Below, piece after piece: positions 1 through 64,000 of a DNA stretch of 64,000 nt. Numbering within the stretch: position 1 is the stretch's first letter; each line of letters opens with the position of its first letter. The notes below the pieces were generated by a model. That model made no database searches. It had not been told where the DNA came from and was given only the letters and a program-made list of their open reading frames with translations. Location of the stretch: contig URWY01000001.1 in assembly GCA_900551705.1 (NCBI GenBank), positions 87,953-151,952 on the forward strand. Reading direction: 5' to 3'. The DNA is from an uncultured Bacillota bacterium. GTDB lineage: Bacteria > Bacillota > Clostridia > Christensenellales > UBA1242. Position numbers and translations under genes: made by a program.

Positions 1-939
1 ACTTTTATCCTGAGCAATTTTATTTGGCAAAGGTTTTATCATCGTTATATTTGTTTTGTAGTTATTTGTTAATTCATTTTTTTTCTGTTCAAATTTTTTT
101 CCATTTTCAACTATACCTAATCGACATTCGTTAATTATTGCTTCACAGTTCTTTATTTGATTTCTATTGTTAAGAATTTTATCTTGAATTTCCATAATAT
201 AATTGTTTACTTCAACAAGTTTAGAAGTCATTGTTAGTTTTCTTCTATCTGAGATAAATATTTTATAAATACCTAAGGTAAAAACTGTTTTTAAAATAAT
301 GTTTTTTGCAGTTTGAATTTTATTTAATTTATTAATATATCTATTCTGTTTTTTACTGTTTTTTAACAGACAATCGTTTAAAATTTTTATTTTTTCATTA
401 TACATAGCAATGTCTTGTTGATAAAGGTTAATTCTATTATTTTGTTTATAATTTAAAGTGTGCAAATAGTCGGTCATCTTTTTAATAGTGGAATCTAATT
501 TGATTTTAAGAAATAAATTTATAAACCAGGAAGGAAAAAGTTCTTTTTTATTTATGTTAAGTATTATTTCTTCGGCAAACATTCTAATTAATTCATCTTT
601 ATTATTGTTAAGTGATTCAAGTTCTAAATTTGTTAATTTTATTGTTTTTTGTATTCTTTTCTCTTTTAATTTCCAGTTCGAATAAATTGGATATTTTTGA
701 TAATTTTGAGTTATGTATTTAATAATTGTTCTATATTCTTGCGATCGCAAGAATTCAATATGGGCGACTCTCGTTAACATATTAAACTCTATTTCAGATA
801 AAGTATATTGAGGAGATTTTGTTTGCCCTTGAGTTGGTAAAGATTTATAATATTTGTTAAGACGCTCATTTTTTATTTCATAAAAGTATGGGAGTAATGA
901 TTTTATTTCATCAATAGTGATAAAAGTCTTTTTGTCCAT
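1..939 (-). CDS. hypothetical protein, C-terminus cut by window edge (313 codons visible)
   Basis: Absent from the ORF track because no stop lies in the window. Manual translation of the minus strand from ATG 939-937 (MDKKTFITIDEIKSLLPYFYEIKNERLNKYYKSLPTQGQ...) stays open to position 1. GAGGAGAG purine tract sits immediately upstream. K/N/E/I-rich; no family recognised. Confidence 0.5.
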   Translation of the reverse strand, partial: MDKKTFITIDEIKSLLPYFYEIKNERLNKYYKSLPTQGQTKSPQYTLSEIEFNMLTRVAHIEFLRSQEYRTIIKYITQNYQKYPIYSNWKLKEKRIQKTIKLTNLELESLNNNKDELIRMFAEEIILNINKKELFPSWFINLFLKIKLDSTIKKMTDYLHTLNYKQNNRINLYQQDIAMYNEKIKILNDCLLKNSKKQNRYINKLNKIQTAKNIILKTVFTLGIYKIFISDRRKLTMTSKLVEVNNYIMEIQDKILNNRNQIKNCEAIINECRLGIVENGKKFEQKKNELTNNYKTNITMIKPLPNKIAQDKS

Positions 940-984
940 TTCTCTCCTCGTCAAAAATATAGTATCATAAAATTTATTAAAAAT

Positions 985-1024
985 AAAATAAAAAGAATTA
1001 AAATATTATATTTTAATTCTTTTT
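985..1024 (-). terminator. rho-independent terminator after the gyrase operon and small lipoprotein gene
   Basis: Perfect 15-bp inverted repeat AAAAGAATTAAAATA/TATTTTAATTCTTTT (991-1024), followed by a T-rich run on the minus strand. Confidence 0.5.
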
Positions 1025-1044
1025 ATTGCTAAATGTTTATGATT

Positions 1045-1281
1045 TTATTTATACATACATTCTCTTTGATAAGTGGTTGTGGTTGGATGATTTTTTTGAA
1101 TCAAATTGGCTTTTTTATTTTCATAGTTAAGTTTGCTTTTTTCGCTTTCGTAATGAATGTCATATTTTGAGTTAACATTGAACTTAAAATCTCTAAAAAA
1201 CGAATAATCATACGGGCCACATGATGCAAGTGCTAATAATTCTAATGCAAGAACAGATAAGCTTTTGATTTCTTTGCACAT
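1045..1281 (-). CDS. small putative lipoprotein (78 aa)
   Basis: ORF track gives 1045..1332. The internal ATG at 1281 is preceded by AAGGAGAAAAAT and yields MCKEIKSLSVLALELLALASCG..., with an L-A-S-C lipobox. No homolog recognised. Confidence 0.4.
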   Translation of the reverse strand: MCKEIKSLSVLALELLALASCGPYDYSFFRDFKFNVNSKYDIHYESEKSKLNYENKKANLIQKNHPTTTTYQRECMYK

Positions 1282-1352
1282 ATTTTTCTCCTTCTCTTCT
1301 GTAATCGTATCAAGGTCATTGACTTGATTCATAAACGCTCCTTCGAGTAGAT

Positions 1353-3920
1353 TTATTCATTGATTGGTTGTTCGTCTTCGGCAAATTTGATTTCTTCTTC
1401 TGTTAAAACAGTTTGATTTTGATCAAGTTCAGTTGTTGTAAGTGAACTTTCTTCATCTTCTTCGTCTAAGTGTTCAGTTGTTGCAACGCTAACGATTTTA
1501 GCATCATTTTTAAGTTTCATAACTTTAACACCAAGAGAATATCTGCCTACCATAGAAATATCTTTTGCAAGCATTCTAATGATTATGCCATTGTCTGCAA
1601 TGAGCATTAAGTCTTCATCTTCTTTGATAACTTTCATAGCAACTAATTTGCCAGTTTTTTCATCAAATTTACCAGAAACAACGCCTTTGCCGCCTCTTGC
1701 TTGTGCTCTGATTTTATCTTGGCTTATACGCTTGCCGTAGCCGTTTTCTGAAATTGTGATAAGGTCATCGCCTTCTTTGATAATAGTCATATCAACAATT
1801 GTGGCATCTTTTTCGTTAAATCTCATACTTCTCATGCCGGCTGCTGACCTTCCAGTTAAGCGGACATATTTTTCATTAAATCTGATGCATTTTCCGTTGC
1901 TTGCTGCAATTAAAACATCATCTGATCCGCTTGTAAGTGAAACACCAATAAGTTCATCGTCTTCATTCAATTTAATAGCAATTTTGCCTGTTACATTTAT
2001 TCTTTCAAATTCTTTTAAGTTTGTTTTCTTAATCAAAGCGTGTTTTGTTGCCATAATTAAGTTGCCTTCTTGACCATTTTCAAGAGGAATTAATGCATTA
2101 ACTTTTTCGCCAGGTGCGAGTGTAAGTAAGTTTACAAGTGCTCTGCCTTTTGCTTGCCTTTGCGCTTCTGGAATTTCAAAAACTTTAATTCTATAAACTT
2201 TACCAAAGTTTGTGAAGAATAATAAGTTGTTATGTGAATTTGTAACGAACATTTTTTCAACGAAGTCCGTATCTTTTAGTTTTTGCGCGCTAACGCCTAT
2301 ACCGCCACGCCTTTGAGCCTTATATTCTGATGCAGATTGGCGTTTAATATAGCCTTCGTGTGTCATTGAAACAACAACTTCTTCTCTTGGAATAAGGTCT
2401 TCAATATTAATATCTCCCATATCAACTGAAATTTCAGTTTTACGAGGCGTTCCATAAGTTGTTTTAACTTCTTCAAGTTCGTCATGAATGATTTGTAAAA
2501 CGCGTTGTGGGTTAGATAAAATGTCGTTCAAATCTGCAATTAAAACTTCGAGTTCTTCAAGTTCGTCTTTCAATTTTTGAACTTCCAAACTTGTAAGTCT
2601 AGAAAGTTTCATTTCAAGAATAGCGTTTGCTTGTTTTTCTGTAAGTTCAAAATTTTCTGTCAATTTTTGCATCGCATCTTGCTTATCTTCTGATGTTTTA
2701 ATGATTTTAATAACTTCATCAATGTTTGCAAGGGCAATAACAAGTCCTTTAACAATATGTTCACGCTCTAATGCTTTTGATAAATCAAATTGAGTTTTTC
2801 TTGTTAGAACTTCTTTTTGATGTTCAAGATAGTAATACAAAATTTGTTTTAAATTTAAGATTTTTGGTTCGTTATCAACAAGTGCAAGGAAGATAATTCC
2901 GTCACCTTTTTGAAGCAATGTGTGTTTATAAAGCATATTTAACACAACTTGCGCCTTTGCATCGCGTTTAATATCAACGACAACGCGCATACCTTCACGG
3001 TCTGACTCTTCTTTAATGTCTGCAATACCTTCCAATCTCTTTGCTTTAACTAAGTCTGCCATTTGAATGATAAACTTTGCTTTATTAACTTGATATGGAA
3101 GTTCAGTAATAATAATTCTTTCTCTGCCGTTATCAAGTGTTTCTATTTCTGCTTTACCACGAACAACAACGCCACCACGACCTGTTTTATATGCGTGTTT
3201 TAAAGCAGTTCTGCTCATAATCATACCGCCAGTTGGATAATCTGGTGCTGGAATGATTTTTATTAACTCTTCAATGTCAATATCTGGGTTTTTAATAAGT
3301 GCTTGAACACCGTTAATAACTTCTACAAGGTTGTGTGGTGGAATATTTGTTGCCATACCAACAGCGATACCATCTGAACCGTTTACAAGTAGGTTAGGGA
3401 ATTTTGCTGGTAAAACAACAGGTTGCATCAAAGTGTCATCGAAGTTAGGGTAGAAGTCGACTGTGTTTTTGTCGATATCTTTTAACATTTCAGATGCGAT
3501 TTTTGAAAGCCTTGCTTCTGTGTAACGCATAGCAGCAGGGCTATCGCCGTCAACTGAACCAAAGTTACCATGACCATCAACGAGTGGGCAACCGATTGAA
3601 AAGTCTTGTGCTAAACGAACAAGAGCGTCATAAACTGAACTATCGCCGTGTGGATGGTATTTACCCATACAATCACCAACGATACGAGCGCATTTTCTGT
3701 ATGGCTTGTCTGAGAACAGGTTCATTTCGCCCATTGAATACAAAATTCTTCTATGAACAGGTTTTAAGCCATCTCGAACATCAGGAATAGCACGAGATAC
3801 GTTAACTGCCATAGCGTAAGCGATAAATGATTTTTTTAGTTCTTCATTTGCATCGACTTTTATAACTTTTGTGTTTTCAAATAACTTTGAAACATCTTTT
3901 TTATTATCATCGTTTTTCAT
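1353..3920 (-). CDS. gyrA: DNA gyrase subunit A
   Basis: 855 aa. Has GyrA hallmarks: RALPDVRDGLKPVHRR-like N-terminus, HPHGD, AAMRYTEARL (catalytic Tyr), and a C-terminal beta-pinwheel repeat region. Confidence 0.97.
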   Translation of the reverse strand: MKNDDNKKDVSKLFENTKVIKVDANEELKKSFIAYAMAVNVSRAIPDVRDGLKPVHRRILYSMGEMNLFSDKPYRKCARIVGDCMGKYHPHGDSSVYDALVRLAQDFSIGCPLVDGHGNFGSVDGDSPAAMRYTEARLSKIASEMLKDIDKNTVDFYPNFDDTLMQPVVLPAKFPNLLVNGSDGIAVGMATNIPPHNLVEVINGVQALIKNPDIDIEELIKIIPAPDYPTGGMIMSRTALKHAYKTGRGGVVVRGKAEIETLDNGRERIIITELPYQVNKAKFIIQMADLVKAKRLEGIADIKEESDREGMRVVVDIKRDAKAQVVLNMLYKHTLLQKGDGIIFLALVDNEPKILNLKQILYYYLEHQKEVLTRKTQFDLSKALEREHIVKGLVIALANIDEVIKIIKTSEDKQDAMQKLTENFELTEKQANAILEMKLSRLTSLEVQKLKDELEELEVLIADLNDILSNPQRVLQIIHDELEEVKTTYGTPRKTEISVDMGDINIEDLIPREEVVVSMTHEGYIKRQSASEYKAQRRGGIGVSAQKLKDTDFVEKMFVTNSHNNLLFFTNFGKVYRIKVFEIPEAQRQAKGRALVNLLTLAPGEKVNALIPLENGQEGNLIMATKHALIKKTNLKEFERINVTGKIAIKLNEDDELIGVSLTSGSDDVLIAASNGKCIRFNEKYVRLTGRSAAGMRSMRFNEKDATIVDMTIIKEGDDLITISENGYGKRISQDKIRAQARGGKGVVSGKFDEKTGKLVAMKVIKEDEDLMLIADNGIIIRMLAKDISMVGRYSLGVKVMKLKNDAKIVSVATTEHLDEEDEESSLTTTELDQNQTVLTEEEIKFAEDEQPINE

Positions 3921-4240
3921 TATTTCACCTCATCGAGAAGTTTTAATGTTCGTTGCATTTTTTCTTCTCTAATTTTTTCTATTTCTTCTTCGCCAAAGTA
4001 AATTTCAAGTTGTTCTGTCATATTTAAAACATCTGCAATTTCTTCTTTTACATGAGCAATTGTTTGTTTAAGCCTTTCATCATTGTTTTCGGCAAAATCA
4101 TCACGCATGAGCCTGATTTTCTTACAAAGTTCTTTTGTAAGCTCACTCATTTCTTCGATTGCCATTCTTTCTTGTGCTTCTTGCCCCCAAGCGTCTAAAA
4201 ACTTTTGGTAAGCATCTCTAAAATCATTTCTCATAGTCAC
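3920..4240 (-). CDS. MazG-like nucleotide pyrophosphohydrolase family protein (small all-alpha)
   Basis: 106 aa with paired acidic helix motifs IEEMSELTKEL and KEEIADVLNM, typical of the MazG/all-alpha NTP-PPase fold. Its stop overlaps the gyrA ATG by 1 nt (TAATG). Confidence 0.5.
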   Translation of the reverse strand: MTMRNDFRDAYQKFLDAWGQEAQERMAIEEMSELTKELCKKIRLMRDDFAENNDERLKQTIAHVKEEIADVLNMTEQLEIYFGEEEIEKIREEKMQRTLKLLDEVK

Positions 4241-4784
4241 TCCTTATAATAGCGTAGGTGTCAAAGTCTAAAAATTTACCTTTGCAAATTCTAGCATGTC
4301 TTAAAGTCCCTTCTTTTGTCATGCCAATTTTTTGCATAACCCTGCCGCTGCCAATATTTTCCACAGCGTGTATAGCATAAATTCTTTCAATATTTGTTGA
4401 CTCAAACATATATTTGACCGCCGCCGCTGCCGCTTCTGTCATTATGCCTTTATTCCAGCATGATTTGCTTGAACAATAACCGAGTTCACAGTTTAAATTG
4501 ACCGCATCATACTTGCCAAATTCAATAGCGCCAACAACTTCATTTGTTTCTTTTAACACTATTACCCAGTGAAAAGTATGTCCTTTATTTTTGCGTGCTT
4601 TCTTTATTAAACTTTTAACATATTTTTTTGTGTTTTTTAAACTGCCATGAGTATACCAAGGAAGAAATTTTGCAACATCTTCATCGTTACAATAGTTTTT
4701 GAACATATCTGCGGCGTCAGATTTTTGTATTTTTCTCAATATCAGTCTATCTGTTTCAAGTGTAGCGTTCTTATTATTTTCCAT
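4224..4784 (-). CDS. GNAT family N-acetyltransferase (RimJ/RimL-like)
   Basis: 186 aa. N-terminus LETDRLILRKIQKSDAADMF...FLPW is typical of Acetyltransf_3/RimJ-RimL proteins. GNAT core motif ...NIGSGRVMQKIGM... present. Overlaps the next gene by 17 nt. Confidence 0.8.
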   Translation of the reverse strand: MENNKNATLETDRLILRKIQKSDAADMFKNYCNDEDVAKFLPWYTHGSLKNTKKYVKSLIKKARKNKGHTFHWVIVLKETNEVVGAIEFGKYDAVNLNCELGYCSSKSCWNKGIMTEAAAAAVKYMFESTNIERIYAIHAVENIGSGRVMQKIGMTKEGTLRHARICKGKFLDFDTYAIIRSDYEK

Positions 4785-4792
4785 AAAGGCTC

Positions 4793-6727
<1,935 letters not shown>

Positions 6728-6845
6728 TTAAATTTTAGCATAGATATACATATACTATAAGTATATATAATATATATAACATATATTTATTGAAAAATCA
6801 ACCTATTTTCAAATTTTTATTTGTTTGGTTTTCACAATTTTCGCA

Positions 6846-6873
6846 TAAAAAAACTTGCTTTTAAAACAAGTTT
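6846..6873 (-). terminator. candidate terminator downstream of the 6877..7506 gene
   Basis: Hairpin AAACTTG/CAAGTTT 3 nt past the stop codon, followed by a short T-run on the minus strand. Confidence 0.4.
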
Positions 6874-6876
6874 AAA

Positions 6877-7506
6877 TTATTTTGACTGTTCGGTTTGTTG
6901 TGGTTTTTGTTGCTGTTGTTGATAAGTTTGGTCAATCGCTCTTTGTTGAGCGGCTTTGATTTTGTCTTTATCATCCTTTGGAAGGTCTTTGTTAGGGGAT
7001 AAAGGCTCGATGTTTAACTCTTCACATTTTTTATAGTACTCTTGCAATTTTGGAGCATTGGCTTTAACCGCTGTTTTTTCGTCTTTAATAGCATAGTCTT
7101 CAAAAATATCTTTAAGTTCGCTGCCACCATAAACGAAACCGATTGACACAACAGTTAATACCATAAGAATTGTTGCGAAAATGCCAAACCCAGTTGCAAA
7201 TGCGCCGATTGTTAATGGAACTAAAATCCATGTTAAGACTTTTGCAAAATAACTTGATGTTTCAAAATATTTTGACAATGTTTTGCATCTTGCTGATGAT
7301 GTGAGATCAGGTTCTGGAAGGTCAGGAACTTTTGGCTCTTGTTCTTGCTCCTCTTTATCCTCTTTGTTTTCTTTTTCAGGTTGTTTATTGTTAAAGAAGT
7401 TTTTGTCGGCAGAGGTTATAGAAATTGCTTGTTGTCTAGCCTTTTGAGCTTCCAACTCTTTTTTCTTTTTTTCTTCCTCTTCTTTGATTAAATCTTGTTC
7501 AGCCAT
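6877..7506 (-). CDS. hypothetical membrane protein with charged low-complexity termini
   Basis: 209 aa. K/E/Q-rich N- and C-terminal regions flank two hydrophobic helices (VLTWILVPLTIGAFATGFGIFATILMVLTVVSIGFVYG). AAGGAGG SD upstream of the ATG. Confidence 0.5.
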   Translation of the reverse strand: MAEQDLIKEEEEKKKKELEAQKARQQAISITSADKNFFNNKQPEKENKEDKEEQEQEPKVPDLPEPDLTSSARCKTLSKYFETSSYFAKVLTWILVPLTIGAFATGFGIFATILMVLTVVSIGFVYGGSELKDIFEDYAIKDEKTAVKANAPKLQEYYKKCEELNIEPLSPNKDLPKDDKDKIKAAQQRAIDQTYQQQQQKPQQTEQSK

Positions 7507-7530
7507 ATTCAGCCTCCTTAATTTAAAATA

Positions 7531-7559
7531 ATTATATACTACAAAACTATATTTGTCAA
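7531..7559 (-). promoter_or_regulatory. consensus sigma-A type promoter for the 6877..7506 gene
   Basis: Minus strand reads TTGACA, 17 nt spacer, TATAAT (plus-strand tgtcaa at 7554-7559, attata at 7531-7536). Confidence 0.6.
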
Positions 7560-7717
7560 TAGCTAAAATTAACTATGTGAAGAATAATTTTACTAGCAAA
7601 TTAAATGCTAAAAATTAATTAAAAAAAATAAATAAAAATTAATAAAAAAATAACAAAAAATATCAAATTAAATGCAAATTAATTCAATTTTAATTATCGA
7701 AAAATGCTTAAAAATAT

Positions 7718-7754
7718 AAAAAAAACGATTTTAAATTAAATATTTTTAAAATCG
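7718..7754 (-). terminator. rho-independent terminator downstream of the ttcA-like gene
   Basis: CGATTTTAAA / TTTAAAATCG stem (7726-7754), followed by T8 on the minus strand. Confidence 0.5.
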
Positions 7755-7788
7755 CTACAAGTGCCTATTTTAAAGGCGAATAAATATA

Positions 7789-8508
7789 TTAATAATTAAT
7801 TAAATTATTTCTTTCTGGATTTAAAATAGCATTTTTTATTTGTTTTTTTGCGTTTGGGAATTCTTGATCTAATTTTTTCAATAAATTTTTCATTTCTTCC
7901 CTTTTTGTTTTATGATTTGCAGGGCAAACATTTTTTAAAATTGGAAAATCTTTTGTTGCATTTATAATTTCTTCTTCACTAACATATATTAGTGGTCTGA
8001 TGGCAGTGATGTCGACATTAGATAAGTATGTTACAGGGGAGAAAGTGCTAAGTCGACCCTCAAAGAAAAGCGACAAGAAAAATGTTTCCATCAGGTCGTC
8101 ACAATGGTGTGCAAGTGCGACTTTATTGCAGCCCAAACTTTTTGCTGTTGAGTTTAAAGTTCCTCGGCGCATTTTCGCACATAAACTGCAAGGATTTTTC
8201 TCTTTTCTCTCGTCAAAAACAACTTCAAAAATATCGGTTTTCTCTATATATAACGGCACTTGTAGGCTCTCACAAAACTTTTTTAATCCATCAAAATTTT
8301 CTTTGCCTCCAGTTTGGTCAATCGTGATTGCTATAAGTTCAAAATTCTCACCAGAAAACTTTTGAAAAGCACTTAATGCGCTGAGCAGAGCAAGGCTATC
8401 TTTCCCACCAGAAAGGCCTACGGCAACCTTATCGCCGTTTTCTATCATGTTAAATTTTTTTATCGCTTTGGTCATGCCAGAGACAATTTTTCTCATTTTA
8501 TTTTCCAT
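7789..8508 (-). CDS. ttcA: PP-loop ATP-pyrophosphatase, tRNA 2-thiocytidine biosynthesis TtcA family
   Basis: 239 aa. SGGKDS PP-loop and the CSLCAKMRRG cysteine motif are characteristic of the TtcA family. Confidence 0.75.
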   Translation of the reverse strand: MENKMRKIVSGMTKAIKKFNMIENGDKVAVGLSGGKDSLALLSALSAFQKFSGENFELIAITIDQTGGKENFDGLKKFCESLQVPLYIEKTDIFEVVFDERKEKNPCSLCAKMRRGTLNSTAKSLGCNKVALAHHCDDLMETFFLSLFFEGRLSTFSPVTYLSNVDITAIRPLIYVSEEEIINATKDFPILKNVCPANHKTKREEMKNLLKKLDQEFPNAKKQIKNAILNPERNNLINY

Positions 8509-8734
8509 GTAAATAAAAATACTAAAAAATTAGAAAAATAGCAACTTTTATTAGCAAAAATAATAATTTTTTTAATTTTTTTGTGATTAAAAATTATGTA
8601 AAAAAATGAAAAATTTTAAAGATATTTATATTATTTATTTTGAATTTTCTTTAATATGTTATATATTATAAATAATAATTCGATACATAATTAATAATTT
8701 TTAATTATTTACGGATATTATTAAGGAGGAAATC

Positions 8735-11700
8735 ATGAAAAAAATTGCTAAAATATTTACCTTTTTAATTTTAATTTTTTGTGGGGTTGTTTTTGCTTCC
8801 TGCGGCAAAGGTAGTGCAATGCCAACTATTTCTGCAAGCGAAACAAATTTTGAAATTGTTATCGGAACAGATGAAAGCAAAACTTTTGATGTTACTTTGT
8901 CTGACTATGGCAACGGTAGTGACAGCGTCAGGGTTGAATCCTATGAGCAAAACAGAATCATAGACATCACAACCGAAAAAATTAGAGATGGTTTAACTAG
9001 AGTTACGGTTAAACCTCTTTATCCAGGAAAAGCAACAATCAAGATTTCTTCCATAACACATAACGCGAAACCAATTGAAGTTACTGTCAATGTTATATTG
9101 CCAGTTGGCGACATTGAAATTAACAAAACTTTAGAAAATAAACTTTATGCCATTAAAGGTGAAAGTTTAGATTTTTCAAGTTTAGACCTTATCAACTACA
9201 TGGCAATTTCAACAGGCATAGAAGGGCTTAAAAATGTTCAGACAAACCAAATCGGCGTTACATATACTCTTGAAAATGTTTTGGTTGATGATGGTGTGTC
9301 AATTGAAAACGGCAAACTTGTTGTTTCAGAAGGTTGCACTTTAAATGAAGTTGAAGTGAGAGCAACTTCTATTTACAATTCTGAAATAACAAAAACTTTT
9401 AAAGTTAAAATTTTAAATCCAATTACAAGCGCGGTTTATATCGACGGCAGCAAGGTTTTTGAAAATGGACTTTTGGTTGACGGCTCGGGCGACAGTTTTG
9501 CGTTTGAACTCTATCCAAGAGAAAGTGATGTGACAATGAGCCAAAAAGATGTGCTTATTTATGTTAAAGCAGGTTCGGAAGCAGAATCTATCAATATTGA
9601 GAAAATCTTTGACGACACAAAATATGCTGTTGAACTTAAAAATTTAACTTACGAAGACGGTATGTTTAAATATGCTTACACAATTTCAGCGCTTAACGCT
9701 GGATATTTGGAAGGTATTTCATTTAAAATTTCATACAAAGATTATACTCTTGGAGAAAATGGTAACGACTACTTTGTAAAAAGCGGCAATTTGTCTGTTG
9801 CATCATATAATCTTCCAAACTCAGTTTTGGTAAATGGTAATTCATCAACAGCTAGCGGGCTAGATGTTCTTGTGTTTGAAAATATTGCGACCATCGGCAA
9901 GGGCACGCTTCTTGAATTTACTTTGTCACCATCAAATTTGGCGCCAGAATTTGAGACAATCAGATTATGGGCAGAAAATTATAATAATTGCCCAGTTAGT
10001 TTTTATAAATTAAACGCTACAAGAACAAGTTACGAACTCGTTTTTGGCTATCCAAGAGATGCAAAAGACGGGGATACTTTTGTTTGCAGCGGCATTGACC
10101 ATAACGGAAACGCATACTTTGATATGCCTGTTGGCACAAAATTATATGTTGTTAAAAATCAAAAATTTAACAAAACAGACAACACAAATGCAGTTATTTA
10201 CGCTTCTTCTCTTAATTTTTACGATTTAGGCTTAGAAAGAAGCAAAATTCAATTTAACATTAAAGTAAACCCAGGTGCAAGTTCGGTTAATAGAGTAAAC
10301 TATGACGGAACAAACTTCACAATCGTTAATTCAAATTTAATTGTTTCAGAATTGGTTGAAAATTTTGACATTTATCTTGCAATTGCTCCAGAAAACTTCG
10401 ATTTAGGCACTTCTTCAATTGTAAAACTAAAAAATTCTAACCTTGCCGATGTTTCTGGATTGACGGTTGTTGGCTCAGACGAAAAATATTTGTATGTTAA
10501 ATTTACTCTTTCACCTAAGAAATTAGGTTCAACAAAACTTACAATCTATTTATGTGACGGCTTTGAAAAAGAGTTTGATTTGAAAATTATCTCAACTCTT
10601 GACGATATCACTATTGATGTTAGCAAAGAAACAGAAAGCATTGTTGACTATAAAGAAAACTTAACAGGAAATATCGGCGAAGACTCATATTTAGTTCAAA
10701 AATTGGCTTTTAAAAGCGGAACAAGTATTCAACTTACAAAAACTGCATATCCATTTACAGCAGAATACATTCTTGAATATTCGTTCTATGACTTAACAAC
10801 TGTTAAATCAATTTCGCAATTAACAATCAGTGACATATTTGAAAATGCAAATTTTGGTTTGACATCAGATATTTTGAATGTTGACACATTGAAAAATTAT
10901 TCAATTATTCAAGCAAAAACATCTCAAAGTGCTGGAAAATCATTGATTAAAATTGATGTTAAAGGCAGAAATGCGGACGGAGATGGCTACGAACATGATG
11001 CGTCACACACTTTCTATTTTGTAGTTGAAATTTATAAAGGTGTGGACGGCTTTGAAATTTCTTCAAATGTTCATGAAATCTATTCTTATGAAACTTTGGG
11101 TGACAGAAACGCTGGAAAATCAAAATGTGAATTTAGCGTAACTCTCCAATCAAGATTTGGTTTGCCAACATACTTAAACGCACTTGAATTGTATTATGGC
11201 ACTGAACTTGTTGAATTTAACGATGCAAATCGTGCTGTTTTGAAATATGAAGGCAAAGACATTGTTGTAATAACAAGAAATTTGGACGGCAATGTGTGGA
11301 CATATAGCGTTCAAGCATTGACAAGCGATGTTCAAAATCTTGTTTTCGTGCTTAAACTTGTTGAAGCAAACGAAAGCAAGGTTATTGGCGGTGTGGTTCG
11401 TGTTGTTGTGAAAGACGCTGTTGAAATTGAAGATATTGAAATAGTCAATGTCGATTTAAATGATGGAATATATATCGAAAATAATAACTTTGAAGGCGAT
11501 AAAAAAGAAGCAACCTTTGAAATTAAATATAATTTATACACAAAAGATGGCTCAGAACCTTTAAATACTGGCTTAGAATTTGAATTATCAAGCAATTTAA
11601 TTGCTCTTGGCGTAAAAATTGATGCAAATGGAAAAATTACAGTTCCAGCAGGAGTTGGTGGAAACGGTAAAGTTTTAATTTATCCATCTAGCAACTATTT

Positions 11701-14700
11701 TGCATCGTCAAATGGAATGCAAGAAGGTTCTAAACCTTTTGTTACAATCAATATTGCAATAGCAAACGGCGAAAGTGAAGAAACTGCGATTAGAATTGAT
11801 AGTCAAGATAAAATTGATTATTTGAAAAAAGCGCCAACAAAACATTATTTATTGGCTGGAAATTTTGTTTTATCAGAAACAATGGGGGAATTTACAGGTG
11901 GAATTTACGGACTATTTAACGGCAGAAATTCAACATTAAATGTAACATCAACAATGTTTACAAAATTTGCTGGAATTATCAAAAATGTTGATGTTACTGG
12001 AAATATTAGCGCAAAAACTGAAAATTTAGGCATAATTGCGTATGAAAACTATGGAACTATTGAAAATGTTAATGTTTCAAATTTTGTAATTAATAATACA
12101 AAAACAGATTCTTATGTAGGTGTTTTGGTTGGCAAAAACTACGGAAGCATCACAGGTGGAGAAATAGTTGCAACTGTTAAAGGCCTTTATGTCGGCGGTG
12201 TTGTTGGCTTAAATGGAAAAATAACAGAAAATGCAGGAACTGAAAACGAAAAAACATATGTTGGCACAATTTCTGATGTGCTATTTGCTGGAAATATTTC
12301 TGCATCAAATAACGCAGGTGGAATTGCGGCAGAAAATGAAGGAACAATCAAAAATTGCAAAATTGAAAAATGGAGCAATAATAAAGACGCATTTATAAGC
12401 GCAAACGAAAATGCAAACGGCTATTTTGGTGCGATTGCAGGCGTTTCAAGTGGCGAAATTTCACAAACTTACGCTTATTCTTACAATGATACAAAGTATG
12501 ATGTTAGTGCAAACGCTAATGTTATAGTTGGCGGACTTGTTGGTTGCGTAACTGGCGGAGTTGTTTCAGAATGTATGACAAACTTCTCACTTGAGGGCAA
12601 TGGCGAAAAAGTTGGCGCTCTTGTTGGCGAAATCGAAAATGGTTCAGTTGTAAATTGCTATACATTAAGCAAAGTTTCAAATGCGTCAGCAAAAGCTTTG
12701 GCTATTAGTGGTGAAGATAAAATTTCAAATTCATATTCTCGCGCTTATTATGTTGAAAATGGTACAAATACATATTTAAAACAAACTGGTGGCGAAAAAG
12801 TTTTCGTAGCAGGGGATTATGACACATTAACAAATTTCAATCTTGCTTTACAAAATAATCTTAAAGATGAAAATTTGTGGGGATACGATGCAAGTATCAA
12901 CAATGGTTCGTTATATCTTGTTAATGCAAGCGCTCCAAAAGTTGTTGACAAAATCAATATAAATATCAACGAAACAGATAGTTCAAAATATATGTATTCT
13001 GAAAAAGATGGAACGATTAATATCGTCATGTATTTATATAAAGTGCTTGAAAGTTTGTCAGACGGCGTTGCAAAATCACAATTAAATAACTTAAATATTA
13101 TTTCACTTGAAGAAATCTTCGGTAAAAACAACAATTTATTGTTCAATTTAACGGCTTCTTCTTCAATTTCTTTTGTTGGAAATGAACTTAGAATTTCAGG
13201 TGTTGGCAAAACAGAAGTAAATGTTACATCTAAATACGCAAGCACATCTTGCAGAGAACAAAAAATTGTGTTCTATGTAATTTATCCAATTCAAGATTTC
13301 AATTTATATCATGGTTCTTCATCAATGAACCCATCAACAATTATTAAAAATGGCGATGTTGACCAAGTTGGATATTCAAAAACAGAAACATACGCATCAA
13401 ATGTTAAAGCAACAGTTCTTTTAAATGGTGCAAATTACTCAATATTTACTAACTTATTCGCAATAGGTTTTGAAATTAAATCAGGAGAAAATGATGCAAA
13501 CCGCATTTTAAATGGCGTTGGCTCAATTTACAATAATAAAGGAAATTCAAGTTTTGATGACAGTTATAAGTTTATTTCAGAAGGAACTTATACTTTATCG
13601 CCAAGCAATTATACATTTAACGAGAATGAAGACGAAAGATTTACAATCGAAACAATCTTGGCGCTTCAAAATAATGGTCTTGGAACATACCTTGGAAATA
13701 TTAAAGATTCTGATTTTGACATAATAAATGAATTAATTTCAAAGAATTTTAACAAAAATTACGAAGTTCAAGTTGTAAGAGGCGCAAGCAGAATTCAAAC
13801 AACATTAACAGATAGTGAACTTTCACCATCAAATGTGTTGAATTTTGATGTTGTGGCAATTTCTGATAAAAAAGACGAAAATATCATTGTTGAAATTTAT
13901 GAAAACGATATGTTAGTTGGTGCATCTAATACAAGAGATGAAAAAGCAATTTTTGATGTAACAGCAGTTAAATCAACAAAAGTTGGCAATAATCACAACT
14001 TTAATGTTTATGTATCTGTAAAAAGTGATATTAGAAAAACAATATCAAAAGTAAGAGAATTTAAAATTAAAATTTCAGATTCAGAAAGTAAAGTTGTTTC
14101 AACATTGAATTTGACATTAATACCACAAGAAGTTGTAAGCATTTCGCAATCACATTATGCAGCGGATAATACTAAATCAAATGGTTTTACAATCAATACA
14201 AACCCAACAACTGTTTTAAGACCTGGTAAAAATGGCTTACTTGCAATCAATTTGTATCCAGATTATGCGGCATATAGCAAAATTGAAATTGAAAGTGCGG
14301 TTGTAAATGGCGAATATTATGTTTTGTTTGAACAAATGATTAATTCGCAAAATAACGACTATATTAACGCTAGCGGAACAATTGGTTATAGTTCAGAACG
14401 CAACACAAATAAACTCACAATTTATCATTCAGAACAACTTGCAAAAGATAATGGAATGATTTATGTTAGAACAAAAATTGTTGATACTGTTAAAGAGGGT
14501 GTTTATTTCCCAATTACAATCAAAGTTTATCCAGCAGATCCAACAAAAGAAGTTAAGACAACAACAATTGTTCTTTCCGCTGAAACAATAAATAAAGCAC
14601 AAATTACAGTTGACGGCAAGAAAGACGCGGTTATTTCTCGCGGAAACTATGTTGATTTTGAAGTTGCAGTTAATGAAGACCAGGAACTTAGAGATATCCG

Positions 14701-17700
14701 TTGTGTTAATTATGAACAATCTAAGTTGGGTGGAGATTATATCAATATTGTTTACAACACTGCTGAATATGAGATTAGAGATGGCAAAAAGATTTATTCT
14801 GGAAGAATTAGAGCAGGTTTAAACGCAGAAATTAACGGTGATGGCAAAGTTGTTATTCAAACAATTATGAGAAAAATGATTAATGGAAAACTTGAACCAG
14901 AATATGATTCCATTACTTTAAGTATTGTTGATTTCACTGTTGACGGAATGTATATTGAAGGAAAGGCTGAAGATGATAATGTTTTTGTTGCACCAATTCA
15001 ATTGAGACAAGATTTAACTTTTGGCTTTAAACTTTCGTCAACACCAGCGTATAACAGCGCAAGCCAAGACGAACAAGATGCGGCACATAGAATTGCTAAA
15101 AATAAGGAATTTTTCCTTAAAAATATTGCTTTGAATATTAATTATAAATCAAACGACAATAATACTGATTATAACTATTTATACACATTTAATAAAGATA
15201 AATTAACTTTCTCAAATAACACGATTGAGCAAACTGGGGAAGGCGAGAATAAACAAAATAAAAATGGTTATAGTTTTGGTCTTTCAGAAAATGGAGAAAT
15301 AAATGCAAATTTAGCATACAATTTGTATTATAAAAATTCAGATACTAGTTATTTTGATGAAAACGGCGTCAAAAACACAAATAACTACTTTGATGTGATT
15401 GTTGACAAAGATGAAAATGATAAACCTTTATCATCAAGAACATTCTCAATTAATGGTTTGCGTAGCGGTAATATTCCAATGCAAATTAAAATTGCATACA
15501 CTCTTCCTGGCGACCACAATGTTATTAATTACTTCACTTATGACTTTACAATTAAAGTTCAAATATATGAAGATGAAGACACACCAATAGCAATTAAAAC
15601 GGAAGAAGAGTTTATCAGATATATGAACTCAACTACAACTGAAAGTGGCGAGCCAGCAAACTATATTTTGATGAACGACTTGTATTTGACGGATTTCACA
15701 CCTATTGCAAACACAGACATGATTGCATCGTTGGACGGCAATAATAAGATAATTACAATTAGAAACTTTAACATTTCTTCAATGTTAAATAACAATTCAA
15801 ATCAAACATTGAATTTGGCGTTATTCCAAAATGTTGGTGAAAATACAACTCTCAAAAACTTAACAATCAACTTGTATGAACTTGAAGATATTATTATTAA
15901 TGAAGATTTAGTTTCAAACGCTAACATTGCAGGTTTGTTTATTGAAAACTACGGAATTATTTACAACTGTGAAGTTACAGCACTTAACTTAGCAAAAGCC
16001 TATAACACAGATGTTTTGAAAAAAGCAGGCATTGTATCTTCATCTGTTGATCAAGATTTAAACAAAGCATATCGTTTTGCATCTCATTCAGACGGAAATG
16101 GTATCAGAGTTTATTTCAGTGCTGAAAATCATGGAAAATTGAAGAAAGACAGCACAACAGTTCAAATTGCTGGTCTTGGTATCACAAATTTTGCCGCTGG
16201 TAGAATTACAAACAGCCGTGTTGGAAATACAACATTCACAAAAGTGTTTATGACAGACATTGCTCAAAACAAGTCGGCAGATTATAGTTTTGCAGCAGAA
16301 CACTTGACACTTCTTGGTCAAGCAGATATTGCAGGTGTTGTTTTAAGAAATGGAGGCGTTATTGCTTCGTCATTCTTCTCAAATGGCTATATCACAAACT
16401 TGGCTGTTTCTGGAACAGCATCGAAAACAGCAGGATTTGCTATTTATAACGAATTTGGTGGAATAATCACTGGAAGTTATGTAAAATCTTTCAAAAAAGC
16501 CACAGAAATCAATAGTAAATACTGCACAGACGGCGGAATTTACGCAGAAGGCATTTCAGCAGGATTTGTTTATGAAAACAGTTCTAAGATATCAGATTGC
16601 TATGCAAACTTGCTTTTAGGTGGTAGTTTGTCTGGCAGATTGGTTTCAGGATTTGTTTATTCAAATACAACAACTGGCGAAGTTGAAAGATGTTATTCAG
16701 CAGCAACAATTACAGGTAAATTAACAACTCGTATGCCATTCTCAGGCAACAATGCTAGGGGTGACAGCATGCAACTTGGCAAATTTACAAATTGTTACTA
16801 CTATGTTCAAAATTATGATACAGAAACACTTCTTGAAGAAAAATATTCAACAGGTGCATATGCAATTTTGGCATCATTAGTAGATAGTGATTTGTTATAT
16901 GGTTTTGCATACACAAGCGACTCAAAAGAACTTATCGGCTCTGCAGTTGACGGCGTTTGGAGATATGTAAATGGCGAAATCACACTTACATCAGCAAACG
17001 AAGTTGCAATTTCAGTTAGATATTTAATTGAAAATTATAACGGACAAGAAGGTGCAAGAAGATTCCCTTATGTTTCAGGATATGAATATGGTTCTTCTAA
17101 GAACCCAATAATTATAAGAACAGCAGACGAATTTAACAGAGCATTTGGTCAAGAAACAGGCTTAAAAGAAAATGCTTACTATGCAATTAGTCAAAAATAT
17201 AACAAAAATGACGGAACAGTATTTGGAAATTACAGGTTAATTTCACATATTGACTTTAATAATTTACAAAACATTGCAGCGACAAAAGTTGCATCTTCTC
17301 TCATGACTTTAACTGGAAAATCAACAGCACAAGGCGGAATTTTTGACGGCAATGGTTTAACAATCTCTAATGTTGAAATCGCTTTAAGTGAACATACAAG
17401 CGTTGGACTATTCAGCCAAATTGTATCTGGCGCAGTTTTCAAAAATGTAAACCTTACAGTAAAACAAGTTAGTGCAGGTAACGGCGTTACAGTTGGCGGC
17501 GTTACAGGTCTTGTATATTCATCATCACTTATCAATATTGATTTGCAAGCAACAAACTTGAAGGGCGAAAATCGTTCCGAAATCAATGGCGTAAATGTCA
17601 TTGGTGGTATTGTTGGTGTTGTTCAAGGTGACAGCAAGTTGTCTAACCTTTCTTCATCAATTTCAGTTATTTCAAATTATCGTGGCGATAGCGAATATAA

Positions 17701-20700
17701 ACGCAGTCAAACCGAATTCTCAGATTTGAGTTACGCAGGCGGTATCGCTGGTATTATTGATATCTTCAAATCAGCAGGTGAAAGCACTGTTTCAGTTTCA
17801 ACTGCACAAGTGAACAAATTAGCAGTTTCAGGCGAATCAATCATCGTTGAAGCATTCTATGTTGGCGGCGTTGTTGGTTATGTTGGCGAAAGCACAAAAG
17901 TATCAGATATTCGCTTTGAAATCTCTGGTTCTGCAAACTTTGACCAAAAAATCAATTCAACAGGCTCAACAGCAGGCGGTATTGTTGGTGTTAACAAAGG
18001 CGATTTGTCAGAAATAAGAATTGAACATGAAGACGATATTCAAAAGCAAATTGAAGATTCAATCGCTGGCTATAACAAAAATGGCTCATCAAGATATGGT
18101 AATACAACATTGTTTGGCGATGTTATAACAACAAACGATGTTAAAGTTCAATATGTTGGCGGCCTTGTTGGTCAAATGATTTCAGGAAACTTATTAAATA
18201 GTTACGCAAAAGTTGATGTTTCATTAAGTTCAGCGGAATATGCGGGCGGTTTAATTGGTTACAATAACTCTAACGGAATTTTTGACCAAGTTTATGCACT
18301 TGGCGATGTTGACGGCTCAACGGCAGGTGGTTTGATTGGCTTGAATGAAGGTTCAACAACAATCAAGCACGCAGTTGCAATCAACTTCTATTCAAAACAA
18401 AACAGCAACTTGTTAGAAGCGTTGGAACAAGTATCAAATTCAAATAGTTTTGATTTGTCCAAAGCAGATAAAACAATCGATGAAGAAAATAACTTAATTT
18501 TAACAACAAATTTTGGTAATTTAAATGTTCAATATAAATTTGAGCCACAAGTAAGAGAAAATGCTTTATCAATTTCCACTGTTAAGCCTTTTGGCAATAA
18601 TTCTTTAATTATTGTTAGAATTAATAATGAATACTTTATTAGGACTGGCGCAGGAATTTCAGATAACTGGACAATAAATACAGATTCAAATTACGAAAAG
18701 AGTTACAACCAAGATGGCAACACGCTTTATGTGAAAGATGGAAGATTATATAAAACATATAATACAGCAAATAATAAATTGTCTAATGAAATTACAAATT
18801 TTGCTCCAACATACTATTTAGAATCAATTTCGATTTCTGAAAATGGAGTAGACATCTTAACTGCAACAGCCAGACAAAATCAATTAGATGCAAATGGCAA
18901 CATTATTTCATTTAATGTAAATAATATCGGCAGTTTGGTTGGTAAAAAATTAACCGAGCTTCGTATAGGTGTTGAAGTTTTTGCAAACAAATCATTTACA
19001 TTTAATAATGTTAAATTAATATTAAATAATAATAACATTAATAATGTTAAAGATTTAATCAAGAACTTAGACAACTATGGTGGCGTTGCAGCAGACGGAG
19101 CACTCTTAAATAGAATGTTCTTGGCAGCAAACGATGCTTGGGATGCTAATATGTGGGCAAAAGACTCTGATGATATGCTTCCATATCTCATCTTTGGTGT
19201 TGTTTCAAAAGTCTTATATATTGAAAAACCAAAAGATTTTGAAAGACTTTGGAAATATTCAGGAGAAGGATATGTTGTAATTATTGGCGATGACCCAGCA
19301 ACAGCATTTAACCCATATAAATATGATCCAAAAGATTCTTCAACTTTTGGAGAATTTACGAGCGCAGACCTTGCAGGTTTATCTGTTGGTCAAAATGAAT
19401 TGTATTTCAATTTATCAGGAATTCAAGAAACATTTGTTCCATCAGAATTTAAAGGAACACTTTATGGCGAAAGAGAAGGCGTAAAATATTACATTAATGG
19501 CTTGACTGAAAAATCATTGTTCAGCAAGGTTAACGGCGGTGTAATTAGAAATATTGCATTTGGTTATGAAGATGAAACAAAACAAAACAGCAATGTTCAT
19601 GCAACTACGCTTCTTGCAGACAACATCACAAGTAATGCACTTATTGAAAATATTACAGTAAAAAAGATATCATTAAACATCAAAACATCAGGCGGCAATG
19701 TTGGTGTTTTGGCAAACACAATAGATGGCATTGAAAATCTTAAAGATATTCATTTCGATAATGTAATTTTAACATTAGAAAATGAAAACAATAATGAAAA
19801 TAAAGATGAACAAGCAAAAGTAAAAGCTGGTATGCTCTCAGGTGAATTGAGTGCAGGTGAAATGAGTGCAGTTGCTATTATTGAAAATGTTACTTTTACA
19901 AATAGTAAAATTAATATTCAAGGCGCTAAATATAATCAAGTTTGTGTTGGTTATTTAGCAGGTCATTTAACTGACTCAAAAAGTTTGATAACAAAATCTG
20001 AGGTTACAGTTACAGATTGTTCAATTAGTATTAATTCTGATATGACTAATGACGCCTATGTCGGCGGATATTTCGGCAAATCAGATACTAGCACAACTAT
20101 AAATGACACTGATAAAGCTTATGATGGAATTAAAAATGTAACTATTGATTTTTCAGGAGTTCAAACTGGAAAAGTTTATGCTGGCTTGATGTTTGGTAAA
20201 GGACAAAATATAGTCATTCAAAGCGGCATGAATTTAACTGGCGAAATCAAAAATGGTTCAAATTACGCTTTTGCCTATGTCGGCGGACTTGCTGGCGAAG
20301 CAAACGGCGAATTTAGCAACATTAAAATCAATGCAAAAGATAAGAATTTAACAAATGTTAAAGTTAAATCAAATAACACATTTACATCTACAATCGGCGG
20401 TTTAATTGGACATACAAGTGGCTTAACAACAATTAATGAAGAAAATAACATTTATGGCAACATTTTAGTAAATAATTCAATCGAAAATAGCGAAAATAGC
20501 AGCTTTGTTGCAGTTGGTGGAGTTATTGGGTCAATCGGTGCTGGACTTACAATTAATGCGACACTCACAGTCGGCTCAGGCGATGCAACAAAAAATAACG
20601 AAATAAAAGTTACCTCTGGCGTTAATGACAATTACACAGGCGGTGTTGTTGGATATATCAACCAAAACGCAGCAACAATCAGCGGAACGGTTCATGTTTA

Positions 20701-23700
20701 TACAAATATAAATGTAATTGGTAAAAAACTAAGTGCTGGTGGTATTGTTGGATATGTTGGTGTAGCAAATGCTGATGCTGTTGCTGGTGCAGGAACAATT
20801 GTTGCAATAGGTAATTCAGAGGGAGACGAACAAAATTTCACTTTCAATGGTGATATTGACGCAACAATCACAACAGCCGACTACAATATTTATTTAGGCG
20901 GCATCGTTGGATATTTAATTGGAGCAAATTCGAAAGAATATACAAAAGTTGAAAATGGTGTTAATACAGTATTGTCAAATCAAAGTAAAATTGACAAAAC
21001 ATCATTCAAAGGCGGAGCAATTTATATTCACAAAGGCAATTCTGCGGCAATAACAATTCCAAGCCTTAATGTCGGCGGACTTGTTGGATACATGAACCAC
21101 ACATTCATAAGCGGTGGTTGTGTTTCTGGTGGTATTCAAATTGACTTAGGAAATGATACCGACGACACAAAAGTCACAATCACAAATGCAAACATCGGTG
21201 GTGTTGTTGGCTCAGTAAAGGGTGGCGAAAAAGAAAACAATAAAACTGATTATGTTGGTGTAATTGGCACGAAATCTTGGGGAAATATCAAGCTTGGAAA
21301 TAATATGAATGTTGAAAAACTTTACATCGGTGGCGTTGTTGGAATTGCAGCATCTAACGCATGGTGGAGATTTGGCGGAAACCGCACTTTAACATCAATT
21401 TATAACACAAACTTGGGAACAAATAATAAGGCAGATAATATTCGCGCACTTGTTGGCTCAGCCCCAGATGTTGTAAATAGTGGTAACAATGGTGTATCAA
21501 CTGGCCAAGTCGATAATACATTAGACAATTCTTATTCACACATGTTCAATCTTGCAGTTGACAAAGAAGATTTCGGCTCAAATAGTTCAACACTCAATAG
21601 TAGCGATGCATTTATTGTAAATAAGAAAGACTTATTTGGCGAAGACTTAATAACAGGCAGTAAACTAAAACCTGAAAATATCAATTCAAGTTCCCAATTT
21701 GGCACAAATGAAGCGTTTAATATTAAAAATATGAAATATTATATTGCTAATGGCGATATTTCACTAAAAAATGATTTAATTTATGCAAATGCTCATTTGA
21801 TTGGTAACGGTAAAAAATGGGAAGTTTCAACAGATGGTAAATCAGGCTCTCCAATTAAAACAAACAATGGTTATGTTTCTGGCTTTAAGTTTATTCTTAA
21901 ATCAAAATATGTCCTTAACAACGGCAGTTCACTTGCAAATGCTGCGCCAAATGGCATTGCAAACATAAATAATGGCATAATTTTTGCAAACTCTGTTGAA
22001 GTTTTCAATAAAGATAATAGTTACGAGGAATCACATCAAACAAATTCAATAAATTCTGGAGTTGTTGGAACAAACAACGGCTTAATTTCAGATACTGGTG
22101 CAATTTTGCAAATTAAAAATGCACTTGCTGGATTTGTATTTGAAAATAACGGAACAATTCTTAACTCTTATGTAAACGGCGTTGTCCATAATGGAGCAAT
22201 GTATTCTTTCAACGGCGCAAAAAAGGATGCTGGATATGTCTCAAATTGCTACACATCAGTTAGACAAGGTGGAGTAATTGATTCAGCAACCGGCGAAAAC
22301 CCAATCTTTAATGGCACATTAAACAATGTTTACTACGATAGAAATGGCGTTGAAACGGAACAAACAGAACAAACAGGCGCAACAAAGAAAATAACTAATG
22401 AAATGAGTGCTTATAACGATAGCAATACAAACGCTGACTTTGTTAAATCTATTAATAACATAATAACTAGATTTGCTTCTAATTATGAATACAATTTTGG
22501 TTATCCAATGCTTAATGCTGGTGCATACAAAGATTGTGGATATTTACAAAGTTCAACAGGTAGGGGTAATGCTTCAAATAATGCATTAAAAGTTCCAAAT
22601 GTTGGAAAACTTGAACAAATTCAATCGGGAAATATAAAGAATGTTGAAATAATCACAAATTTAGATTATCAAACAAGCGGAATAGGTTCACATAAGCAAA
22701 TTGATTGCATTGTCGGTTTTGAAGGCAATAATTATTCAATCAATAATATTCCAGGAAATGAAAATGCAGGAAATACTAAAAATGGCGGTTTCTTTGGAAG
22801 CATTGGCATTACGGAAACAAGGAAAGAACATACAGCAAATGGCAGTAGATGGACTGGAAATAGTTGGGTTGAATGGTCTGTCAATGACTATAAATATAAA
22901 TTTTATTTCAATGAATGGTCACAAGAATCTGATAACTATGTTTTACATCAAACACTTGTTATATCAACTGGAACAAAAGAAGAAGGCAAAACAATTGCAA
23001 GTTGGGATAATGGAACAAGATATGGCAAAAAATATTCTTGGACAATTGGCAATGATTACTTTAGCCTTTATCCTGGTGCTGATAGCTACTATTTTATAAA
23101 AGGTTATTACTCACAAGTAAATATAACTGAAAACAGTTATATTCAAAACATTGAATTTAATTATGCAAAGAATTCAACAGTTGGTTCTGACTCTTTGGCT
23201 ACTGTTGGGGCAGTTGCAAATATGTTTGCAGGGACATTTGAAAATGTTCGTTCAAGCGGAGCAACTGTTAAAGGTAAAACTTATGTTGGCGGTCTAGTTG
23301 GATACATGATGAATAGTTCTGTATCTGGTTGTTTCAATTTTAATGACATTTCTGTTACAAAACCTTCAAACAACTATTTAATCGCAATCGGCGGTCTAGT
23401 TGGATATGCAGAAGCGACAGATTTTGGCACTACAAATAGAAACGGCAACTATGGCAATGTAAGTGCGGGCGGACAAATATCAAATGCATTTGACATCAAA
23501 GCTTATGTGGGCGGTATAGTTGGCTATGCTAATAAAATGATAAAAAATATGATTGAAAATTCATTTAATATCGGAAAGATTTCAAATGAAATTTACAAAA
23601 CATATGACACTGTGAAAGCATTTGCAGGCGGAATTATTGGTGGAAATAGTTTTGGAACAATTAATGAAACAGCAGTTTTAGCATTTCTTTTGACCAGAAC

Positions 23701-26700
23701 AGGTTCTAATAAACCTGAGGAAATGTTGCGAAATTTATATAACTACGGACAAATACGTTCAGCAAATATTGCTGGTGGCATAATCGGTGATTTGGAAGTT
23801 TGTGATGCTGAAAATGTATTCAATTTTGGACAAGTTGTTGTAAATAGTGGTAGTGATGCTTTTGCTGGTGGAATTGCAGGAGTTATTTCAGTATTCAATT
23901 GTACAATTAAAAACTCAGGCAATGAAGGACCTGTTTCTGGTACTGGTGCTAGATGGGTTGGTGTTGGCGGAATTGTTGGCGGAGGTGTTGTCGATTTAAA
24001 CGAAGTTGGTGGATGTAACGATTCTAAAAAAATTACAGGCACGATTAAAGGCTGTTACAACTCTGGCGAATTGTATTGCTCAAACACAAGTAATCAAGAT
24101 GGTTATGTTGGTGGAATTGCTGGCGGAAATATCTCATCAATTGACGGCTGCTCAATGACTGGAACTATAAAGATTAGTGATGACGAAACCTTTGGTTGGA
24201 TTATGGGGTCCGCTTGGGACGGTGCTTCAATTACAAATTGTTATGCAGAACCAAGCACGGTTGTTGTTGAAAACAAAAATGCTCAAAAAGATCCAGGACA
24301 AAACAATCATACTACTGGAGACAAATTCTATTTAGATTATACTTACGGCATCGCCGTTGGTTCTTATGGCCCAGGGGATACTTATTTTGGAGAAAAAAGC
24401 AGATCCAATTCCTCATATAGTTTTCAATTGATGTGTAATTTACTGGGAAATAATAGAAGTGCAGGATCTGGCTCAGGAAATAGAGTTAGATTTACAGAAA
24501 ATGTTAAATTAACAGAAATATCCATATCTTATCATTACTATTTATATAATCCAGGTGGTCCTTGGGGCATCGGTTCTGGATGGGAACATCAATATAGCGG
24601 TTATGTGCATTGTTGTAATGGAAACGGATTTTTAAATTTATCTGCGGGTACATACTCAATAGATGGAATATTTAAAGAATGGGAATTGAAATCTAGTGGT
24701 AGTGTTCCATCAGCGAGTGGCGGCTTAACTGCTTCATATGCAAACGATGCAAGCATGTTACAATCAACATTGTTTGAAAACGCACATGCACTTGATTGGA
24801 CAAATCAAGTTTCAGAAGATAACCAACCAAAGTATAATAACGGCATTGTTGAAATTGAAAATGCAGGACAATTGGCTTATATTTCTAAAAATGCAAGCGA
24901 TTATGCTTACGCTTCAATCAAATTGATAAATGATATTGATTTAACCGGTTATATCTGGACACCAATTGGTGCAACAGCAATTTTATATTCACAGATTATA
25001 GAGAATGGAGGAACTGGCTGGACTGGCAATCAATATTCTAACTGGCGTCAATATACTTTCACAGCACTAAACAATTTAGGAACAGTTACGCTAAAATATT
25101 TCAGTGATCGCGGCGGATATGTTAATTACGAAATTTTAATTAATGATGAAGTTGTAATGCCTTGTTGGAAAGATGCACAAAAACCTGGAACAAGTAGAGA
25201 AGAGAAGTTCATTTATAATGGAAATACTTGGAATGTAAAGGTTGATAGTTCGTATTGGAATATTGATATTAAGACCGAAGGTATAGTTAACTTTGAAGGT
25301 TCATTTGATGGAAATGGTTATACAATTAGCGGCATGGCGGCATATCATTGGGGGTATGCTGGATTGTTTGCCAATATTGATAGCAGAAATGCTGGAACAA
25401 ACTTTAATGAATTTAAAAATGTTAGAATTGTAAATTCAGTTGTTCAATCTCATAAATGGGCGGGAACAATTGCAGGTCAACTCGCAGGAGCAAGTTGTCC
25501 AACTATAATTTACAACAACATTATCCAAGCGAATGTTTATTCAAGCATGACAAATGGCGCTGCAAGCGTAATTGGCAGAATGGGTGATAACGGAAATGGC
25601 TACAAAGGTTTTATTGTAGGCAATGCGGTAAATTCAAATCAAGAGAAATATGCTTCTTCAGATTCTGGGTATCTTAATGCGGGAAATAACGCTCCTGCCA
25701 TAACTGTTAGAACTAATTATGAAGAATATAGAAAATGGGGATATATTTTTGGAACAGCAAAATGGAGATGGACATCTCATGCTTTAGAAACTTCAATTGC
25801 AGGAGATTTAATTTATCAAAATAGCAGTTTTACAATAGCAAGTTTTACAAGGTTTGATGATCAATTGTTTATTTCGGGAGATAATTTAAAATCTTATAAA
25901 TATTCTTTCTCAAATATTAAACGTTACAGTACAAGTAGGGAATCATACTTGCAAGGCGATTTGAGATGGGACGAATATACATGGACCTTTGACATAAGCG
26001 TAAGCGGAAACTATGACACGATTTTTGATTTTGAGATAGACAATAATTTCTCATATTCATATAATGGGTCAAATAGTAGTACGGATATTAATAGATATGA
26101 CTCAAACTCAAAATATTTTGATTCTAATTATGACTTTGAATTAAATGTTTATGACGGAAATCGATTAATAAAATCATTAAAATATGTCTCAGGTGTTGAA
26201 TATTCATTTGCTAATGATATTAAACCTTATACATTAGCAGGTAATGCAATTACTGGTTATAGAATTATGGGATATTCATCAGTATTGACCAAAGATGAAT
26301 TGACATATAGTGATTTAAGTAAGTATGTAATAATGAAATCTGTTGAAATTGAAATTGTCCGTGGAGATTCAGAAATTACATTTAATGTTGGAAATGATGG
26401 AAATGCTTCTAAAACTTATTCATATACAAGTGCTGGAAAAAATGGCTGGATATTTACTGATGAAAATGAAAATCAAGTTGAGTGGTATACACCAACTGGC
26501 AGAACTGGTTATTGGGTTGATGCAAATGGAAATGTATTTACAGAAGATAATATCAAGAGCAACTTAGGTTCATTTGTTTTGTATTGGATTGATAATCCAT
26601 CGAAAGATTATGGAATGAGTACATATTTCTATTCAATTACATTAGAATTGAATGGCGGATCGATGGGTGAATCGACTGATGATATATCATCTTATGTATT

Positions 26701-28876
26701 AAAACCAAGTGAAGGCGAATCAAGCTTATTTACATTGCCAACCACAGTCCCAACGAAAGAAAATTTTGTATTTGCTGGCTGGAGCGATGGAACTAAGACA
26801 TATCCAGCAGGTGAAACAATTCAAGTGACAGGTAACATGACTTTAACTGCTCAATTCGTGGATAAGTCTTACACACTAACATTTGTTGGTGGTAATGGTG
26901 CTACTGGAGAAATGGCAGATCAAACTATCACAGCAACTGAGTATACTCTTCCAGAGTGCACATTTATTGCACCAGCTGGAAAATATTTCTCTGGTTGGAC
27001 GATTAAAGGAACAAAATATGTTGTAGGTAGCGAAATAACATTGTCTGACACGCTTGTTGAAAATGGCAAAATCACAATAACTGCAAACTGGAAAGACATT
27101 ATTCATAATGTTACAATAAATATTCCAATTGCTGATGTTACGATTGAAGGTGTAACAGCAAATGCTAATGGAGAACTAAAAACATCAATAACATATGATG
27201 ATATTGATTATTCAATTGTCTTTGGTAACGGACAACTTATTATTTCTTACAATTATGCTTTAGACACTGATTCAGAAAGTGCTAACTATAACAAGAGCAT
27301 AAGCCAAGAAATTAATGTTGCTACAATAAACGCTGTTTTAAAAGCGGCAGGAGTAAAAGTTAATGGTAACGAGATTGAGTTGAGCGACTTTACAAACTTT
27401 GTTGTGTTGGGAAATGTTTTCGGCACATCGGATGAAACGCTAGGACAAACAGTTGGTTCAACATTTACATCAATTCCAGCAGGAAAAACTGGATCTATCC
27501 TTTTGGGATATTATGGAACAGTTTCTGGAACAGCATTAGCAGAAAACAATTATTTCAGAACCGTGACCTATACATACAAGGGAGTTGTTGTTGCTTCGCA
27601 AAAAATCTTAATTGGTTATTCGATGGAAGCAAGTGATGTGTTGAGTGTAATTACAAGAGCAGGTTATGTTGATTATGTTGTTGATAAAGATACGGCAGTT
27701 GTTGAATTAAATAAAGAAGCCGGAACTTATGAAGTTAAACTTGAACCAATTAATTATACAGTTACTATTGATGGAAATGGTGTAACTGGCACAGTAACTG
27801 GCGGAACATTCAATATTGAAACATCTTTTACAGTTCCAGAAAACAGCTTTAAGAAAACTGGATATAAGTTTGTTGGTTGGAACACAAGTGCTGATGGAAA
27901 GGGTGATGCATTCAATGCAGGAGATAAGATTGAATATTCAAAATACAAAAACAATTTAACACTTTATGCTCAATGGGAAAAAATTGTTTTGACACTTAAA
28001 TTTGATAAAGGTGCTCACGGCATTGGTGCTGATTCACTTTACGAAGAAATTACTTTGAGATTCGGCGAAAGTTATACGCTTCCAGAAAACAGATTCACTT
28101 CAAATTGGTATTATCAATTCACTAAGTGGGAATGCAATGGTGGTGAATATGATGTTGGAGATATATTTGCATTTGATAACAATCTTGAAAATGATGCAAC
28201 TTATACTTTCACTGCACAATGGGAAGAAAGATGGTTGACTATCAAATTTGATTCTGGAAATAGCAATGCAACAGGAACAATGGCTGATGTCGAATTTAAA
28301 TATAATGATTATAATGATGGCAAATATACATTGCCAGAAAATGGATTTGCTCGTCTTGGCTTTGAATTTGCTGGTTGGAGTTACACTTTGGTTTATGAAG
28401 ATACAAGTGGTCAATATCAAACAACAAGAGTTGGTCAAACTGGTGAAGAGTTGGAATTGGATAACTTGTTTGCAAGAGTAGAAGATGGAAACATTAAATT
28501 TGTTTATGAAATAACATTAACTGCAACTTGGAGTGCAAAATACACATTTGTATTAAAGGTAAATCCAAATTCAAATGCATTACTATTCCCAGGACTTCAA
28601 TTAGACTCGTATGATCAAATACCAATTACTTTGACATCTGAAAGCCTTGAAGCGGGTTATACAATTGTAAATCCAGGATATGTTGTAACAAGCGGAGACT
28701 ACACATTTGCAGGTTATTCATTGACAGAAGGTGGAACAACGGCAGACTTCGAAGTTGGGACAGAAATTGATTTGTTAACATTCTTCGATTCAAATGGCAC
28801 AATTAAAGCAGAGTATGCATCTTGTCTTGAAGGAAACACATTTACTTTGAACTTGTATTCAGTATGGGCAAAATAA
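8735..28876 (+). CDS. giant surface lipoprotein (6713 aa): Ig-like domains, about 7 GLUG-type beta-helix modules, C-terminal Listeria-Bacteroides repeats
   Basis: Single uninterrupted ORF. AAGGAGG SD at 8723-8729. Signal peptide MKKIAKIFTFLILIFCGVVFASCGK with a lipobox Cys. N-terminal Big_2-like segment. Dozens of G-G-[LIV]-[VAI]-G ... N-[CS]-Y motifs (GLUG-like). C-terminal F[AV]GW...[LV]YAQW repeats (Flg_new type). Confidence 0.9.
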   Translation: MKKIAKIFTFLILIFCGVVFASCGKGSAMPTISASETNFEIVIGTDESKTFDVTLSDYGNGSDSVRVESYEQNRIIDITTEKIRDGLTRVTVKPLYPGKATIKISSITHNAKPIEVTVNVILPVGDIEINKTLENKLYAIKGESLDFSSLDLINYMAISTGIEGLKNVQTNQIGVTYTLENVLVDDGVSIENGKLVVSEGCTLNEVEVRATSIYNSEITKTFKVKILNPITSAVYIDGSKVFENGLLVDGSGDSFAFELYPRESDVTMSQKDVLIYVKAGSEAESINIEKIFDDTKYAVELKNLTYEDGMFKYAYTISALNAGYLEGISFKISYKDYTLGENGNDYFVKSGNLSVASYNLPNSVLVNGNSSTASGLDVLVFENIATIGKGTLLEFTLSPSNLAPEFETIRLWAENYNNCPVSFYKLNATRTSYELVFGYPRDAKDGDTFVCSGIDHNGNAYFDMPVGTKLYVVKNQKFNKTDNTNAVIYASSLNFYDLGLERSKIQFNIKVNPGASSVNRVNYDGTNFTIVNSNLIVSELVENFDIYLAIAPENFDLGTSSIVKLKNSNLADVSGLTVVGSDEKYLYVKFTLSPKKLGSTKLTIYLCDGFEKEFDLKIISTLDDITIDVSKETESIVDYKENLTGNIGEDSYLVQKLAFKSGTSIQLTKTAYPFTAEYILEYSFYDLTTVKSISQLTISDIFENANFGLTSDILNVDTLKNYSIIQAKTSQSAGKSLIKIDVKGRNADGDGYEHDASHTFYFVVEIYKGVDGFEISSNVHEIYSYETLGDRNAGKSKCEFSVTLQSRFGLPTYLNALELYYGTELVEFNDANRAVLKYEGKDIVVITRNLDGNVWTYSVQALTSDVQNLVFVLKLVEANESKVIGGVVRVVVKDAVEIEDIEIVNVDLNDGIYIENNNFEGDKKEATFEIKYNLYTKDGSEPLNTGLEFELSSNLIALGVKIDANGKITVPAGVGGNGKVLIYPSSNYFASSNGMQEGSKPFVTINIAIANGESEETAIRIDSQDKIDYLKKAPTKHYLLAGNFVLSETMGEFTGGIYGLFNGRNSTLNVTSTMFTKFAGIIKNVDVTGNISAKTENLGIIAYENYGTIENVNVSNFVINNTKTDSYVGVLVGKNYGSITGGEIVATVKGLYVGGVVGLNGKITENAGTENEKTYVGTISDVLFAGNISASNNAGGIAAENEGTIKNCKIEKWSNNKDAFISANENANGYFGAIAGVSSGEISQTYAYSYNDTKYDVSANANVIVGGLVGCVTGGVVSECMTNFSLEGNGEKVGALVGEIENGSVVNCYTLSKVSNASAKALAISGEDKISNSYSRAYYVENGTNTYLKQTGGEKVFVAGDYDTLTNFNLALQNNLKDENLWGYDASINNGSLYLVNASAPKVVDKINININETDSSKYMYSEKDGTINIVMYLYKVLESLSDGVAKSQLNNLNIISLEEIFGKNNNLLFNLTASSSISFVGNELRISGVGKTEVNVTSKYASTSCREQKIVFYVIYPIQDFNLYHGSSSMNPSTIIKNGDVDQVGYSKTETYASNVKATVLLNGANYSIFTNLFAIGFEIKSGENDANRILNGVGSIYNNKGNSSFDDSYKFISEGTYTLSPSNYTFNENEDERFTIETILALQNNGLGTYLGNIKDSDFDIINELISKNFNKNYEVQVVRGASRIQTTLTDSELSPSNVLNFDVVAISDKKDENIIVEIYENDMLVGASNTRDEKAIFDVTAVKSTKVGNNHNFNVYVSVKSDIRKTISKVREFKIKISDSESKVVSTLNLTLIPQEVVSISQSHYAADNTKSNGFTINTNPTTVLRPGKNGLLAINLYPDYAAYSKIEIESAVVNGEYYVLFEQMINSQNNDYINASGTIGYSSERNTNKLTIYHSEQLAKDNGMIYVRTKIVDTVKEGVYFPITIKVYPADPTKEVKTTTIVLSAETINKAQITVDGKKDAVISRGNYVDFEVAVNEDQELRDIRCVNYEQSKLGGDYINIVYNTAEYEIRDGKKIYSGRIRAGLNAEINGDGKVVIQTIMRKMINGKLEPEYDSITLSIVDFTVDGMYIEGKAEDDNVFVAPIQLRQDLTFGFKLSSTPAYNSASQDEQDAAHRIAKNKEFFLKNIALNINYKSNDNNTDYNYLYTFNKDKLTFSNNTIEQTGEGENKQNKNGYSFGLSENGEINANLAYNLYYKNSDTSYFDENGVKNTNNYFDVIVDKDENDKPLSSRTFSINGLRSGNIPMQIKIAYTLPGDHNVINYFTYDFTIKVQIYEDEDTPIAIKTEEEFIRYMNSTTTESGEPANYILMNDLYLTDFTPIANTDMIASLDGNNKIITIRNFNISSMLNNNSNQTLNLALFQNVGENTTLKNLTINLYELEDIIINEDLVSNANIAGLFIENYGIIYNCEVTALNLAKAYNTDVLKKAGIVSSSVDQDLNKAYRFASHSDGNGIRVYFSAENHGKLKKDSTTVQIAGLGITNFAAGRITNSRVGNTTFTKVFMTDIAQNKSADYSFAAEHLTLLGQADIAGVVLRNGGVIASSFFSNGYITNLAVSGTASKTAGFAIYNEFGGIITGSYVKSFKKATEINSKYCTDGGIYAEGISAGFVYENSSKISDCYANLLLGGSLSGRLVSGFVYSNTTTGEVERCYSAATITGKLTTRMPFSGNNARGDSMQLGKFTNCYYYVQNYDTETLLEEKYSTGAYAILASLVDSDLLYGFAYTSDSKELIGSAVDGVWRYVNGEITLTSANEVAISVRYLIENYNGQEGARRFPYVSGYEYGSSKNPIIIRTADEFNRAFGQETGLKENAYYAISQKYNKNDGTVFGNYRLISHIDFNNLQNIAATKVASSLMTLTGKSTAQGGIFDGNGLTISNVEIALSEHTSVGLFSQIVSGAVFKNVNLTVKQVSAGNGVTVGGVTGLVYSSSLINIDLQATNLKGENRSEINGVNVIGGIVGVVQGDSKLSNLSSSISVISNYRGDSEYKRSQTEFSDLSYAGGIAGIIDIFKSAGESTVSVSTAQVNKLAVSGESIIVEAFYVGGVVGYVGESTKVSDIRFEISGSANFDQKINSTGSTAGGIVGVNKGDLSEIRIEHEDDIQKQIEDSIAGYNKNGSSRYGNTTLFGDVITTNDVKVQYVGGLVGQMISGNLLNSYAKVDVSLSSAEYAGGLIGYNNSNGIFDQVYALGDVDGSTAGGLIGLNEGSTTIKHAVAINFYSKQNSNLLEALEQVSNSNSFDLSKADKTIDEENNLILTTNFGNLNVQYKFEPQVRENALSISTVKPFGNNSLIIVRINNEYFIRTGAGISDNWTINTDSNYEKSYNQDGNTLYVKDGRLYKTYNTANNKLSNEITNFAPTYYLESISISENGVDILTATARQNQLDANGNIISFNVNNIGSLVGKKLTELRIGVEVFANKSFTFNNVKLILNNNNINNVKDLIKNLDNYGGVAADGALLNRMFLAANDAWDANMWAKDSDDMLPYLIFGVVSKVLYIEKPKDFERLWKYSGEGYVVIIGDDPATAFNPYKYDPKDSSTFGEFTSADLAGLSVGQNELYFNLSGIQETFVPSEFKGTLYGEREGVKYYINGLTEKSLFSKVNGGVIRNIAFGYEDETKQNSNVHATTLLADNITSNALIENITVKKISLNIKTSGGNVGVLANTIDGIENLKDIHFDNVILTLENENNNENKDEQAKVKAGMLSGELSAGEMSAVAIIENVTFTNSKINIQGAKYNQVCVGYLAGHLTDSKSLITKSEVTVTDCSISINSDMTNDAYVGGYFGKSDTSTTINDTDKAYDGIKNVTIDFSGVQTGKVYAGLMFGKGQNIVIQSGMNLTGEIKNGSNYAFAYVGGLAGEANGEFSNIKINAKDKNLTNVKVKSNNTFTSTIGGLIGHTSGLTTINEENNIYGNILVNNSIENSENSSFVAVGGVIGSIGAGLTINATLTVGSGDATKNNEIKVTSGVNDNYTGGVVGYINQNAATISGTVHVYTNINVIGKKLSAGGIVGYVGVANADAVAGAGTIVAIGNSEGDEQNFTFNGDIDATITTADYNIYLGGIVGYLIGANSKEYTKVENGVNTVLSNQSKIDKTSFKGGAIYIHKGNSAAITIPSLNVGGLVGYMNHTFISGGCVSGGIQIDLGNDTDDTKVTITNANIGGVVGSVKGGEKENNKTDYVGVIGTKSWGNIKLGNNMNVEKLYIGGVVGIAASNAWWRFGGNRTLTSIYNTNLGTNNKADNIRALVGSAPDVVNSGNNGVSTGQVDNTLDNSYSHMFNLAVDKEDFGSNSSTLNSSDAFIVNKKDLFGEDLITGSKLKPENINSSSQFGTNEAFNIKNMKYYIANGDISLKNDLIYANAHLIGNGKKWEVSTDGKSGSPIKTNNGYVSGFKFILKSKYVLNNGSSLANAAPNGIANINNGIIFANSVEVFNKDNSYEESHQTNSINSGVVGTNNGLISDTGAILQIKNALAGFVFENNGTILNSYVNGVVHNGAMYSFNGAKKDAGYVSNCYTSVRQGGVIDSATGENPIFNGTLNNVYYDRNGVETEQTEQTGATKKITNEMSAYNDSNTNADFVKSINNIITRFASNYEYNFGYPMLNAGAYKDCGYLQSSTGRGNASNNALKVPNVGKLEQIQSGNIKNVEIITNLDYQTSGIGSHKQIDCIVGFEGNNYSINNIPGNENAGNTKNGGFFGSIGITETRKEHTANGSRWTGNSWVEWSVNDYKYKFYFNEWSQESDNYVLHQTLVISTGTKEEGKTIASWDNGTRYGKKYSWTIGNDYFSLYPGADSYYFIKGYYSQVNITENSYIQNIEFNYAKNSTVGSDSLATVGAVANMFAGTFENVRSSGATVKGKTYVGGLVGYMMNSSVSGCFNFNDISVTKPSNNYLIAIGGLVGYAEATDFGTTNRNGNYGNVSAGGQISNAFDIKAYVGGIVGYANKMIKNMIENSFNIGKISNEIYKTYDTVKAFAGGIIGGNSFGTINETAVLAFLLTRTGSNKPEEMLRNLYNYGQIRSANIAGGIIGDLEVCDAENVFNFGQVVVNSGSDAFAGGIAGVISVFNCTIKNSGNEGPVSGTGARWVGVGGIVGGGVVDLNEVGGCNDSKKITGTIKGCYNSGELYCSNTSNQDGYVGGIAGGNISSIDGCSMTGTIKISDDETFGWIMGSAWDGASITNCYAEPSTVVVENKNAQKDPGQNNHTTGDKFYLDYTYGIAVGSYGPGDTYFGEKSRSNSSYSFQLMCNLLGNNRSAGSGSGNRVRFTENVKLTEISISYHYYLYNPGGPWGIGSGWEHQYSGYVHCCNGNGFLNLSAGTYSIDGIFKEWELKSSGSVPSASGGLTASYANDASMLQSTLFENAHALDWTNQVSEDNQPKYNNGIVEIENAGQLAYISKNASDYAYASIKLINDIDLTGYIWTPIGATAILYSQIIENGGTGWTGNQYSNWRQYTFTALNNLGTVTLKYFSDRGGYVNYEILINDEVVMPCWKDAQKPGTSREEKFIYNGNTWNVKVDSSYWNIDIKTEGIVNFEGSFDGNGYTISGMAAYHWGYAGLFANIDSRNAGTNFNEFKNVRIVNSVVQSHKWAGTIAGQLAGASCPTIIYNNIIQANVYSSMTNGAASVIGRMGDNGNGYKGFIVGNAVNSNQEKYASSDSGYLNAGNNAPAITVRTNYEEYRKWGYIFGTAKWRWTSHALETSIAGDLIYQNSSFTIASFTRFDDQLFISGDNLKSYKYSFSNIKRYSTSRESYLQGDLRWDEYTWTFDISVSGNYDTIFDFEIDNNFSYSYNGSNSSTDINRYDSNSKYFDSNYDFELNVYDGNRLIKSLKYVSGVEYSFANDIKPYTLAGNAITGYRIMGYSSVLTKDELTYSDLSKYVIMKSVEIEIVRGDSEITFNVGNDGNASKTYSYTSAGKNGWIFTDENENQVEWYTPTGRTGYWVDANGNVFTEDNIKSNLGSFVLYWIDNPSKDYGMSTYFYSITLELNGGSMGESTDDISSYVLKPSEGESSLFTLPTTVPTKENFVFAGWSDGTKTYPAGETIQVTGNMTLTAQFVDKSYTLTFVGGNGATGEMADQTITATEYTLPECTFIAPAGKYFSGWTIKGTKYVVGSEITLSDTLVENGKITITANWKDIIHNVTINIPIADVTIEGVTANANGELKTSITYDDIDYSIVFGNGQLIISYNYALDTDSESANYNKSISQEINVATINAVLKAAGVKVNGNEIELSDFTNFVVLGNVFGTSDETLGQTVGSTFTSIPAGKTGSILLGYYGTVSGTALAENNYFRTVTYTYKGVVVASQKILIGYSMEASDVLSVITRAGYVDYVVDKDTAVVELNKEAGTYEVKLEPINYTVTIDGNGVTGTVTGGTFNIETSFTVPENSFKKTGYKFVGWNTSADGKGDAFNAGDKIEYSKYKNNLTLYAQWEKIVLTLKFDKGAHGIGADSLYEEITLRFGESYTLPENRFTSNWYYQFTKWECNGGEYDVGDIFAFDNNLENDATYTFTAQWEERWLTIKFDSGNSNATGTMADVEFKYNDYNDGKYTLPENGFARLGFEFAGWSYTLVYEDTSGQYQTTRVGQTGEELELDNLFARVEDGNIKFVYEITLTATWSAKYTFVLKVNPNSNALLFPGLQLDSYDQIPITLTSESLEAGYTIVNPGYVVTSGDYTFAGYSLTEGGTTADFEVGTEIDLLTFFDSNGTIKAEYASCLEGNTFTLNLYSVWAK

Positions 28877-28915
28877 CACCTTAATTAGGTGAGTTAGACA
28901 AAGGGAGAAACTAAC

Positions 28916-31900
28916 ATGAAGATAAAAAGATTTATAGTATTGATCCTTGCAATGATTATCGGAATTATTCCGATAGTCTTTGCTGGATGCGGTGGAGTTG
29001 ATACTAACAATCTATCAATTACAATGATAACGAAAGAAGATAGCGTGGAAGGTGATTTCAAAGTCATCAATTTATCTGTTGACGATGAAGAACAAATTTC
29101 GCGCGAACTTACATTTCAAATTGTAAATTGGCAAGACGGCATGAGTGCTGGTGTTACTTTCTCCACAGACTCTAACGCGGTTGAGATTTCAGACAGGCAA
29201 TATTTGTCTGGCGGACGAGTAAAAATTAAAATAACAGCAAAATCGGGCGGAAGTGCGATTATTACTGCAACAACTCAACAGTATTCTAAACAAACAAGCA
29301 TCCTCGTTAGAATTTCTGAAAAAATCTCAGATTTTAATTTGAAAAATAATATTGAAACAATTTATTTTGAAAAAGGCAGTGAATTAAAACTCAATGCTGA
29401 AAACTTATTTAACTTTTATCCAAGCAGCACAACTCAAAGAGAATTGAAGGCTTATAACGGCGAAAATTTAATCACGAACGAAAATGGCGAACATATTCTC
29501 AGTGGTTTGGAAGAAGACACAACAATAACATTTGTGAGCGAGAATTTAGATGGAATTTCAAGAAATGTTTATGTAAAAGTTATTGAAAAACTTGAAAATG
29601 ACGATATTTTATTAGAAAAATTGATGCTTTCTAATAAAAATGAAAGTTTTTATACACAAATTAACAGTGGCGACACGCTACAAATTTTAAAAAATAACAA
29701 TGCTAAAACGATTGAAAATTTTGATGTTGCATACAATGAAAGGCAAATTAAACTCACAATTAATTGCAATCAAACAGATTTAAAAGTTAAAGCAGTTGTT
29801 TACACAAAAGACGGCAACAACTGGGTCAAAAATGACTTACTTGTTGCAAATATTGTTCAAAACGGAACATTAACAAATGGCAAATATGAACATATTTTCA
29901 AATTTGAATATGCTGGATTCAATCAAATGAAGGTTGTGTTCACATATCAAATTGGAGAATATACATATTCAACAAATAGCGAATTGTATTTTGATTGCGT
30001 GGAAGCGCCAATTAATCTAGCCATAAATAAGGATATTTCAACAAATCAAGAAATAACTATTTATGACCCAACAGAAGGTTATATTGGCAAAAACTTAACA
30101 TTTGCGGTATATCCACAAAATTGTATTGATTACAATATTAACTTATTATTAAACGCAAATGCTGACAGTATTTTAAAGGTTTTAAATTCAAAAGGAATTA
30201 ACAAAGCTAGAGAAGATGCCAGTGAGTTTAACTATAAAAGCAAGATTTCTTTATCCAATAATGAATCAATCAGAATTTCTGCTATCAATGCAGTTGATTT
30301 TAAATCTGTTGATGTTGTGGCTGAGATAAGATACACATTTGAAAATGTAACTTATGTTATAAATTACACAATCAAAGTGAATATCAAGCGCTCGCCAACA
30401 GCAATGGTTATAACTGATGATAAGTTCGCAGATGGTGAACTTGCAGGAACAGTTACAGAATATACAAAATATATATTTGACTTAAACAGTGGCAAAATTT
30501 TGGACGAAAACGGAAATTTGATAGATAATTTCGGTAAAAACACATTAAAACTTTATGTTTATGCTGAACTTGACGGAATTTTGGAAAGTGGACATGATTT
30601 CGTAATTGTCAACAATTTAGGCATTGTTAATGTAGAAAATACTGAAAACAATGAAATATTAATCACTGCAAAAAGTGTTGGAACTGGCTCGTTCTTTGTT
30701 GTTTTAGACAACGGAATGAGAAAATATTTCAGTATTGAAGTTATTGAGTCGCTTTCAAAATTGGAATTATCTTTCCCAACTCCAACGCAGAATTCAAACA
30801 TCTATTTAAACAAAAAATCAAGCGAAAGTGGATATTTATTTGAAATAATTGCACTTACAGGTGCAAAAATTCCACCAATAGTTGTAAAAAATGGAAATTT
30901 AATTTCTTACGACTTTGCTGGTGAAGGTTTTAATTACACAAATGGCTATATCATCGGTCAAGAAGATACAGATGGATTTGTGGAATGTTCATTCACTGCA
31001 ACTCATTATTATTTAGATAGCAACAATGAAAAGCAAGTAAGAACTACAACATATAAATTTAAAATTATGTTCTATTCAAGAATTACAAACTTTTCAGTGA
31101 CTACAAATAAAGGTTCAACAAATTTTGATTTATACAATTTAGCGAATGTTGGTTATTATTCAGAAAAACTAGCGACTGCAATTATCACAATTAATATTGG
31201 GCCAGACGAACTTAGAACATCATTATTAAAAAATATTAAATGGCAAACAAATGTTGGTTGGGACAGCGACCCAGACATTGACGGCGATATTGTTAAATAC
31301 TCAAATAAAGTTTTCACATTCACATTTAACACTGCAACTGGAACAGGCACAATAATTTGTAATGTTGCAAAAATGTATGAAAATGAAAACGGAGAACTTG
31401 TTCCAACAGATTATTTTGATGAAAATGGCAATTTTAGACTTGGTAAAGTTGTTTTAACTGCCACAATCGAAAGAGAGCAAGGCGGACAAGAACTAGACAA
31501 TTTAACAAAGAGTGTTCAATTTGATATTTTAAACAAAACACCAGTTGAAGAAATTGTTGCGAGTGTGAATAGTATTAATATTGATAGGTTTAAAGGCGTA
31601 ATGTCAATTTTCACAACTGTGTATCCAGTTAGCGCAAGCAATAAAGAACTCAGAGCAATTTTCATTCCAAATGATTTGAGTTATGCAAATGCAATTCAAT
31701 TTAAATGGGTTGGTGATAAATTGGAAGTTACTCTTGACACAAAATATCAAAGTGGTCAAGGAATTATTAGGCTTATTGCGATTGATAGTTATTCAACTTC
31801 CGAAACATTTACAACTTACTTAGATATTCCGCTTGTAATTTGCGATGGTAGTGAAGAATATCCATTCCAAATTATGTCGGAAAAAGATTTAAGAATAATG

Positions 31901-34900
31901 ATTGAAACAAACTTTGAAAAGAACTACAACATTATTGGAACAATTGATATTTCAAAATTTGTTGATAATCAAAACGAAGGCTGGAAATATTCACAATACA
32001 TTTTAAAAGGTAAAATCAAAGGAATAAACAACGCCTGCTTTACAGGAATTGAAATTTCAAGCAAATCAACTTCAAATTCTTATGGCTTGTTTGCTGGTAT
32101 TGATGCCAATGCAAGTATAGAAAATGTTAAATTTGAAGGTAAAATCGATTTAGATTTGTCGTCGGAAGACGCATTAGAAGAATATCAAGAAATAAATATC
32201 GGTTTGGTTGCTGGCTATAACAAAGGTATCTTAAAAAATATATATGTTCTTATGAACACATCTTCATTAAGGGCAAATTATGGATACAAAATCAATCTTG
32301 GTTGCGTAGTTGGCACAAACGAAAATGAAATTATAATTGACTCAAATGCAAACTATAACAGACTTGTAAATTTTGAAAAAGATACTTCATTTACAATTAT
32401 AGATTGTTCCCCAGACAACGATGCAACTCATACATTGTTTGTGGGCGGTGTTGCGGGTAAAAACACTTGGATAATAACAAGCAGTATTCAAAGCAACACA
32501 ATGCTTGTGTATATCAATTTTGTATTGAAATACGAATGGACAGGCACAGGCGCTGGAAAATCACATCGCTTAGGTGATCATGAAGCAATCGGCGGTGTTG
32601 CTGGTTTGTCTGAATATCCTGAAACAACGACAACAATTCTTGGCATATCAGGAATGACTGTTGAAGGAAAAATCGTTGCTGGAAAGATGGCGAACAATAA
32701 ATTTATCGGACATTTTAATAATGTTGGCGGATTAGTTGGCGAAAACTCACTTAATATAACAAATTGCGTATCGCAAGTTGTTGTTAAGGGTAGAGAAAAT
32801 GTCGGCGGCGGCGTTGGATTTAACAACGGCGGAAGCCTTTCAGAAATTAAAATTCAAGCGCTTGAAAAAGGCGATTTAACATTAGTTGTTGGTAACAATA
32901 ATGTTGGCGGAATTGTTGGACAATTCGCAGACGGCAGCATTGAGAAATCAACATTCATAACTTATATTTCTAAACCATTTGACGCAACAAATTATTTGGG
33001 TGATATAGTTGTTTATAACACAGCGATTTCATCACAAGGAGTTCATACCGGCAGAATTGTAGGTTTACTAAATAACAATATAAGGAATATAAATTATGTT
33101 GTTGCGATTGCAAATTTAAAAGCAGATTGCGAAATAAACTTGCCAATCAATGTTGTAAGCACAGAAAATATTGTAATTTATGGGAAAAACAACATATTAA
33201 ACATAACAAGTGATGCAAATTTCATCAATGATAATTTCTTAATGAACTTAGTAAACGAGCAATCTAGCGGACTTGATTTAAGTGGAATTTCAAATCTAAA
33301 TAATTTCATTGAAAAAATTATTGAGTATGAAAATTGGGCTAAAACAAATAACAAAGAAATTTTGACATCATTTATTGTTTTGCCACCAACAAGAATTGAC
33401 CAAAACTTAACCGAAGAGGGTAAAAAACAACAATTAGCAACAAAAACGGGCGATGAATTAATTTTCTATTTAAAATTGCACCAAAAATCAGATGGCTCTC
33501 TTGAAGGATTTAGTTCGTTAAATAAAAATAAAAATGAATATGAAATTGAAACATACATAACTGTAAAAGCAAATTCAAACACAAACTTGGTGTTTACATC
33601 TAGTGACGAAAGCGTGCTTTTGATTGAAGATGGAAAATTTAAAGTTTTGAGAACTGGGCTTGTAAAAGTTACTGTAACTAGCGAATTTAACACTTCACTT
33701 TCAAAACATTTTTATGTTTATGTTGTCAGATATGTTGACGATTTCACATCATTTAGAAAACCAGATAGAGAATCAAGCGAATTAACATCTGGAACATACG
33801 AAGTGTTGAACAAAGGCACAAGTTACATGATGTATTTCAAATACTTAAACAAATACAATGTAAAAGATTATTATGAAAGTCAAGAAATTTTAGTTGCTAT
33901 AAGAGTTGACGGAAGAATAATTTTTGCAACAGGCGAAACAGACAGCGTAACAGGTTTAAGATTTACAAGAATTTCAAATGAAGCATATCAACTTACCGCA
34001 ACTAAATTGCAATCAGAATTTAAAGAAATTTCATTCATTTACTATTTTGAAACAAAAATTGGTGATGATATTTATAACAGAATTGCAGAAATTGAGGGCG
34101 TAGAATATATCAACTTTAAATATAAAGTCATAAATGAAACAACAAAAATTAGTGTTTCGGACCCTGATATTGAAGTTATGCCTTTCTATCAACCACAAGT
34201 TGATGTTGAATTGGTTTCTGAAAATGAAAATGAAAAAATTACAATTTTGTCATATTTAGTTTCAAAAGATGGCACATTAAGTGCAGCATTAAACTTTAAT
34301 TATAAAGTTTGGGTAAATAATCAACTTCAAAATTCAAATGCATTTGAAATAAATGCAAGAAATTACAAAACATTTAGAATTCAATTCTATTTAGAAGAAA
34401 ATGCAAGAGAAATTAAAAGTGATTTGACTTTCAAAGTAGTTATAAGAACATCTAACAATTTGGAAACAAGCGTTTTAGTTAATTTCAAACCGCAAAAGCC
34501 AAATGATATAACAGTTGATTTGTATCCAGAAAAGAGCAATATGAACGATGAAGTTGTTTCAATTCCAAATGACGAAATGTTCTCATACATTGCTTCAAAC
34601 AAAATCGTCCCTGGAACAAATTCGCTTCTTGAATTTATCATTTTCCCAGCGTATTCAAATTATGATTACATTTTAATTAAGAATTTCGCAAGCAACGAAT
34701 ATAAACTCGTGTTTGAATTGTATGACAGAGCAACAAACAAAGCGGTCTTAGGCTCACAAGATGTTGACGGCGGAATTAAAGTTTTGAAATCTGCTATCAA
34801 AAATGGCTGTTTTGGAATAAGAATTTTCTTAGATTCAAGAATTACTGATTTCTCAACTGTTTCAATTGAAATAGATGTCATAAAAGACGAAAAGTCATTG

Positions 34901-37900
34901 CTTGACAAAAAAGTGACAAAAACCTTCTATGTTGAGCAATTGCCAGGTGTTAAAGTTGAAGTTGATGGCGTTAAGAGTGGAAACACAGCGGACGACCCTT
35001 TAAGAGTTGCACTTGGACTTGACTACGACATGAAATTGATAGTAAAAGGCTACTCAGACGGCGTTTTAACATTTGACCAAGCATCAAGCACTTATAGCGA
35101 TGGCGAATTAAGGTTTGTTTTATCAGATGCTAAATTGGCAACCATTGTTAAAAATTCAGGTGGAACATATTCGCTGAAAATTAACAAAAACGCAACTGGA
35201 AGACTTGTTATAACAACCTATGGTGAGCAACTCACAACGACAGGTGTAAAAAAGAGCGATGAATCTTCATTGTATATTGACATTGTTGAGTTTGTTATAA
35301 AACAATCTATAAATGGTGGAATTATTAAAGAAATTGACAACGGCGTTATATATTCCGCAGTTGGAAATACATATACTTTTGAAGCAACATTGAATGACCA
35401 AATTTTGATTTATGACAAGACAAACGCACAAATTATTGAAAAAGTTCAACAATTTATTAAAGATTTATCAAGTTATTCAATAAATGGACATTCATGGTTT
35501 GTTAAAGATGTAAATCAAGTGTATTATGGTTGGTCACAAATTACGCAAGATAGTTTTGGTAGATATGCAGAATTATCAAACAACGCTTATGAAGTAAGAG
35601 TTGAAAATAACAAAGTAAAAATTGTTTTCAAGAAAGTTCAAAGCGAAAGCAATCCAACACTTCTCTTTAAGTTTGAAAGAAGTTATTACTATGATAATGG
35701 TGAACCAAGAGTTGGTAGACCTGCAAGTGGACAATACTTCACACTTATGGAAGAATTTGTGTTTGATATTGCAGAAAAAACGAATATAAGAAATCCATAT
35801 CCAATTTATTCTGTAAAAGAGTTTTTGAATATGCGTGAAGGCAATTATTATATTTTGATGAATGATATTGAATTGCCAAAAGATTTCACTCCAATAACAA
35901 CAAATATCGGCGGTTTTGATGGAAATAACTATAACATCAAAATGACAGCGGGTGCGTTGGAATATAACAACACAGGCAACAATCAACAATTTAATTTTGG
36001 ACTTTTTGAAACAATTTCAGAAGGTGCGCTTATTGCAAATGTTAGATTGTATATTGAAGGCGAAATAACTATTGATTTAACAAGCTATCCTTCAATAAAT
36101 TTTGGACTTATTGCAGCGAATAACTATGGAACAATAACAAACTGCGCGGTTGTTGGTTCAACTTATGCGCATATTATCATCAATGTAAAAGACACAGTTA
36201 ACAGTTCAGACGAACCAAGCCACATTGTAGCAGGATTTGTTGCAACAAACGGCTCAACTGGCACGATTTCAAATTCACGAGTTGAAGTTTCGATTACTTC
36301 AAAAGGAAATATTGCAGGATTTGTATATTCTAACTCAGGCACAATAGCATCATCGTATGTTTATGGTTCGATTATTAACAACACTGTTTCCACAACATCA
36401 AAAACTGCGGGCTTCGTTGGAATAAACGAATACGGCGGATTAATATTTACAAGTTATATTGCTGGCGACTATGTCGATAATCATCAATTCTCAACAAGCA
36501 CAAGCAAAGTTGTTTATACAGCACATAGAGTTGGTGCATTCGTATACACTAACAGTGGCAAAATTTCAAATTGTTATGCAAATATTCCAGTAAGTTCGGC
36601 AGCGAGCCGTGCAAGCGGATTTGCGTATATCAACGAAAAAAGCGGAGAAATTGAGTATGGTTATTCGTCATGTTTAATGGCAAGTAACAGAAACTCACAC
36701 ACATCGTTTATTGGAAGGTCAGCGGAAGCGTTGCTTAATCGCGGAACAATCACAGAGTGTTTTGCTCTTGAAGATGCGGTGTTAAACATTGCTATTAAGG
36801 GAAATACAAATGAAGTTCAAGTTGAGTTTGCTAACTCCAAACTTGGTTCAAACGACAACATTTCTGGTCTAACAATTTTAAGGGCAACATTTAAAGAAAT
36901 CTATGATGATAATAATGATCAAAATCAATATTATTATTACAATGATAATGGAACAAAACAAAAAATTTGCCAAATAGGACAGACTCCAAGGATTTATAAC
37001 AATTCAGACTTTGTTGTATGGTCAAACGAAAAACTTGCAGATCCTAAAACATTTGCAAAGTTTGCGTTATCTAATGACAGCACAAATACAAACGGCGTTT
37101 GGTTCTTTGCAAAAGCATCAACTGAACAATCGTATGTAAATGACGGCAAATATTTGGTGTTAAAAACAGGTCGTCCAGAACTTGTTTCTCCAAATTTGAT
37201 AGTGAGTGGACATCAAACATTCTCACATACTTCGCTTGACGAAACAACTGGCGAAACAATTTATCACTATATCAGTGCAGAAAATTTGGGCGGATTACAT
37301 AATCCATACATCATTTCATCGGTTGACGACTTAGAATTGATTGCAGAGAACAAAAATAACTTAATTGGCGAAGATAAATATTACAGACTTGTAAATGATA
37401 TTATTTATGAAACAGGAACTATTTCAAGTAAATTATATAAATATTATTTCTTAGGGAATTTGGAAGGCAATAGTTTCACAATCGGCAATTATGTTATTGA
37501 CTCTTCGGAAAATATGGAATTTGCAGGTTTCTTTGCAGGAATTGGAAGCAGATTTAAACAAATGGGCTCAATTAAGAATGTCAACTTTGCACCAAGATAT
37601 ATCAACTTGCCAAACACGAACTCAGTTGGCGCAATTGCCGGAGTAATCTTTGGCGCAAACATCATAAATGTCAACATTGACGGCTTTACTTATGATAATG
37701 AAGGAATTGTCATTCTTGGTAAAAACGCAGTTGGCGGTGTTGCAGGTGTTGCACTTGGAAATTATTTGTTAAACAATATTAAGTCTAATATTTCAGTCAA
37801 TGCCACATATAGAGCAAAATTAAGCGCACACGATGTTCAAATCTTTGACGAATTTAACCTTAATTCAATTTCACATGCTGGATTAATTGTTGGTGCAGTC

Positions 37901-38869
37901 GGTGGCTACGGAAAAGCAAATTACATTCAAACAAGCGGCGATAATGTTGCAATAGGTGAAAGTGTTGGTATGCTTTTCGGAAGTATTGGAAAGAATGTTG
38001 AAGCGACAGATCTTGTAGTTAAACAAAGTTCAAAACAATCAATCAAAGCAGATATCTATGCAGGCGTTATTGCAGGCGTAAGTGCTGGTAAATTAAGCAA
38101 TATTTTGGTTGATAAAAATGAAATTAGCAAAAACTCATTCTTCGCAGATACAATTTATATTCCAATTGCGATAGGAAATGTCGTTGGTTATGTTGTTGGT
38201 GGAAGCATTGAAAATGCGATAGTTAACACAACAACTTATGTTCCAAGTGGTGTAACATTTGTTGGCGGCGCGGTTGGAATTATGCAAGACGGCTCACTTA
38301 AAAATATCGTTATAAACGGAAATATTTCAGCAGGCGAAGTTGTTGGTGGCGTTGTTGGTTACATCGGAATTGTTGAAGCAAAAGGATATACTGGCAACAT
38401 AAAACGCGTTGAACTCGCAAAAGACAGCAAAATTTCAATCACAGATTGTTATCTCGTTGGAAATATCGTTTCGACAACATCAACTAACGAAGTCCGAGTT
38501 GGAACTGTTGCAGGTTTGATTAATGGTGTAAGTAAAGACGATGTAAGCATTTCGGACATCAATGTAAAATCGAATGCAAAAGTTACAATCACATTTAGCG
38601 ATGGCTTAGTTTTAACAAAAAACATCATCTCAATTAGCAATTACTCATATAATACAACCAGTGTTTCAATTAGATATGGCATTGTAACGACTAAAAAAGC
38701 GACAAACGAAGGTCAAATATTATATGAACATATTGATGCGAATAAGAATAATCGTTTGTATATCGAAAAACCATACATATTCCAAATAAATTCAGAAAAT
38801 GGAAATGTCGGAGTAAATGATACAACCTATGCTAAATGGGATAAAATAGGACAAGAAAAGAATGCGTAA
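28916..38869 (+). CDS. giant surface lipoprotein (3317 aa), paralogous architecture: Ig-like domains and 3 GLUG-type beta-helix modules
   Basis: Uninterrupted ORF 39 nt after the previous stop. AAGGGAG SD at 28901-28907. Signal peptide MKIKRFIVLILAMIIGIIPIVFAGCGG with a lipobox. Big_2-like N-terminus. Same GGxxG/NCY beta-helix motif family as the first gene. No Flg_new tail. Confidence 0.9.
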   Translation: MKIKRFIVLILAMIIGIIPIVFAGCGGVDTNNLSITMITKEDSVEGDFKVINLSVDDEEQISRELTFQIVNWQDGMSAGVTFSTDSNAVEISDRQYLSGGRVKIKITAKSGGSAIITATTQQYSKQTSILVRISEKISDFNLKNNIETIYFEKGSELKLNAENLFNFYPSSTTQRELKAYNGENLITNENGEHILSGLEEDTTITFVSENLDGISRNVYVKVIEKLENDDILLEKLMLSNKNESFYTQINSGDTLQILKNNNAKTIENFDVAYNERQIKLTINCNQTDLKVKAVVYTKDGNNWVKNDLLVANIVQNGTLTNGKYEHIFKFEYAGFNQMKVVFTYQIGEYTYSTNSELYFDCVEAPINLAINKDISTNQEITIYDPTEGYIGKNLTFAVYPQNCIDYNINLLLNANADSILKVLNSKGINKAREDASEFNYKSKISLSNNESIRISAINAVDFKSVDVVAEIRYTFENVTYVINYTIKVNIKRSPTAMVITDDKFADGELAGTVTEYTKYIFDLNSGKILDENGNLIDNFGKNTLKLYVYAELDGILESGHDFVIVNNLGIVNVENTENNEILITAKSVGTGSFFVVLDNGMRKYFSIEVIESLSKLELSFPTPTQNSNIYLNKKSSESGYLFEIIALTGAKIPPIVVKNGNLISYDFAGEGFNYTNGYIIGQEDTDGFVECSFTATHYYLDSNNEKQVRTTTYKFKIMFYSRITNFSVTTNKGSTNFDLYNLANVGYYSEKLATAIITINIGPDELRTSLLKNIKWQTNVGWDSDPDIDGDIVKYSNKVFTFTFNTATGTGTIICNVAKMYENENGELVPTDYFDENGNFRLGKVVLTATIEREQGGQELDNLTKSVQFDILNKTPVEEIVASVNSINIDRFKGVMSIFTTVYPVSASNKELRAIFIPNDLSYANAIQFKWVGDKLEVTLDTKYQSGQGIIRLIAIDSYSTSETFTTYLDIPLVICDGSEEYPFQIMSEKDLRIMIETNFEKNYNIIGTIDISKFVDNQNEGWKYSQYILKGKIKGINNACFTGIEISSKSTSNSYGLFAGIDANASIENVKFEGKIDLDLSSEDALEEYQEINIGLVAGYNKGILKNIYVLMNTSSLRANYGYKINLGCVVGTNENEIIIDSNANYNRLVNFEKDTSFTIIDCSPDNDATHTLFVGGVAGKNTWIITSSIQSNTMLVYINFVLKYEWTGTGAGKSHRLGDHEAIGGVAGLSEYPETTTTILGISGMTVEGKIVAGKMANNKFIGHFNNVGGLVGENSLNITNCVSQVVVKGRENVGGGVGFNNGGSLSEIKIQALEKGDLTLVVGNNNVGGIVGQFADGSIEKSTFITYISKPFDATNYLGDIVVYNTAISSQGVHTGRIVGLLNNNIRNINYVVAIANLKADCEINLPINVVSTENIVIYGKNNILNITSDANFINDNFLMNLVNEQSSGLDLSGISNLNNFIEKIIEYENWAKTNNKEILTSFIVLPPTRIDQNLTEEGKKQQLATKTGDELIFYLKLHQKSDGSLEGFSSLNKNKNEYEIETYITVKANSNTNLVFTSSDESVLLIEDGKFKVLRTGLVKVTVTSEFNTSLSKHFYVYVVRYVDDFTSFRKPDRESSELTSGTYEVLNKGTSYMMYFKYLNKYNVKDYYESQEILVAIRVDGRIIFATGETDSVTGLRFTRISNEAYQLTATKLQSEFKEISFIYYFETKIGDDIYNRIAEIEGVEYINFKYKVINETTKISVSDPDIEVMPFYQPQVDVELVSENENEKITILSYLVSKDGTLSAALNFNYKVWVNNQLQNSNAFEINARNYKTFRIQFYLEENAREIKSDLTFKVVIRTSNNLETSVLVNFKPQKPNDITVDLYPEKSNMNDEVVSIPNDEMFSYIASNKIVPGTNSLLEFIIFPAYSNYDYILIKNFASNEYKLVFELYDRATNKAVLGSQDVDGGIKVLKSAIKNGCFGIRIFLDSRITDFSTVSIEIDVIKDEKSLLDKKVTKTFYVEQLPGVKVEVDGVKSGNTADDPLRVALGLDYDMKLIVKGYSDGVLTFDQASSTYSDGELRFVLSDAKLATIVKNSGGTYSLKINKNATGRLVITTYGEQLTTTGVKKSDESSLYIDIVEFVIKQSINGGIIKEIDNGVIYSAVGNTYTFEATLNDQILIYDKTNAQIIEKVQQFIKDLSSYSINGHSWFVKDVNQVYYGWSQITQDSFGRYAELSNNAYEVRVENNKVKIVFKKVQSESNPTLLFKFERSYYYDNGEPRVGRPASGQYFTLMEEFVFDIAEKTNIRNPYPIYSVKEFLNMREGNYYILMNDIELPKDFTPITTNIGGFDGNNYNIKMTAGALEYNNTGNNQQFNFGLFETISEGALIANVRLYIEGEITIDLTSYPSINFGLIAANNYGTITNCAVVGSTYAHIIINVKDTVNSSDEPSHIVAGFVATNGSTGTISNSRVEVSITSKGNIAGFVYSNSGTIASSYVYGSIINNTVSTTSKTAGFVGINEYGGLIFTSYIAGDYVDNHQFSTSTSKVVYTAHRVGAFVYTNSGKISNCYANIPVSSAASRASGFAYINEKSGEIEYGYSSCLMASNRNSHTSFIGRSAEALLNRGTITECFALEDAVLNIAIKGNTNEVQVEFANSKLGSNDNISGLTILRATFKEIYDDNNDQNQYYYYNDNGTKQKICQIGQTPRIYNNSDFVVWSNEKLADPKTFAKFALSNDSTNTNGVWFFAKASTEQSYVNDGKYLVLKTGRPELVSPNLIVSGHQTFSHTSLDETTGETIYHYISAENLGGLHNPYIISSVDDLELIAENKNNLIGEDKYYRLVNDIIYETGTISSKLYKYYFLGNLEGNSFTIGNYVIDSSENMEFAGFFAGIGSRFKQMGSIKNVNFAPRYINLPNTNSVGAIAGVIFGANIINVNIDGFTYDNEGIVILGKNAVGGVAGVALGNYLLNNIKSNISVNATYRAKLSAHDVQIFDEFNLNSISHAGLIVGAVGGYGKANYIQTSGDNVAIGESVGMLFGSIGKNVEATDLVVKQSSKQSIKADIYAGVIAGVSAGKLSNILVDKNEISKNSFFADTIYIPIAIGNVVGYVVGGSIENAIVNTTTYVPSGVTFVGGAVGIMQDGSLKNIVINGNISAGEVVGGVVGYIGIVEAKGYTGNIKRVELAKDSKISITDCYLVGNIVSTTSTNEVRVGTVAGLINGVSKDDVSISDINVKSNAKVTITFSDGLVLTKNIISISNYSYNTTSVSIRYGIVTTKKATNEGQILYEHIDANKNNRLYIEKPYIFQINSENGNVGVNDTTYAKWDKIGQEKNA

Positions 38870-38892
38870 CCGCATTCTTTTTTTATTTTTTG
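38857..38892. terminator. bidirectional rho-independent terminator between convergent genes
   Basis: AAAGAATGCG-TAAC-CGCATTCTTT stem-loop overlaps the stop codon of the giant gene, with T-runs on both strands. The permease gene ends at 38883 from the other side. Confidence 0.6.
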
Positions 38893-39740
38893 AAATGTGC
38901 TTCTATTCGACTTATTATGAAATACATTCCGCCAGCGAGCAAGCAAAGTATGACGGTGCTTGTCATAACAAGGTCGAGTTTGAAAACTGTGCCGCCATAA
39001 ACTATCAAATATCCAAGACCCGCTTTGGAAACCAGATATTCGCCCATGATTGTTCCAATCCAACTCATTCCAACATTAATTTTTAAAACAGAAATGAAGT
39101 CTGGCATTGAATTTGGAACGATGAGTTTGAAAAATATTTGATATTTTTTGGCGTTCATTGACCGCATAAGCAAGATTTTATCTTTGTCACAAGATAGGAA
39201 TGAACCGAGCAAACTCAAAGTTGTGATAATTACGCAAATCAATATGCACATTACTATAATTGCTTTTGTGCCAGCGCCAACCCAAATGATGATTAGTGGC
39301 CCAAGTGCTATTTTAGGCAAACTGTTTAAAACAACAATATATGGCTCTAAAACTTTTTTAAGTTTGTCGCTCCACCAAAGCAGAACGGCGAGTAAATAAC
39401 CTATTGCGGTTGCTAAAAGAAATCCAATTATAGTTTCATAAAGAGTTATGCCAATGTGCATAAAAAGTTCGCCAGAAACATAAAGTTTTCGCACAGTTTC
39501 TATCATACGCGATGGGGAACTCACGAAGAATGGGTCTAAAATTCCCCACATTGTAAACAATTCCCAAATCACAAAAATTGCAACCAAAATCAAAACTTGA
39601 ATTAAGCGAATAATCCATTTTTCGCTTTCAATTTTTTTGAGATATTTTTTATGCTCTTGTGTGTAACTTTGATATTTTAACTTTTTTTCTTTAAATTTGC
39701 GTTTTAAGTTGAAAAATTCTAAAAATTTCTTCATAAGCAC
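38883..39740 (-). CDS. ABC transporter permease (TauC/SsuC/NitT family)
   Basis: 285 aa with about 6 TM helices. BPD-transport 'EAA'-region-like segment LMRSMNAKKYQIFFKLIVPNSMPDFISVLKINVGMSWIGTIMGE is typical of sulfonate/nitrate/taurine-type permeases. Confidence 0.8.
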   Translation of the reverse strand: MLMKKFLEFFNLKRKFKEKKLKYQSYTQEHKKYLKKIESEKWIIRLIQVLILVAIFVIWELFTMWGILDPFFVSSPSRMIETVRKLYVSGELFMHIGITLYETIIGFLLATAIGYLLAVLLWWSDKLKKVLEPYIVVLNSLPKIALGPLIIIWVGAGTKAIIVMCILICVIITTLSLLGSFLSCDKDKILLMRSMNAKKYQIFFKLIVPNSMPDFISVLKINVGMSWIGTIMGEYLVSKAGLGYLIVYGGTVFKLDLVMTSTVILCLLAGGMYFIISRIEAHFKK

Positions 39741-39746
39741 TCCTTT

Positions 39747-40574
39747 TTAACTCTCATCATAAATGACGAGTTCTTTCCAAATTTCATCAAAATAGTCGTG
39801 CGCTTTTTTGCTTTCTCGCCTTTTCAGAGGCGTGCCAAATTCTTTTAGGTCAATATCAACAATCTTTTTAACAGTGCCAGGCCTAGTGGACAAAATAATC
39901 ACTCTGTCTGCCAAACTAACTGCCTCAGAAATGTCGTGGGTGACAAGTATAGCAGTTTTTTCTTCGTTGCTAATAATTTCAGAAACATTGTCGCAAACAT
40001 TAAGCCTTGTTTGGAAATCAAGGGCGGAGAATGGTTCGTCTAAAAGCAAAATTTTTGGGTCAAGTGCAAGTGTTCTTATAAGTGCTACACGCTGACGCAT
40101 TCCGCCAGAAAGTTCAGTAGGTTTGCTATTTCTAAAATTTCCAAGACCATATTTGTCAATAAGATTTGAAACTCGTGTTAAAAGTTCGGTATCTTTTTTG
40201 CGTTTTTGAATTTCAATCCCAATCGTCACATTTTTCCAAATTGTTCGCCAGTCAAAAAGTTGGTCGCGTTGGAACATATAGCCAATGTCAACTTCGCTTG
40301 TTTTTTTCTTTTCGTTGACATCATGACCATCTAAGTAAATGTGACCAGAACTTGGCTTTAAGATGCCGGCAATAAGAGATAAAATCGTTGTTTTGCCGCA
40401 ACCCGAAGGTCCAACAATTGCAACAAATTCTTTTTCATAAACTGAGAAATTGACATCTTCCAAAGCGAGTGTTTCGCCATCTTTTGTATGATAAATCAAA
40501 CTTACATTATCAAATTTAAGCACTTCTTTTTTATCATTTGTATTCTTTTTGATTTCTTTTCCTTCCTTTTCCAT
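39747..40574 (-). CDS. ABC transporter ATP-binding protein (TauB/SsuB/NitT family)
   Basis: Walker A GPSGCGKTT, signature LSGGMRQRVALIRTLA, Walker B LLLDEPFSALD, H-loop VTHDISEA. Confidence 0.9.
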   Translation of the reverse strand: MEKEGKEIKKNTNDKKEVLKFDNVSLIYHTKDGETLALEDVNFSVYEKEFVAIVGPSGCGKTTILSLIAGILKPSSGHIYLDGHDVNEKKKTSEVDIGYMFQRDQLFDWRTIWKNVTIGIEIQKRKKDTELLTRVSNLIDKYGLGNFRNSKPTELSGGMRQRVALIRTLALDPKILLLDEPFSALDFQTRLNVCDNVSEIISNEEKTAILVTHDISEAVSLADRVIILSTRPGTVKKIVDIDLKEFGTPLKRRESKKAHDYFDEIWKELVIYDES

Positions 40575-40820
40575 AAATTTTTTCCTAAATTATTTCAACC
40601 ATTTTGTCATTTGTAAGGGTTTCCCTATATCATTTTATAGATAGTAATTTAAAAATGTGAAAGTCTAGAAGTGACAAAAAAGGGGCAATAAACATAAAAT
40701 GAATTACAACGGAGGAAGTATGAAAATCATTTGTATTAAGTTGCCAAAATTTTTATCTTTTTTGTTAAAACCATTCGTTAAAAAAGATTAAAAAAAATAT
40801 AGTTGTCAAAAATTTTACAT

Positions 40821-42251
40821 ATGAAAATTTTAATAGTAGGCATCTCGATTTTTGTTTGCCTTGTTTTAACCATTTTAAAAATTATAAATGTATGTAAGAA
40901 TAAAAAATCTAAAATTGTTGCAACGGCAAAATTAAAAAGCCGTAAATTTTTGTTTTTAAAAGGTGAGCAAAACAAAATAATTTCCGACATTAAATTGAAA
41001 ATTGAAAACAACGCACCAAAAGTATTTGACGCTCAAATTGATTATAAAAAACTGAAAAGTTCTGGGTTGTTTGAAGAAAAACCAATTTATAAAATTTTTG
41101 TAAGTGATTTGTGTTTGAAAAATAAAAAAATGATTTTCACTTTAAACTCGATTTGTAAAAAGATTTGTTTCACGCCTGTTGTGCTTTGCAATAGCGATGA
41201 AATATTAAACGAAATTTCAAAAGAATATAAAAATGTTAAATGCTTAAATGTCAACGACTTAAATCCGCAGATTATATTTGAATTAAATAAAATTAACATC
41301 AATTACAATCCAATATTTGAAAATATTGATGAAGGGTTTTTTGTAAATGATGAAAGGGCAGACAACTATCGCTATAAAGATTTACGGCTTGAAAGCAAAC
41401 GCGTTTTAAAATCTTGCGATGTTCAGTGCTATAAGATTTTAGATTTTGACAATTCAAAAACGATTTTTCAAAAGCCAGAATTTCAAGTTTTAGAAATAAT
41501 CAAAATTCAAAATAGTGCTGACAAAACTCAAACTTACAGTTTGAAAATAAATTTAAAACTTGATAGTGAGTTTATTAATATCAATAAAATTAACAACAAA
41601 TTAATAGTTAATAAATTAGATAATAGCACGCAAATTTTTTATTTTTCAAATAATAATTTTAATTATTTCATTAAAAAACATAAAAAAAATGTGTTTTTGA
41701 GTGTCAAATTTGCAAATTTTAAAATTAATAGCAATTCATATTCAATTATGAACATATCTACATTTGATACGAAAATAAAAAGTATAAAATTAATGCTATT
41801 TGAAAATTATTGCAAAATGAAAAAATTGTTTGCGTTAAATTTTGTTTGTCCGAGCAAGAAAATAAGCAAACTTTTAAACGAAAATTTGAAAGATATTTAT
41901 GTTAAACATTATTTCAATTTTGATAAAAACAAAAGTTATAAGTTTGATAACATAATAAAAATTGAGCAAATCGAAAAATTGTCTGCGGTTAAATTCCATT
42001 CGTTTGAATTTGCCACATTTTTGTTTAATGAATTTTTGGGAATCAAACAATTCGGTTCGTGTTTTAAAATTTCTCCGAAGTCAGATATAAATTTTTTTAG
42101 TTTTGAACTTGAATTGAGTGGCAAAAAATATCAAATTGAATATAAACAAAATAAACAAAAATATATTTCTTATGGCGGACTTGAATTTGTTAATTTGGAC
42201 AATGTTAATTTAAAATTTGTGAGCGAAAATAGCATAACATTTTGCGGATAA
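40821..42251 (+). CDS. hypothetical N-terminally membrane-anchored protein, N/K/I/F-rich
   Basis: ORF track starts at TTG 40803. The first ATG, at 40821, gives MKILIVGISIFVCLVLTILKII (single TM). No SD seen and no family recognised. Confidence 0.45.
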   Translation: MKILIVGISIFVCLVLTILKIINVCKNKKSKIVATAKLKSRKFLFLKGEQNKIISDIKLKIENNAPKVFDAQIDYKKLKSSGLFEEKPIYKIFVSDLCLKNKKMIFTLNSICKKICFTPVVLCNSDEILNEISKEYKNVKCLNVNDLNPQIIFELNKININYNPIFENIDEGFFVNDERADNYRYKDLRLESKRVLKSCDVQCYKILDFDNSKTIFQKPEFQVLEIIKIQNSADKTQTYSLKINLKLDSEFININKINNKLIVNKLDNSTQIFYFSNNNFNYFIKKHKKNVFLSVKFANFKINSNSYSIMNISTFDTKIKSIKLMLFENYCKMKKLFALNFVCPSKKISKLLNENLKDIYVKHYFNFDKNKSYKFDNIIKIEQIEKLSAVKFHSFEFATFLFNEFLGIKQFGSCFKISPKSDINFFSFELELSGKKYQIEYKQNKQKYISYGGLEFVNLDNVNLKFVSENSITFCG

Positions 42252-42276
42252 AGTTTAATTGTGATATAATAAAATT

Positions 42277-43539
42277 ATGGAAGAATTCAACGCAAAACGA
42301 ATTCCACTTGCAGAAAGAATGAGACCAACAACTTTTGAAGACTTTGTTGGACAAGAACATATCGCAAGAAAGGGAAGTTTATTTAGACGAGCAATTGAAG
42401 CGGGAACTCTTGGTAGTGCCATATTTTTTGGACCACCAGGAACTGGAAAAACAACGCTTGCAAATATAATATCAAATATGGATAACGGCATTTTCAAAAA
42501 ACTAAATGCTGTTTCAAGCGGTGTTGCCGATGCTAAAAAAATTATTGAAGACGCAAGAAAAGATAAATCATTATTTTCAAGACAGACTTATCTTTTATTA
42601 GACGAATGTCACAGATGGAGCAAAGCACAAAGCGACTGCATTTTAGCGGCAGTAGAAGATGGAACAATTGTTTTTATCGGAACAACAACAGAAAATCCAT
42701 ATCATAGCATGACGCCTGCAATTGTATCTCGCTCGAAAGTTTTTGAATTTAAACCTCTTGAAAAACAAGATATTAAAAAAGCACTTTTAAGGGCGGTTGA
42801 AGATAAGCAAAAAGGTCTTGGACAATTTAATATTAAAATATCTGACGAAGCGTTAAATCATTTGGCGTGGGCTGCTGGTGGAGATTTGCGTTCTGCCTAT
42901 TCGTCTTTGGAACTTGCTGCTTTAACAACGGAACCAAACGAGAAAGGCGAAATAGTTATAGATTTATCCGTTGCGGAAGATTGTGTTCAACAAAAAGCGT
43001 TTTCGCTTGATGAAACAAAATATTATGATTATCTAAGTGCGTTTTGTAAGTCAATTAGGGGAAGCGACCCAGACGCCGCATTGTTTTATAGTTCACGCAT
43101 GATTGAAGCGGGCGTAGACCCACAAATTATTGCAAGAAGGTTAATTGCGCACTGCTCGGAAGATATTGGAATGGCAGATAGCAATGCTTTGCTACTTGCA
43201 ACTTGCGCGCTTTATTCAATCAAAAATTTAGGTGTTCCCGAAGCACTTTTGAATTTGTCGCACGCAATCGTTTATGCTTGCACTGCTGAAAAATCAAATT
43301 CTGTTTATCTTGCAATGGCAAAAGCGCAAGAAGCAGCAAAAAAATATCCAGATGCCGAAGCCCCTTATCATTTGAGAAATCATCCTTCAATAAATGACAC
43401 TAAAAAAGCTAAATATAAATATCCGCACGATTATGGCGGTTGGGTTAAGCAACAATATTTGCCTGACGAATTAAAAAATGAAGTTTTTTACAATCCGTCA
43501 CCAAATGGCAAAGAAAAGAATATAAAAGTAAAAAAATAA
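42277..43539 (+). CDS. rarA: replication-associated recombination protein A (AAA+ ATPase, MgsA/RarA)
   Basis: 420 aa. Walker A GPPGTGKTTLA, Walker B LLLDECHRW, and a C-terminal MgsA_C-like region (YDYLSAFCKSIRGSDPDAALFY...). Confidence 0.92.
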   Translation: MEEFNAKRIPLAERMRPTTFEDFVGQEHIARKGSLFRRAIEAGTLGSAIFFGPPGTGKTTLANIISNMDNGIFKKLNAVSSGVADAKKIIEDARKDKSLFSRQTYLLLDECHRWSKAQSDCILAAVEDGTIVFIGTTTENPYHSMTPAIVSRSKVFEFKPLEKQDIKKALLRAVEDKQKGLGQFNIKISDEALNHLAWAAGGDLRSAYSSLELAALTTEPNEKGEIVIDLSVAEDCVQQKAFSLDETKYYDYLSAFCKSIRGSDPDAALFYSSRMIEAGVDPQIIARRLIAHCSEDIGMADSNALLLATCALYSIKNLGVPEALLNLSHAIVYACTAEKSNSVYLAMAKAQEAAKKYPDAEAPYHLRNHPSINDTKKAKYKYPHDYGGWVKQQYLPDELKNEVFYNPSPNGKEKNIKVKK

Positions 43540-43567
43540 GTCAAAGAAATTCTTCGACTTATTTTTT
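43538..43567. terminator. candidate bidirectional terminator between rarA and the CBS gene
   Basis: AAGTCAAAGAA / TTCTTCGACTT hairpin (one mismatch) followed by T6. Overlaps the stop of the convergent gene. Confidence 0.4.
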
Positions 43568-44282
43568 AATAGTTGTCTAAAATGTTGTTCATTATTATAA
43601 CATCACTGGCGGTGACAATTCCGAGAGGAATTTCCTTCAAACTGCCAGTTTTTGTTATTAAAATTGCAATTAATTTACGATTTGAATAAAACAAATTTAA
43701 AACTTCTTCTATTGTGGCGTTCAAATTCACAACTTCATAATATTTTGCTGTTGTTTCTGGGTTAATAATTTGTTCAACGGTTGTGTTGTTGATATAATCG
43801 TCAACATTTTCTTTTCTTTCAATCGCTTTACCAATTTCGTCAATAATTCTTTGACCATTTGCAACGCCAATTAAGCCGCCATCTTTGTATATAGGAATAT
43901 TACTAAATTCAGAGGTCGAGATGAGTTCAATAATATCAATCAACTTAATATCATTTTGCGCACATAAAACATCTTTATGACAAATTACATCAAGTGCTTT
44001 TGGTGGAGTTTTAATTGCTTCTGCGATTTTTTCTATTTTTTCAACAACATCAATATGTGGTTCAGCAATAACAAAATCGTCATTTCCGCCATGAATGATA
44101 GCATTTCTAAGTCTACCAAAATCAATTAAATCATCTTCATATTTTCTAACTAAATAATTTATTGGGACAGCTTTTCTTATCAAATCAGAAAAACTCATAC
44201 TTCTTTTAAAATTATGTTGAACTCTAATTGCATAGTCTATTGTGTTATATGCGTTAATAAATCTGCGTGCGTTGCTTTCCAT
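43566..44282 (-). CDS. CBS-pair protein with an N-terminal HEPN-like domain
   Basis: 238 aa. The C-terminal half has two CBS-like units (..FSNIPIYKDGGLIGVANGQRII.. and ..LITKTGSLKEIPLGIVTASDVI..). The N-terminal roughly 90 aa carries RLRNAIIHG, i.e. an R-N-x3-H (Rx4H) HEPN-type motif encoded at 44091-44108. AGGAGA SD present. Confidence 0.7.
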   Translation of the reverse strand: MESNARRFINAYNTIDYAIRVQHNFKRSMSFSDLIRKAVPINYLVRKYEDDLIDFGRLRNAIIHGGNDDFVIAEPHIDVVEKIEKIAEAIKTPPKALDVICHKDVLCAQNDIKLIDIIELISTSEFSNIPIYKDGGLIGVANGQRIIDEIGKAIERKENVDDYINNTTVEQIINPETTAKYYEVVNLNATIEEVLNLFYSNRKLIAILITKTGSLKEIPLGIVTASDVIIMNNILDNY

Positions 44283-44372
44283 TTATTTCTCCTATATATA
44301 GTTTACACACTTTACTAAAAATATCAAAAGAAACAAGCAAATTTTTAATAATAAAATAATTATAAAAATTTG

Positions 44373-44401
44373 TTGATTTTTTTTTAGTTTTAAAATATAA
44401 T
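44373..44401 (+). promoter_or_regulatory. sigma-A type promoter for SRP RNA
   Basis: TTGATT (44373-44378), 17 nt spacer, TATAAT (44396-44401). This puts the predicted start about 7 nt downstream, at the 5' end of the SRP RNA closing helix. Confidence 0.55.
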
Positions 44402-44407
44402 ACTAGC

Positions 44408-44675
44408 GTTGCACTAGGTGGGGAGTTAGCGGTGCCCTGAACTTGCAATCCGCTATAGCAAGGCTGAATGGTTGGTGCGGCGGTTAAAAATTTTTGGATG
44501 AATTTTATCTTTTTATGATGAAATCAAGGTCTTATGCAATGTTTTGCTGTGAACCATGTGAGGTCCTGACGGAAGCAACATTAAGCAGATGTAAGCATGT
44601 GATGTAAGGAAGCTTTGGTGGAGTAAAAGGGTGGGGTGGCTCATAAGTTTTTGCCGACAAGTCAATCTGTGCAAC
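44408..44675 (+). ncRNA. ffs: signal recognition particle RNA, long (Bacillus/Alu-domain) type
   Basis: Helix-8 core GAGGUCCUGACGGAAGCAAC...AAGCAGAUGUA parallels the conserved AGGUCCGGAAGGAAGCAGC...AAGGCAGAUGA of bacterial SRP RNA. 5' Alu-like GGUGCCCUGAAC...GCAAUCCGC. 5' GTTGCAC pairs with 3' GTGCAAC. The roughly 268 nt length fits the long type. Confidence 0.85.
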
Positions 44676-44679
44676 TTTT

Positions 44680-44718
44680 GTTCCCATAGTTAAACGGATA
44701 TAACATTCCCCTCCTAAG
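44680..44718 (+). pseudogene. 5' half of a disrupted tRNA-Arg(CCU) gene (acceptor 5' strand, D-arm, anticodon stem 5' strand and loop)
   Basis: GTTCCCA-TA-GTTA-AACGGATA-TAAC-A-TTCCC-CTCCTAAG, then unrelated sequence. The matching 3' half lies at 51751..51794. Confidence 0.8.
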
Positions 44719-44788
44719 AGTATGTAATAGGGAATTTATATCCTTTAATTACGGGGTTTTCGTGGGTTTATGATTGAATTTTTGAAAG

Positions 44789-44813
44789 CATCAATAATTT
44801 TATCAATAGTTTT
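44789..44813 (+). repeat. arm-type repeat, left end of the element (CATCAATAATTTTATCAATAGTTTT)
   Basis: Near-identical direct copy at 51596-51619 (one T fewer). Each copy holds two ATCAATA units about one helical turn apart. Confidence 0.55.
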
Positions 44814-44849
44814 GTCCTAAATATAGTGTGAAATCCTAAAATTTATTAT

Positions 44850-44924
44850 GTTCTCGTAGTTCAACGGATAGAACAAGAGCCTCCTAAGCTCTAGATGTGG
44901 TTTCGATTACCGCCGGGAACACCA
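44850..44924 (+). tRNA. tRNA-Arg (anticodon CCU), intact, CCA-encoded, carried inside the element
   Basis: Manual cloverleaf: acceptor GTTCTCG/CGGGAAC (one G-U), D-stem GTTC/GAAC, anticodon stem AGAGC/GCTCT, loop CTCCTAA, T-stem GTGGT/ACCGC, loop TTCGATT, discriminator A, CCA. Confidence 0.9.
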
Positions 44925-44928
44925 AACT

Positions 44929-44954
44929 GACCACCATTTAAGGTGGTCTTTTTC
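44929..44954 (+). terminator. rho-independent terminator after the element-borne tRNA
   Basis: GACCACC-ATTTAA-GGTGGTC followed by TTTTT. Confidence 0.6.
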
Positions 44955-45034
44955 TATAGTAAATCATATTTTACTCCTTTTTCTAAACTTAACATTAAAA
45001 GACAACATATCTATTCAGTATGGTTTTAGTATGA

Positions 45035-46447
45035 TTATTTCAAAAACTTGTCCATAACCTGTGAAGCCTCATCATTATCTTCGTCTAAGAAATGGGCATA
45101 AGTTGATAAAGTCACATTTGGGTTTGCGTGTCCAGCAAATTTTGCCACAACTTTAACTGGTACTTTTTCTCTTAGTAATGTTGTAATAAAGGTATGTCTT
45201 AATGAATGACAACCAATATGTCTAATACCACCTTTATTTAAAACATAGTCAAGCCATTGAGTTATTGTTCGTGGGAATAATTGTTGCCCTGTTATTTTTA
45301 CAAAAATCCATTCGTTTTCATTGTCCCATATTTCATAAAGCCTATTGTGTTCGTTGTCATACCAATTTTTGTATTCAAGTATGATTTCCATTAAACTTTG
45401 TGGAATAGGGAGTGTTCTTATAGATGTTTTTGTTTTAGGTGTTTTGGTGACTATGCCATATTTTGAGCCAGTATAGGTTGAACTTCTGTTGATTGTAATC
45501 TTTTTCGTATCCCAATTTATATCTTTCCATTGAAGCCCAACAAGTTCACCTTGTCTTAGACCTAGTGCTAAAAACATTGCCACCACTGTTTTCTTTTTTA
45601 AATCTTCAACATTATTCATTGATTTTAAAGTGTTTTGTAATTGTTTTGTTTCTTCAAGTGATAAGATGTCTTTCTCTTTTATTTCACCGCTTAGATTGTT
45701 TGGTTTTAAAACAAACTTACAAGGGTTTTTATCTATCAAATCAGTTTCTATTGCAAAGTTGAAAATTGCGTTTAAAACTTTGCGATAAACAAGTTTACTA
45801 CCTTTGGAATATGGTCGTTCTTCTACTTTCTTTGTAAAGTATTCGTTTGCATTGAGTTTTAAAGCATTGCAAATCTTAATTGCATTTATCCATTGAATTG
45901 TCTTACCTTTTTTAGCATAAAAAACTGTATAAGTGCTAATATCATTTTCTCTGCAAAGTTTGTCAACATTTGTGTGTTTTATTATCTCATCAAGTGATTT
46001 CTTCAAAACTGCTGTTTCTTTTATGATTTTCTTGCTGTTTAAATAGTCTAGAATTTCTTGAATATCGAGTGGCTGAATTTCTTTCATTTTAAGGTTGCCT
46101 ATTAAAACATTTAAATCTTCCACAATTTTTGTGTTTCTTACAACTGATGTTTTTGAGTCCTTTTGTTCGCTTCTTCTTAACCATTTTAAAGAGAATTCTT
46201 TAAAAGTAATTTCTTGCTTATTGCGAAGAAATGCTTGTTTTTGTTCTGCAATTTTATTTCTTACTTCGTTCTCAAAGTTGCTAGCAAAAGCATTTAATCT
46301 GCGTTTGTTTTCATTTTCGGTTATACCTTTTTCACGAGTATATGTTTTGTAAAATATCTTTTGTTTTGAATCTTTAACAAACACTTGAATGTCGTAAACT
46401 TCTGTTCCATCTTTTTTTATTCTTGGTTTTTTAGGTATGCTTGCCAT
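45035..46447 (-). CDS. int: tyrosine-type site-specific integrase (phage/ICE type with N-terminal arm-binding-like domain)
   Basis: 470 aa. Catalytic signature GLRQGEL (Arg I), HSLRHT (H-x-x-R), GHAN, and STYAH (Tyr). The N-terminus DGTEVYDIQVFVKD resembles Tn916-type arm-binding domains. Confidence 0.92.
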   Translation of the reverse strand: MASIPKKPRIKKDGTEVYDIQVFVKDSKQKIFYKTYTREKGITENENKRRLNAFASNFENEVRNKIAEQKQAFLRNKQEITFKEFSLKWLRRSEQKDSKTSVVRNTKIVEDLNVLIGNLKMKEIQPLDIQEILDYLNSKKIIKETAVLKKSLDEIIKHTNVDKLCRENDISTYTVFYAKKGKTIQWINAIKICNALKLNANEYFTKKVEERPYSKGSKLVYRKVLNAIFNFAIETDLIDKNPCKFVLKPNNLSGEIKEKDILSLEETKQLQNTLKSMNNVEDLKKKTVVAMFLALGLRQGELVGLQWKDINWDTKKITINRSSTYTGSKYGIVTKTPKTKTSIRTLPIPQSLMEIILEYKNWYDNEHNRLYEIWDNENEWIFVKITGQQLFPRTITQWLDYVLNKGGIRHIGCHSLRHTFITTLLREKVPVKVVAKFAGHANPNVTLSTYAHFLDEDNDEASQVMDKFLK

Positions 46448-46448
46448 T

Positions 46449-46715
46449 TTATCTTTCTCCTTTTTGTAAGTAATTTAGAAGGTCATCAAAGTTGACTAAA
46501 ACTTTGTTTCCAGCAGTTAGAGAAATGACTTTTTTAGAACTACAAAGACAGCGAATAAAATAGGTAGATAGGCAAGTGTTTGGGTCTATCTCCTTTAATT
46601 CTTTTATCGTGGCATTGATTGTTCTATATCTTGCAGAGTTTTCATTTATCTTTGGAGTATCGCAATTTTGTGTTTCGTTTTGTTTCTTTATGGTTAAATC
46701 TGTAAATGAACGCAT
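46449..46715 (-). CDS. putative excisionase/small DNA-binding protein (88 aa)
   Basis: ORF track gives 46449..47054. The internal ATG at 46715 has an AAAGGAGGG SD 9 nt upstream. The stop lies 1 nt before the int start. The C-terminal ...LTAGNKVLVNFDDLLNYLQ resembles small Xis-like proteins that precede integrases in Firmicute elements (assignment unverified). Confidence 0.4.
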   Translation of the reverse strand: MRSFTDLTIKKQNETQNCDTPKINENSARYRTINATIKELKEIDPNTCLSTYFIRCLCSSKKVISLTAGNKVLVNFDDLLNYLQKGER

Positions 46716-47118
46716 AAAAAGAAACCCTCCTTTTAAATTTAATTTGGGCTTCTTTTTGGTTGCACTCACGCACGAAAGAAAAAGACAGCTAAAAGCTTTC
46801 GATTTAAATACCATAAAAATATTAAATACTTGCTTTAGCTGTCTGTTGACTGTGCTGATGCTATTTATTAAAAACTGAAGCTGCCTGTTGGCTTTGCTAA
46901 TGTTGAAAGTATTATAACACATTTTTAACAAAAAGCAATCAATTTGATAAAGATTTTTTAAATTTTTTTGAGAACTAAAAAAGACATTCCTTAAGAGAAT
47001 GCCTTTTTGGCTATAATCTTGAATCGTTATACTTTGTAAAGTTGCTTGTTTCATAGCAATATTGTAGTATAAGCATTTTACAAAGTAAAGTGCAGCAACC
47101 TAAAAAATCGAAACTTTA

Positions 47119-47358
47119 TTATTTTTCTTTGTTTACATTTTCTTCTTTCTTTTGTTTCTTGTTTTTCTTGACTTGTAAAATAAACATTACGATAGACAAA
47201 ACAAGTGAAGCAATAATAATGACTGCCAGAATAGGGACAACTGCTGTGTCAAAGGCAAGTAAAGTTTTATCTGCAACATTTTGACTTTTAACACTGCTTG
47301 CCACTGTGATAACAAAAAGTATTAGCAAAATCATTTGTGAAAGATTTACCCATTTCAT
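47119..47358 (-). CDS. small secreted/membrane protein (79 aa)
   Basis: AAAGGAGA SD. N-terminal signal-like helix, a second TM near the C-terminus, then a K-rich tail. Confidence 0.5.
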   Translation of the reverse strand: MKWVNLSQMILLILFVITVASSVKSQNVADKTLLAFDTAVVPILAVIIIASLVLSIVMFILQVKKNKKQKKEENVNKEK

Positions 47359-47544
47359 AGTTTTTCTCCTTTTAATAAATTTTGATTATTATAAAAAAGC
47401 ATTTTCGTGCTGTAAAGCCTTGCGACCTAAACTTTTTTAATTTCTCAAATCTTTGCTTGGCAGTGTCTTTTTCTTTAGGTGGTATATTTTATTGAATTGT
47501 TTGTAAACAAGTGAGCAAAGTGTAAGCAACAAAGGCAAGCAGTA

Positions 47545-47916
47545 TTATTTATTATCTTTTTTGCTTTGCAGCCTTAAATACCTATAAACAAGATTTCTGT
47601 CTTGCTCATCAAATCTAAAAACACCGAAACCACTTGTCAGTTGTGCATAATTCGGGTTGCCTATTCTTTTTAATAATTTTTGTCCTAGTGGAGTTATGCG
47701 ATATTCTTCGTTTTCAAACAATAAGGAGTTTTCACTGATAACTTTTGCCTTGTATTGCTTGTCTTTTGTAAACTCTATAATATCTCCAACTTTTAGACCG
47801 AGTTTATAAAAATTGATTGCTTTTTCGTGTTTAGTTAAAAGTTTAGGCTCACAACAAACACAAATATCTTCATTGTCTTGAATCCAATTCAATTCACATT
47901 TTGGACATCTTTTCAT
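47545..47916 (-). CDS. zinc-ribbon protein with a C-terminal domain paralogous to that of the upstream GIY-YIG protein
   Basis: 123 aa. CPKC...CVCC at the N-terminus. The C-terminal roughly 80 aa (GDIIEFTKDKQYKAKV...ITPLGQKLL...SGFGVFRFDEQDRNL) aligns by eye with the tail of the 47913..48569 product. ATGA start/stop overlap. Confidence 0.6.
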   Translation of the reverse strand: MKRCPKCELNWIQDNEDICVCCEPKLLTKHEKAINFYKLGLKVGDIIEFTKDKQYKAKVISENSLLFENEEYRITPLGQKLLKRIGNPNYAQLTSGFGVFRFDEQDRNLVYRYLRLQSKKDNK

Positions 47917-48569
47917 TTTGCACCGCCGTTTAATCTTTCCCAGCGGTCATAAAGATTTTTGTCGTTATCATCAAACTTGAAAACACCGAATCCGCTTCCA
48001 AGTTGTCTTGCTTGTTCTTCACTTTGTCCAACTTTTTGTAAAAGCAAAACACCGAGTGGAGTTAAAAAATATTCTTTATTTTCAAACATAACTGTTCGTT
48101 CTCCACAAACAGTTGCTTTGTATTGCGGGTCAAAAGTGAATTCAATAATGTCTCCATTTTTAATACCCATACTATAAAATGTTTTTCTTGGAGCTTTCTT
48201 TCCGTGCTGCTTTGTAAGTGGGGTTTCAATGGCTAAATTTTCATTGTAAATAATTTCCGCATCATCAAGTAAACTCGCAATATCTTTCATAATTGAAACC
48301 GCATCTTCTGGTTCAATATTAAAAAATTCTCGTTTAGGGTTTATGCGTTTGTCGGGTGCAAGTTTGCCGATAAGTCTATGTATCATCGTTTCCGCTTGCT
48401 TGTATTTAGTGGTTTTTAAAACTGCATACATTTCAAAAGGCAAGGGAATGCCAGTTGCTTGTGAAAGTTCCCAAATTCTTCTATCTAAATTGTCAGTTTG
48501 ACCAATTTTTACCCAATTTTCTTTAAAACAAGGGTTGGTCAGAACATAAACATATCCTTTATTTTCCAT
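47913..48569 (-). CDS. GIY-YIG superfamily (T5orf172/MUG113-like) protein with an extra C-terminal domain
   Basis: ORF track starts at TTG 48641, inside a leader hairpin. ATG 48569 gives MENKGYVYVLTNPCFKENWVKIGQTDNLDRRIWELS... (GYVY...KIGQT...R...E pattern of T5orf172). C-terminal domain GDIIEFTFDPQYKATV...LTPLGVLLL...SGFGVFKFDDNDKNL. Confidence 0.65.
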   Translation of the reverse strand: MENKGYVYVLTNPCFKENWVKIGQTDNLDRRIWELSQATGIPLPFEMYAVLKTTKYKQAETMIHRLIGKLAPDKRINPKREFFNIEPEDAVSIMKDIASLLDDAEIIYNENLAIETPLTKQHGKKAPRKTFYSMGIKNGDIIEFTFDPQYKATVCGERTVMFENKEYFLTPLGVLLLQKVGQSEEQARQLGSGFGVFKFDDNDKNLYDRWERLNGGAK

Positions 48570-48732
48570 AAAATAAAAGTGCCCTCCAGTTAAGGAAGGC
48601 ACAGTCCTATTCAAAACAAACCTTCCATTGTTGCGACACAATTCCTAGCCTAGTAGGTGGAAGCATTTGTATGAAAGGCGAAAAAAGCCATTCCTACTTT
48701 GGCTAAAAATATTGAATTGTGTCGCAATTGTA

Positions 48733-48762
48733 TGATAGCACATTTTTCATGAAAAAGTCAAG
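48733..48762 (-). promoter_or_regulatory. candidate extended -10 promoter for the GIY-YIG operon
   Basis: Minus strand reads TTGACT, 18 nt spacer, TGCTATCAT. The transcript would begin at the 14-bp inverted repeat TTGCGACACAATTC (48715-48728 / 48632-48645). Confidence 0.4.
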
Positions 48763-48810
48763 AAAAGTAATTTATGTTCTTAAATTTTTACTTTTCTTGA
48801 ATATTGACAA

Positions 48811-48963
48811 TTAGGGTCTCTGTTTATTATTAATATTATTTGTAGTGGATTGATTATTAATATTATTTCCAACTATTTCTTTACAGCTTTGATTTAATGT
48901 TTTCCCCCTATTATTTGATGATTGATTTAAAGTTTTACCATCATTTAACTTTTTTGTTATCAT
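48811..48963 (-). CDS. micro-ORF (50 aa), N/Q/S-rich with GKTLNQS duplicated
   Basis: ATG 48963 is preceded by a strong TAAGGAGG SD 8 nt upstream and lies 4 nt after the stop of the 572-aa membrane protein gene. Sequence MITKKLNDGKTLNQSSNNRGKTLNQSCKEIVGNN... Confidence 0.4.
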   Translation of the reverse strand: MITKKLNDGKTLNQSSNNRGKTLNQSCKEIVGNNINNQSTTNNINNKQRP

Positions 48964-48967
48964 AAAA

Positions 48968-50686
48968 TTAATCCTCCTTAAAACTATATGTAACGTTGTT
49001 GAGATAATAATTAACACAATTATTAGAAAGCCTTATGCCTTCAAAATTAACTTCTATATCTAAGTTAGTTATAATGTTTATCATACTTACAAGTTGCATT
49101 GATATATTTAAAATCAATGCATCATTTTGAATTAAATTTTTTAATTTTTCCACACATTCTTTTCCAGTAAAAACTAGTTCCATTGAATAAGTATCTTTAT
49201 CGCTTTGAACGACATTGGTCTGAATATTATCTTTTAAAACAAAATTTAATTCTTCAAATCCAGTGTTTTTATTAGCTGTTAAGCTTGTAATTTTTATTTT
49301 ATTTAAAGGATAGTTCGTACTTTTATAAAACAAAGTGATTGATAAATAATTCTCATCAATTTTATCTTTTTCGTGAGCAATATAATAATTACAACTCATA
49401 TTATTTGAATTATCAATGAAATTTTTATTTAAGCCGGAGTGTATTTTGCAGTTAAATGTTAACAATATATTAGAATACTTTTCGTTGCGTGTTTTTTGAT
49501 TTTCATTCTTAATTGTCCAAGCAACGCCTCCCAAAGTCAAAACTCCGCCACAAACGGCAGCAAACACGTTTATTATACTATTAAACAAACTATTGGTTGC
49601 AGTCGCTGACTTATCATAAAAGACCTCATAAATAAAAAACACCCACAAAACTAGCGTAAATAAAATGGCAATTATAAAAATATAAAAATATTTGTATGGC
49701 TTCTTATTTAAATTAATGTTAAAAAATGCAGTGTATAAAATTGATATTGTCCAAATTACGCACAATACACCCAAAGTTGCTCTATATACTATTGATAACC
49801 AACCTGTTTCTTTATTAATAGAAAACTTTTCTATTATCAAAAGAACTGTTGATAACAACAAAGAAATTGATAAAATTTCAAATTTGTTATTTAAAAGTTT
49901 TGTGTCGATAATCATTGACCCTATTGTAGTTGCAAGCAATGTTATATTAAAAAATATGGTAAAAACAAGTAAAACGATTGAATTTGAAACATCAATATTC
50001 CAAATAAACAAAATAGGCAACACATTTACCATTACCCCTAGAAAAAAGAAAGGAAACGAACTTAATTTATCATAAACATTTCTTTTATCGATTTGATTAA
50101 TCTTCTTTTTTAGAATAGCATAAAATATTGTGAATATAAAAATTAAAACAGAAGCTATGCAAGTATATGTTATTGATAACCAAAGCTTATCACAATAACT
50201 AACAGCAGCCGAAATAATCAAATTAGGAATTAAGAATACAAATATTGACCAAAAAGCAAATTTTGTTTTTCTGCGTATTTTTGCTTCTTTTTCTTTTATT
50301 TCTAGTATTTCATATAATTCTTTTAATGACTTATTAGTAGATAAAAATTCTTCAAAGTTTAAATTCGTTATATTAATAAGTTTATCATAGGTGCTTTTTG
50401 CTTCAATTTCCATATCATTAAATTTTGTTTGCAAATCTGCGTCATTATTTACATTGAAAAATTTATAAAAAATAGTTTTATCTTCTACTTTTTCAAATAT
50501 GACTTTAAGATTTTTAAAAAGTGCAAGATTTGTTAATGCTGAATCAATAGATTTTTTTAAACTCTCATCACTACAAATTTGTTTTCTTGTTCTTTCATAA
50601 GAAAGAAAAAGTTCCTTTTTGATTTTTTTAACTTCTTTTAGTGAAACATTTAAATCTTTAAGAGCTTCATAGTTTATTTCTTCCAT
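48968..50686 (-). CDS. large polytopic membrane protein of unknown function (572 aa)
   Basis: N-terminal roughly 135-aa charged helical region, about 8-9 hydrophobic helices, and a C-terminal roughly 170-aa soluble domain. No family recognised. Confidence 0.6.
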   Translation of the reverse strand: MEEINYEALKDLNVSLKEVKKIKKELFLSYERTRKQICSDESLKKSIDSALTNLALFKNLKVIFEKVEDKTIFYKFFNVNNDADLQTKFNDMEIEAKSTYDKLINITNLNFEEFLSTNKSLKELYEILEIKEKEAKIRRKTKFAFWSIFVFLIPNLIISAAVSYCDKLWLSITYTCIASVLIFIFTIFYAILKKKINQIDKRNVYDKLSSFPFFFLGVMVNVLPILFIWNIDVSNSIVLLVFTIFFNITLLATTIGSMIIDTKLLNNKFEILSISLLLSTVLLIIEKFSINKETGWLSIVYRATLGVLCVIWTISILYTAFFNINLNKKPYKYFYIFIIAILFTLVLWVFFIYEVFYDKSATATNSLFNSIINVFAAVCGGVLTLGGVAWTIKNENQKTRNEKYSNILLTFNCKIHSGLNKNFIDNSNNMSCNYYIAHEKDKIDENYLSITLFYKSTNYPLNKIKITSLTANKNTGFEELNFVLKDNIQTNVVQSDKDTYSMELVFTGKECVEKLKNLIQNDALILNISMQLVSMINIITNLDIEVNFEGIRLSNNCVNYYLNNVTYSFKED

Positions 50687-51070
50687 ATTAAACCTCTTTT
50701 ATATTTTAGCACATTTTTCTTGTAAAATGTCTATTTTTGACAAAAATAATACAAAAATAAATAATCTATAGTTCAACTGTAGTAGCATATACTAGTAGAT
50801 GAATATATTAAAACTATACTTTTTGTGGTTGCAATGGGGTTGCAACTGAGTAAATCTGTAGTTCTAACGAGTATAGACAACATATAGACAAAGTATAGAA
50901 GCCCCTTGTTTTCAACAAGAGGCTTGCAAGTAATTACTTCTATTTTCTTTTTTTCTTTATGCACCTTGTTTTACTTACAAGGTGCATTTAACAATTATTT
51001 GTAATCTAGGTGTCTACAAGTAGCGTGCAAATAATAACTAAGTTCTAATCTAGTTTCTTGCTCCTTGTTG

Positions 51071-51547
51071 CTAACGCCAATTTTTAGGGTTATTGTTTTC
51101 AGTATAATCTGCAATATACTTAAGCCATTCCAAATCCAGTTTATACCATCTAAGTTTGTTTTGTGGAATATATGGGTGTGTTCTTAAAGTGGTTTCAATA
51201 AACATATTATCACTTAAAAATCTTATGCTGTTTTGAATTGCTTTTCGCCCAAGTCCGTATTTGTTCCAACGAGATTGTGTCATATAAAACCATTCGTGTG
51301 GTTTCTTACTGCCATTTGTGATAAAGAATTCATTTTGTAGTGCACAATAAACATCTGCTATATTTCTTGCTTTAACTCTATTCATTTTGCTTTTTGAAAT
51401 AGTTGTGATATAGTTATAGAAGAATTGAAATACTCCAATAGGCTTTATTGCTGCTCCACTTTGTTTTTGTATTGACATAAACAAGTCCCTTGCTTGCTCG
51501 TGTGGTAGTTTCATTTCTTGTGTGGTTTTGATTTGTTGATTATTCAT
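51071..51547 (-). CDS. hypothetical protein, possible winged-helix (RepA_N/replication-organiser-like) DNA-binding protein
   Basis: 158 aa. AGGAGCAAAAAA SD. The segment WFYMTQSRWNKYGLGRKAIQNSIRFLSDNMFIET...LRWYKLD resembles wHTH modules of plasmid/ICE replication initiators (weak, by eye). Confidence 0.45.
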   Translation of the reverse strand: MNNQQIKTTQEMKLPHEQARDLFMSIQKQSGAAIKPIGVFQFFYNYITTISKSKMNRVKARNIADVYCALQNEFFITNGSKKPHEWFYMTQSRWNKYGLGRKAIQNSIRFLSDNMFIETTLRTHPYIPQNKLRWYKLDLEWLKYIADYTENNNPKNWR

Positions 51548-51595
51548 TTTTTTGCTCCTTTTTATTTTAATTTCTAAAAGGACAAATGACTATTT

Positions 51596-51619
51596 CATCA
51601 ATAATTTATCAATAGTTTT
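51596..51619 (+). repeat. arm-type repeat, right end of the element (CATCAATAATTTATCAATAGTTTT)
   Basis: Direct copy of 44789-44813, 131 bp inside the right core repeat. Confidence 0.55.
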
Positions 51620-51750
51620 TTATGAAAATTATTGCAAGATACAAAAGTTATTGAACGAAATCTTAAAAACAAGTTTTAAACATTCAAAAACTACTGAACA
51701 AAATGAAAGATATAACATATTTTGTTCAAGCCCCTCAGGACGAGTGAGTT

Positions 51751-51794
51751 CTCCTAAGGGAAAATTAGGGGTTCGATTCCCTTTGGGAACGCCA
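51751..51794 (+). pseudogene. 3' half of the disrupted tRNA-Arg(CCU) gene (anticodon loop, anticodon stem 3' strand, T-arm, acceptor 3' strand, CCA)
   Basis: CTCCTAA-GGGAA-AATT-AGGGG-TTCGATT-CCCTT-TGGGAAC-G-CCA. GGGAA pairs with TTCCC, and TGGGAAC pairs 7/7 with GTTCCCA of the 5' half at 44680. Confidence 0.8.
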
Positions 51795-51797
51795 AGC
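51774..51797 (+). repeat. 24-bp direct repeat, copy 1 (tRNA T-loop to CCA plus AGC)
   Basis: CGATTCCCTTTGGGAACGCCAAGC is identical to 52071-52094. Confidence 0.85.
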
Positions 51798-52070
51798 GAA
51801 AATTGTCGAGCTTATGGCTCGATTTTTTGTTACCAAAAAATACAGCGCTTTTTTGCTCGCAATTTTCGCTATACCGACCAAACGCAAAATTGTAAAACAA
51901 TTTTGGTCGGTACTCTCGTGCGAAGAAATTTCTGCGAAGGAAGTGATGGAGGTTAATGATAAGTATAAAGGAATTGAACTAAGCGTTAAGAAAAAATTGC
52001 CAGTGGCAAGTTTTTTAGCGCTGGCGTGAAAGCGAGCATCGACCAGCAACGGGTTGCTAGCGAAGCGGAG

Positions 52071-52094
52071 CGATTCCCTTTGGGAACGCCAAGC
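52071..52094 (+). repeat. 24-bp direct repeat, copy 2 (orphan tRNA-Arg 3' end)
   Basis: Identical to 51774-51797, 297 bp downstream, followed by the terminator at 52102-52133. Confidence 0.85.
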
Positions 52095-52101
52095 ACTTGC
52101 G

Positions 52102-52133
52102 ATGGAGAGCGATTAGCTCTCCATTATTTTTTT
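52102..52133 (+). terminator. rho-independent terminator (probable native terminator of the ffs/tRNA-Arg locus)
   Basis: ATGGAGAGC-GATTA-GCTCTCCAT followed by TATTTTTTT. Confidence 0.6.
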
Positions 52134-52259
52134 GCTTGCAAAAAAATTGCGGGCAAAAGCCCGCGCGCAAGTGCGGGGTACAATTTCATCACATACTGAA
52201 TTGTGGCATAAATTCACCATTTTAAATATCATGTATTAATGATAATATAAGGAGTTTTT

Positions 52260-53066
52260 ATGCCAAAAACAAATTTTTGCAATAGCCAAAATAATGACGA
52301 CTGGAAACAATATATTGAAAATTCCAATTCAAATAATATGCAATATATTACTGGGCCTATGGGACCAACAGGTCCTGCTGGTGCAACGGGTGCAACGGGT
52401 CCAACTGGCGCCCAAGGGTTAATGGGAGAAACTGGTCCTAAGGGTGACACTGGTGCAACAGGGTTGCCTGGTGCAAATGGTTTAAACGGAGCAACAGGAG
52501 CGGTTGGCCCGCAAGGTGTGACAGGCCCTCAGGGGGTGATGGGCCCGCAAGGTGCGACTGGTGCAAAAGGAGATACAGGTCCACAGGGAGAAATTGGGCC
52601 TCAAGGACCAACTGGACCAAAAGGAGAAATGGGGGTTCAAGGGCCAATTGGGCCAAGGGGTGAAGATGGGCAAATATCCAATCAAAATGCAACAATATAT
52701 AGCATGGCTGGGCAAGATTTAACAAGTGGCAATCCATTAACACTTTCATCTATTAAAACAAACAATGGGCTTATCGTGGGCGGAACAACAATAACCGTGC
52801 CTGCAACTGGAACATACATTGTTAGTTATTGTATGAATAAAGCGACAAATGCAGCAGGAACAGATAGCGTTTCAATCGCAATAGACGGAACAATGGATAG
52901 AACAACTTCAAGACCATTAAGCGACTCGTCAACAACATGTGGTCACTTTGTAATGAATTTAGATGAAGGAAATGCACTTTCGTTGGTCCCGGTTGTAATT
53001 AACGCGACAAGGCTTGAAGGAAGCGGAGGACCATGTGCGACTCTAACAGTCATCAGAATTGCGTAA
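52260..53066 (+). CDS. collagen-like triple-helix repeat protein with a BclA/C1q-like C-terminal domain
   Basis: 268 aa. TAAGGAG SD. 35 uninterrupted G-X-Y triplets (nt 52353-52667). The C-terminal roughly 130-aa beta-rich domain (...[16 protein letters not shown]...ATLTVIRIA) resembles the BclA C-terminal jelly-roll. Confidence 0.85.
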
Positions 53067-53099
53067 CAAAAACTATAATAAAAAAACAATAAATTAATT

Positions 53100-53870
53100 T
53101 TATTGTTTTTCTTTTTCTTTTTTCAATTTATCTGCATTCGCATAGCAATTACCTTTTGAACTAAAAGGAACGCCATTAAGCATATTTTTTACTGGATTTT
53201 TTTGTAAAACTTCAAAGTTATTATTAACAGCATCAAACATCATGCATTTGCCTTTGAGATTTTCAACAATCACAAAAGCGTGTCCGTCAGGTGAATTGTC
53301 ATTTTGAAATTTCACATTTTTACTGATTATGTAATATGATTTTAGCCCAGTCATAAGCCATAAATTATGTGCAACGCTTGCAAATTCAACACACGCGCCG
53401 CAATTTGCGTTTTCAAATTCTTTGATAGATGGAACTAAAATATCGTCATTATCATTGAATGTGATTTTTGAAATCTCTGCTCTTTTTTTCATACCCGCAG
53501 TATTTGCAATATTACCGAAATAATTGTTTTCTGTTTCAATGATTGCTCTCAAAGCCGCACCAGACAATTTAAAACCGATGCTTATGTATTTTTCAAGATT
53601 ATCAAAGAAGTTATAATAAATTAGTTTATCATCAAGTTTAAAACCTTGCAAGAAAAGCCTATTTGAGTAAATTGTGTCTTCCGCAGCAAAAAATCCGTTA
53701 TTTTCGTAATTTTTACTTAAAATTTTAATCAAATAATCTATTTTTTTAATTTTTTCATCATTGTTTTGTTCATTTAATATCTCTAAGCAAAGTGCTTTTG
53801 AGTTAGGTTCAGCGCCATATCTCACTGCAATTCCGCTTGAATTCATGTCCATACCATTAAATTTTTCCAT
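53100..53870 (-). CDS. hypothetical protein, possible transglutaminase-like/papain-fold cysteine peptidase
   Basis: 256 aa. Ordered Cys...His...Asp candidates: NCGACVEFASVAHNLW, DGHAFVIV and MMFDAV, with spacing typical of the transglutaminase-like superfamily. The call is by eye only. Confidence 0.4.
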   Translation of the reverse strand: MEKFNGMDMNSSGIAVRYGAEPNSKALCLEILNEQNNDEKIKKIDYLIKILSKNYENNGFFAAEDTIYSNRLFLQGFKLDDKLIYYNFFDNLEKYISIGFKLSGAALRAIIETENNYFGNIANTAGMKKRAEISKITFNDNDDILVPSIKEFENANCGACVEFASVAHNLWLMTGLKSYYIISKNVKFQNDNSPDGHAFVIVENLKGKCMMFDAVNNNFEVLQKNPVKNMLNGVPFSSKGNCYANADKLKKEKEKQ

Positions 53871-53986
53871 AGTAACTCCGTAAACTTTTTTATCTTAACA
53901 TTTACCGCGCCTTGTTGTCAATTAATATTAACTTAATTGATGATTTGTGTAGGAACGGTAAAAATTTTCTTTTTGATAAAAAAGTG

Positions 53987-54014
53987 TTGACAAAATGTTT
54001 TTTTGTGGTAATAT
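53987..54014 (+). promoter_or_regulatory. extended -10 promoter of the asnA leader
   Basis: TTGACA (53987-53992), 16 nt spacer, TGgTAATAT (54006-54014). TATAAT also occurs at 54012-54017. Confidence 0.55.
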
Positions 54015-54044
54015 AATAATATAACAGCAAAAAAGGAGAAAGTT

Positions 54045-54101
54045 ATGTTGTTTGCTATGATCAATAATAATAACAATAATAACAATTGTTTGAGCATCTA
54101 G
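54045..54101 (+). CDS. asnA leader peptide (18 aa) with 8 consecutive Asn codons
   Basis: AAGGAG SD 6 nt upstream. MLFAMINNNNNNNNCLSI*. Asn codons aat/aac run from 54063 to 54086. Confidence 0.65.
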   Translation: MLFAMINNNNNNNNCLSI

Positions 54102-54131
54102 TGGTCATAGTTTAATTCATGCAAAATCTTC

Positions 54132-54165
54132 AAACAATGGTCACTAAACGGCCATTGTTTTTTTA
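54132..54165 (+). terminator. attenuator terminator in the asnA leader
   Basis: AAACAATGG (54132-54140) pairs with CCATTGTTT (54152-54160), followed by a T-run. The upstream segment CAATTGTTTG (54083-54092) can pair 9/10 with 54131-54140 as an antiterminator. Confidence 0.7.
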
Positions 54166-54304
54166 AATTTTCAAGGAGAGTTTGTATGAGAAAAGTTTGT
54201 AGCGGAATAAGAGATTGTAATTTACCTTAATAAATATTTAGAAGTTAAAAAGAACAAAAAATAAAAATCAAATAAAATAAAAAATAAATTAAAAGAGGTA
54301 AATT

Positions 54305-55303
54305 ATGAAAATTATAGAAGATAAATATATTAAATTAGATGTTTTAGATAAACAAAAATACATTAAAATTATAAAAGATAGATTTGAAAGAGAACTTGCT
54401 GGCACGCTTGATCTTGTTCGTGTTTCTGCGCCACTTCTTGTGACAGAAAAATCTGGTTTGCAGGACGATTTAAGCGGTGTTGAAAGAAAAGTTGAGTTTG
54501 ACATTTTGAAAGATGGAGCAACTTTACAGATTGTTCAATCTTTGGCAAAATGGAAAAGATTTGCACTTAAAAAATACAAAATTGCTATGCACAAAGGTTT
54601 ATACACAGATATGCAAGCGATTAGAAGAGATGATAAAATGGACGAAACTCATTCCATTTATGTTGACCAATGGGACTGGGAAAAAGTTATTTCAAAAGAA
54701 GATAGGACGATTGAATATTTAAAACAAACTGTTTGTTCTATTGTAAAGGCTATTAAGCGAACGAGCGATTATTTAAAACGCAAAAGCGGCCTTGATTTTC
54801 CAAAAATCAAAGAAAAAGTATATTTTATAACAAGCCAAGAATTGTTGGATATGTTCCCTGGCAAGACAGACAAGGAAAGAGAATATGAAATTGTGAAAAA
54901 ATACAAAACCGTGTTTATAATTGGCATTGGCGAAAAACTATCTGACGGCAAACCGCATGATTTAAGAGCACCAGATTATGACGACTGGACACTCAACGGA
55001 GATTTGATGTTTTATGACGAAGTCTTGGACATCGCGCTTGAAATCAGTTCAATGGGCATAAGGGTAGATAGTAAAAAACTTAGCGAGCAACTTGAAAAAG
55101 ATGGCAAACAAGACAGAATGAAATATGATTATCATAAACAAGTTTTCGCTGGCGAATTGCCTTTAACTATTGGCGGCGGAATTGGACAAAGCAGACTTTG
55201 TATGCTTCTTTTAGGAAGGGCACACATTGGTGAAGTTCAATCAAGTTATTGGGACGAGAAGACAATTAAAGAATGCGAACAACAAAAAATTGAATTGTTG
55301 TAA
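54305..55303 (+). CDS. asnA: aspartate--ammonia ligase (asparagine synthetase A)
   Basis: 332 aa, colinear with E. coli AsnA motifs: VSAPLL, QDDLSGVE, SLAKWKR, SIYVDQWDWEKV, DLRAPDYDDW, SSMGIRVD, GGGIGQSRLCMLLL. Confidence 0.95.
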   Translation: MKIIEDKYIKLDVLDKQKYIKIIKDRFERELAGTLDLVRVSAPLLVTEKSGLQDDLSGVERKVEFDILKDGATLQIVQSLAKWKRFALKKYKIAMHKGLYTDMQAIRRDDKMDETHSIYVDQWDWEKVISKEDRTIEYLKQTVCSIVKAIKRTSDYLKRKSGLDFPKIKEKVYFITSQELLDMFPGKTDKEREYEIVKKYKTVFIIGIGEKLSDGKPHDLRAPDYDDWTLNGDLMFYDEVLDIALEISSMGIRVDSKKLSEQLEKDGKQDRMKYDYHKQVFAGELPLTIGGGIGQSRLCMLLLGRAHIGEVQSSYWDEKTIKECEQQKIELL

Positions 55304-55310
55304 AATGAAA

Positions 55311-55340
55311 ACATCTAGCAAATGCTAGGTGTTTTTTTTG
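55311..55340 (+). terminator. rho-independent terminator after asnA
   Basis: ACATCTAGCA-AA-TGCTAGGTGT (one G-U) followed by T8. Confidence 0.7.
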
Positions 55341-55385
55341 TTGGAAAAATTTTGGAAAATAAATAATTATGTATATAATATAAAT

Positions 55386-57593
55386 ATGGTTACATTATTA
55401 ATTTTAGATGGCTATGGAATTGGTCAAAACAACAAAAAAACGAATGCAATTTATAAAAATTCGCCAAATGTGGAAAAACTTTTAAAAAATTATCCATCTT
55501 CTACGCTTGTTGCAAGTGGTGAAGGTGTGGGGCTTTCAAAAGGCCAGATGGGCAACTCCGAAACGGGACATTTAAATATTGGCGCTGGGCGAATTGTTTA
55601 TCAAAATCTATCACGCATAGACAATATGATTGCGGACGACTCATTAAAAAATAACAAAGTGATGTTGGAAATTGAAAAACATGTTAAAAAAAGTGGCGGA
55701 AAAATTCATTTGATGGGATTGTTGTCTGACGGCGGCGTTCACAGCCATATAAATCATTTGAAATATTTGCTTAAATCGTTATCAGAAAAAGGTTTAAATC
55801 TTGTTTTGCATTGCTTTTTAGATGGCAGAGACACCAAGTTTGACAGCGGTGTTAACTACTTAAATGAAATACAAAATTTTATTAAAGAAAATGGAATTAA
55901 TTGTGAAGTCGCGGACATTGTTGGCAGAGTTTATGCAATGGACAGAGAAAGGCGATTTGACAGAGTTGAAAAAGCATACAATATGCTTGTTGGAAAACTA
56001 GATGATGTTGAAATTACCGAAAATTTGCAAAATTCGCTTCAAAATTCTTATAAAAATGAGGTTTATGATGAATTTGTCAAACCGATTAAATTGAAAAATA
56101 GCAGCACAATCAATGAAGGCGATGCGATTCTTTCATTCAATTTTAGAACGGACAGAATGAGAGAACTGATTTCTGCATTTGGTGATAAAAATTTTAAAGA
56201 ATTTGATGCAATTAAATTTAAAGATTTGTATATTGCAACAATGACGCAATATGACAAAACTTTTGGTTTTGCGCATGTTATTGTTCCTGAACTTGTGATT
56301 GAAAATTGTTTGTCAAAAGTGTTAAGCGAGAATGGAAAAAAGCAATATCGCGTAACTGAAACAACAAAATATGCACATATAACATTTTTCTTTAATGGCG
56401 AAATTGAAACGCCTTTCCCAGGAGAAGAAAGAATATTGATAGATAGCATAAACACGCAAGATTTTTCAAAATATCCAAAAATGCGAGCAAAAGAAATAAC
56501 TGAAAAAGCGTGTGAGGCTATTCTTTCAAAGAAATATGATTTTGTTTTAATTAATTTATCCAATTCAGATATGATTGGACATACTGGCGATTTAAAAGCG
56601 ACTAAAAAAGCAATTCGATTTGTTGATAAATGTGTTAAAAAATTGGCGGAAGCAAGTTTGAAAGTTGAAAGCGATTTGATTGTAACCGCCGACCACGGAA
56701 ATGCAGAATTGATGATTGACGATAATGGCGTGAAGGTGACATCGCACACAACAAATCGTGTTCCGATTGTTTTGGTGAGCGAAAAATACAAAAAATGCAC
56801 TTTAAAAGACGGCAAGTTGGCAGATATTGCTCCAACAATTTTGAAATTATTAAATATTGAAAAACCTGTTGAAATGACAGGTGAAAGTTTATTGTTAGAC
56901 GAAAGCAATCAGTTTTATGTTTGTCCATCAACAGATCCAGTTGATCCAAAAAATAAAAACTTTGAGAACAATTTAATTGATTATGCAAAATTAATAACAA
57001 CAAGTGGCGCGGACTTTTTGCATTGCGATATCATGGACGGCAAATTTGTTGAAAGAAAGACTTATGATTACAATACTTTAAAAAAATTAAACACAAGCAC
57101 GACAATTCCGCTTGATGTGCATTTGATGACCCAATTTGATATGTTAGAAGTAAAAGAATTCGTTCATGCTGGCGCAAATATTGTAACTTTGCATTTAGAA
57201 AATTTTATTAAATATGGCAAATTGAAGGAAAATAAAATAAAAAGAATTACAAAATATTTTGCAAAAACAAATTGTTTGTTTGGACTTTCAATTAAACCAA
57301 AAACTGAACTTGAATATTTGGAAAAAGTTTTGCAATATGTGGATTTGATTTTGGTTATGAGTGTTGAACCTGGCAAGAGCGGACAAAAATTTATTGAAGA
57401 ATCATTTAACAGAGTTGCTAAAATTAAAGAAATTAGAAACTCGAAAAATTTAGAATTTTTAATTGAAGTTGATGGGGGGATTAATCCAGAAATTTCTTAT
57501 AAATTAAAAAAACTTGGTGCGAATATGGTTGTTTCTGGAAATTATATTTTTAAATCAGAAAATAAAAGAGAAACAATAAAAATGTTTAAATAA
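55386..57593 (+). CDS. fusion protein: 2,3-bisphosphoglycerate-independent phosphoglycerate mutase (N) and ribulose-phosphate 3-epimerase (C)
   Basis: ORF track starts at GTG 55329, inside the asnA terminator. ATG 55386 gives MVTLLILDGYGIG..., typical of GpmI (also GNSETGHLNIGAGR, DGGVHSH, TADHGNAE). From about nt 56910 the Rpe motifs appear: HCDIMDGKFV, DVHLM, MSVEPGKSGQKF, EVDGGIN. No stop or frameshift between the domains. Confidence 0.85.
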   Translation: MVTLLILDGYGIGQNNKKTNAIYKNSPNVEKLLKNYPSSTLVASGEGVGLSKGQMGNSETGHLNIGAGRIVYQNLSRIDNMIADDSLKNNKVMLEIEKHVKKSGGKIHLMGLLSDGGVHSHINHLKYLLKSLSEKGLNLVLHCFLDGRDTKFDSGVNYLNEIQNFIKENGINCEVADIVGRVYAMDRERRFDRVEKAYNMLVGKLDDVEITENLQNSLQNSYKNEVYDEFVKPIKLKNSSTINEGDAILSFNFRTDRMRELISAFGDKNFKEFDAIKFKDLYIATMTQYDKTFGFAHVIVPELVIENCLSKVLSENGKKQYRVTETTKYAHITFFFNGEIETPFPGEERILIDSINTQDFSKYPKMRAKEITEKACEAILSKKYDFVLINLSNSDMIGHTGDLKATKKAIRFVDKCVKKLAEASLKVESDLIVTADHGNAELMIDDNGVKVTSHTTNRVPIVLVSEKYKKCTLKDGKLADIAPTILKLLNIEKPVEMTGESLLLDESNQFYVCPSTDPVDPKNKNFENNLIDYAKLITTSGADFLHCDIMDGKFVERKTYDYNTLKKLNTSTTIPLDVHLMTQFDMLEVKEFVHAGANIVTLHLENFIKYGKLKENKIKRITKYFAKTNCLFGLSIKPKTELEYLEKVLQYVDLILVMSVEPGKSGQKFIEESFNRVAKIKEIRNSKNLEFLIEVDGGINPEISYKLKKLGANMVVSGNYIFKSENKRETIKMFK

Positions 57594-57614
57594 TTAAAAA
57601 ATATTGAAAAAATT

Positions 57615-57646
57615 AAAAAAAATATGCTTTTTTGCATATTTTTTTG
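57615..57646. terminator. bidirectional terminator between convergent genes
   Basis: AAAAAATATGC-TTTTTT-GCATATTTTTT palindrome with T/A runs on both sides. Confidence 0.5.
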
Positions 57647-58036
57647 TTAAAAAATATTTTGAATTGAAATTCCAATCACATGTTTATAACCCATTAAATA
57701 AAACTTAACGAGTTTCAAACTTTCATAATATTGTTCCTTATTACTATTTTTTGTTGCGGTTTGCATTTTGTTGATTTCCACGCCTATATCTTCTATATCT
57801 TTGTGATTTACGAAATTGCAAAGCACGCTTTCTTTTGCTGTCCAATATTCTTCGAGTTCGTTCGTCTGTGCAATTAGTTTTGTGTCGTTGATGTCATCAA
57901 GTGCGATAAAATTTTCATAAATTGTATCAACACGCGCTTCGACTTCTGCCAAATATTTATCCGCCAACACTTGTTCAACAACGCATACTGCAATTAAAAG
58001 CAGAATTATAATTGTAATGTTGATAAATTTTTTCAT
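57647..58036 (-). CDS. DUF4363-like small membrane-anchored protein
   Basis: 129 aa with an N-terminal TM. Composition and size match the DUF4363 proteins that commonly follow DUF421 genes in Firmicutes. AAGGAG SD and an ATGA overlap with the upstream gene. Confidence 0.55.
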   Translation of the reverse strand: MKKFINITIIILLLIAVCVVEQVLADKYLAEVEARVDTIYENFIALDDINDTKLIAQTNELEEYWTAKESVLCNFVNHKDIEDIGVEINKMQTATKNSNKEQYYESLKLVKFYLMGYKHVIGISIQNIF

Positions 58037-58794
58037 GCTAGGTTCTCCTTTTTATACTCACATTGGAAAACCTTTCCTTTGCCTTTCTTTGTTTGAAAAT
58101 AAATTTTGCCATTGCCGTCAAGCGTTGTTACTAAAATATCTTTGACTTTTTTAGTTTTTGTTTTTTCCAAAATCCAGTTGATAAATCCTTCATCAATATT
58201 TGCAATTTTTACATTGTTTTTCATAATTGAGCCTTCGGAAATTATTGTCACAGGAATTACAGTTTGTTCTTTGTCTGGAATAATGTTAATTTCTTTTTCA
58301 TTTTTAACAATTTGCGAAGTTGCTAAATCTTGAATTGTTACAGGAGAACTTTCTTTTTTTGGCAAAACATTTACAGTTCCATTTGTTTCAACAATTGCAT
58401 ATTGAATTTCATCTATTGAAAAATAGTTGCAACCGCGAATCGACTCAAACAAATCGTCAAGCGAGATGTTAAGTTTTTTAAGTGCTTCATAGTCAATGCC
58501 TTCAGGGTTGATAACAATAACTGGCTTACCACTGATAACTCTGTTCATAACATCGCTTTTTCTTGTTATAATTGTTAAGAAAAAATGCACAGTAACAAGA
58601 GTGAGTAGGGGAACAACGCCGTGTAAAACTGGCACAGAACTTTCTGCCATTGGAATAGTTGCTAGGTCTGCAATTATTAAAGTTAAAACAAGCTCAAAAG
58701 GTTGCATTTGACCGAGTTGCCTTTTTCCCATTAACCTAAAAACAAATAAAACTAATGCGTATATTAAAATTGATCTAAGTAATAATGTAAACAT
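58033..58794 (-). CDS. DUF421 (YetF/YdfS-like) membrane protein
   Basis: ORF track starts at TTG 58830, inside a terminator palindrome. ATG 58794 gives MFTLLLRSILIYALVLFVFRLMGKRQLGQMQPFELVLTLIIADLA, the typical DUF421 N-terminus. Confidence 0.7.
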   Translation of the reverse strand: MFTLLLRSILIYALVLFVFRLMGKRQLGQMQPFELVLTLIIADLATIPMAESSVPVLHGVVPLLTLVTVHFFLTIITRKSDVMNRVISGKPVIVINPEGIDYEALKKLNISLDDLFESIRGCNYFSIDEIQYAIVETNGTVNVLPKKESSPVTIQDLATSQIVKNEKEINIIPDKEQTVIPVTIISEGSIMKNNVKIANIDEGFINWILEKTKTKKVKDILVTTLDGNGKIYFQTKKGKGKVFQCEYKKENLA

Positions 58795-58815
58795 ACATAT
58801 ATTTTTATTAATTTT

Positions 58816-58843
58816 AAAAAAAATATGCAAATTTGCATATTTT
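58816..58843 (-). terminator. terminator palindrome after the 58842..59972 gene
   Basis: AAATATGCAAATTTGCATATTT perfect palindrome, followed by a T-run on the minus strand. Confidence 0.45.
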
Positions 58844-59972
58844 AATTATTATTTAAGTTTTTTATGTAGCATCTTCTGCGTTTATGCCTTTCATGTTTAA
58901 AGTTTTTCCATTGATTTTGTATTCTTGAATTATCTTCTAAATTTAAGTTTGTTTCGCACCATTTAATGTCTAAGTCAATCATTGAATCAATAAAAAATTT
59001 CATTATAAGTGCATTTACGCCTTTTGCTCTATATTCTGGAAGAACCCCAGTGAGAGCAAGGTCTACGCCTTCTGGTTTTTTAATTGCTTTAAAAATTTTT
59101 AGTATTGCAGGGTGAATAATCTTTCCCTTTGTTTTTTGAATAACTTTTGTAATTGAAGGAATTGCAAAACCAAAAGCGACAACTTTATCGTTTTCATCAA
59201 CTATTGTCATAAATAATTTTTGATTTAGAAACAATCTAAATTGTGAAATGATTTGATTTCTAAGTTTGTCTGTGAAAGGGATTGTTCCGTAAAGTGGAGC
59301 GTAAACTTCGTCAACAACTGCAAAAATGCCGTCTTTGTATTTATTTATGTATTCAGTCATATTTTTTGCTGTGCCGTATCTCAAATTATATTTTTTCATA
59401 ACGGCTTCTGCAATTCTGTTTACTCTTTCATTATGTGCTGCTGGTTTGTAAAGTTTATATTCAACATAATCAACTTCTTTCGCATAACCGCATTTTTCCA
59501 TCAATTCTGGATAATATGGATAGTTGTATTGTTCTTCAAAAGTTGACAATTTGTCAAAACCTTCAATAAGCATTGCTTCGCGGTCTAGGTCGTTAAAACC
59601 GAGTGGACCATGAACCAAATTCATACCTTTTTCGCGAGCGTAGTTTTCAACTGCATAAAAAAGTGCTTTGGCGACTTTTTCATCATTAATGCAGTCAAAT
59701 CTTGAAAATCTAACACGCTTTTCGCCAGTTTTATCGTTATATAATTTTTGAATAATGCCAGCAATTCTGCCAACTACTTTGCCATTTTCTTTAGCTAAAA
59801 AATATTTTGCTTCGCAATCTTCATAAGAAACATTTTTTTTAGGGTCAAACATACTTAATTCGTCTGCTGTGATTGCTGGGCAAAAATATGGATTATTTTT
59901 ATATAATTTATTAGGAAATTCAACAAATTCTTTTCTTTCTTTTTTTGTTTTTACTTCAATTATTTCAATCAT
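58842..59972 (-). CDS. uncharacterised GNAT-fold-like protein
   Basis: ORF track starts at TTG 59999. ATG 59972 has AAAGGTG upstream and gives MIEIIEVKTKKERKEFVEFPNKLYKNNPYF... This is a conserved Firmicute/Bacteroidete family usually annotated as N-acetyltransferase. Function unknown. Confidence 0.5.
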   Translation of the reverse strand: MIEIIEVKTKKERKEFVEFPNKLYKNNPYFCPAITADELSMFDPKKNVSYEDCEAKYFLAKENGKVVGRIAGIIQKLYNDKTGEKRVRFSRFDCINDEKVAKALFYAVENYAREKGMNLVHGPLGFNDLDREAMLIEGFDKLSTFEEQYNYPYYPELMEKCGYAKEVDYVEYKLYKPAAHNERVNRIAEAVMKKYNLRYGTAKNMTEYINKYKDGIFAVVDEVYAPLYGTIPFTDKLRNQIISQFRLFLNQKLFMTIVDENDKVVAFGFAIPSITKVIQKTKGKIIHPAILKIFKAIKKPEGVDLALTGVLPEYRAKGVNALIMKFFIDSMIDLDIKWCETNLNLEDNSRIQNQWKNFKHERHKRRRCYIKNLNNN

Positions 59973-60038
59973 AAATGCACCTTTTGTTAAAATTAGCAAA
60001 CTGATTGTAACATATTAAAAGATTAAAATAAAGTGTTT

Positions 60039-60386
60039 TTACAAAAAAAGTTTTTCTCCAATAAAAACTTGTTTAACATCGTTTAGTGATTTGATTTCAT
60101 TCACATTAATGTTATATAAATTTGCGATGCTGCTGAGAGTTTCGGTTGGTTGAACGATATGGCAATATTGAGATGATGGTGGAATTATTAACACATCACC
60201 AAAACTAACATTTTTGAGTTTGCCGTTTAAAAGATTAAATTCAGAAACATCGAAGTTGAATTTTTTCGCAAAATTTTCTGAATCAAAAACGCCATTTTCA
60301 AGAGTGTATACCTCGTCACTTTTTTTAACTCGATAGAACCAAGGTTGATAGTTGTTATATAAACTTATTTTCATAAAATTCTCCAA
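60039..60386 (-). CDS. LysM domain-containing protein
   Basis: 115 aa. The C-terminal YCHIVQPTETLSSIANLYNINVNEIKSLNDVKQVFIGEKLFL fits the LysM consensus. No signal peptide. Confidence 0.75.
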   Translation of the reverse strand: MENFMKISLYNNYQPWFYRVKKSDEVYTLENGVFDSENFAKKFNFDVSEFNLLNGKLKNVSFGDVLIIPPSSQYCHIVQPTETLSSIANLYNINVNEIKSLNDVKQVFIGEKLFL

Positions 60387-60469
60387 TTAATAAAATATAT
60401 ATTCATCAAAATGCAAATTTTGAACTTAAAATAAAAAGTTTTTTGTTGAAATTTTGGTGATATTCAAAT

Positions 60470-62029
60470 TTGCTTTCTAATATATTTAAACGAGAGGAAA
60501 TTTTGAAATCACTTTTTAAAACGGTTGCATATATAACCATATTTTCAATTATAACCCGCGCACTTGGGTTTATTTTTCGAATATATCTATCAAGAGCATT
60601 AGGAGCAGAAGCATTAGGTTTGTATCAGGTTTCTATTTCTGTTTTTATGGTTCTTTTAACAGTTGTAACTTCTGGAATGCCGGTTGTTATTTCAAAACTA
60701 ACAGCAAAATATTATGCACAAAATGATAAAAAATCAGAAGGCAGTTTGATGACAACTGCGCTTTTAATATCGCTTATTACATCAATAATTTTAATTGCTT
60801 TTGTGTTTATATTTAAAGGATTATTTTCCAAAATTTTCGCAGATGATAGATGTTATACTATCTTGCTTGTTATGTTGCCTGCAATTTTATGCAGTGCTAT
60901 TTACAATGTTTTTCGCGGTGCAATGTGGGGACATTCCAACTATTTTTGCTATTGCATAACAGAACTCTTTGAACAAGTTGCAAGGATTGCAATTTGCGTG
61001 TTTATGTTATCGTTTGGATTCACATCACTCAACCCATCAATAAGTGCTGGTTTGTCGTTGACGATTGCGGCTGTATTATCGGCGATTTTAGCAATGGTTT
61101 TGTATTTTGTTTATGGCGGAAGGTTGAACAAGCCAAATGATATTTATAAGGAAATTTTGAAGTCGTCAACTTCTATAACTGGTGTTAGAGTGGCATCAAG
61201 TTTGGTGCAACCAATTATTGCTCTTATCATTCCTGCTAGACTTATTTCCGCAGGTTACACTAGCGCACAAGCGATGAGTATTTTTGGAATTGCACTTGGA
61301 ATGACAATGCCACTGTTATTTATTCCTGTCACGCTTGTTGGTTCGCTCTCAATGGTTCTAATTCCTGACATTTCAACTGCTATTGTAAAAAACGACACTG
61401 AACATGTTAATAACAGAATTTCATCATCAATTTTGTTCACGCTTATAATTACATTCTTGATGATACCTTTGTATATTGGCGCAGGGGATAATATTGGTTT
61501 GTTTTTCTATGATAATTTGCAAAGCGGACAACTGCTTGCAGCTGCTGCCTGGACAATGCTTCCTTTTGCGCTTATTAACATAACTTCGTCGATTTTAAAT
61601 GCTCTTGGGCTTGAAGTGAAATCGTTTGTAAACTATATTGTCGGTTCAATATTCATGTTTATTTGCATAATTTTCTTGCCAAAATTAATTGGAATTAGAG
61701 CGCTTATTTTAGGAATGGGTTCATGCGTAACTGTTGCATCTCTTTTAAATATTAGAATGATAAAAAAGAAAACAAATTTAAAACTAAATTTGTTTAAGCC
61801 TATTTTAAAATTGTCGATAATTTCATTGCCAACTGCTGCACTTACATATTTTGTGACAAGTCTGCTTTCAAACTTTATGCCATTATTTTTCAATCTTGCC
61901 ATTTCTTGCACACTCGGCGCAATAATGTTTGTTTTGCTTTGTATGGTGTTTAAAATCTTAAACATTCAAAGTATGTTTGTTGAAATAAAAACATATTTTA
62001 AATCTAAAAAGAAAAAGAAGGTTAGTTAA
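60470..62029 (+). CDS. MOP-superfamily flippase (polysaccharide biosynthesis/SpoVB/MurJ-like)
   Basis: 519 aa with about 14 TM helices. The N-terminal region ...ITRALGFIFRIYLSRALGAEALGLYQVSISVF... is typical of SpoVB/Polysacc_synt proteins. The start is uncertain (TTG 60470, or TTG 60503 after GAGAGG). Confidence 0.75.
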   Translation: MLSNIFKREEILKSLFKTVAYITIFSIITRALGFIFRIYLSRALGAEALGLYQVSISVFMVLLTVVTSGMPVVISKLTAKYYAQNDKKSEGSLMTTALLISLITSIILIAFVFIFKGLFSKIFADDRCYTILLVMLPAILCSAIYNVFRGAMWGHSNYFCYCITELFEQVARIAICVFMLSFGFTSLNPSISAGLSLTIAAVLSAILAMVLYFVYGGRLNKPNDIYKEILKSSTSITGVRVASSLVQPIIALIIPARLISAGYTSAQAMSIFGIALGMTMPLLFIPVTLVGSLSMVLIPDISTAIVKNDTEHVNNRISSSILFTLIITFLMIPLYIGAGDNIGLFFYDNLQSGQLLAAAAWTMLPFALINITSSILNALGLEVKSFVNYIVGSIFMFICIIFLPKLIGIRALILGMGSCVTVASLLNIRMIKKKTNLKLNLFKPILKLSIISLPTAALTYFVTSLLSNFMPLFFNLAISCTLGAIMFVLLCMVFKILNIQSMFVEIKTYFKSKKKKKVS

Positions 62030-62762
62030 TCCAACCTCCATCTATTGTCAAACATTGACCTGTTATGAATGATGCGTCTTCTGACGATAAAAAGTAAATT
62101 GCATTTGCAACATCGCTTGGATATCCAATTCTGCCAAGCGGAGTTTCATCTATTATCTGCTGTTTTTCTTCTTCGGAAAGTTCGCTGTTCATATCGGTAT
62201 CAATCAAACCAGGACAAACGCAGTTGACATTGATATTTGATGGGCCAAGTTCTTTTGCGAGTGATTTCATAAGCCCAATTTGACCTGCTTTACTTGCGCA
62301 ATACAAACTCTCGCAAGATGAGCCGTTCAAACCCCAAATTGAAGAAACAAACACAATTTTTCCGCTTTTTTGGTCAATCATTGATGGCAAAAATAGTTTA
62401 ATTGTGTTAAAAATGCCTTTTAAATTGGTGTTTAACATTTCGTCATAATCATTTTCAGTTAAGTCGATAAAAGGAGCAATTTTGCTTGTTCCAGCATTTG
62501 CAATTATGACATCAATTTTGCCAAAAGTTGACAAAACAGAATTAGCAACAGTTTGCATTTGACTGAAAGAAGCGACATCTGCTTTAAATGATTGAACGAT
62601 TGAACTTGGATATTTTTTGTTGAGTTCGATAATTAAATTTTTTGCTTTTTCTTCCGATTTTAGATAGGTGAAAGCAATATTGAAGCCTTTTGATGCAAAA
62701 AGTTCAACTGTTTTTTTGCCTATTCCGCGAGTTCCGCCAGTGATAAATACATTTTTATTCAT
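62022..62762 (-). CDS. short-chain dehydrogenase/reductase (FabG-like 3-oxoacyl-ACP reductase family)
   Basis: 246 aa. TGGTRGIG cofactor motif, NAG, YCASKAG catalytic motif. Confidence 0.85.
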   Translation of the reverse strand: MNKNVFITGGTRGIGKKTVELFASKGFNIAFTYLKSEEKAKNLIIELNKKYPSSIVQSFKADVASFSQMQTVANSVLSTFGKIDVIIANAGTSKIAPFIDLTENDYDEMLNTNLKGIFNTIKLFLPSMIDQKSGKIVFVSSIWGLNGSSCESLYCASKAGQIGLMKSLAKELGPSNINVNCVCPGLIDTDMNSELSEEEKQQIIDETPLGRIGYPSDVANAIYFLSSEDASFITGQCLTIDGGWIN

Positions 62763-62859
62763 AAATTTATTATATCATCACTCATGGAAAATCAAAAATA
62801 ATTTATCAAATCTTGCTTAAATAGTTTGAAAAAATCTTTTTTAATTATAAACTATTTGT

Positions 62860-63723
62860 ATGAAAAAGATTGAAATAATAGCAAGTGAAAAAGATAAAGT
62901 TTTAAATTTAGTTTCAAAAAATATTTCTGAAATCAGTTTTGCCTATGCGAATAAACTTTTGAGGCAAAAGGATATTAGGGTGGACAATAAAAAAGTTGGC
63001 GACAATGTTATGGTGCAGCCAGACAGCATTATAACTGTTTTTGTGCCAGACGATGTTATGGCTAAACAAGAAATCGCTTTTGATATAGTTTATTCAGACG
63101 ATAAGTTACTTATAGTTTTTAAACCAAAGGGCATTGAAGTGACAGGTGAAGGAATAAATCTTTCCAATCTTGTTTGCAAAAAACTTGAAAATAAAAATAT
63201 TTTTGCGCTTAATAGGCTAGACCGCAACACCGAAGGGCTTGTTTTGTTTGCTGTTGGTAAAGACAATTATAACAATATCAAAAAAAGCATGAACAAAGGT
63301 GAAATCACAAAAGTGTATATGGCGGAAGTTGTTGGAGTTCCAAAATGGGACGAATTAACAGCGGTTAATTATTTGCAAAAAGATGAAGAAAAAAGCGAAG
63401 TTAAAATTTTTGACAAACCAGTTAAAAATTCCGTTAAAATTGAAAGTCACTTTATGGTGGTAAGCAGAACCAGCGGCGGAACAAGCATTCTTGCTATTGA
63501 AATCAAAAACGGCAAAACTCATCAAATAAGGGCTCAACTTGCGCATTTAGGTTTTGCTATCGTTGGAGATGGTAAATATGGCAAAAATGCAGATAATAAA
63601 AAATTTAAGTCAAAAACTCAAAAATTAACTGCAATTAGGCTTAAATTTGCATTTAAAGATGCAAGTTTAAGATATTTGAATGATAAAGACATAGAAGTAA
63701 AGCCAACTTGGCTGAAAGTGTAG
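62860..63723 (+). CDS. RluA-family pseudouridine synthase with an N-terminal S4-like domain
   Basis: 287 aa. LNRLDRNTEGLVLFA (catalytic Asp motif) and KTHQIRAQLAHLGFAIVGDGKYG. Confidence 0.85.
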   Translation: MKKIEIIASEKDKVLNLVSKNISEISFAYANKLLRQKDIRVDNKKVGDNVMVQPDSIITVFVPDDVMAKQEIAFDIVYSDDKLLIVFKPKGIEVTGEGINLSNLVCKKLENKNIFALNRLDRNTEGLVLFAVGKDNYNNIKKSMNKGEITKVYMAEVVGVPKWDELTAVNYLQKDEEKSEVKIFDKPVKNSVKIESHFMVVSRTSGGTSILAIEIKNGKTHQIRAQLAHLGFAIVGDGKYGKNADNKKFKSKTQKLTAIRLKFAFKDASLRYLNDKDIEVKPTWLKV

Positions 63724-63730
63724 GTATGAA

Positions 63731-64000
63731 ATGAATAGAGTTGTTGTTATCACAGGAGTGTCGTCAGGAATTGGTTTGCAACTTGCAAAAAAGTTTATTG
63801 AAAGTGGCGACAAAGTGTATGGGCTATCGCGTCATGAATTTGAACTTGAAGGTTTAAATCATATTGTTTGTGATGTTTCTTTTAGCGATGAGTGTGAAAA
63901 TGCTATAGAAAAAATTGTTGAACTGGAAGGTAAAATTGACTTGCTTATAAATAATGCAGGAATGGGAATTGCAGGTTCTGTTGAAAATACAAGCGAAGCA
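63731..64000 (+). CDS. short-chain dehydrogenase/reductase, N-terminal part (runs off the window)
   Basis: Manual translation from ATG 63731: MNRVVVITGVSSGIGLQLAKKF...LLINNAGMG (TGxxxGIG and NNAG motifs). Open to the window end. Confidence 0.75.
   Translation, partial: MNRVVVITGVSSGIGLQLAKKFIESGDKVYGLSRHEFELEGLNHIVCDVSFSDECENAIEKIVELEGKIDLLINNAGMGIAGSVENTSEA

Follow-up and report, generated by a model that had tools for sequence, protein, structure and literature searches.

The window analysed here, a 64-kb stretch of DNA, contains two giant genes in tandem on the + strand. The genes, referred to as ORF1 and ORF2, and the signals around them are as follows.

8640..8669, + strand: putative sigma-70-type promoter of the pair, TTGAAT, 16-18-nt spacer, TATATT/TATTAT (consensus scan)
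8723..8729, + strand: Shine-Dalgarno sequence of ORF1, AAGGAGG, 5 nt before the ATG (read from the sequence)
8735..28876, + strand: ORF1, predicted giant lipoprotein gene, 6713 aa (open reading frame; identical protein on 6-7 independent contigs)
28877..28915, + strand: intergenic spacer, 39 nt, with the ORF2 Shine-Dalgarno sequence and without a + strand terminator
28903..28907, + strand: Shine-Dalgarno sequence of ORF2, GGGAG (inside the spacer)
28916..38869, + strand: ORF2, predicted giant lipoprotein gene, 3317 aa (open reading frame; colinear with ORF1)
38853..38884, + strand: intrinsic terminator after ORF2, 14-bp stem (A/T-run pairing included) followed by a T-run

Integrity and expression signals of the gene pair

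As an earlier note on this DNA had described, both genes are uninterrupted, with no internal stop codons, and each is preceded by its own Shine-Dalgarno sequence. A scan of the gap between them for terminators found none on the + strand, only a 5-bp hairpin without a T-run. The length of this spacer is kept at 37-39 nt across other strains and species, even though its sequence is not. Since the gap contains no terminator and its length is preserved across species, the co-transcription of ORF1 and ORF2 is plausible. The promoter predicted upstream of ORF1 may serve both genes; the same arrangement, TTGAA[AT]...ATATGTTATAT(T)AT, was found upstream of an ortholog (L001) whose protein is only ~41% identical. 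The strong hairpin with a T-run behind ORF2 is common to ORF2 and the convergent ABC permease gene, and it looks bidirectional because of an A-run on its 5' side, in agreement with the single bidirectional terminator proposed for this position.

Two further ideas about the region upstream of ORF1 were rejected. The divergent intergenic region (8509-8734) does not look like a replication origin, as the DnaA-box matches in the window were not significantly above those in shuffles and none was located in this region. Phase variation through an invertible promoter was also considered but is not supported; only AT-rich imperfect inverted repeats were seen, along with one perfect 12-nt pair flanking the promoter, no invertase was found near it, and the promoter of another strain is in the same orientation.

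The sequences are metagenome-derived, and one scaffold (L005) has a shortened ORF1 gene call of 3292 aa, as if the pair was an assembly artefact made of chimeric or collapsed repeats, about which the earlier note had worried, or a decaying, non-functional remnant. However, the DNA of the gene pair contains no direct repeats of at least 40 nt and no significant tandem repeats. Internal similarity of the proteins is weak, and the ideas of a simple repeat protein and of a collapsed repeat assembly were dropped when self-comparison with blastp and phmmer showed hardly any internal repeats. The contigs encoding the identical 6713-aa protein come from different sources. ORF2 falls in a 90%-identity cluster of 72 members, of which the 15 listed have lengths of 3311-3318 aa, and another strain carries 6694-aa and 3314-aa versions separated by an identical 39-nt gap. 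Given the recovery of both intact ORFs from independent assemblies and the lack of long repeats in their DNA, we dismissed an assembly artefact. The 10 kb of ORF1 available in L005 contain no stop codon, so its shortened call is probably not a real truncation but an effect of a scaffold gap or of gene calling. Additionally, indels preserve the reading frame and the dN/dS of ORF2 and of the proximal part of ORF1 is well below 1, indicating selection on the coding frame. The artefact explanation is largely refuted, and we give it next to no credence.

One bioRxiv preprint reportedly describes bacterial genes for proteins of tens of thousands of residues. The placing of a 6713-aa protein at the extreme upper end of bacterial protein sizes was too strong, given a survey in which UniProtKB held 41,754 proteins of at least 5000 aa, a sizable share of them bacterial (PMC11573180).

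Predicted lipid anchors and domain architecture

The N-termini of both proteins carry signal peptides identified by a lipobox pattern match.

8735..8803, + strand: ORF1 signal peptide with lipobox VFAS-C23
28916..28990, + strand: ORF2 signal peptide with lipobox VFAG-C25

The N-terminus is MKKIAKIFTFLILIFCGVVFAS-C23 in ORF1 and MKIKRFIVLILAMIIGIIPIVFAG-C25 in ORF2, and in each of them a basic n-region and a hydrophobic h-region precede the lipobox cysteine (MKKIAK-IFTFLILIFCGVVFAS-C23 and MKIKR-FIVLILAMIIGIIPIVFAG-C25). Both fit the Gram-positive lipobox pattern, which we take to be of the G+LPPv2 type and which no other of the 45 window ORFs of at least 100 aa matched, in line with the signal peptides ending in a lipobox cysteine that had been noted before. 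Residues F20, A21, C23, and G24 are invariant among ORF1, its relative P0001, and ORF2 (alignment A2), the lipobox cysteine is at least 90% conserved in a 15-sequence family alignment (A3), and relatives of the ORF2 type retain IPIVF[AF]GC. All long (>1500 aa) family members, down to ~20-30% identity, have [ASGC]-C at residues 22-32, with the exception of P0076, which is the weakest family match (E 9e-4). Thus, a cysteine-containing lipobox is retained in nearly all long, N-terminally complete members.

A search of ORF1 and ORF2 for other anchors revealed neither an LPxTG-like motif nor a second hydrophobic segment, and neither protein had a Pfam match to the SLH or CWB2 cell-wall-binding domains that, along with lattice-forming assembly domains, characterise S-layer proteins of Bacillota. 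A sortase motif was likewise absent from every long, N-terminally complete family member. Together with the retention of the lipobox, this bears out the suggestion that an N-terminal lipid is the sole predicted attachment. Neither lgt nor lspA lies within the 64-kb window. From the signals in the sequence we infer that both proteins are lipidated and displayed at the cell surface.

Behind the signal peptide, the following parts of ORF1 were delimited.

8804..11764, + strand: aa 24-1010, ~10 Ig-like beta-sandwich domains, proximal stalk (AF2 model, Foldseek)
11777..12934, + strand: aa ~1015-1400, GLUG beta-helix module 1, boundaries approximate (Pfam GLUG, GLUG-like motif cluster)
12935..15544, + strand: aa ~1401-2270, second beta-rich spacer (colinear with ORF2 aa ~1400-2280)
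15602..18424, + strand: aa ~2290-3230, beta-helix modules 2 and 3 (AF2, Foldseek, Pfam GLUG E=5e-10)
18302..28873, + strand: aa ~3190-6713, fast-evolving distal half (more GLUG modules, beta-rich inserts, Flg_new domains)
19421..19663, + strand: aa 3563-3643, C-terminal part of Peptidase_M26_N, start of beta-helix module 4 (Pfam)
26729..27145, + strand: aa 5999-6137, Flg_new/InlB-B-repeat-like domains 1-2 (PF09479, TIGR02543, internal-repeat HMM)
27824..28843, + strand: aa 6364-6703, Flg_new/InlB-B-repeat-like domains 3-6, C-terminal tip (PF09479 E=3e-12, internal-repeat HMM)

The AF2 model of aa 24-1010 is all-beta and consists of ~10 consecutive beta-sandwich domains (mean pLDDT 84). In Foldseek it matched multi-Ig arrays, S-layer proteins (SbsB, Sap, and SbsC), RTX-adhesin extenders, and the GhpA neck, and nucleoporins, contactins, and cadherins scored equally well; the resemblance to S-layer proteins is one that Ig-domain arrays share in general. 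The first domain had been called Big_2-like, which had no support from sequence: neither protein matched PF02368 at E<=1, and the region is Ig-like by fold only. Pfam matches of ORF2 to Big_1 (E 0.13) and to T2SS-T3SS_pil_N (21.5 bits against a cutoff of 23) were below the threshold. The second spacer, at aa ~1401-2270, had no Pfam match and may also adopt an Ig-like fold.

GLUG matches were missed by whole-protein Pfam scans and surfaced only when the proteins were split into 700-750-aa pieces. In such scans, two segments of ORF1 (23.3 and 39.5 bits) and one of ORF2 (aa 1326-1347, 26.0 bits) exceeded the gathering score of 20.5 for GLUG (PF07581). The 23.3-bit match is located in module 1 (aa 1191-1209), which by analogy with modules 2 and 3 would have a beta-helix fold. 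For aa 2290-3230, containing modules 2 and 3, AF2 predicted right-handed beta-helices (pLDDT 75, pTM 0.78), and this is the best-conserved stretch of the family, with 46-60% identity to ORF1-type and 27-29% identity to ORF2-type relatives. The combination of Ig-like arrays with GLUG-type beta-helix modules, proposed earlier from the sequence, was thus recovered by AF2, Foldseek, and, for GLUG, by Pfam in both proteins.

The best Foldseek matches of modules 2 and 3 were the beta-helices of M26 IgA1 proteases (7uvl, 7uvk, 6xja, 6xjb), at a weak E of 5e-3 at best, and further weak matches included GH55, PL6, Ag43, PfbA, and phage tailspikes. At the start of module 4, Pfam found Peptidase_M26_N (E=7e-8 to 2e-8, 32-34 bits against a cutoff of 27.7), a partial match covering model positions 174-249 of 250. 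ORF1 and ORF2 thus resemble the M26 zinc metalloproteases of Streptococcus and Gemella (IgA1 protease/ZmpA, ZmpB, ZmpC; 6XJA, 6XJB, 7UVK, 7UVL) in having a GLUG/Peptidase_M26_N right-handed beta-helix. However, they are devoid of the M26 catalytic domain, HExxH, the G5 domain, and LPxTG, and the likeness is limited to the non-catalytic helix (E~5e-3, 12-14% identity). No Pfam match to Peptidase_M26_C or to any other peptidase was found in either protein. Judged by their domain content, they are not members of peptidase family M26.

Could the beta-helices nevertheless be catalytic, as polysaccharide lyases, glycoside hydrolases, or protease accessories, and the proteins giant cell-bound depolymerases of mucin or dietary glycans? 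Foldseek did pick up GH55 glucanase, PL6 chondroitinase B, fucoidan lyase, GH136 lacto-N-biosidase, pectate lyase, and phage tailspike depolymerases, and the Peptidase_M26_N match ties the modules to IgA1 proteases. However, all the Foldseek matches are weak (E of at least 5e-3) and have the generic right-handed beta-helix fold as their common element, and the beta-helix of M26 proteases is itself a non-catalytic domain. Moreover, no CAZyme or peptidase catalytic Pfam match at E<=1 was obtained for the 10,030 aa scanned in 700-750-aa pieces, the HExxH motif is absent, and modules 2 and 3 contain no family-invariant acidic or basic cluster. In the beta-helices, nearly every family-invariant residue is Gly, Asn, or hydrophobic, and the only five charged ones were read as lying in module entry or rung motifs (e.g., NDI.L, DGNN), a pattern that points to structure or binding and not to catalysis. 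A surface-tethered enzyme is improbable.

Paralogy, selection, and the distal half of ORF1

ORF2 aligned end to end with ORF1 aa 1-3293 at 152 bits. Against the C-terminal half of ORF1 it reached at most 46 bits, and shuffled versions of ORF2 scored 27-38 bits (residues shuffled) or 78-96 bits (blocks shuffled). This colinearity indicates that ORF2 is a paralog of the N-terminal half of ORF1, a more specific relationship than the paralogous pair first proposed. A plan shared by both proteins therefore exists as far as the first half of ORF1 is concerned, but it does not extend to the further ~3400 aa, which are fast-evolving and contain all the Flg_new domains.

The two halves of ORF1 differ in their evolution. 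The dN/dS of ORF1 aa 1-2385 was 0.15. In comparison with strain L004, it was 0.14 for ORF2, and in ORF1 aa 3374-6713, where amino acid identity was 81.7%, it was 0.62, with windows of dN/dS of at least 1 and blocks of dS of 0.5-0.8; these are single pairwise comparisons, in which the comparator strain differs between the ORF1 halves and hypervariable blocks may be partly misaligned. Identity to P0018, a single comparator, was 73-96% in the N-terminal half of ORF1 and 44-83% in the distal half. On these values of ~0.15, ORF2 and the N-terminal part of ORF1 are under purifying selection. Homologs of ORF1 aa 4700-6713 are conspecific only, and more distant matches are limited to proteins annotated as 'InlB B-repeat-containing' in other Clostridia. 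Flg_new matches in ORF1 scored 51.6 bits with PF09479 (cutoff 27) and 28-29 bits with TIGR02543 (cutoff 20.95), the latter, List_Bact_rpt, being the only contribution of the NCBIfam scan. An HMM built from the internal repeats delimited six copies, which make up ~7% of the ORF1 length; none was found in ORF2. One relative has a different tip, composed of Flg_new and a DUF285 leucine-rich repeat.

Such a hypervariable C-terminus, with distal modules that differ among species and an elevated dS in some blocks that suggests recombinational allele exchange, is reminiscent of polymorphic toxins, in which case the end of ORF1 would be an exchangeable effector aimed at neighbouring cells. However, the variable part, ~2000-3400 aa long, is built from beta-rich structural modules with Flg_new repeats at its end, and is not a compact C-terminal toxin domain; it has no Pfam toxin match, the next gene downstream is the 3317-aa paralog and not a small immunity gene, and no orphan C-terminal cassettes lie nearby. 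Contact-dependent antagonism is, in our judgement, a very improbable function of this locus.

The family is tiny, with 60 matches among 1.84 billion (1.84e9) representative proteins, and as far as these searches reach it is rare and confined to one uncultured gut Clostridia lineage. Neither the homolog search nor a sequence search of all PDB chains, whose best results were chance matches with E of 0.05-0.2, gave a characterised homolog, which agrees with the earlier note, and a literature search on giant lipobox proteins of Clostridia found nothing specific. The host itself represents an uncultured low-GC Clostridia lineage from gut metagenomes, and its GyrB shares 80% identity with the GyrB of Ca. 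Caccopulliclostridium.

A survey of synteny, which the earlier note had recommended, placed the pair at the same core-genome locus beside gyrB in every relative examined, including other species of the lineage, in the order GNAT, gyrB, unknown gene, TtcA-like gene / giant 1, giant 2 / ABC permease, ATPase. The pair and its flanks are kept in several species down to ~30-40% protein identity. Strong conservation, as in ORF2 and the ORF1 stalk, and a fixed core locus are seen more typically in structural parts of the envelope than in accessory adhesins. Thus, the proteins may form a structural coat, either a lipid-anchored brush or an S-layer-like core envelope layer, perhaps a hetero-oligomer of the paralogous stalks, which would set the spacing at the cell surface and guard against phages, IgA, or bile rather than act as ligand-specific adhesins. 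The low dN/dS, the matches of the Ig-like array to SbsB, Sap, and SbsC, and the absence of any known adhesive Pfam domain from both proteins are consistent with such a coat. However, these matches are no better than those to nucleoporins, contactins, and cadherins, SLH and CWB2 domains are absent, there is no sign of lattice formation, and the fast-evolving modular tip (Flg_new, or the DUF285 repeat in the relative) resembles an interaction module. We consider such a coat unlikely.

Comparison with known surface proteins and proposed function

Classical Gram-positive fibrillar adhesins have a C-terminal sortase anchor and an N-terminal tip. ORF1 and ORF2 are like these adhesins in being very long and secreted, with a stalk of repeated beta-sandwiches, a predicted surface anchor, and a fast-evolving exposed end. 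Their anchor is, however, a predicted N-terminal lipid in place of a C-terminal LPxTG, and therefore their polarity would be reversed, with the tip at the C-terminus. They differ also in that their stalk domains are highly diverged and not near-identical tandem repeats, that several beta-helix modules are spread along the fibre instead of one tip domain, and that the paralogs form a conserved core-genome pair. Monzon et al. defined fibrillar adhesins by great length, a stalk, and an anchor, counted Flg_new among their stalk domains, and described M26_N-like beta-helices as resembling carbohydrate-binding adhesive domains (PMC9210967). The length and the rod-like stalk of ORF1 and ORF2 conform to this definition, whereas the class-defining anchors (sortase motifs and anchor domains) are absent, a lipobox being predicted instead (PMC9210967). 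On sequence grounds, the beta-helix and Flg_new modules are candidate binders only.

Architecturally, the pair is also similar to Giant1-5 of Apilactobacillus kunkeei, which are encoded by consecutive genes and are extracellular, 3000-8000 aa long, and elongated in predicted structure. The latter occupy a considerable part of the small genome of a host-associated Firmicute, have beta-solenoid domains, and are diversified by intragenic recombination; they consist of a Sec/SPI signal, an N-terminal beta-solenoid tip, long imperfect short repeats, and C-terminal DUF5776 domains (PMC12863079). In contrast, ORF1 and ORF2 have a lipobox, Ig-like arrays, and GLUG helices, and ORF1 has a variable C-terminal tip and Flg_new; no Pfam domains were found to be common to both groups, and the likeness described here is one of architecture. 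The six domains at the end of ORF1 resemble those of surface proteins with InlB B-repeats or Listeria-Bacteroides repeats (PF09479, TIGR02543), but the rest of the ORF1 architecture is unrelated to these proteins, and ORF2 lacks such domains. A right-handed parallel beta-helix is found as well in PfbA of S. pneumoniae (4MR0) and in the self-associating autotransporter Ag43 (4KH3), where it serves as a binding or self-association surface; however, the Foldseek similarity is weak (E 0.1-0.3), the secretion and anchoring systems are different, and PfbA and Ag43 contain a single helix.

On balance, we favour the interpretation that the gene pair, probably one transcription unit, codes for two paralogous giant lipoproteins of the cell surface, which would be membrane-tethered and fibrillar-adhesin-like, with a conserved stalk and a variable tip. 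Each protein would be exported by Sec and lipidated at its lipobox cysteine (Cys23 or Cys25), and the lipidated N-terminus would be tethered in the outer leaflet of the cytoplasmic membrane. From there, the polypeptide would reach outward as a mostly rigid all-beta fibre, in which Ig-like beta-sandwich arrays alternate with right-handed GLUG/M26_N-type beta-helix modules; domain counting suggests extended lengths of roughly 100 and 200 nm. The stalk plan would be common to ORF2 and the first ~3300 aa of ORF1, and the extra ~3400 aa of ORF1, fast-evolving and ending in the six Flg_new/InlB-B-repeat domains, would lie farthest from the membrane as the likely ligand-contacting, antigenically exposed tip. 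In the gut, such fibres would most likely serve to attach the bacterium to host mucus, to glycans, or to other cells, and variation of the tip may be driven by ligand, immune, or phage pressure. We infer this adhesin or fibril function from the architecture. Instead of independent adhesins, the paralogs could even be subunits of one surface organelle that defines the lineage, in which their colinear, conserved ~3300-aa stalks are paired side by side on the membrane and only ORF1 projects its ~3400 aa as an exchangeable tip. This arrangement is rather doubtful; if true, it would be a lipid-anchored heteromeric fibre made by a core two-gene unit located next to gyrB in all members of an uncultured clade of gut Clostridia, without a described counterpart among Gram-positive surface structures.

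ORF1 and ORF2 vary a familiar theme, the giant adhesin-type protein, and do not constitute a separate kind of system, and the locus reveals no new molecular principle. Standard annotation is nearly blind here, as no family passes the threshold when ORF2 is scanned whole against Pfam. Concrete targets follow from the domain map, the stalk/tip gradient, and the family definition, namely the tip for assays of binding to glycans or mucin and the stalk for antibodies and cryo-ET, and the hypervariable half of ORF1 could be used as a strain-typing marker. The locus exemplifies reversed polarity in a Gram-positive fibrillar surface protein, with a predicted N-terminal lipid anchor and a C-terminal tip, and with 30 kb at a fixed core position the gene pair is probably the dominant cell-surface feature of its host.

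Reading frames, expression signals and assembly of the giant gene pair

The giant gene pair is a real feature of the window. The earlier note had described two uninterrupted ORFs on the same strand, 39 nt apart and each with its own Shine-Dalgarno sequence, and our coordinates and sites match that description. Hairpin scans agree with its further statement that there is no U-tract terminator in the gap and one terminator after the second gene: in the spacer, the scan of the + strand found only a 5-bp hairpin without a T-run. The features of the pair are the following:

8640-8669, +, candidate sigma-70-like promoter upstream of ORF1
8723-8729, +, Shine-Dalgarno AAGGAGG ahead of ORF1 (sequence reading)
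8735-28876, +, ORF1, stop-free reading frame of 6713 aa
28903-28907, +, Shine-Dalgarno GGGAG ahead of ORF2 (sequence reading)
28916-38869, +, ORF2, stop-free reading frame of 3317 aa
38853-38884, +, terminator (14-bp stem, then a T-run) directly 3' of ORF2, abutting the convergent ABC permease gene

A similar TTGAA[AT]...TATATT/TATTAT arrangement also precedes an ortholog that, at the protein level, is only ~41% identical. The putative promoter is flanked by a perfect 12-nt inverted repeat at 8586-8597 and 8694-8705 (ATTAAAAATTAT / ATAATTTTTAAT), which is probably due to chance rather than an inverton, as the DNA has 19% GC, no invertase lies near it, and its orientation is identical in another strain.

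An assembly artefact is an unlikely source of the giant ORFs. Across the 30 kb of both genes there was no direct DNA repeat of at least 40 nt and only four tandem repeats, all trivial, and internal protein similarity is weak in both ORFs. The identical 6713-aa ORF1 was found on 6-7 contigs, drawn from assemblies of NCBI, ENA and Logan, and a 25-kb contig from run ERR209454 is 100% identical across 23 kb. The 90%-identity cluster of ORF2 has 72 members, and the 15 members listed all measure 3311-3318 aa; a second strain carries 6694-aa and 3314-aa versions, again separated by 39 nt. The ORF1 ortholog in locus L005 (scaffold GAIO21-1_SAMN11097782_METAG-scaffold_96, 1-9961) was called as only 3292 aa, with a start at locus position 83. 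Its frame is open through position 1 and has no stop in the available 10 kb, and its DNA equals that of strain L004 over the first 300 nt compared; the short call likely reflects a gap in the scaffold further upstream or a split made by the gene caller, and not a real truncation.

Paralogy, domains and predicted folds

Standard blastp aligned ORF1 with ORF2 over one stretch only (aa 2267-2688 with aa 2281-2616, 29% identity). With relaxed settings, a single gapped alignment joined ORF1 aa 1-3293 to ORF2 aa 3-3269 at 19% identity and 152 bits, far above the controls: at most 46 bits for the C-terminal half of ORF1 against ORF2, 36 bits for reversed ORF2, 27-38 bits for residue-shuffled ORF2, and 78-96 bits for ORF2 with 300-aa blocks shuffled. 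This colinearity indicates that ORF2 is a paralog of the N-terminal half of ORF1, as the earlier note had proposed for the pair. Its claim that both proteins share one plan holds for that half, in which both run from the signal and lipobox through an Ig-like array, beta-helix 1 and a second beta-rich region to beta-helices 2 and 3; it does not hold for the ~3400 aa that ORF1 has in surplus.

Each protein starts with a basic n-region and continues through a hydrophobic core to a lipobox, which reads VFAS-C23 in ORF1 and VFAG-C25 in ORF2 and contains the cysteine noticed earlier. When the window was scanned with a Gram-positive lipobox pattern, only 2 of the 45 ORFs of at least 100 aa matched, ORF1 and ORF2. 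A motif scan of the two proteins found no second hydrophobic segment, no HExxH and, consistent with the reported lack of an LPXTG anchor, no sortase motif.

Whole-protein Pfam scans of ORF1 and ORF2 returned almost no matches. Every GLUG match was missed when whole proteins or 3400-aa halves were scanned, and these matches emerged only on pieces of 700-750 aa:

ORF1 aa ~1191-1209 and ~3139-3163, GLUG (PF07581), above gathering score
ORF1 aa ~4849-4872 and ~5123-5145, GLUG (PF07581), near or below gathering score
ORF1 aa 3563-3643, C-terminal part of Peptidase_M26_N
ORF1 near the C-terminus, Flg_new (PF09479)
ORF2 aa 1326-1347, GLUG

NCBIfam contributed TIGR02543 (List_Bact_rpt) only. An HMM built from internal repeats placed six Flg_new-like copies at aa 5999-6137 and 6364-6703 of ORF1; ORF2 gave no match. 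The Big_2-like first domain suggested earlier was not detected by Pfam Big_2 in the ORF1 and ORF2 pieces even at E<=1.

The AlphaFold2 model of ORF1 aa 24-1010, made from a 15-sequence family alignment, is all-beta (mean pLDDT 84), with a strand pattern of about ten beta-sandwich domains of ~95 residues in a string. Foldseek matched it in the PDB to Ig-like domain arrays (E 1e-23 to 1e-9), including nucleoporin gp210, contactins, cadherins, alpha2-macroglobulins and the neck of the GhpA grappling hook, as well as an RTX-adhesin extender and the S-layer proteins SbsB, Sap and SbsC; the predicted fold is that of a generic stalk. The model of aa 2230-3330, from a 12-sequence alignment (pLDDT 75, pTM 0.78), has short regular strands as in beta-solenoids. 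Its top PDB matches were to the beta-helix of M26 IgA1 protease (7uvl, 7uvk, 6xja, 6xjb; probability 0.9-1.0), followed by the right-handed beta-helices of GH55, PL6, fucoidan lyase, Ag43, PfbA and phage tailspikes, all with weak E-values of 5e-3 or worse. Together with the GLUG and M26_N matches, this model backs the GLUG-type beta-helix modules of the earlier note.

The residues of aa 2230-3330 that are invariant in the family are overwhelmingly Gly, Asn, aromatic or aliphatic; by our reading, the five charged ones sit in module entry or rung motifs, which argues for a structural or binding role of this region rather than a catalytic one. An enzymatic role of the beta-helices is without support, as there are no catalytic Pfam matches and no HExxH in ORF1 or ORF2, and no conserved charged cluster in beta-helices 2 and 3; that the proteins are polymorphic toxins is also unlikely. 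By rough domain counting, which presumes ~3.5-4 nm for each Ig-like domain and ~0.48 nm for each rung of a beta-helix, the fibres would be ~100 nm (ORF2) and ~200 nm (ORF1) long.

The family, its locus and its host

An exhaustive search of 1.84 billion representative proteins with a profile of the N-terminal 1000 aa yielded no more than 60 proteins at E<=1e-3. Among them are about eleven giants of 3238-6677 aa, whose match covers most of the profile and begins at their residue 1; they divide into an ORF1-type of 4990-6677 aa and an ORF2-type of 3238-3307 aa, all with a lipobox cysteine and none with a sortase motif. The synteny survey proposed earlier found the pair and its flanks conserved wherever the context is readable:

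L011 and L012, 5959 + 3270 aa, beside GNAT, gyrB, an unknown gene and a TtcA-like gene
L008, 5313 + 3238 aa, ABC genes next
L001 (Clostridia MAG), ortholog cut by the contig end, beside gyrB and a TtcA-like gene

In the window, the flanking genes are housekeeping: gyrA, a GNAT acetyltransferase, gyrB, a small membrane protein and a TtcA-like tRNA thiolase on one side, and an ABC permease and ATPase, a 482-aa ORF and RarA on the other. Two ORFs of this neighbourhood have no family match, and related genomes have ORFs without a Pfam match at the corresponding positions:

6877-7506, -, 209 aa, low complexity, membrane segment in the middle of the protein, between gyrB and the TtcA-like gene
40803-42251, +, 482 aa, rich in Lys and Asn, start codon TTG, hydrophobic segment at the N-terminus

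By the large-type SRP RNA of the window and by the relatives of its GyrB, which shares 80% identity with that of Candidatus Caccopulliclostridium gallistercoris (Clostridia incertae sedis), the host falls within an uncultured lineage of Clostridia. A genome fragment with 95% identity carries the label 'uncultured Firmicutes bacterium'. Further along the window lie the following:

44718-51751, ~7-kb segment absent from the L004/L007 strain, adjoining tRNA-Arg(CCT) (44850-44924), also with three ORFs without Pfam match
45035-46447, -, tyrosine integrase, in this segment
47913-48641, -, T5orf172/MUG113-domain protein, in this segment
52260-53066, +, collagen-triple-helix-repeat protein with a BclA C-terminal domain, resembling an exosporium filament protein
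55329-57593, +, 754-aa ORF, iPGM_N + Metalloenzyme (cofactor-independent phosphoglycerate mutase) with a C-terminal ribulose-phosphate 3-epimerase domain
58033-58830, YetF/DUF421 gene

The ~7-kb segment looks like a small strain-specific element integrated at the tRNA gene. The collagen-like region is only ~85% identical between strains, with many gaps, and is called as two short genes (132 aa and 120 aa) in the other strain; together with the nearby YetF/DUF421 gene, this protein hints at a spore-forming host. The 754-aa ORF is an unusual fusion of two central-metabolism enzymes, also called in the other strain (735 aa).

Variation along ORF1 and the proposed surface-fibre model

ORF1 is colinear with ORF1-type proteins of other species from aa 1 to ~4690 (30-48% identity), and its aa ~4700-6713 have conspecific homologs only, plus distant Flg_new matches ('InlB B-repeat-containing protein'). 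The relative P0019 ends instead in three Flg_new domains and a DUF285 leucine-rich repeat, so the distal end is modular.

Identity and selection between strains (dN/dS values are pairwise estimates, and the alignment of the most variable blocks is uncertain; the comparisons agree on the gradient)
Flanking ABC ATPase and RarA vs L004: 98-99% aa identity, dN/dS 0.02-0.09
ORF2, full length, vs L004: 97.1% aa identity, dN/dS 0.14
ORF1 aa 1-2385 vs L002: 94.7% aa identity, dN/dS 0.15
ORF1 aa 3374-6713 vs L004: 81.7% aa identity, dN/dS 0.62

Within the last region, compared with L004, dN/dS is at least 1 in the windows aa 3824-3961 and 6465-6713, and the blocks aa 5149-5279 and 5580-5870 combine 57-65% identity with a dS of 0.5-0.8, which suggests allele exchange. 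With P0018 as the single full-length comparator, aa 1-3190 are 73-96% identical and the rest of ORF1 44-83%. The 90%-identity cluster of ORF1 has one member versus 72 for ORF2, which fits a gradient from conserved stalk to variable tip.

The N-terminus, predicted to be lipidated and so membrane-proximal, is conserved, and the end of ORF1 that would be membrane-distal is variable and modular, as expected of a surface fibre that contacts ligands, antibodies or phages with its tip. ORF1 and ORF2 would each form a surface fibre anchored by the predicted N-terminal lipid, with the exposed tip at the C-terminus of ORF1. The main alternative, compatible with adhesion, is a core structural coat; the locus, which is fixed in the core genome, and the strong conservation of ORF2 speak for it.

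Bacterial gene products of tens of thousands of residues have reportedly been described. The earlier note had put 6713 aa at the extreme upper end of bacterial protein sizes; it is large but not extreme, as one survey counted 41,754 UniProtKB proteins of at least 5000 aa, in which surface proteins rank behind NRPS/PKS as the second major class of bacteria (PMC11573180), and much larger bacterial genes are treated in bioRxiv 10.1101/2023.11.21.568195. The architecture fits the published definition of fibrillar adhesins in its great length and its stalk; the anchor that this definition also lists would here be the predicted lipid. That work counts Flg_new among the stalk domains and likens M26_N-like beta-helices to adhesive domains that bind carbohydrates (PMC9210967). 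The pair departs from the class in its predicted lipid anchor, reversed polarity, interspersed beta-helices and conserved two-gene arrangement. The nearest organisational analogue, five consecutive giant genes of Apilactobacillus kunkeei, differs in its SPI signals, N-terminal beta-solenoid tips and other domains (PMC12863079).

No solved structure is related to ORF1 or ORF2 at sequence level, in line with the earlier failure to recognise a characterised homolog. The relatives P0022 and P0027, scanned whole with Pfam, returned no families. Giant proteins of this type will appear domain-free under routine annotation. The family is new, narrow and effectively unannotated, but its domain types are known ones, and so is the functional class that it fits.

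Follow-up and report, generated by a model that had tools for sequence, protein, structure and literature searches.

A 7-kb integrase element that splits a host tRNA-Arg(CCU) gene in its anticodon loop and carries a complete tRNA-Arg(CCU) of its own

How does a bacterium keep a tRNA whose gene has been cut in two at the anticodon loop? The question is raised by a locus within a 64,000-nucleotide stretch of DNA from an uncultured Clostridia bacterium (the whole stretch analyzed here is referred to as the window), where the 5' and 3' halves of a tRNA-Arg(CCU) gene lie 7 kb apart on either side of an integrase-bearing insert. The answer that we consider very probable is that an integrative element, here called A, split the host gene, brings a complete replacement tRNA with it and, by doing so, re-creates the target for integration. 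The features on which this reading is built are collected in Table 1.

The host gene follows the gene for the large SRP RNA, with 5 nt between the 3' end of the latter and the start of the tRNA. Its 5' half matches nucleotides 1-39 of the intact empty-site gene without a difference. When the halves are joined in silico, ARAGORN recognizes a tRNA-Arg(cct) of 75 nt, in which the acceptor stem has 7/7 pairs and the anticodon stem 5/5. The same sequence is found intact (75/75) directly 3' of the SRP RNA in six independent metagenome contigs without the element (L002, L003, L004, L006, L007, and L010), and this empty-site tRNA scores 63.9 bits against the Rfam tRNA model, for which the gathering score is 29. 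Within the window itself, ARAGORN reports a tRNA at 44850-44924 only and none at the attL or attR junction, while a low-threshold Rfam search of 44300-52400 returns the SRP RNA and the tRNA and nothing more. An original prediction, made from the letters of the window, had described the two halves, expected them to join into a proper tRNA and proposed looking for an empty site with an intact tRNA after the SRP RNA; each of these points is borne out. The host tRNA also bears a second, older feature, an insert of ~297 bp without an integrase, which is present, absent, or relocated across the empty-site strains. The 23-bp direct repeats that flank it (51775-51797 and 52072-52094) correspond to the segment of the tRNA from the T-loop to the 3' end.

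Table 1. Features of the split tRNA-Arg(CCU) locus and of the element, in window coordinates.
Feature	Position	Strand	Basis or remarks
Promoter-like site	44373-44401		Ahead of SRP RNA gene; promoter scan
Host large SRP RNA gene	44409-44674	+	Rfam RF01854, 153 bits; context
Host tRNA-Arg(CCU), 5' half	44680-44718	+	GTTCCCATAGTTAAACGGATATAACATTCCCCTCCTAAG; acceptor strand, D arm, 5' anticodon stem, anticodon loop to position 39
attL core	44711-44718	+	CTCCTAAG; anticodon loop C32-A38 plus G39
Left (P') arm of attP	44719-44849	+	Two ATCAATA repeats at 44790 and 44802 (CATCAATAATTTTATCAATAGTTTT)
Promoter-like site	44800-44827		TTATCA-16-TATAGT; within left arm, ahead of element tRNA
Element tRNA-Arg(CCU), complete	44850-44924	+	Encoded CCA; ARAGORN; Rfam 62.5 bits
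Intrinsic terminator of element tRNA	44929-44956	+	GACCACC-loop-GGTGGTC plus T-run
Tyrosine integrase, 470 aa	45035-46447	-	Pfam PF00589 5e-27, PF14659; PHROG 1 7e-62; homologues
88-aa ORF, candidate excisionase	46449-46715	-	Adjoins int; assigned by position only
Small membrane-like protein, 79 aa	47119-47358	-	Within conserved left backbone
123-aa protein	47545-47916	-	PDC-S57 C-terminal part, PADLOC 8e-11; DNA repeats D1, D5, D10
T5orf172 / PDC-S57 candidate anti-phage defence protein	47913-48641	-	Pfam PF10544 3e-14; PADLOC PDC-S57 6e-51
572-aa protein	48968-50686	-	Hydrophobic repeats; variable cargo; without family match
158-aa right-end protein	51071-51547	-	Predicted winged-helix DNA-binding fold; model pLDDT 82.5
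Right (P) arm of attP	51597-51750	+	Two ATCAATA repeats at 51597 and 51608; conserved end ...GCCCCTCAGGACGAGTGAGTT
attR core	51751-51758	+	CTCCTAAG; matches attL core
Host tRNA-Arg(CCU), 3' half	51751-51794	+	CTCCTAAGGGAAAATTAGGGGTTCGATTCCCTTTGGGAACGCCA; loop, 3' anticodon stem, variable loop, T arm, acceptor strand, G73, CCA
Second, older feature in same tRNA	51775-52094	+	~297-bp insert without integrase; 23-bp direct repeats
Original host tRNA terminator	52104-52133		After ~297-bp insert

The insert measures 7,040 bp and has the 8-bp core CTCCTAAG at each end. This core occurs three times in the 64 kb (at 44711, 44881, and 51751) against 0.39 occurrences expected by chance, and it is common to attL, attR, and every targeted tRNA. 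The likeness between attL and attR is limited to these 8 bp; downstream of the attL core lies arm sequence that is not tRNA-like, in agreement with the earlier claim that the element does not rebuild the host gene. The arm-like repeats that had been noticed at the start of the insert are likewise present as a pair of ATCAATA motifs ~80 bp inside the left end, and a second pair lies ~145 bp inside the right end. Furthermore, the 11-mer TATCAATAGTT is found in the window at 44801 and 51607 only. The left arm is conserved at six other loci (L012-L016 and L018), and the arms are kept in other copies of the element. The ATCAATA repeats are named here as candidate arm sites of the integrase, such as a lambda-type heterobivalent system would have on both sides of the attP core. 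The flanks of the core, to which an integrase would be expected to bind by core-type contacts, are not conserved between attP and the various attB sites, which counts against the mechanism proposed below. An exact search of viral contigs for the circular attP junctions of families A and B gave none, a result that is uninformative on mobility.

According to the proposed mechanism, the 7.04-kb element of family A has entered the anticodon loop of its host, one of the uncultured Clostridia of the human gut, by tyrosine-integrase site-specific recombination, with attP and attB having in common only CTCCTAAG, that is, the 7-nt anticodon loop and G39. As no tRNA 3' half is supplied at attL, the host gene stays split, its 5' half left behind the SRP RNA gene and its 3' half 7 kb away. 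The element tRNA, with its own promoter-like site and terminator, would then take over AGG decoding. Because only the anticodon loop would have to match, the element would be independent of the stem sequences of the host tRNA, and any genome with a tRNA-Arg(CCU) would be open to entry. The imported tRNA also re-creates the target, and nested arrays result as later elements insert there. The structural core of this mechanism, namely an integrase element in the anticodon loop, a gene that is not rebuilt, and a tRNA of the same anticodon carried beside int, was part of the original prediction and stands.

The element-borne tRNA-Arg(CCU) is intact and clearly different from the host tRNA, as had been claimed; the two are 70% identical and differ in both halves. 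Its unit (promoter-like site, tRNA, and a terminator formed by a hairpin and a T-run at 44929-44948) has the left arm on one side and int on the other and runs in the direction of the host gene, and the terminator is kept in all A-family copies. Among seven distinct element tRNAs, 21/21 pairs are kept, 13 of them via compensatory double changes and none broken. The cloverleaf and the anticodon of the disrupted gene are retained in every one of the ~20 copies seen, which is what compensation predicts. The element tRNA is probably expressed and charged, and it may be needed for host fitness. AGG is used 3.0 times per 1000 codons in the ORFs of the window. AGG could also be decoded through wobble by a tRNA-Arg(UCU) encoded elsewhere in the genome, should there be one, and tRNA-Arg(CCU) may be dispensable in that case. 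Host dependence on the element, as first put forward, is overstated; were the element to leave precisely at its two cores, the exact host gene would be restored. Service to the codon usage of the element itself was considered as a role for the tRNA and rejected: AGG makes up 2 of the 1042 codons in the two large element ORFs.

The element is not confined to this locus. A genome scan based on an alignment of A-family integrases was complemented by a metagenome scan with the 19-mer of the attL junction, which returned eight loci, four of them (L143, L146, L147, and L150) chance matches whose similarity ends where the 19-mer does. The same integrated element, 100% identical, is present in an independent assembly (L011); this 7.3-kb contig was considered as a circular form and rejected as such, being an integrated copy with both host halves. 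Another copy, at L013, is 98.8% identical over 7.1 kb, and its flanks are unrelated to the window. Altogether, six further tRNA-Arg(CCU) genes, in other species of Clostridia, are interrupted by this element (99% nucleotide identity) or a close variant of it; in L012-L016 and L018, its left arm, tRNA, int, and right arm recur inside different host tRNAs. Pairwise identity among the targeted host tRNAs is 60-78%. In L013, L016, and L018 the halves match and are recognized as tRNA-Arg; the halves at L012 do not match.

The core and the layout recur in at least four additional families, two of which have integrases that are 29-44% identical and another two of which are known from left arms only. 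Both are seen in families B (L001, L008, and L009), C (L020-L022), and E (L154), and also in arm types D and X. A tRNA is likewise carried by families B, C, and E, and elements of this layout span 5.4-8.7 kb. Elements are also nested inside each other's tRNAs (L005, L022, L148, L151, and L153). At two loci, L017 and L019, integrases that are 95-96% identical belong to the classical gene-restoring layout, in which the 3' half is repeated identically at the far end and there is no extra tRNA; whole-tRNA carriage is thus not obligatory for this integrase. The original prediction had missed both these classical relatives and the role of the element tRNA as a target for further elements. A wider reading, for and against which we see the balance as even, is that a guild of at least five small element families of gut Clostridia (three with integrases, two known from left arms only) uses the invariant 7-nt loop of tRNA-Arg(CCU) as a universal, host-sequence-independent crossover. 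The carried tRNA would both compensate and re-create the target, giving a self-renewing landing pad with Russian-doll nesting, joint exit, and core-to-core recombination into composites.

The carried tRNA could instead be mainly something other than a compensator, either a portable site for attachment or landing or a measure against anticodon-loop nucleases, while the host tolerates the loss of its own tRNA. The nested insertions speak for such a role, as do the standing of tRNA-Arg(CCU) as a minor isoacceptor (AGG is 5-fold rarer than AGA) and the candidate defence gene among the cargo, and the anti-defence idea has also been raised elsewhere (PMC10865867). We regard this as rather unlikely, given that all of the ~20 copies maintain the fold, through compensatory changes, together with the anticodon of the gene they disrupt, and that a landing pad offers no obvious gain to the resident element. 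Very improbable is a classical tRNA island, in which the displaced 3' part would restore the host gene and the internal tRNA would be that restored gene. The int-adjacent tRNA does sit in the usual place and orientation of a restored target, and L017 and L019 exemplify that layout, but a separate host 5' half is located upstream of the complete tRNA, at a distance of 170 bp, and runs into non-tRNA arm sequence, the divergence of the internal tRNA from the host gene extends over both halves, and the empty sites identify the host gene as the 5' half plus the 3' half, which refutes the classical reading at this locus. A chimeric join or fortuitous halves might be suspected in a window from a metagenome-type assembly, the more so with the mismatched halves of L012 and the chance 19-mer matches, but the likelihood is negligible: the same junctions recur in independent samples and assemblers (L011, L013, L144, L149, L151, and L152), and the joined halves equal the intact genes of six contigs. 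Next to no probability attaches to a split tRNA of the Nanoarchaeum type, whose halves would be transcribed apart and joined in trans with no replacement needed; two precise halves broken in the anticodon loop would suit it, but conspecific contigs have the intact gene, direct reading reveals no complementarity between the sequence after the 5' half and that before the 3' half, the right arm of the element rather than a promoter precedes the 3' half, and integrase att arms bound the break.

The gene content bears on the class of the preferred integrative element. Its tyrosine integrase has an N-terminal extension and a SAM-like domain; distant relatives in viral contigs (≤36% identity) adjoin other tRNAs or tmRNA. 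The xis-int pair of the original prediction is confirmed for int, by PF00589 and PHROG 1, and is plausible for xis: the 88-aa ORF that adjoins int is among the gene calls of L011, L151, and L152, and it matched none of the family models searched, including Pfam, NCBIfam, and PADLOC. These three collections likewise give no assignment for the 158-aa and 572-aa proteins. The variable cargo region begins near 47930 with the PDC-S57 candidate, whose conservation between copies is partial and whose C-terminal domain the neighboring 123-aa protein resembles; the 572-aa protein is missing from the L012, L016, and L018 copies. In the conserved 1-kb right block, the 158-aa protein is predicted to adopt a generic winged-helix fold, and the PDB matches of its model, PadR, MarR, and the N-terminal domain of DnaD, are weak (E ≥ 0.01). 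The element may be a satellite, a mobilizable element, or a member of some other class. Searches of Pfam and PHROG found no virion, packaging, or lysis families in the 7-kb element, and Pfam, PHROG, and NCBIfam no relaxase, oriT, or conjugation genes. In the 8.7-kb B element, too, no virion, packaging, or lysis families were found; what it has is limited to an RCR Rep, one HTH regulator, and one AAA ATPase. Because it has no recognizable virion genes, the element is called non-phage, and while the mechanism fits tRNA-dependent integration, the word lysogeny does not.

What is new here is the small size of carriers without recognizable virion genes, the natural evidence of independence from host tRNA sequence, and the re-creation of the target by the carried tRNA. 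Tests of tRNA-dependent lysogeny left open whether carrying a whole tRNA frees the choice of attB from host sequence (PMC10865867), and natural evidence on this point comes from the copies of one element, which are 99% identical and occupy tRNA genes sharing just 60-78% identity. They extend tRNA-dependent integration from actinobacteriophages to small elements with no recognizable virion genes and to abundant uncultured Clostridia of the human gut. Island finders that seek a restored tRNA and a displaced fragment would misplace the boundaries of such elements and would also credit the element's tRNA to the host. An integrase that would need no more than the 8-bp loop sequence found in every tRNA-Arg(CCU) might, when supplied together with a replacement tRNA, serve as a tool for integration across a broad range of hosts.

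Several known systems invite comparison. Williams reportedly distinguished, in 2002, sublocation classes of tRNA-targeting integrases. Classical anticodon-loop integrases, such as those of P22 and 16-3, share with the present one a crossover in the 7-nt loop and an int gene that adjoins the tRNA, and in those systems a displaced 3' fragment marks the far end; however, the attP described here has no 3' tRNA segment contiguous with its core, and the core measures 8 bp against the classical 40-50 bp. In tandem island arrays and CIME/IME accretion, repeated use of one tRNA target produces arrays and integrase-less remnants, which the 297-bp repeat-flanked insert resembles. In classical arrays, newcomers integrate again at the restored host gene and end up next to one another; here the later arrival goes into the tRNA of the element already in place and thus comes to lie within that element.

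The solution had been called unusual, which holds against the textbook case; the mechanism is nevertheless not new, because tRNA-dependent lysogeny, first described for mycobacterial phages, has been tested experimentally in actinobacteriophages, among them Fionnbharth, LeBron, Gaia, and Cain (Guerrero-Bustamante and Hatfull, 2024; PMC10865867), with earlier or parallel precedents. A cognate tRNA is carried where integration fails to rebuild the gene by the Lactobacillus johnsonii prophage Lj965 and in Sinorhizobium meliloti (PMC10865867, PMC3714127, PMC11476347). Those cases are prophages or phage-related sequences of other phyla, and the passages cited do not describe nesting or multi-host evidence. 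The actinobacteriophages offer the closest set of likenesses: a tyrosine integrase, an attB inside a host tRNA gene, a core of only 8-17 bp (8 bp here), a tRNA that is not rebuilt, a tRNA carried by the element, and siblings with close integrases that use a classical long core and carry no tRNA. The mechanism was tested by experiment there, and complementation is predicted from sequence here. Our element, moreover, is small (its layout spans 5.4-8.7 kb), has no recognizable virion genes, resides in a low-GC gut Clostridia host, targets tRNA-Arg(CCU), a minor and possibly non-essential isoacceptor, and has its tRNA immediately after the attP arm and before int, in the same orientation as the host gene. 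A further difference from the actinobacteriophages is that one and the same element is found here in many host tRNA backgrounds, with elements nesting in each other's tRNAs.

Both halves of a divided tRNA-Arg(CCU) gene can be read in the window as the original prediction described them, and their in-silico join is called by ARAGORN as a 75-nt tRNA-Arg(cct) with perfect acceptor and anticodon stems. When contigs encoding the flanking 238-aa protein were searched for the corresponding empty site, an intact tRNA, 75/75 identical to the joined halves and directly 3' of the SRP RNA, was found in six mutually independent contigs, from metagenomes or MAGs (L002, L003, L004, L006, L007 and L010). With the Rfam tRNA model, this uninterrupted tRNA reaches 63.9 bits. 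An independent 7.3-kb contig (L011) contains the integrated element at 100% identity together with both host halves, and the element is also present in samples ERR209454 and ERZ27316969. The insertion is thus real and polymorphic between contigs; an assembly artefact is rejected on the evidence of the six empty-site contigs together with the identical element in L011.

Judged from its junctions, the element leaves the host tRNA gene unrepaired, as had been claimed. The attL core is followed by arm sequence with no tRNA 3' half, and attL and attR have only CTCCTAAG in common. This core, which comprises the anticodon loop plus G39, occurs three times in the window, at both junctions and in the internal tRNA, and nowhere else. 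The internal tRNA-Arg(cct), whose intactness was likewise anticipated, is the sole tRNA called by ARAGORN in the 64 kb window; it scores 62.5 bits with Rfam and shares 70% identity with the host tRNA, with differences in both halves.

The SRP RNA and the tRNA, 5 nt apart, are probably carried on one transcript, in which case the 3' end of the SRP RNA would be set by processing of the tRNA. In element carriers (44409-44718 region), a tRNA half and then ~170 nt of element sequence separate the SRP RNA from the first complete tRNA downstream, and 3' maturation of the SRP RNA may be altered.

Features of the split tRNA-Arg(CCU) locus and of the inserted element (window coordinates)
Feature	Position	Strand	Description
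Large SRP RNA	44409-44674	+	Rfam; ends 5 nt upstream of the tRNA 5' half
Host tRNA-Arg(CCU) 5' half	44680-44718	+	GTTCCCATAGTTAAACGGATATAACATTCCCCTCCTAAG
Host tRNA-Arg(CCU) 3' half	51751-51794	+	CTCCTAAGGGAAAATTAGGGGTTCGATTCCCTTTGGGAACGCCA
Element	44719-51758	n/a	Between host halves
Left arm, 130 bp	left end of element	+	Two ATCAATA repeats within CATCAATAATTTTATCAATAGTTTT
tRNA unit	left arm to int	+	Promoter-like TTATCA-16-TATAGT, tRNA, hairpin and T-run terminator
Element tRNA-Arg(cct)	44850-44924	+	ARAGORN, Rfam
Tyrosine integrase (int), 470 aa	45035-46447	opposite strand (-)	Family searches
Cargo: 123-aa ORF	47545-47916	-	Like C-terminal domain of T5orf172/PDC-S57 protein
Cargo: T5orf172 protein	47913-48641	-	PADLOC candidate defence family PDC-S57, 6e-51
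Cargo: 572-aa hydrophobic protein	48968-50686	-	Gene call
Conserved 158-aa right-end protein	51071-51547	-	Predicted winged-helix fold
Predicted attP junction of excised circle	51550-51758 joined to 44711-44850	n/a	...GACGAGTGAGTT-CTCCTAAG-AGTATGTAATAGGG...

The right end of the element contains, ~145 bp inside, a block near-identical to the repeat-bearing block of the left arm, and the 11-mer TATCAATAGTT is confined to these two blocks (2 sites in the window). Among the copies compared, a 3.2-kb left block and a 1-kb right block are conserved and the middle is variable. The 123-aa ORF is a paralogue of the C-terminal region of its neighbour, the T5orf172/PDC-S57 protein (repeats in the DNA, 71-81% identical and 368 bp apart), and this cargo (47545-48641) forms a candidate single-gene defence system with an additional copy of its own C-terminal domain. 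An 88-aa ORF abutting int had no match in family-model searches, and family searches of the element detected no virion, lysis, relaxase or replication families.

With the integrase as query against species-representative genomes, integrases of at least 94% identity were recovered from eight species of uncultured Clostridia, one of them labelled 'Christensenella sp. UBA7862', and a tRNA-Arg(cct) lies just beyond int in each of the eight. At loci L012-L016 and L018, the window's two arms, element tRNA and int recur between the 5' and 3' halves of a host tRNA-Arg(CCU) that differs per species, as does the genomic context; the joined halves are called tRNA-Arg by ARAGORN in L013, L016 and L018. 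The element of L013 is 98.8% identical to that of the window over 7.1 kb, and the rest of the locus is unalignable to the window. The targeted host tRNAs are 60-78% identical to one another, and all that they have in common is an anticodon loop with a C31-G39 pair.

Two loci with integrases 95-96% identical to the window's, L017 and L019, have the textbook layout, in which an intact tRNA adjoins int and an identical repeat of its 3' half marks the far end, without a separate 5' half or left arm. Because L017 lacks the left ATCAATA pair, it may be a deletion derivative generated by recombination of the junction core with the tRNA core. Truncated integrase remnants beside an intact tRNA are found at L019, L058 and L061.

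Other element families use the same site. Family B (L001, L008, L009), whose integrase is 29% identical to the window's, is inserted into the very loop of the host gene that the window's element occupies, with the core CTCCTAAGGG; it has a AAAAACCATACT repeat in both arms, encodes a rolling-circle Rep, an HTH regulator and an AAA ATPase, and carries its own tRNA-Arg(CCU), distinct from that of family A, to which the window's element belongs. Family C (L020-22; integrase 39% identical) has the same layout and its own tRNA, and family E (L154; 44%) is represented by one complete copy of 4.5 kb, whose host halves match. Families D (L151-153) and X (L022) are known from arm type alone. Seven distinct element tRNAs keep 21/21 cloverleaf pairs, 13 of them via compensatory double changes and none broken, a pattern of substitution that indicates selection for a working tRNA.

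At L155, whose contig also encodes a portal protein and a primase-helicase, a 30%-identical integrase adjoins a tRNA-Arg(cct) with the loop TTCCTAA; this may be a relative of the phage or satellite kind. The gene calls of L001/L009 read through the stop codon at gene ends (469 vs 462 aa for int; 426 vs 420 aa for MgsA), as if some of the source pipelines had assumed another genetic code for these MAGs. Under code 11, the window's ORFs are intact.

Element-borne tRNAs are themselves split. In L005, a B-type element is bordered on one side by a host 5' half and on the other by the 3' half of an A-type element tRNA, beyond which lies an A integrase with 99% identity to that of the window. In L022 and L153, the innermost complete tRNA and int come after two 5' halves in succession, each with a different arm behind it, and in L148 a B-like tRNA 5' half is followed by an A arm. 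The outer halves in L151 and L012 are not paired with inner halves in the expected order, an arrangement that indicates core-to-core recombination between nested or co-resident elements. In L145, an A element has split off a 5' half that matches the 5' half of the A tRNA itself without a difference, and host-like genes are adjacent, so some hosts seem to own the A tRNA type natively, which hints at the origin of the element tRNA.

The neighbourhood holds further inserts. A ~297-bp integrase-less segment between 23-bp direct repeats GATTCCCTTTGGGAACGCCAAGC (51775, 52072) of the tRNA T-loop-to-3' end lies between the tRNA and the original terminator at 52104-52133, and has the look of a miniature element or a remnant that used the T-loop/3'-end sublocation of the same tRNA. 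Among empty-site strains, the segment is present in L004 and L006, absent from this position in L002, L003 and L010, and differently arranged in L003 and L007. L002, empty for the A element, has a different insert just past the intact tRNA (serine recombinase, N6/N4 methyltransferase, endonuclease VII-like gene and type I restriction R subunit), the neighbourhood being a hotspot for mobile DNA in general. Upstream of the MgsA-like gene, G+C falls to 0.23-0.25 at 40500-42500 vs ~0.30-0.38 nearby.

The best-supported reading comprises five steps, for the first, second and fifth of which the evidence is sequence comparison. The integrase recombines within the anticodon-loop core, and the host gene stays unrepaired. 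The carried tRNA would then substitute for the split host tRNA, transcribed probably from its own promoter, with read-through from the host SRP-RNA/tRNA promoter probable as well because of the shared orientation. We further infer that precise excision would regenerate the host gene. Finally, the carried tRNA becomes the next target. AGG accounts for 3.0 per 1000 codons in the long ORFs of the window, so some AGG decoder is needed.

The original prediction of a split gene with an imported replacement was essentially right, but the solution, unusual against the textbook case, has already been named tRNA-dependent lysogeny (PMC10865867), and the host dependence that the prediction foresaw is conjectural. 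In that system, a tyrosine integrase recombines at a core of 8-17 bp within a host tRNA that is not reconstructed, experiments show that viable integrants need the cognate phage tRNA, and sibling phages have a classical 43-49-bp core (PMC10865867). Lj965 is an earlier case outside actinobacteriophages (cited in PMC10865867; also PMC3714127), and a similar tRNA substitution is reported for Sinorhizobium in PMC11476347 and PMC12429752. The element type, host clade, target isoacceptor, tight attP-tRNA-int module, multi-host evidence, convergence of several families on one loop and nesting in element-borne tRNAs were not found in PMC10865867 or in the Lj965 and Sinorhizobium reports. The likeness to tRNA-dependent lysogeny (PMC10865867) is one of mechanism, all of its sequence-level defining features being present in the element; the difference lies in the carrier, which here is not a recognisable phage.

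Follow-up and report, generated by a model that had tools for sequence, protein, structure and literature searches.

We analysed a window of 64,000 nucleotides of DNA from an uncultured, low-GC Bacillota bacterium, in which asnA, encoding an aspartate-ammonia ligase (AsnA), lies downstream of a promoter, two small open reading frames (ORF1 and ORF2) and an intrinsic terminator (Table 1). The encoded protein scores 329.9 bits against TIGR00669, for which the cut-off is 292.8. Since a second terminator follows asnA, this leader controls a monocistronic unit.

Table 1 Features of the asnA leader and gene, with positions numbered from the first nucleotide of the window
Feature	Position	Strand	Description
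Promoter	53987-54014	+	-35 TTGACA 53987-53992, 16-nt spacer, extended -10 TG-n-TAATAT 54006-54014
Shine-Dalgarno (SD) of ORF1	54033-54038	+	AAGGAG, 6 nt 5' of ATG
Leader ORF1	54045-54101	+	MLFAMINNNNNNNNCLSI, then stop; ATG 54045, 18 codons and TAG
Segment 1	54054-54063	+	GCUAUGAUCA; pairs with segment 2
Putative regulatory codons	54063-54086	+	eight consecutive Asn codons
Weaker antiterminator strand	54083-54092	+	CAATTGTTTG / CAAUUGUUUG; partner 54131-54140, dG -6.7
Segment 2	54099-54113	+	UAGUGGUCAUAGUUU; begins at ORF1 stop; partner segment 1 or 3
Segment 3	54132-54146	+	terminator 5' arm and loop
Segment 4	54150-54160	+	terminator 3' arm
Intrinsic terminator	54132-54164	+	hairpin 54132-54160, T-run reaching 54164
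ORF2 with its SD	54173-54230	+	MRKVCSGIRDCNLP, then stop; SD AAGGAG 54173-78, ORF 54186-54230
Anti-SD	54215-54228	+	UUGUAAUUUACCUU; within last ORF2 codons
asnA ribosome-binding site and start	54295-54308	+	GAGG 54295-98, start codon 54305-07; anti-SD partner
asnA	54305-55303	+	aspartate-ammonia ligase, 332 aa; Pfam AsnA 7.9e-97; NCBIfam TIGR00669
Terminator 3' of asnA	55307-55336	+	13 pairs

An earlier note on this DNA, made from the sequence alone, had described the promoter with its 16-nt spacer and extended -10, an 18-codon ORF led by an AAGGAG SD and holding eight successive Asn codons, and a terminator followed by a T-run, and all of these are present as it described them. Transcription is predicted to start at about 54021. 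An SD-led short ORF is thus found 5' of an amino-acid biosynthesis gene, its codons are enriched for the end product of that gene, and an intrinsic terminator separates the two. The Asn run is non-random, with one exact (AAY)8 site found in the window against 0.01 expected from shuffles. A minus-strand ORF at 53933-54097 was rejected as the mere complement of the Asn run, lacking an SD. The terminator hairpin, whose 11 pairs include 4 G-C and enclose a loop of 7 nt, has a dG of -13.1, and the fold of the leader as a whole (54020-54175) is stronger than that of 200 out of 200 shuffles (z = -3.4).

Two further pairings, both overlooked by the earlier note, involve segment 2. In the minimum free energy (MFE) fold it forms a hairpin with segment 1 (54054-63 with 54103-12), a duplex (dG -12.7) that is stronger than 99.3% of shuffles, with only 0.7% as strong. 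Alternatively, it can pair as an antiterminator with segment 3 (54099-54113 with 54132-54146), forming 14 bp with 1 mismatch at a dG of -12.1, stronger than 98.7% of shuffles (1.3% as strong). A ribosome stalled anywhere from the first to about the fifth Asn codon would cover segment 1. The antiterminator strand that had been proposed earlier, at 54083-92, does pair with the terminator's 5' arm but is the weaker of the two options. That pairing is predicted for a ribosome whose A site holds Asn2 or Asn3; because the strand abuts the Asn run, only a ribosome occupying the first 2-3 Asn codons leaves it free. Segment 2 at 54099-54113 is the one used in the classical 1:2, 2:3 and 3:4 arrangement.

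Constrained folding, which the earlier note had suggested as a check, was carried out by blocking the ribosome footprint and ending the transcript before the terminator 3' arm. The free transcript adopted the 1:2 pairing, and no antiterminator was left when the ribosome stood at the stop codon; in both of these states the terminator is predicted to form. When the mask was placed at Asn1-4, and in some positions as far as Asn6, an antiterminator appeared, formed by 54099-54113:54132-46 or by 54082-94:54129-41. Once the ribosome had moved on to Asn 7-8, the 1:2 hairpin was able to re-form behind it, so that antitermination in the model needs a stall within about the first 4-6 Asn codons. In silico, by masked folding and shuffles, the leader has an antiterminator that depends on ribosome position and excludes the terminator. 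When the full-length transcript was folded, the terminator remained in the MFE structure under every ribosome mask. Pure equilibrium (thermodynamic) switching is therefore rejected, and regulation must be kinetic.

The leader recurs in relatives in two forms. The short form of the window lineage is represented by three near-identical variants, including loci L165 and L179, in which the promoter is kept and the ORF1 SD is unchanged. In L179, ORF1 is identical to that of the window. In L165 the ATG has become AAG, which would leave a TTG 9 nt past the SD to serve as the start, and one Asn codon has become Tyr; its two substitutions in segment 1 (G54054A and C54062T) both retain pairing. Segments 2-4 are unchanged in both, and substitutions cluster in the linker and loop: the linker between segments 2 and 3 has 4 substitutions in L165/L179, whereas segment 2 is invariant. 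Among these three near-identical variants, no true covariation was found for the window's own antiterminator.

The long form is an orthologous, longer leader found in ten distinct relatives (uncultured gut Bacillota, AsnA 71-78% identical), with promoters similar to that of the window (AAAAAGTnTTGACA) and an ORF1 of the pattern M-F-R-x-I-N6-8. The Asn-run ORF and terminator(s), for which the earlier note had proposed searching related genomes, thus lie 5' of asnA in 10 further lineages whose flanking genes differ. The run comprises 6-8 codons, or 7 of 12 interspersed with Ser in L176, and the ORF1 frame is preserved, with all indels being multiples of 3. The short and long forms cannot be aligned with each other 3' of the Asn run. 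Within the long form, we defined the terminator and antiterminator arms by hand. The antiterminator was judged by per-sequence duplexes and shuffles because MAFFT misaligns the loop of the first terminator (T1). Pairing in T1 stands at 96%, and 5 of its 10 pairs show double changes. The antiterminator strand always falls within the last ORF1 codons, and compensatory changes in it are found in L171 (GGGUUCCA/UGGAAUCC) and between L168 (GAG/CUC) and L169 (GAA/UUC). In L178 the terminator is wholly different, and complementarity to the antiterminator strand is retained. Most long-form leaders have two terminators joined by a relay pairing, together with a second SD-led ORF and an asnA anti-SD; the 3' arm of T1 is complementary to the 5' half of the second terminator (T2) in all 8 of the 8 two-terminator leaders.

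The AsnA proteins linked to these leaders are themselves poor in asparagine. Only one of the 332 residues of the window AsnA is Asn (N231), where the median for ORFs in the window is 7.5% Asn. Leader-linked AsnA proteins have 0-4 Asn (none in 13 of 18); those without the leader have a median of 13 (n = 148). Biosynthetic enzymes are known to be depleted in their own product amino acid, with Asn showing the strongest cognate bias across 1,790 proteomes (median -3.1 residues; PMC4209129). The depletion seen here is of the same kind but extreme, most leader-linked AsnA proteins having 0 Asn, and, unlike the general bias (PMC4209129), it co-occurs with an Asn-codon leader. With a single Asn codon in asnA, AsnA would be translatable under Asn-tRNA starvation.

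Leader-peptide attenuation is textbook for His, Trp, Leu, Thr, Ile/Val and Phe, with Cys added in actinobacteria, and asnA of Escherichia coli is controlled by AsnC. The mechanism is not known to have been established for asnA, as the earlier note remarked, and within the scope that we checked no Asn example emerged. At the gathering score, Rfam detected only the SRP RNA and one tRNA in the whole window, and at E <= 10 the region 53950-54320 gave only snoRNA/sRNA noise matches. The curated leader families (His_leader, Trp_leader, Leu_leader, Thr_leader, the leu/phe leader and others) were rejected on this basis. No Asn or asnA leader peptide was found in the full-text literature, which is absence of evidence only, given that few subscription journals were covered. 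Neither asparagine nor asnA is mentioned by Naville & Gautheret 2010 (PMC2965389), who computationally predicted a His leader peptide 5' of hisS/hisZ paralogues in bacilli. The mechanism is already known; the Asn specificity and the leader family are, as far as we checked, new.

The leader is restricted to one clade, since broad genome and metagenome scans of 160 loci (AsnA 51-72% identical) recovered an Asn run in only L002 and L081. Other loci show different arrangements. P0012 (83% identical) has asnS-asnA in place of the leader and L161 has asnS followed by asnA, while L001 has no leader and P0097 (L175) retains only a remnant reading MFRHSFNI and a stop. In the more distant L004, a T-box with an Asn specifier precedes asnS and then asnA. 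Comparison of these sequences points to a switch from T-box to leader for the same genes, the leader peptide taking the place of the T-box found in relatives.

That relatives use an Asn T-box, and that T-boxes, riboswitches or proteins are customary in Firmicutes, where amino-acid leader-peptide attenuators are rare (PMC2965389), could suggest that control of the switch rests with a trans-acting factor such as an RNA-binding protein, uncharged tRNA or a metabolite, with the Asn-run ORF irrelevant or auxiliary; a conserved hairpin with a GUAGCG loop also lies further downstream (54196-54207). We consider this very unlikely. A T-box (RF00230) is rejected for the window, which has no hit, no specifier and no T-box sequence, while the same Rfam search detected the T-boxes of L004 and L007 at 115-124 bits, and nothing else matched even at the relaxed threshold. 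The only strong conservation is that of the SD-led ORF, the Asn run and pairings placed relative to the stop codon, and an Asn-free AsnA suits a sensor based on translational stalling.

Downstream of the terminator lies ORF2, also overlooked by the earlier note; the last part of this ORF is complementary to the asnA SD and start codon. The pairing of this anti-SD with the ribosome-binding site (54215-28:54295-54308) has a dG of -14.4, which no shuffle reached in sets of 500 and 300, and the sole Asn codon of the window ORF2 (54219-21) falls inside it. The SD and ATG/GTG start are kept in 11 of 11 relatives having ORF2, and long-form ORF2s contain 2-7 Asn codons, 6 of them consecutive in L168 and L173. 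In the long forms, pairings A:B and B:C constitute a predicted switch around the asnA SD, five leaders having B:C as the MFE structure and three having A:B. Long-form ribosome geometry is compatible with either sign of ORF2 control. ORF2 may have a role in the control of asnA: it is possible, and much less certain than the attenuator, that ribosomes on ORF2, notably one stalled at its single Asn codon, would modulate asnA translation.

Such features, together with the runaway transcription reported for Bacillus subtilis, in which RNA polymerase outruns ribosomes (PMC13323073), could speak for control that is mainly translational or exerted through mRNA stability, with stalling on ORF1 or ORF2 altering the accessibility of the SD or the access of Rho or RNase, and with a constitutive, leaky terminator. 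This we regard as less probable again, since in L165 and L179, the closest relatives, the anti-SD pairs only weakly (-6.8) and in L002 the pairing is absent, and since the antiterminator overlaps the terminator 5' arm and co-varies with it, which would be needless for a constitutive terminator. Least probable of all is that ORF1 is an independent small gene with its own terminator, encoding a functional Asn-rich micropeptide whose adjacency to asnA is incidental, for although long-form peptides share a conserved C-terminal NMGFIFVV and one gene caller annotated a 29-aa product, the conserved codons are exactly the antiterminator strand, co-varying with the terminator, the C-terminus in the window lineage is entirely different (CLSI) yet the Asn run and asnA linkage are retained, and the element is always directly 5' of asnA (dtd-asnA in L178) despite varied neighbours.

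Our combined findings argue strongly for a ribosome-mediated leader-peptide transcription attenuator that very probably ties asnA expression to the supply of charged tRNA-Asn. The trp/his/leu-type reading put forward in the earlier note is thus supported by three independent lines, namely masked folding, relatives with compensatory changes and an Asn-poor AsnA. Transcription would begin at about 54021, with a ribosome loading on ORF1. When asparagine is plentiful, the ribosome would reach the TAG at 54099 and cover segment 2 as well as 54083-92, leaving segment 3 free to pair with segment 4 as the terminator, and the polymerase would stop at about 54164. Without translation, segment 1 would hold segment 2, again allowing the terminator to form. 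When charged Asn-tRNA is scarce, the ribosome would stall at the start of the Asn run (from 54063) and cover segment 1, so that segment 3 (54132-46) could be captured by segment 2 (or 54083-92) ahead of the synthesis of segment 4, and the polymerase would read through into asnA. What the sequences show is the elements themselves, how these are conserved and covary in relatives and, in silico, which alternative pairings they allow; that ORF1 is translated, that the pairings compete kinetically, that the polymerase pauses and that asparagine elicits a response are inferred. Given the runaway transcription of B. subtilis and the rarity of such attenuators in Firmicutes, efficient coupling here is an assumption.

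A broader proposal, which we offer tentatively and with the balance somewhat against it, is that this is the first Asn-specific leader-peptide attenuator family and that its full form, in the relatives, is a three-layer starvation circuit. In the first layer, the Asn-run ORF1 would govern two tandem terminators by relay, with the 2:3 pairing freeing segment 4 and a 4:5 pairing blocking the second terminator. In the second, an ORF2 rich in Asn/Asp codons would toggle the anti-SD between an in-ORF decoy SD and the real asnA SD. In the third, an AsnA purged of Asn could be made while tRNA-Asn is uncharged. The window would carry a reduced version of this circuit, with a single terminator and, in ORF2, a lone Asn codon that falls within the anti-SD.

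The proposed attenuator resembles the enterobacterial his and trp class, modelled previously (PMC1183508), in its SD-led short ORF with end-product codons (7 His in hisL, 8 Asn here), in its mutually exclusive 1:2, 2:3 and 3:4 hairpins with segment 2 adjoining the stop codon, and in an intrinsic terminator ~60-80 nt past the regulatory codons; the long-form relatives also share the multi-hairpin relay of the his leader. It differs in that Asn is the amino acid, the single target gene is asnA and the host is an uncultured low-GC Bacillota, in the lack of sequence similarity, and in the two tandem terminators and second upstream ORF of the relatives. Like the His leader predicted in bacilli (PMC2965389), it is an amino-acid leader peptide of Firmicutes that replaces the T-box of relatives, but the amino acid sensed and the genes controlled are others. 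With the Asn T-box (RF00230) it would share the tRNA-Asn charging signal, terminator read-through and, in relatives, the same target genes; the sensor is entirely different, however, as the window has no T-box fold and a ribosome would read the Asn codons. Ribosome-mediated attenuation is known to work in Firmicutes from bmrCD and vmlR of B. subtilis (PMC4191407, PMC9226507). In these, as in ermC/cat, the position of a ribosome on a leader ORF selects the RNA pairing, and the SD masking of ermC resembles the predicted pairing of the ORF2 anti-SD with the asnA SD, but what is sensed in those systems is antibiotics or a general slowdown of translation rather than one amino acid.

If our interpretation is correct, asparagine would join the amino acids known to be sensed by leader-peptide attenuation, and the replacement of a T-box by a leader peptide would be documented for the same genes. 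The leaders, with their tandem relay terminators and second upstream ORF, would also provide a natural system for studying ribosome-based sensing in a setting where transcription-translation coupling is thought to be poor, and the three-layer circuit, if true, would imply effective synchronisation of ribosome and polymerase in a Bacillota lineage. The Asn-codon leader offers a simple signature for annotating regulated asnA genes in metagenomes. Finally, a codon-based sensor would be linked to extreme cognate depletion, in the form of an asparagine synthetase that lacks asparagine.

The leader preceding asnA in the window is predicted, with a high degree of confidence, to be a functional Asn-responsive, ribosome-mediated transcription attenuator. 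The promoter, Shine-Dalgarno (SD) sequence, leader ORF with eight Asn codons (ORF1), terminator and asnA proved to be exactly as described in the earlier note (see table), and the promoter ranks among the best promoter-like sites of the region. In this window of 32% G+C, the (AAY)8 run is found at one site against 0.01 expected from dinucleotide-preserving shuffles, and the leader fold (54020-54175) beats 200 of 200 shuffles (z = -3.4). Since asnA has its own terminator, the leader serves a single gene. Directly 3′ of asnA lies a gene for a 754-aa fusion protein (55329-57593, plus strand), in which residues 21-522 correspond to cofactor-independent phosphoglycerate mutase and residues 549-753 to ribulose-phosphate 3-epimerase; the fusion recurs in the homologous asnA loci L161, L166, L167 and L179 (735 aa). 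Upstream of the leader are a collagen-repeat/BclA_C-domain, exosporium-like protein (52260-53066, plus strand) and a 256-aa ORF without a Pfam match (53100-53870, minus strand) with a divergent promoter, TTGACA...TAAGAT, at 53921-53892. A minus-strand 54-aa ORF (53933-54097, MLKQLLLLLLLLII...) was rejected as a gene, being the mere complement of the Asn run and having no SD.

Features of the asnA locus in the window and of leaders and sensors at related loci
Feature	Location	Strand	Details
Promoter	TTGACA 53987-92; TG-n-TAATAT 54006-14	+	16-nt spacer; 10/12 matches, extended -10 TG
ORF1 SD	54033-38	+	AAGGAG; 6 nt upstream of ATG 54045
ORF1	54045-54101	+	product MLFAMINNNNNNNNCLSI, then stop
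Asn run	54063-54086	+	eight consecutive codons within ORF1
Intrinsic terminator	54132-54160	+	11 pairs, 4 G-C, 7-nt loop, then Ts; dG -13.1
ORF2 SD	54173-78	+	AAGGAG; between terminator and asnA
ORF2	54186-54230	+	product MRKVCSGIRDCNLP, then stop
asnA	54305-55303	+	Pfam AsnA 7.9e-97; NCBIfam TIGR00669 329.9 bits (cut-off 292.8)
Terminator of asnA	55307-55336	+	directly 3′ of asnA
Two-terminator leaders	between ORF1 and ORF2		L002, L081, L162, L168, L169, L171, L173, L177
T-box/asnS loci without leader	L004 1312-3969; L007 1327-1565; L161 1-1184		more distant or leaderless relatives, asnA behind asnS

In the MFE fold, a hairpin joins GCUAUGAUCA (54054-63, segment 1), in the codons immediately preceding the Asn run, to UGGUCAUAGU (54103-12, within segment 2), immediately beyond the stop codon. 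This 1:2 hairpin was overlooked in the earlier note, whose terminator and antiterminator helix are both present. Segment 2 can also form a 14-bp antiterminator helix with one mismatch, 2:3, between 54099-54113 (UAGUGGUCAUAGUUU) and 54132-54146 (AAACAAUGGUCACUA), the terminator 5′ arm and loop. Duplex dG is -12.7 for 1:2 and -12.1 for 2:3; when the upstream sequence is shuffled, only 0.7% and 1.3% of shuffles, respectively, do as well. Masked folding, with a 30-nt ribosome footprint and the transcript ended before the terminator's 3′ arm, reproduced the behavior proposed from the sequence, namely an antiterminator with a ribosome stalled on early Asn codons and none with a ribosome at the stop. 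Without a ribosome, 1:2 forms and the terminator 5′ arm is free; with the A site on Asn1-Asn4, 1:2 is disrupted and one of two antiterminators forms, either 2:3 or the originally proposed helix (54082-94 with 54129-41); and with a ribosome at the ORF1 stop, both upstream strands are masked and segment 3 is held by nothing. Antitermination extends to Asn6 at some transcript lengths, and stalls late in the run are predicted to be ineffective. The originally proposed segment adjoins the Asn run and is thus free only when the ribosome is on the first two or three Asn codons; its pairing stands as a plausible auxiliary antiterminator, the main design using segment 2 instead. The MFE structure of the full-length transcript invariably contains the terminator, the antiterminators being slightly weaker, so the decision must be kinetic, as in classical systems. 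Some 75-100 nt separate the regulatory codons from the terminator end, a spacing similar in magnitude to that of the trp leader. As modelled, the window leader is a four-segment, trp-type design.

To find relatives, we scanned metagenome contigs, and genomes sampled at one per species, with the AsnA protein, which yielded 160 loci at 51-72% identity; an Asn run lay upstream only in the two closest, L002 (71%) and L081 (72%). A large protein database held many closer AsnA proteins (73-98% identity), for which twelve loci were looked up. The Asn-run ORF and terminator, a combination that the earlier note proposed to look for in related genomes, occur upstream of asnA in the window lineage and in ten further distinct leaders. 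Within the window lineage (the short form; AsnA 95-98% identical), segments 2-4 are fully kept in L165-167, as are the SD, ORF and terminator. The differences are four substitutions in the 2-3 linker, one in the terminator loop and, in segment 1, a G-to-A and a C-to-U change that leave pairing unaffected; the short form shows no covariation of its own (window, L165-167, L179). In L165 one Asn codon is changed to Tyr and the ATG to AAG, and initiation would require a TTG located 9 nt 3′ of the SD. The L179 leader (640-1006, compared with window 53960-54310 and L165) is a mosaic, identical to the window in the promoter and ORF1 part and to L165 from the 2-3 linker onward, which suggests recombination within the leader among strains.

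The ten long-form leaders (L002, L081, L162, L168, L169, L171, L173, L176, L177 and L178; AsnA 71-78% identical to that of the window) are ordered as promoter, SD, ORF1, terminator T1, a second terminator T2 in 8 of 10, SD-led ORF2 and asnA, with the ORF1 consensus M-[FI]-R-x-I-N6-8-x-N-x-x-N-M-G-F-I-F-V-V-x-x-x-stop. Their flanking genes vary (radC, cation ATPase, Zip transporter, TMEM164-like gene, peptidase, glycosyltransferase and others); the constant partner is asnA. T1 pairing is 96%, with both-sided changes at 5 of 10 pairs, and T1 scores above every shuffle. The antiterminator strand is always formed by the final ORF1 codons (GGGUUUCA with UGAAACyC, UUGUUGA with UCAACA) and shows compensatory changes, GGGUUCCA with UGGAAUCC in L171 and GAG/CUC in L168 versus GAA/UUC in L169; in L178 the terminator sequence is wholly different, yet the ORF1 3′ end is still complementary (-14.2). 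In the free transcript it is the Asn codons that bind the U/G-rich antiterminator strand, an arrangement equivalent to 1:2. Each of the eight leaders with two terminators has a T1 3′ arm complementary to the T2 5′ half (-10 to -15 kcal/mol; no more than 1.5% of shuffles do as well), with compensatory pairs GAGAGUGU/ACACUCUC, GAGGGUGU/ACACCCUC and GGAGUG/CACUCC. Formation of 2:3 would release strand 4, which could then block T2, so that one stalled ribosome would defeat both terminators, much as in the relay of the his leader. The window, with one terminator, is a simplified version, and its leader 3′ of the Asn run does not align to that of the long form; the shared promoter, M-x-x-x-I-N(n) ORF1 start, ORF2 start, GUAGCGG motif and asnA-gpmI synteny nonetheless indicate that the loci are orthologous. 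In L178 (418-1200) the Asn leader (MFRVARINNNNNNNNALITMGSFFVVY, then stop) and one terminator lie upstream of a dtd (D-aminoacyl-tRNA deacylase)-asnA operon. L175 carries a leader remnant (~1000-1200), an SD-led MFRHSFNI followed by a stop, which lacks both an Asn run and a clear terminator; its AsnA still has 0 Asn.

AsnA composition is an independent line of support. The window AsnA has one Asn (N231) in 332 residues; the median in window ORFs of at least 200 aa (n = 25) is 7.5%. AsnA proteins linked to an Asn-run leader contain 0-4 Asn, with none in 13 of 18; those without such a leader (n = 148) have a median of 13 (range 0-22), the only low values belonging to the close relatives L175 (0) and L001 (5). 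Depletion of biosynthetic enzymes in their cognate amino acid, strongest for Asn, is a known principle (PMC4209129). Here it is extreme and tracks the leader, as expected if AsnA synthesis has to continue when Asn codons stall ribosomes.

A second, translational layer is proposed with much lower confidence than the transcription attenuator. In the window, the last ORF2 codons (54215-28, UUGUAAUUUACCUU) form an anti-SD to the SD and start codon of asnA (54295-54308; 14 bp, dG -14.4, equalled by no shuffle). The sole Asn codon of ORF2 lies inside it, and a ribosome stalled there would keep the asnA ribosome-binding site open. The pairing is weaker in L165 and L179 (-6.8, equalled by 9% of shuffles). 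Long-form ORF2 starts M-K-K-x-N-A-V-A-G-[DE]..., has Asn/Asp-rich stretches and 2-7 Asn codons (six of them consecutive in L168 and L173), and has its 3′ end within or close to an SD-like segment, A (UUUAAGGAG). The anti-SD B (CUCCUUAAA) follows and pairs either with A or with C, the real and near-identical asnA SD; MFE folds favor B:C for five leaders and A:B for three others. Hypothetically, the region looks like a translational switch that could act with either sign. A small hairpin with a conserved GUAGCG loop is also present (window 54196-54207, UUUGUAGCGGAA; L168 ~1077-1090, with equivalents in other long forms). It is invariant in nine relatives (GCCGUAGCGGGC), synonymous sites included, and lies in another reading frame in the window, so the constraint acts on RNA; L178 has two GCCC-NNNN-GGGC-GA hairpins in its place.

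Other relatives place the same genes under a different tRNA-Asn sensor. T-boxes were found in L004 (124 bits) and L007 (115 bits); that of L004 has a specifier region read as GAAUAACA, with AAC as the Asn codon, and precedes asnS (NF003037, 633 bits) and asnA. In L161 (AsnA 83% identical), asnA lies 32 nt downstream of a class-II aaRS gene. The T-box in L004 versus the leader in the window is an instance of the exchange between T-boxes and leader peptides that has been reported for other amino acids (PMC2965389).

The window leader works like the his/trp class (PMC1183508) and carries every sequence-level hallmark of that class; curated Rfam leader families and T-box gave no match in the window. 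In Firmicutes, ribosome-mediated attenuation operates in antibiotic sensing (PMC4191407, PMC9226507), and a His leader has been predicted in bacilli in a study that stresses the rarity of amino-acid leader peptides in Firmicutes and does not mention Asn (PMC2965389). In at least some Bacillota it is doubtful that transcription and translation are coupled (PMC13323073). The earlier surmise that such attenuation is not established for asnA held in the full-text literature, where we found no Asn or asnA leader peptide; most subscription journals lay outside this scope, and an earlier description is possible. We rate the mechanism as known and the amino-acid specificity and sequence family as new, with relay tandem terminators, a second upstream ORF and an Asn-free enzyme as features beyond those of the known class.
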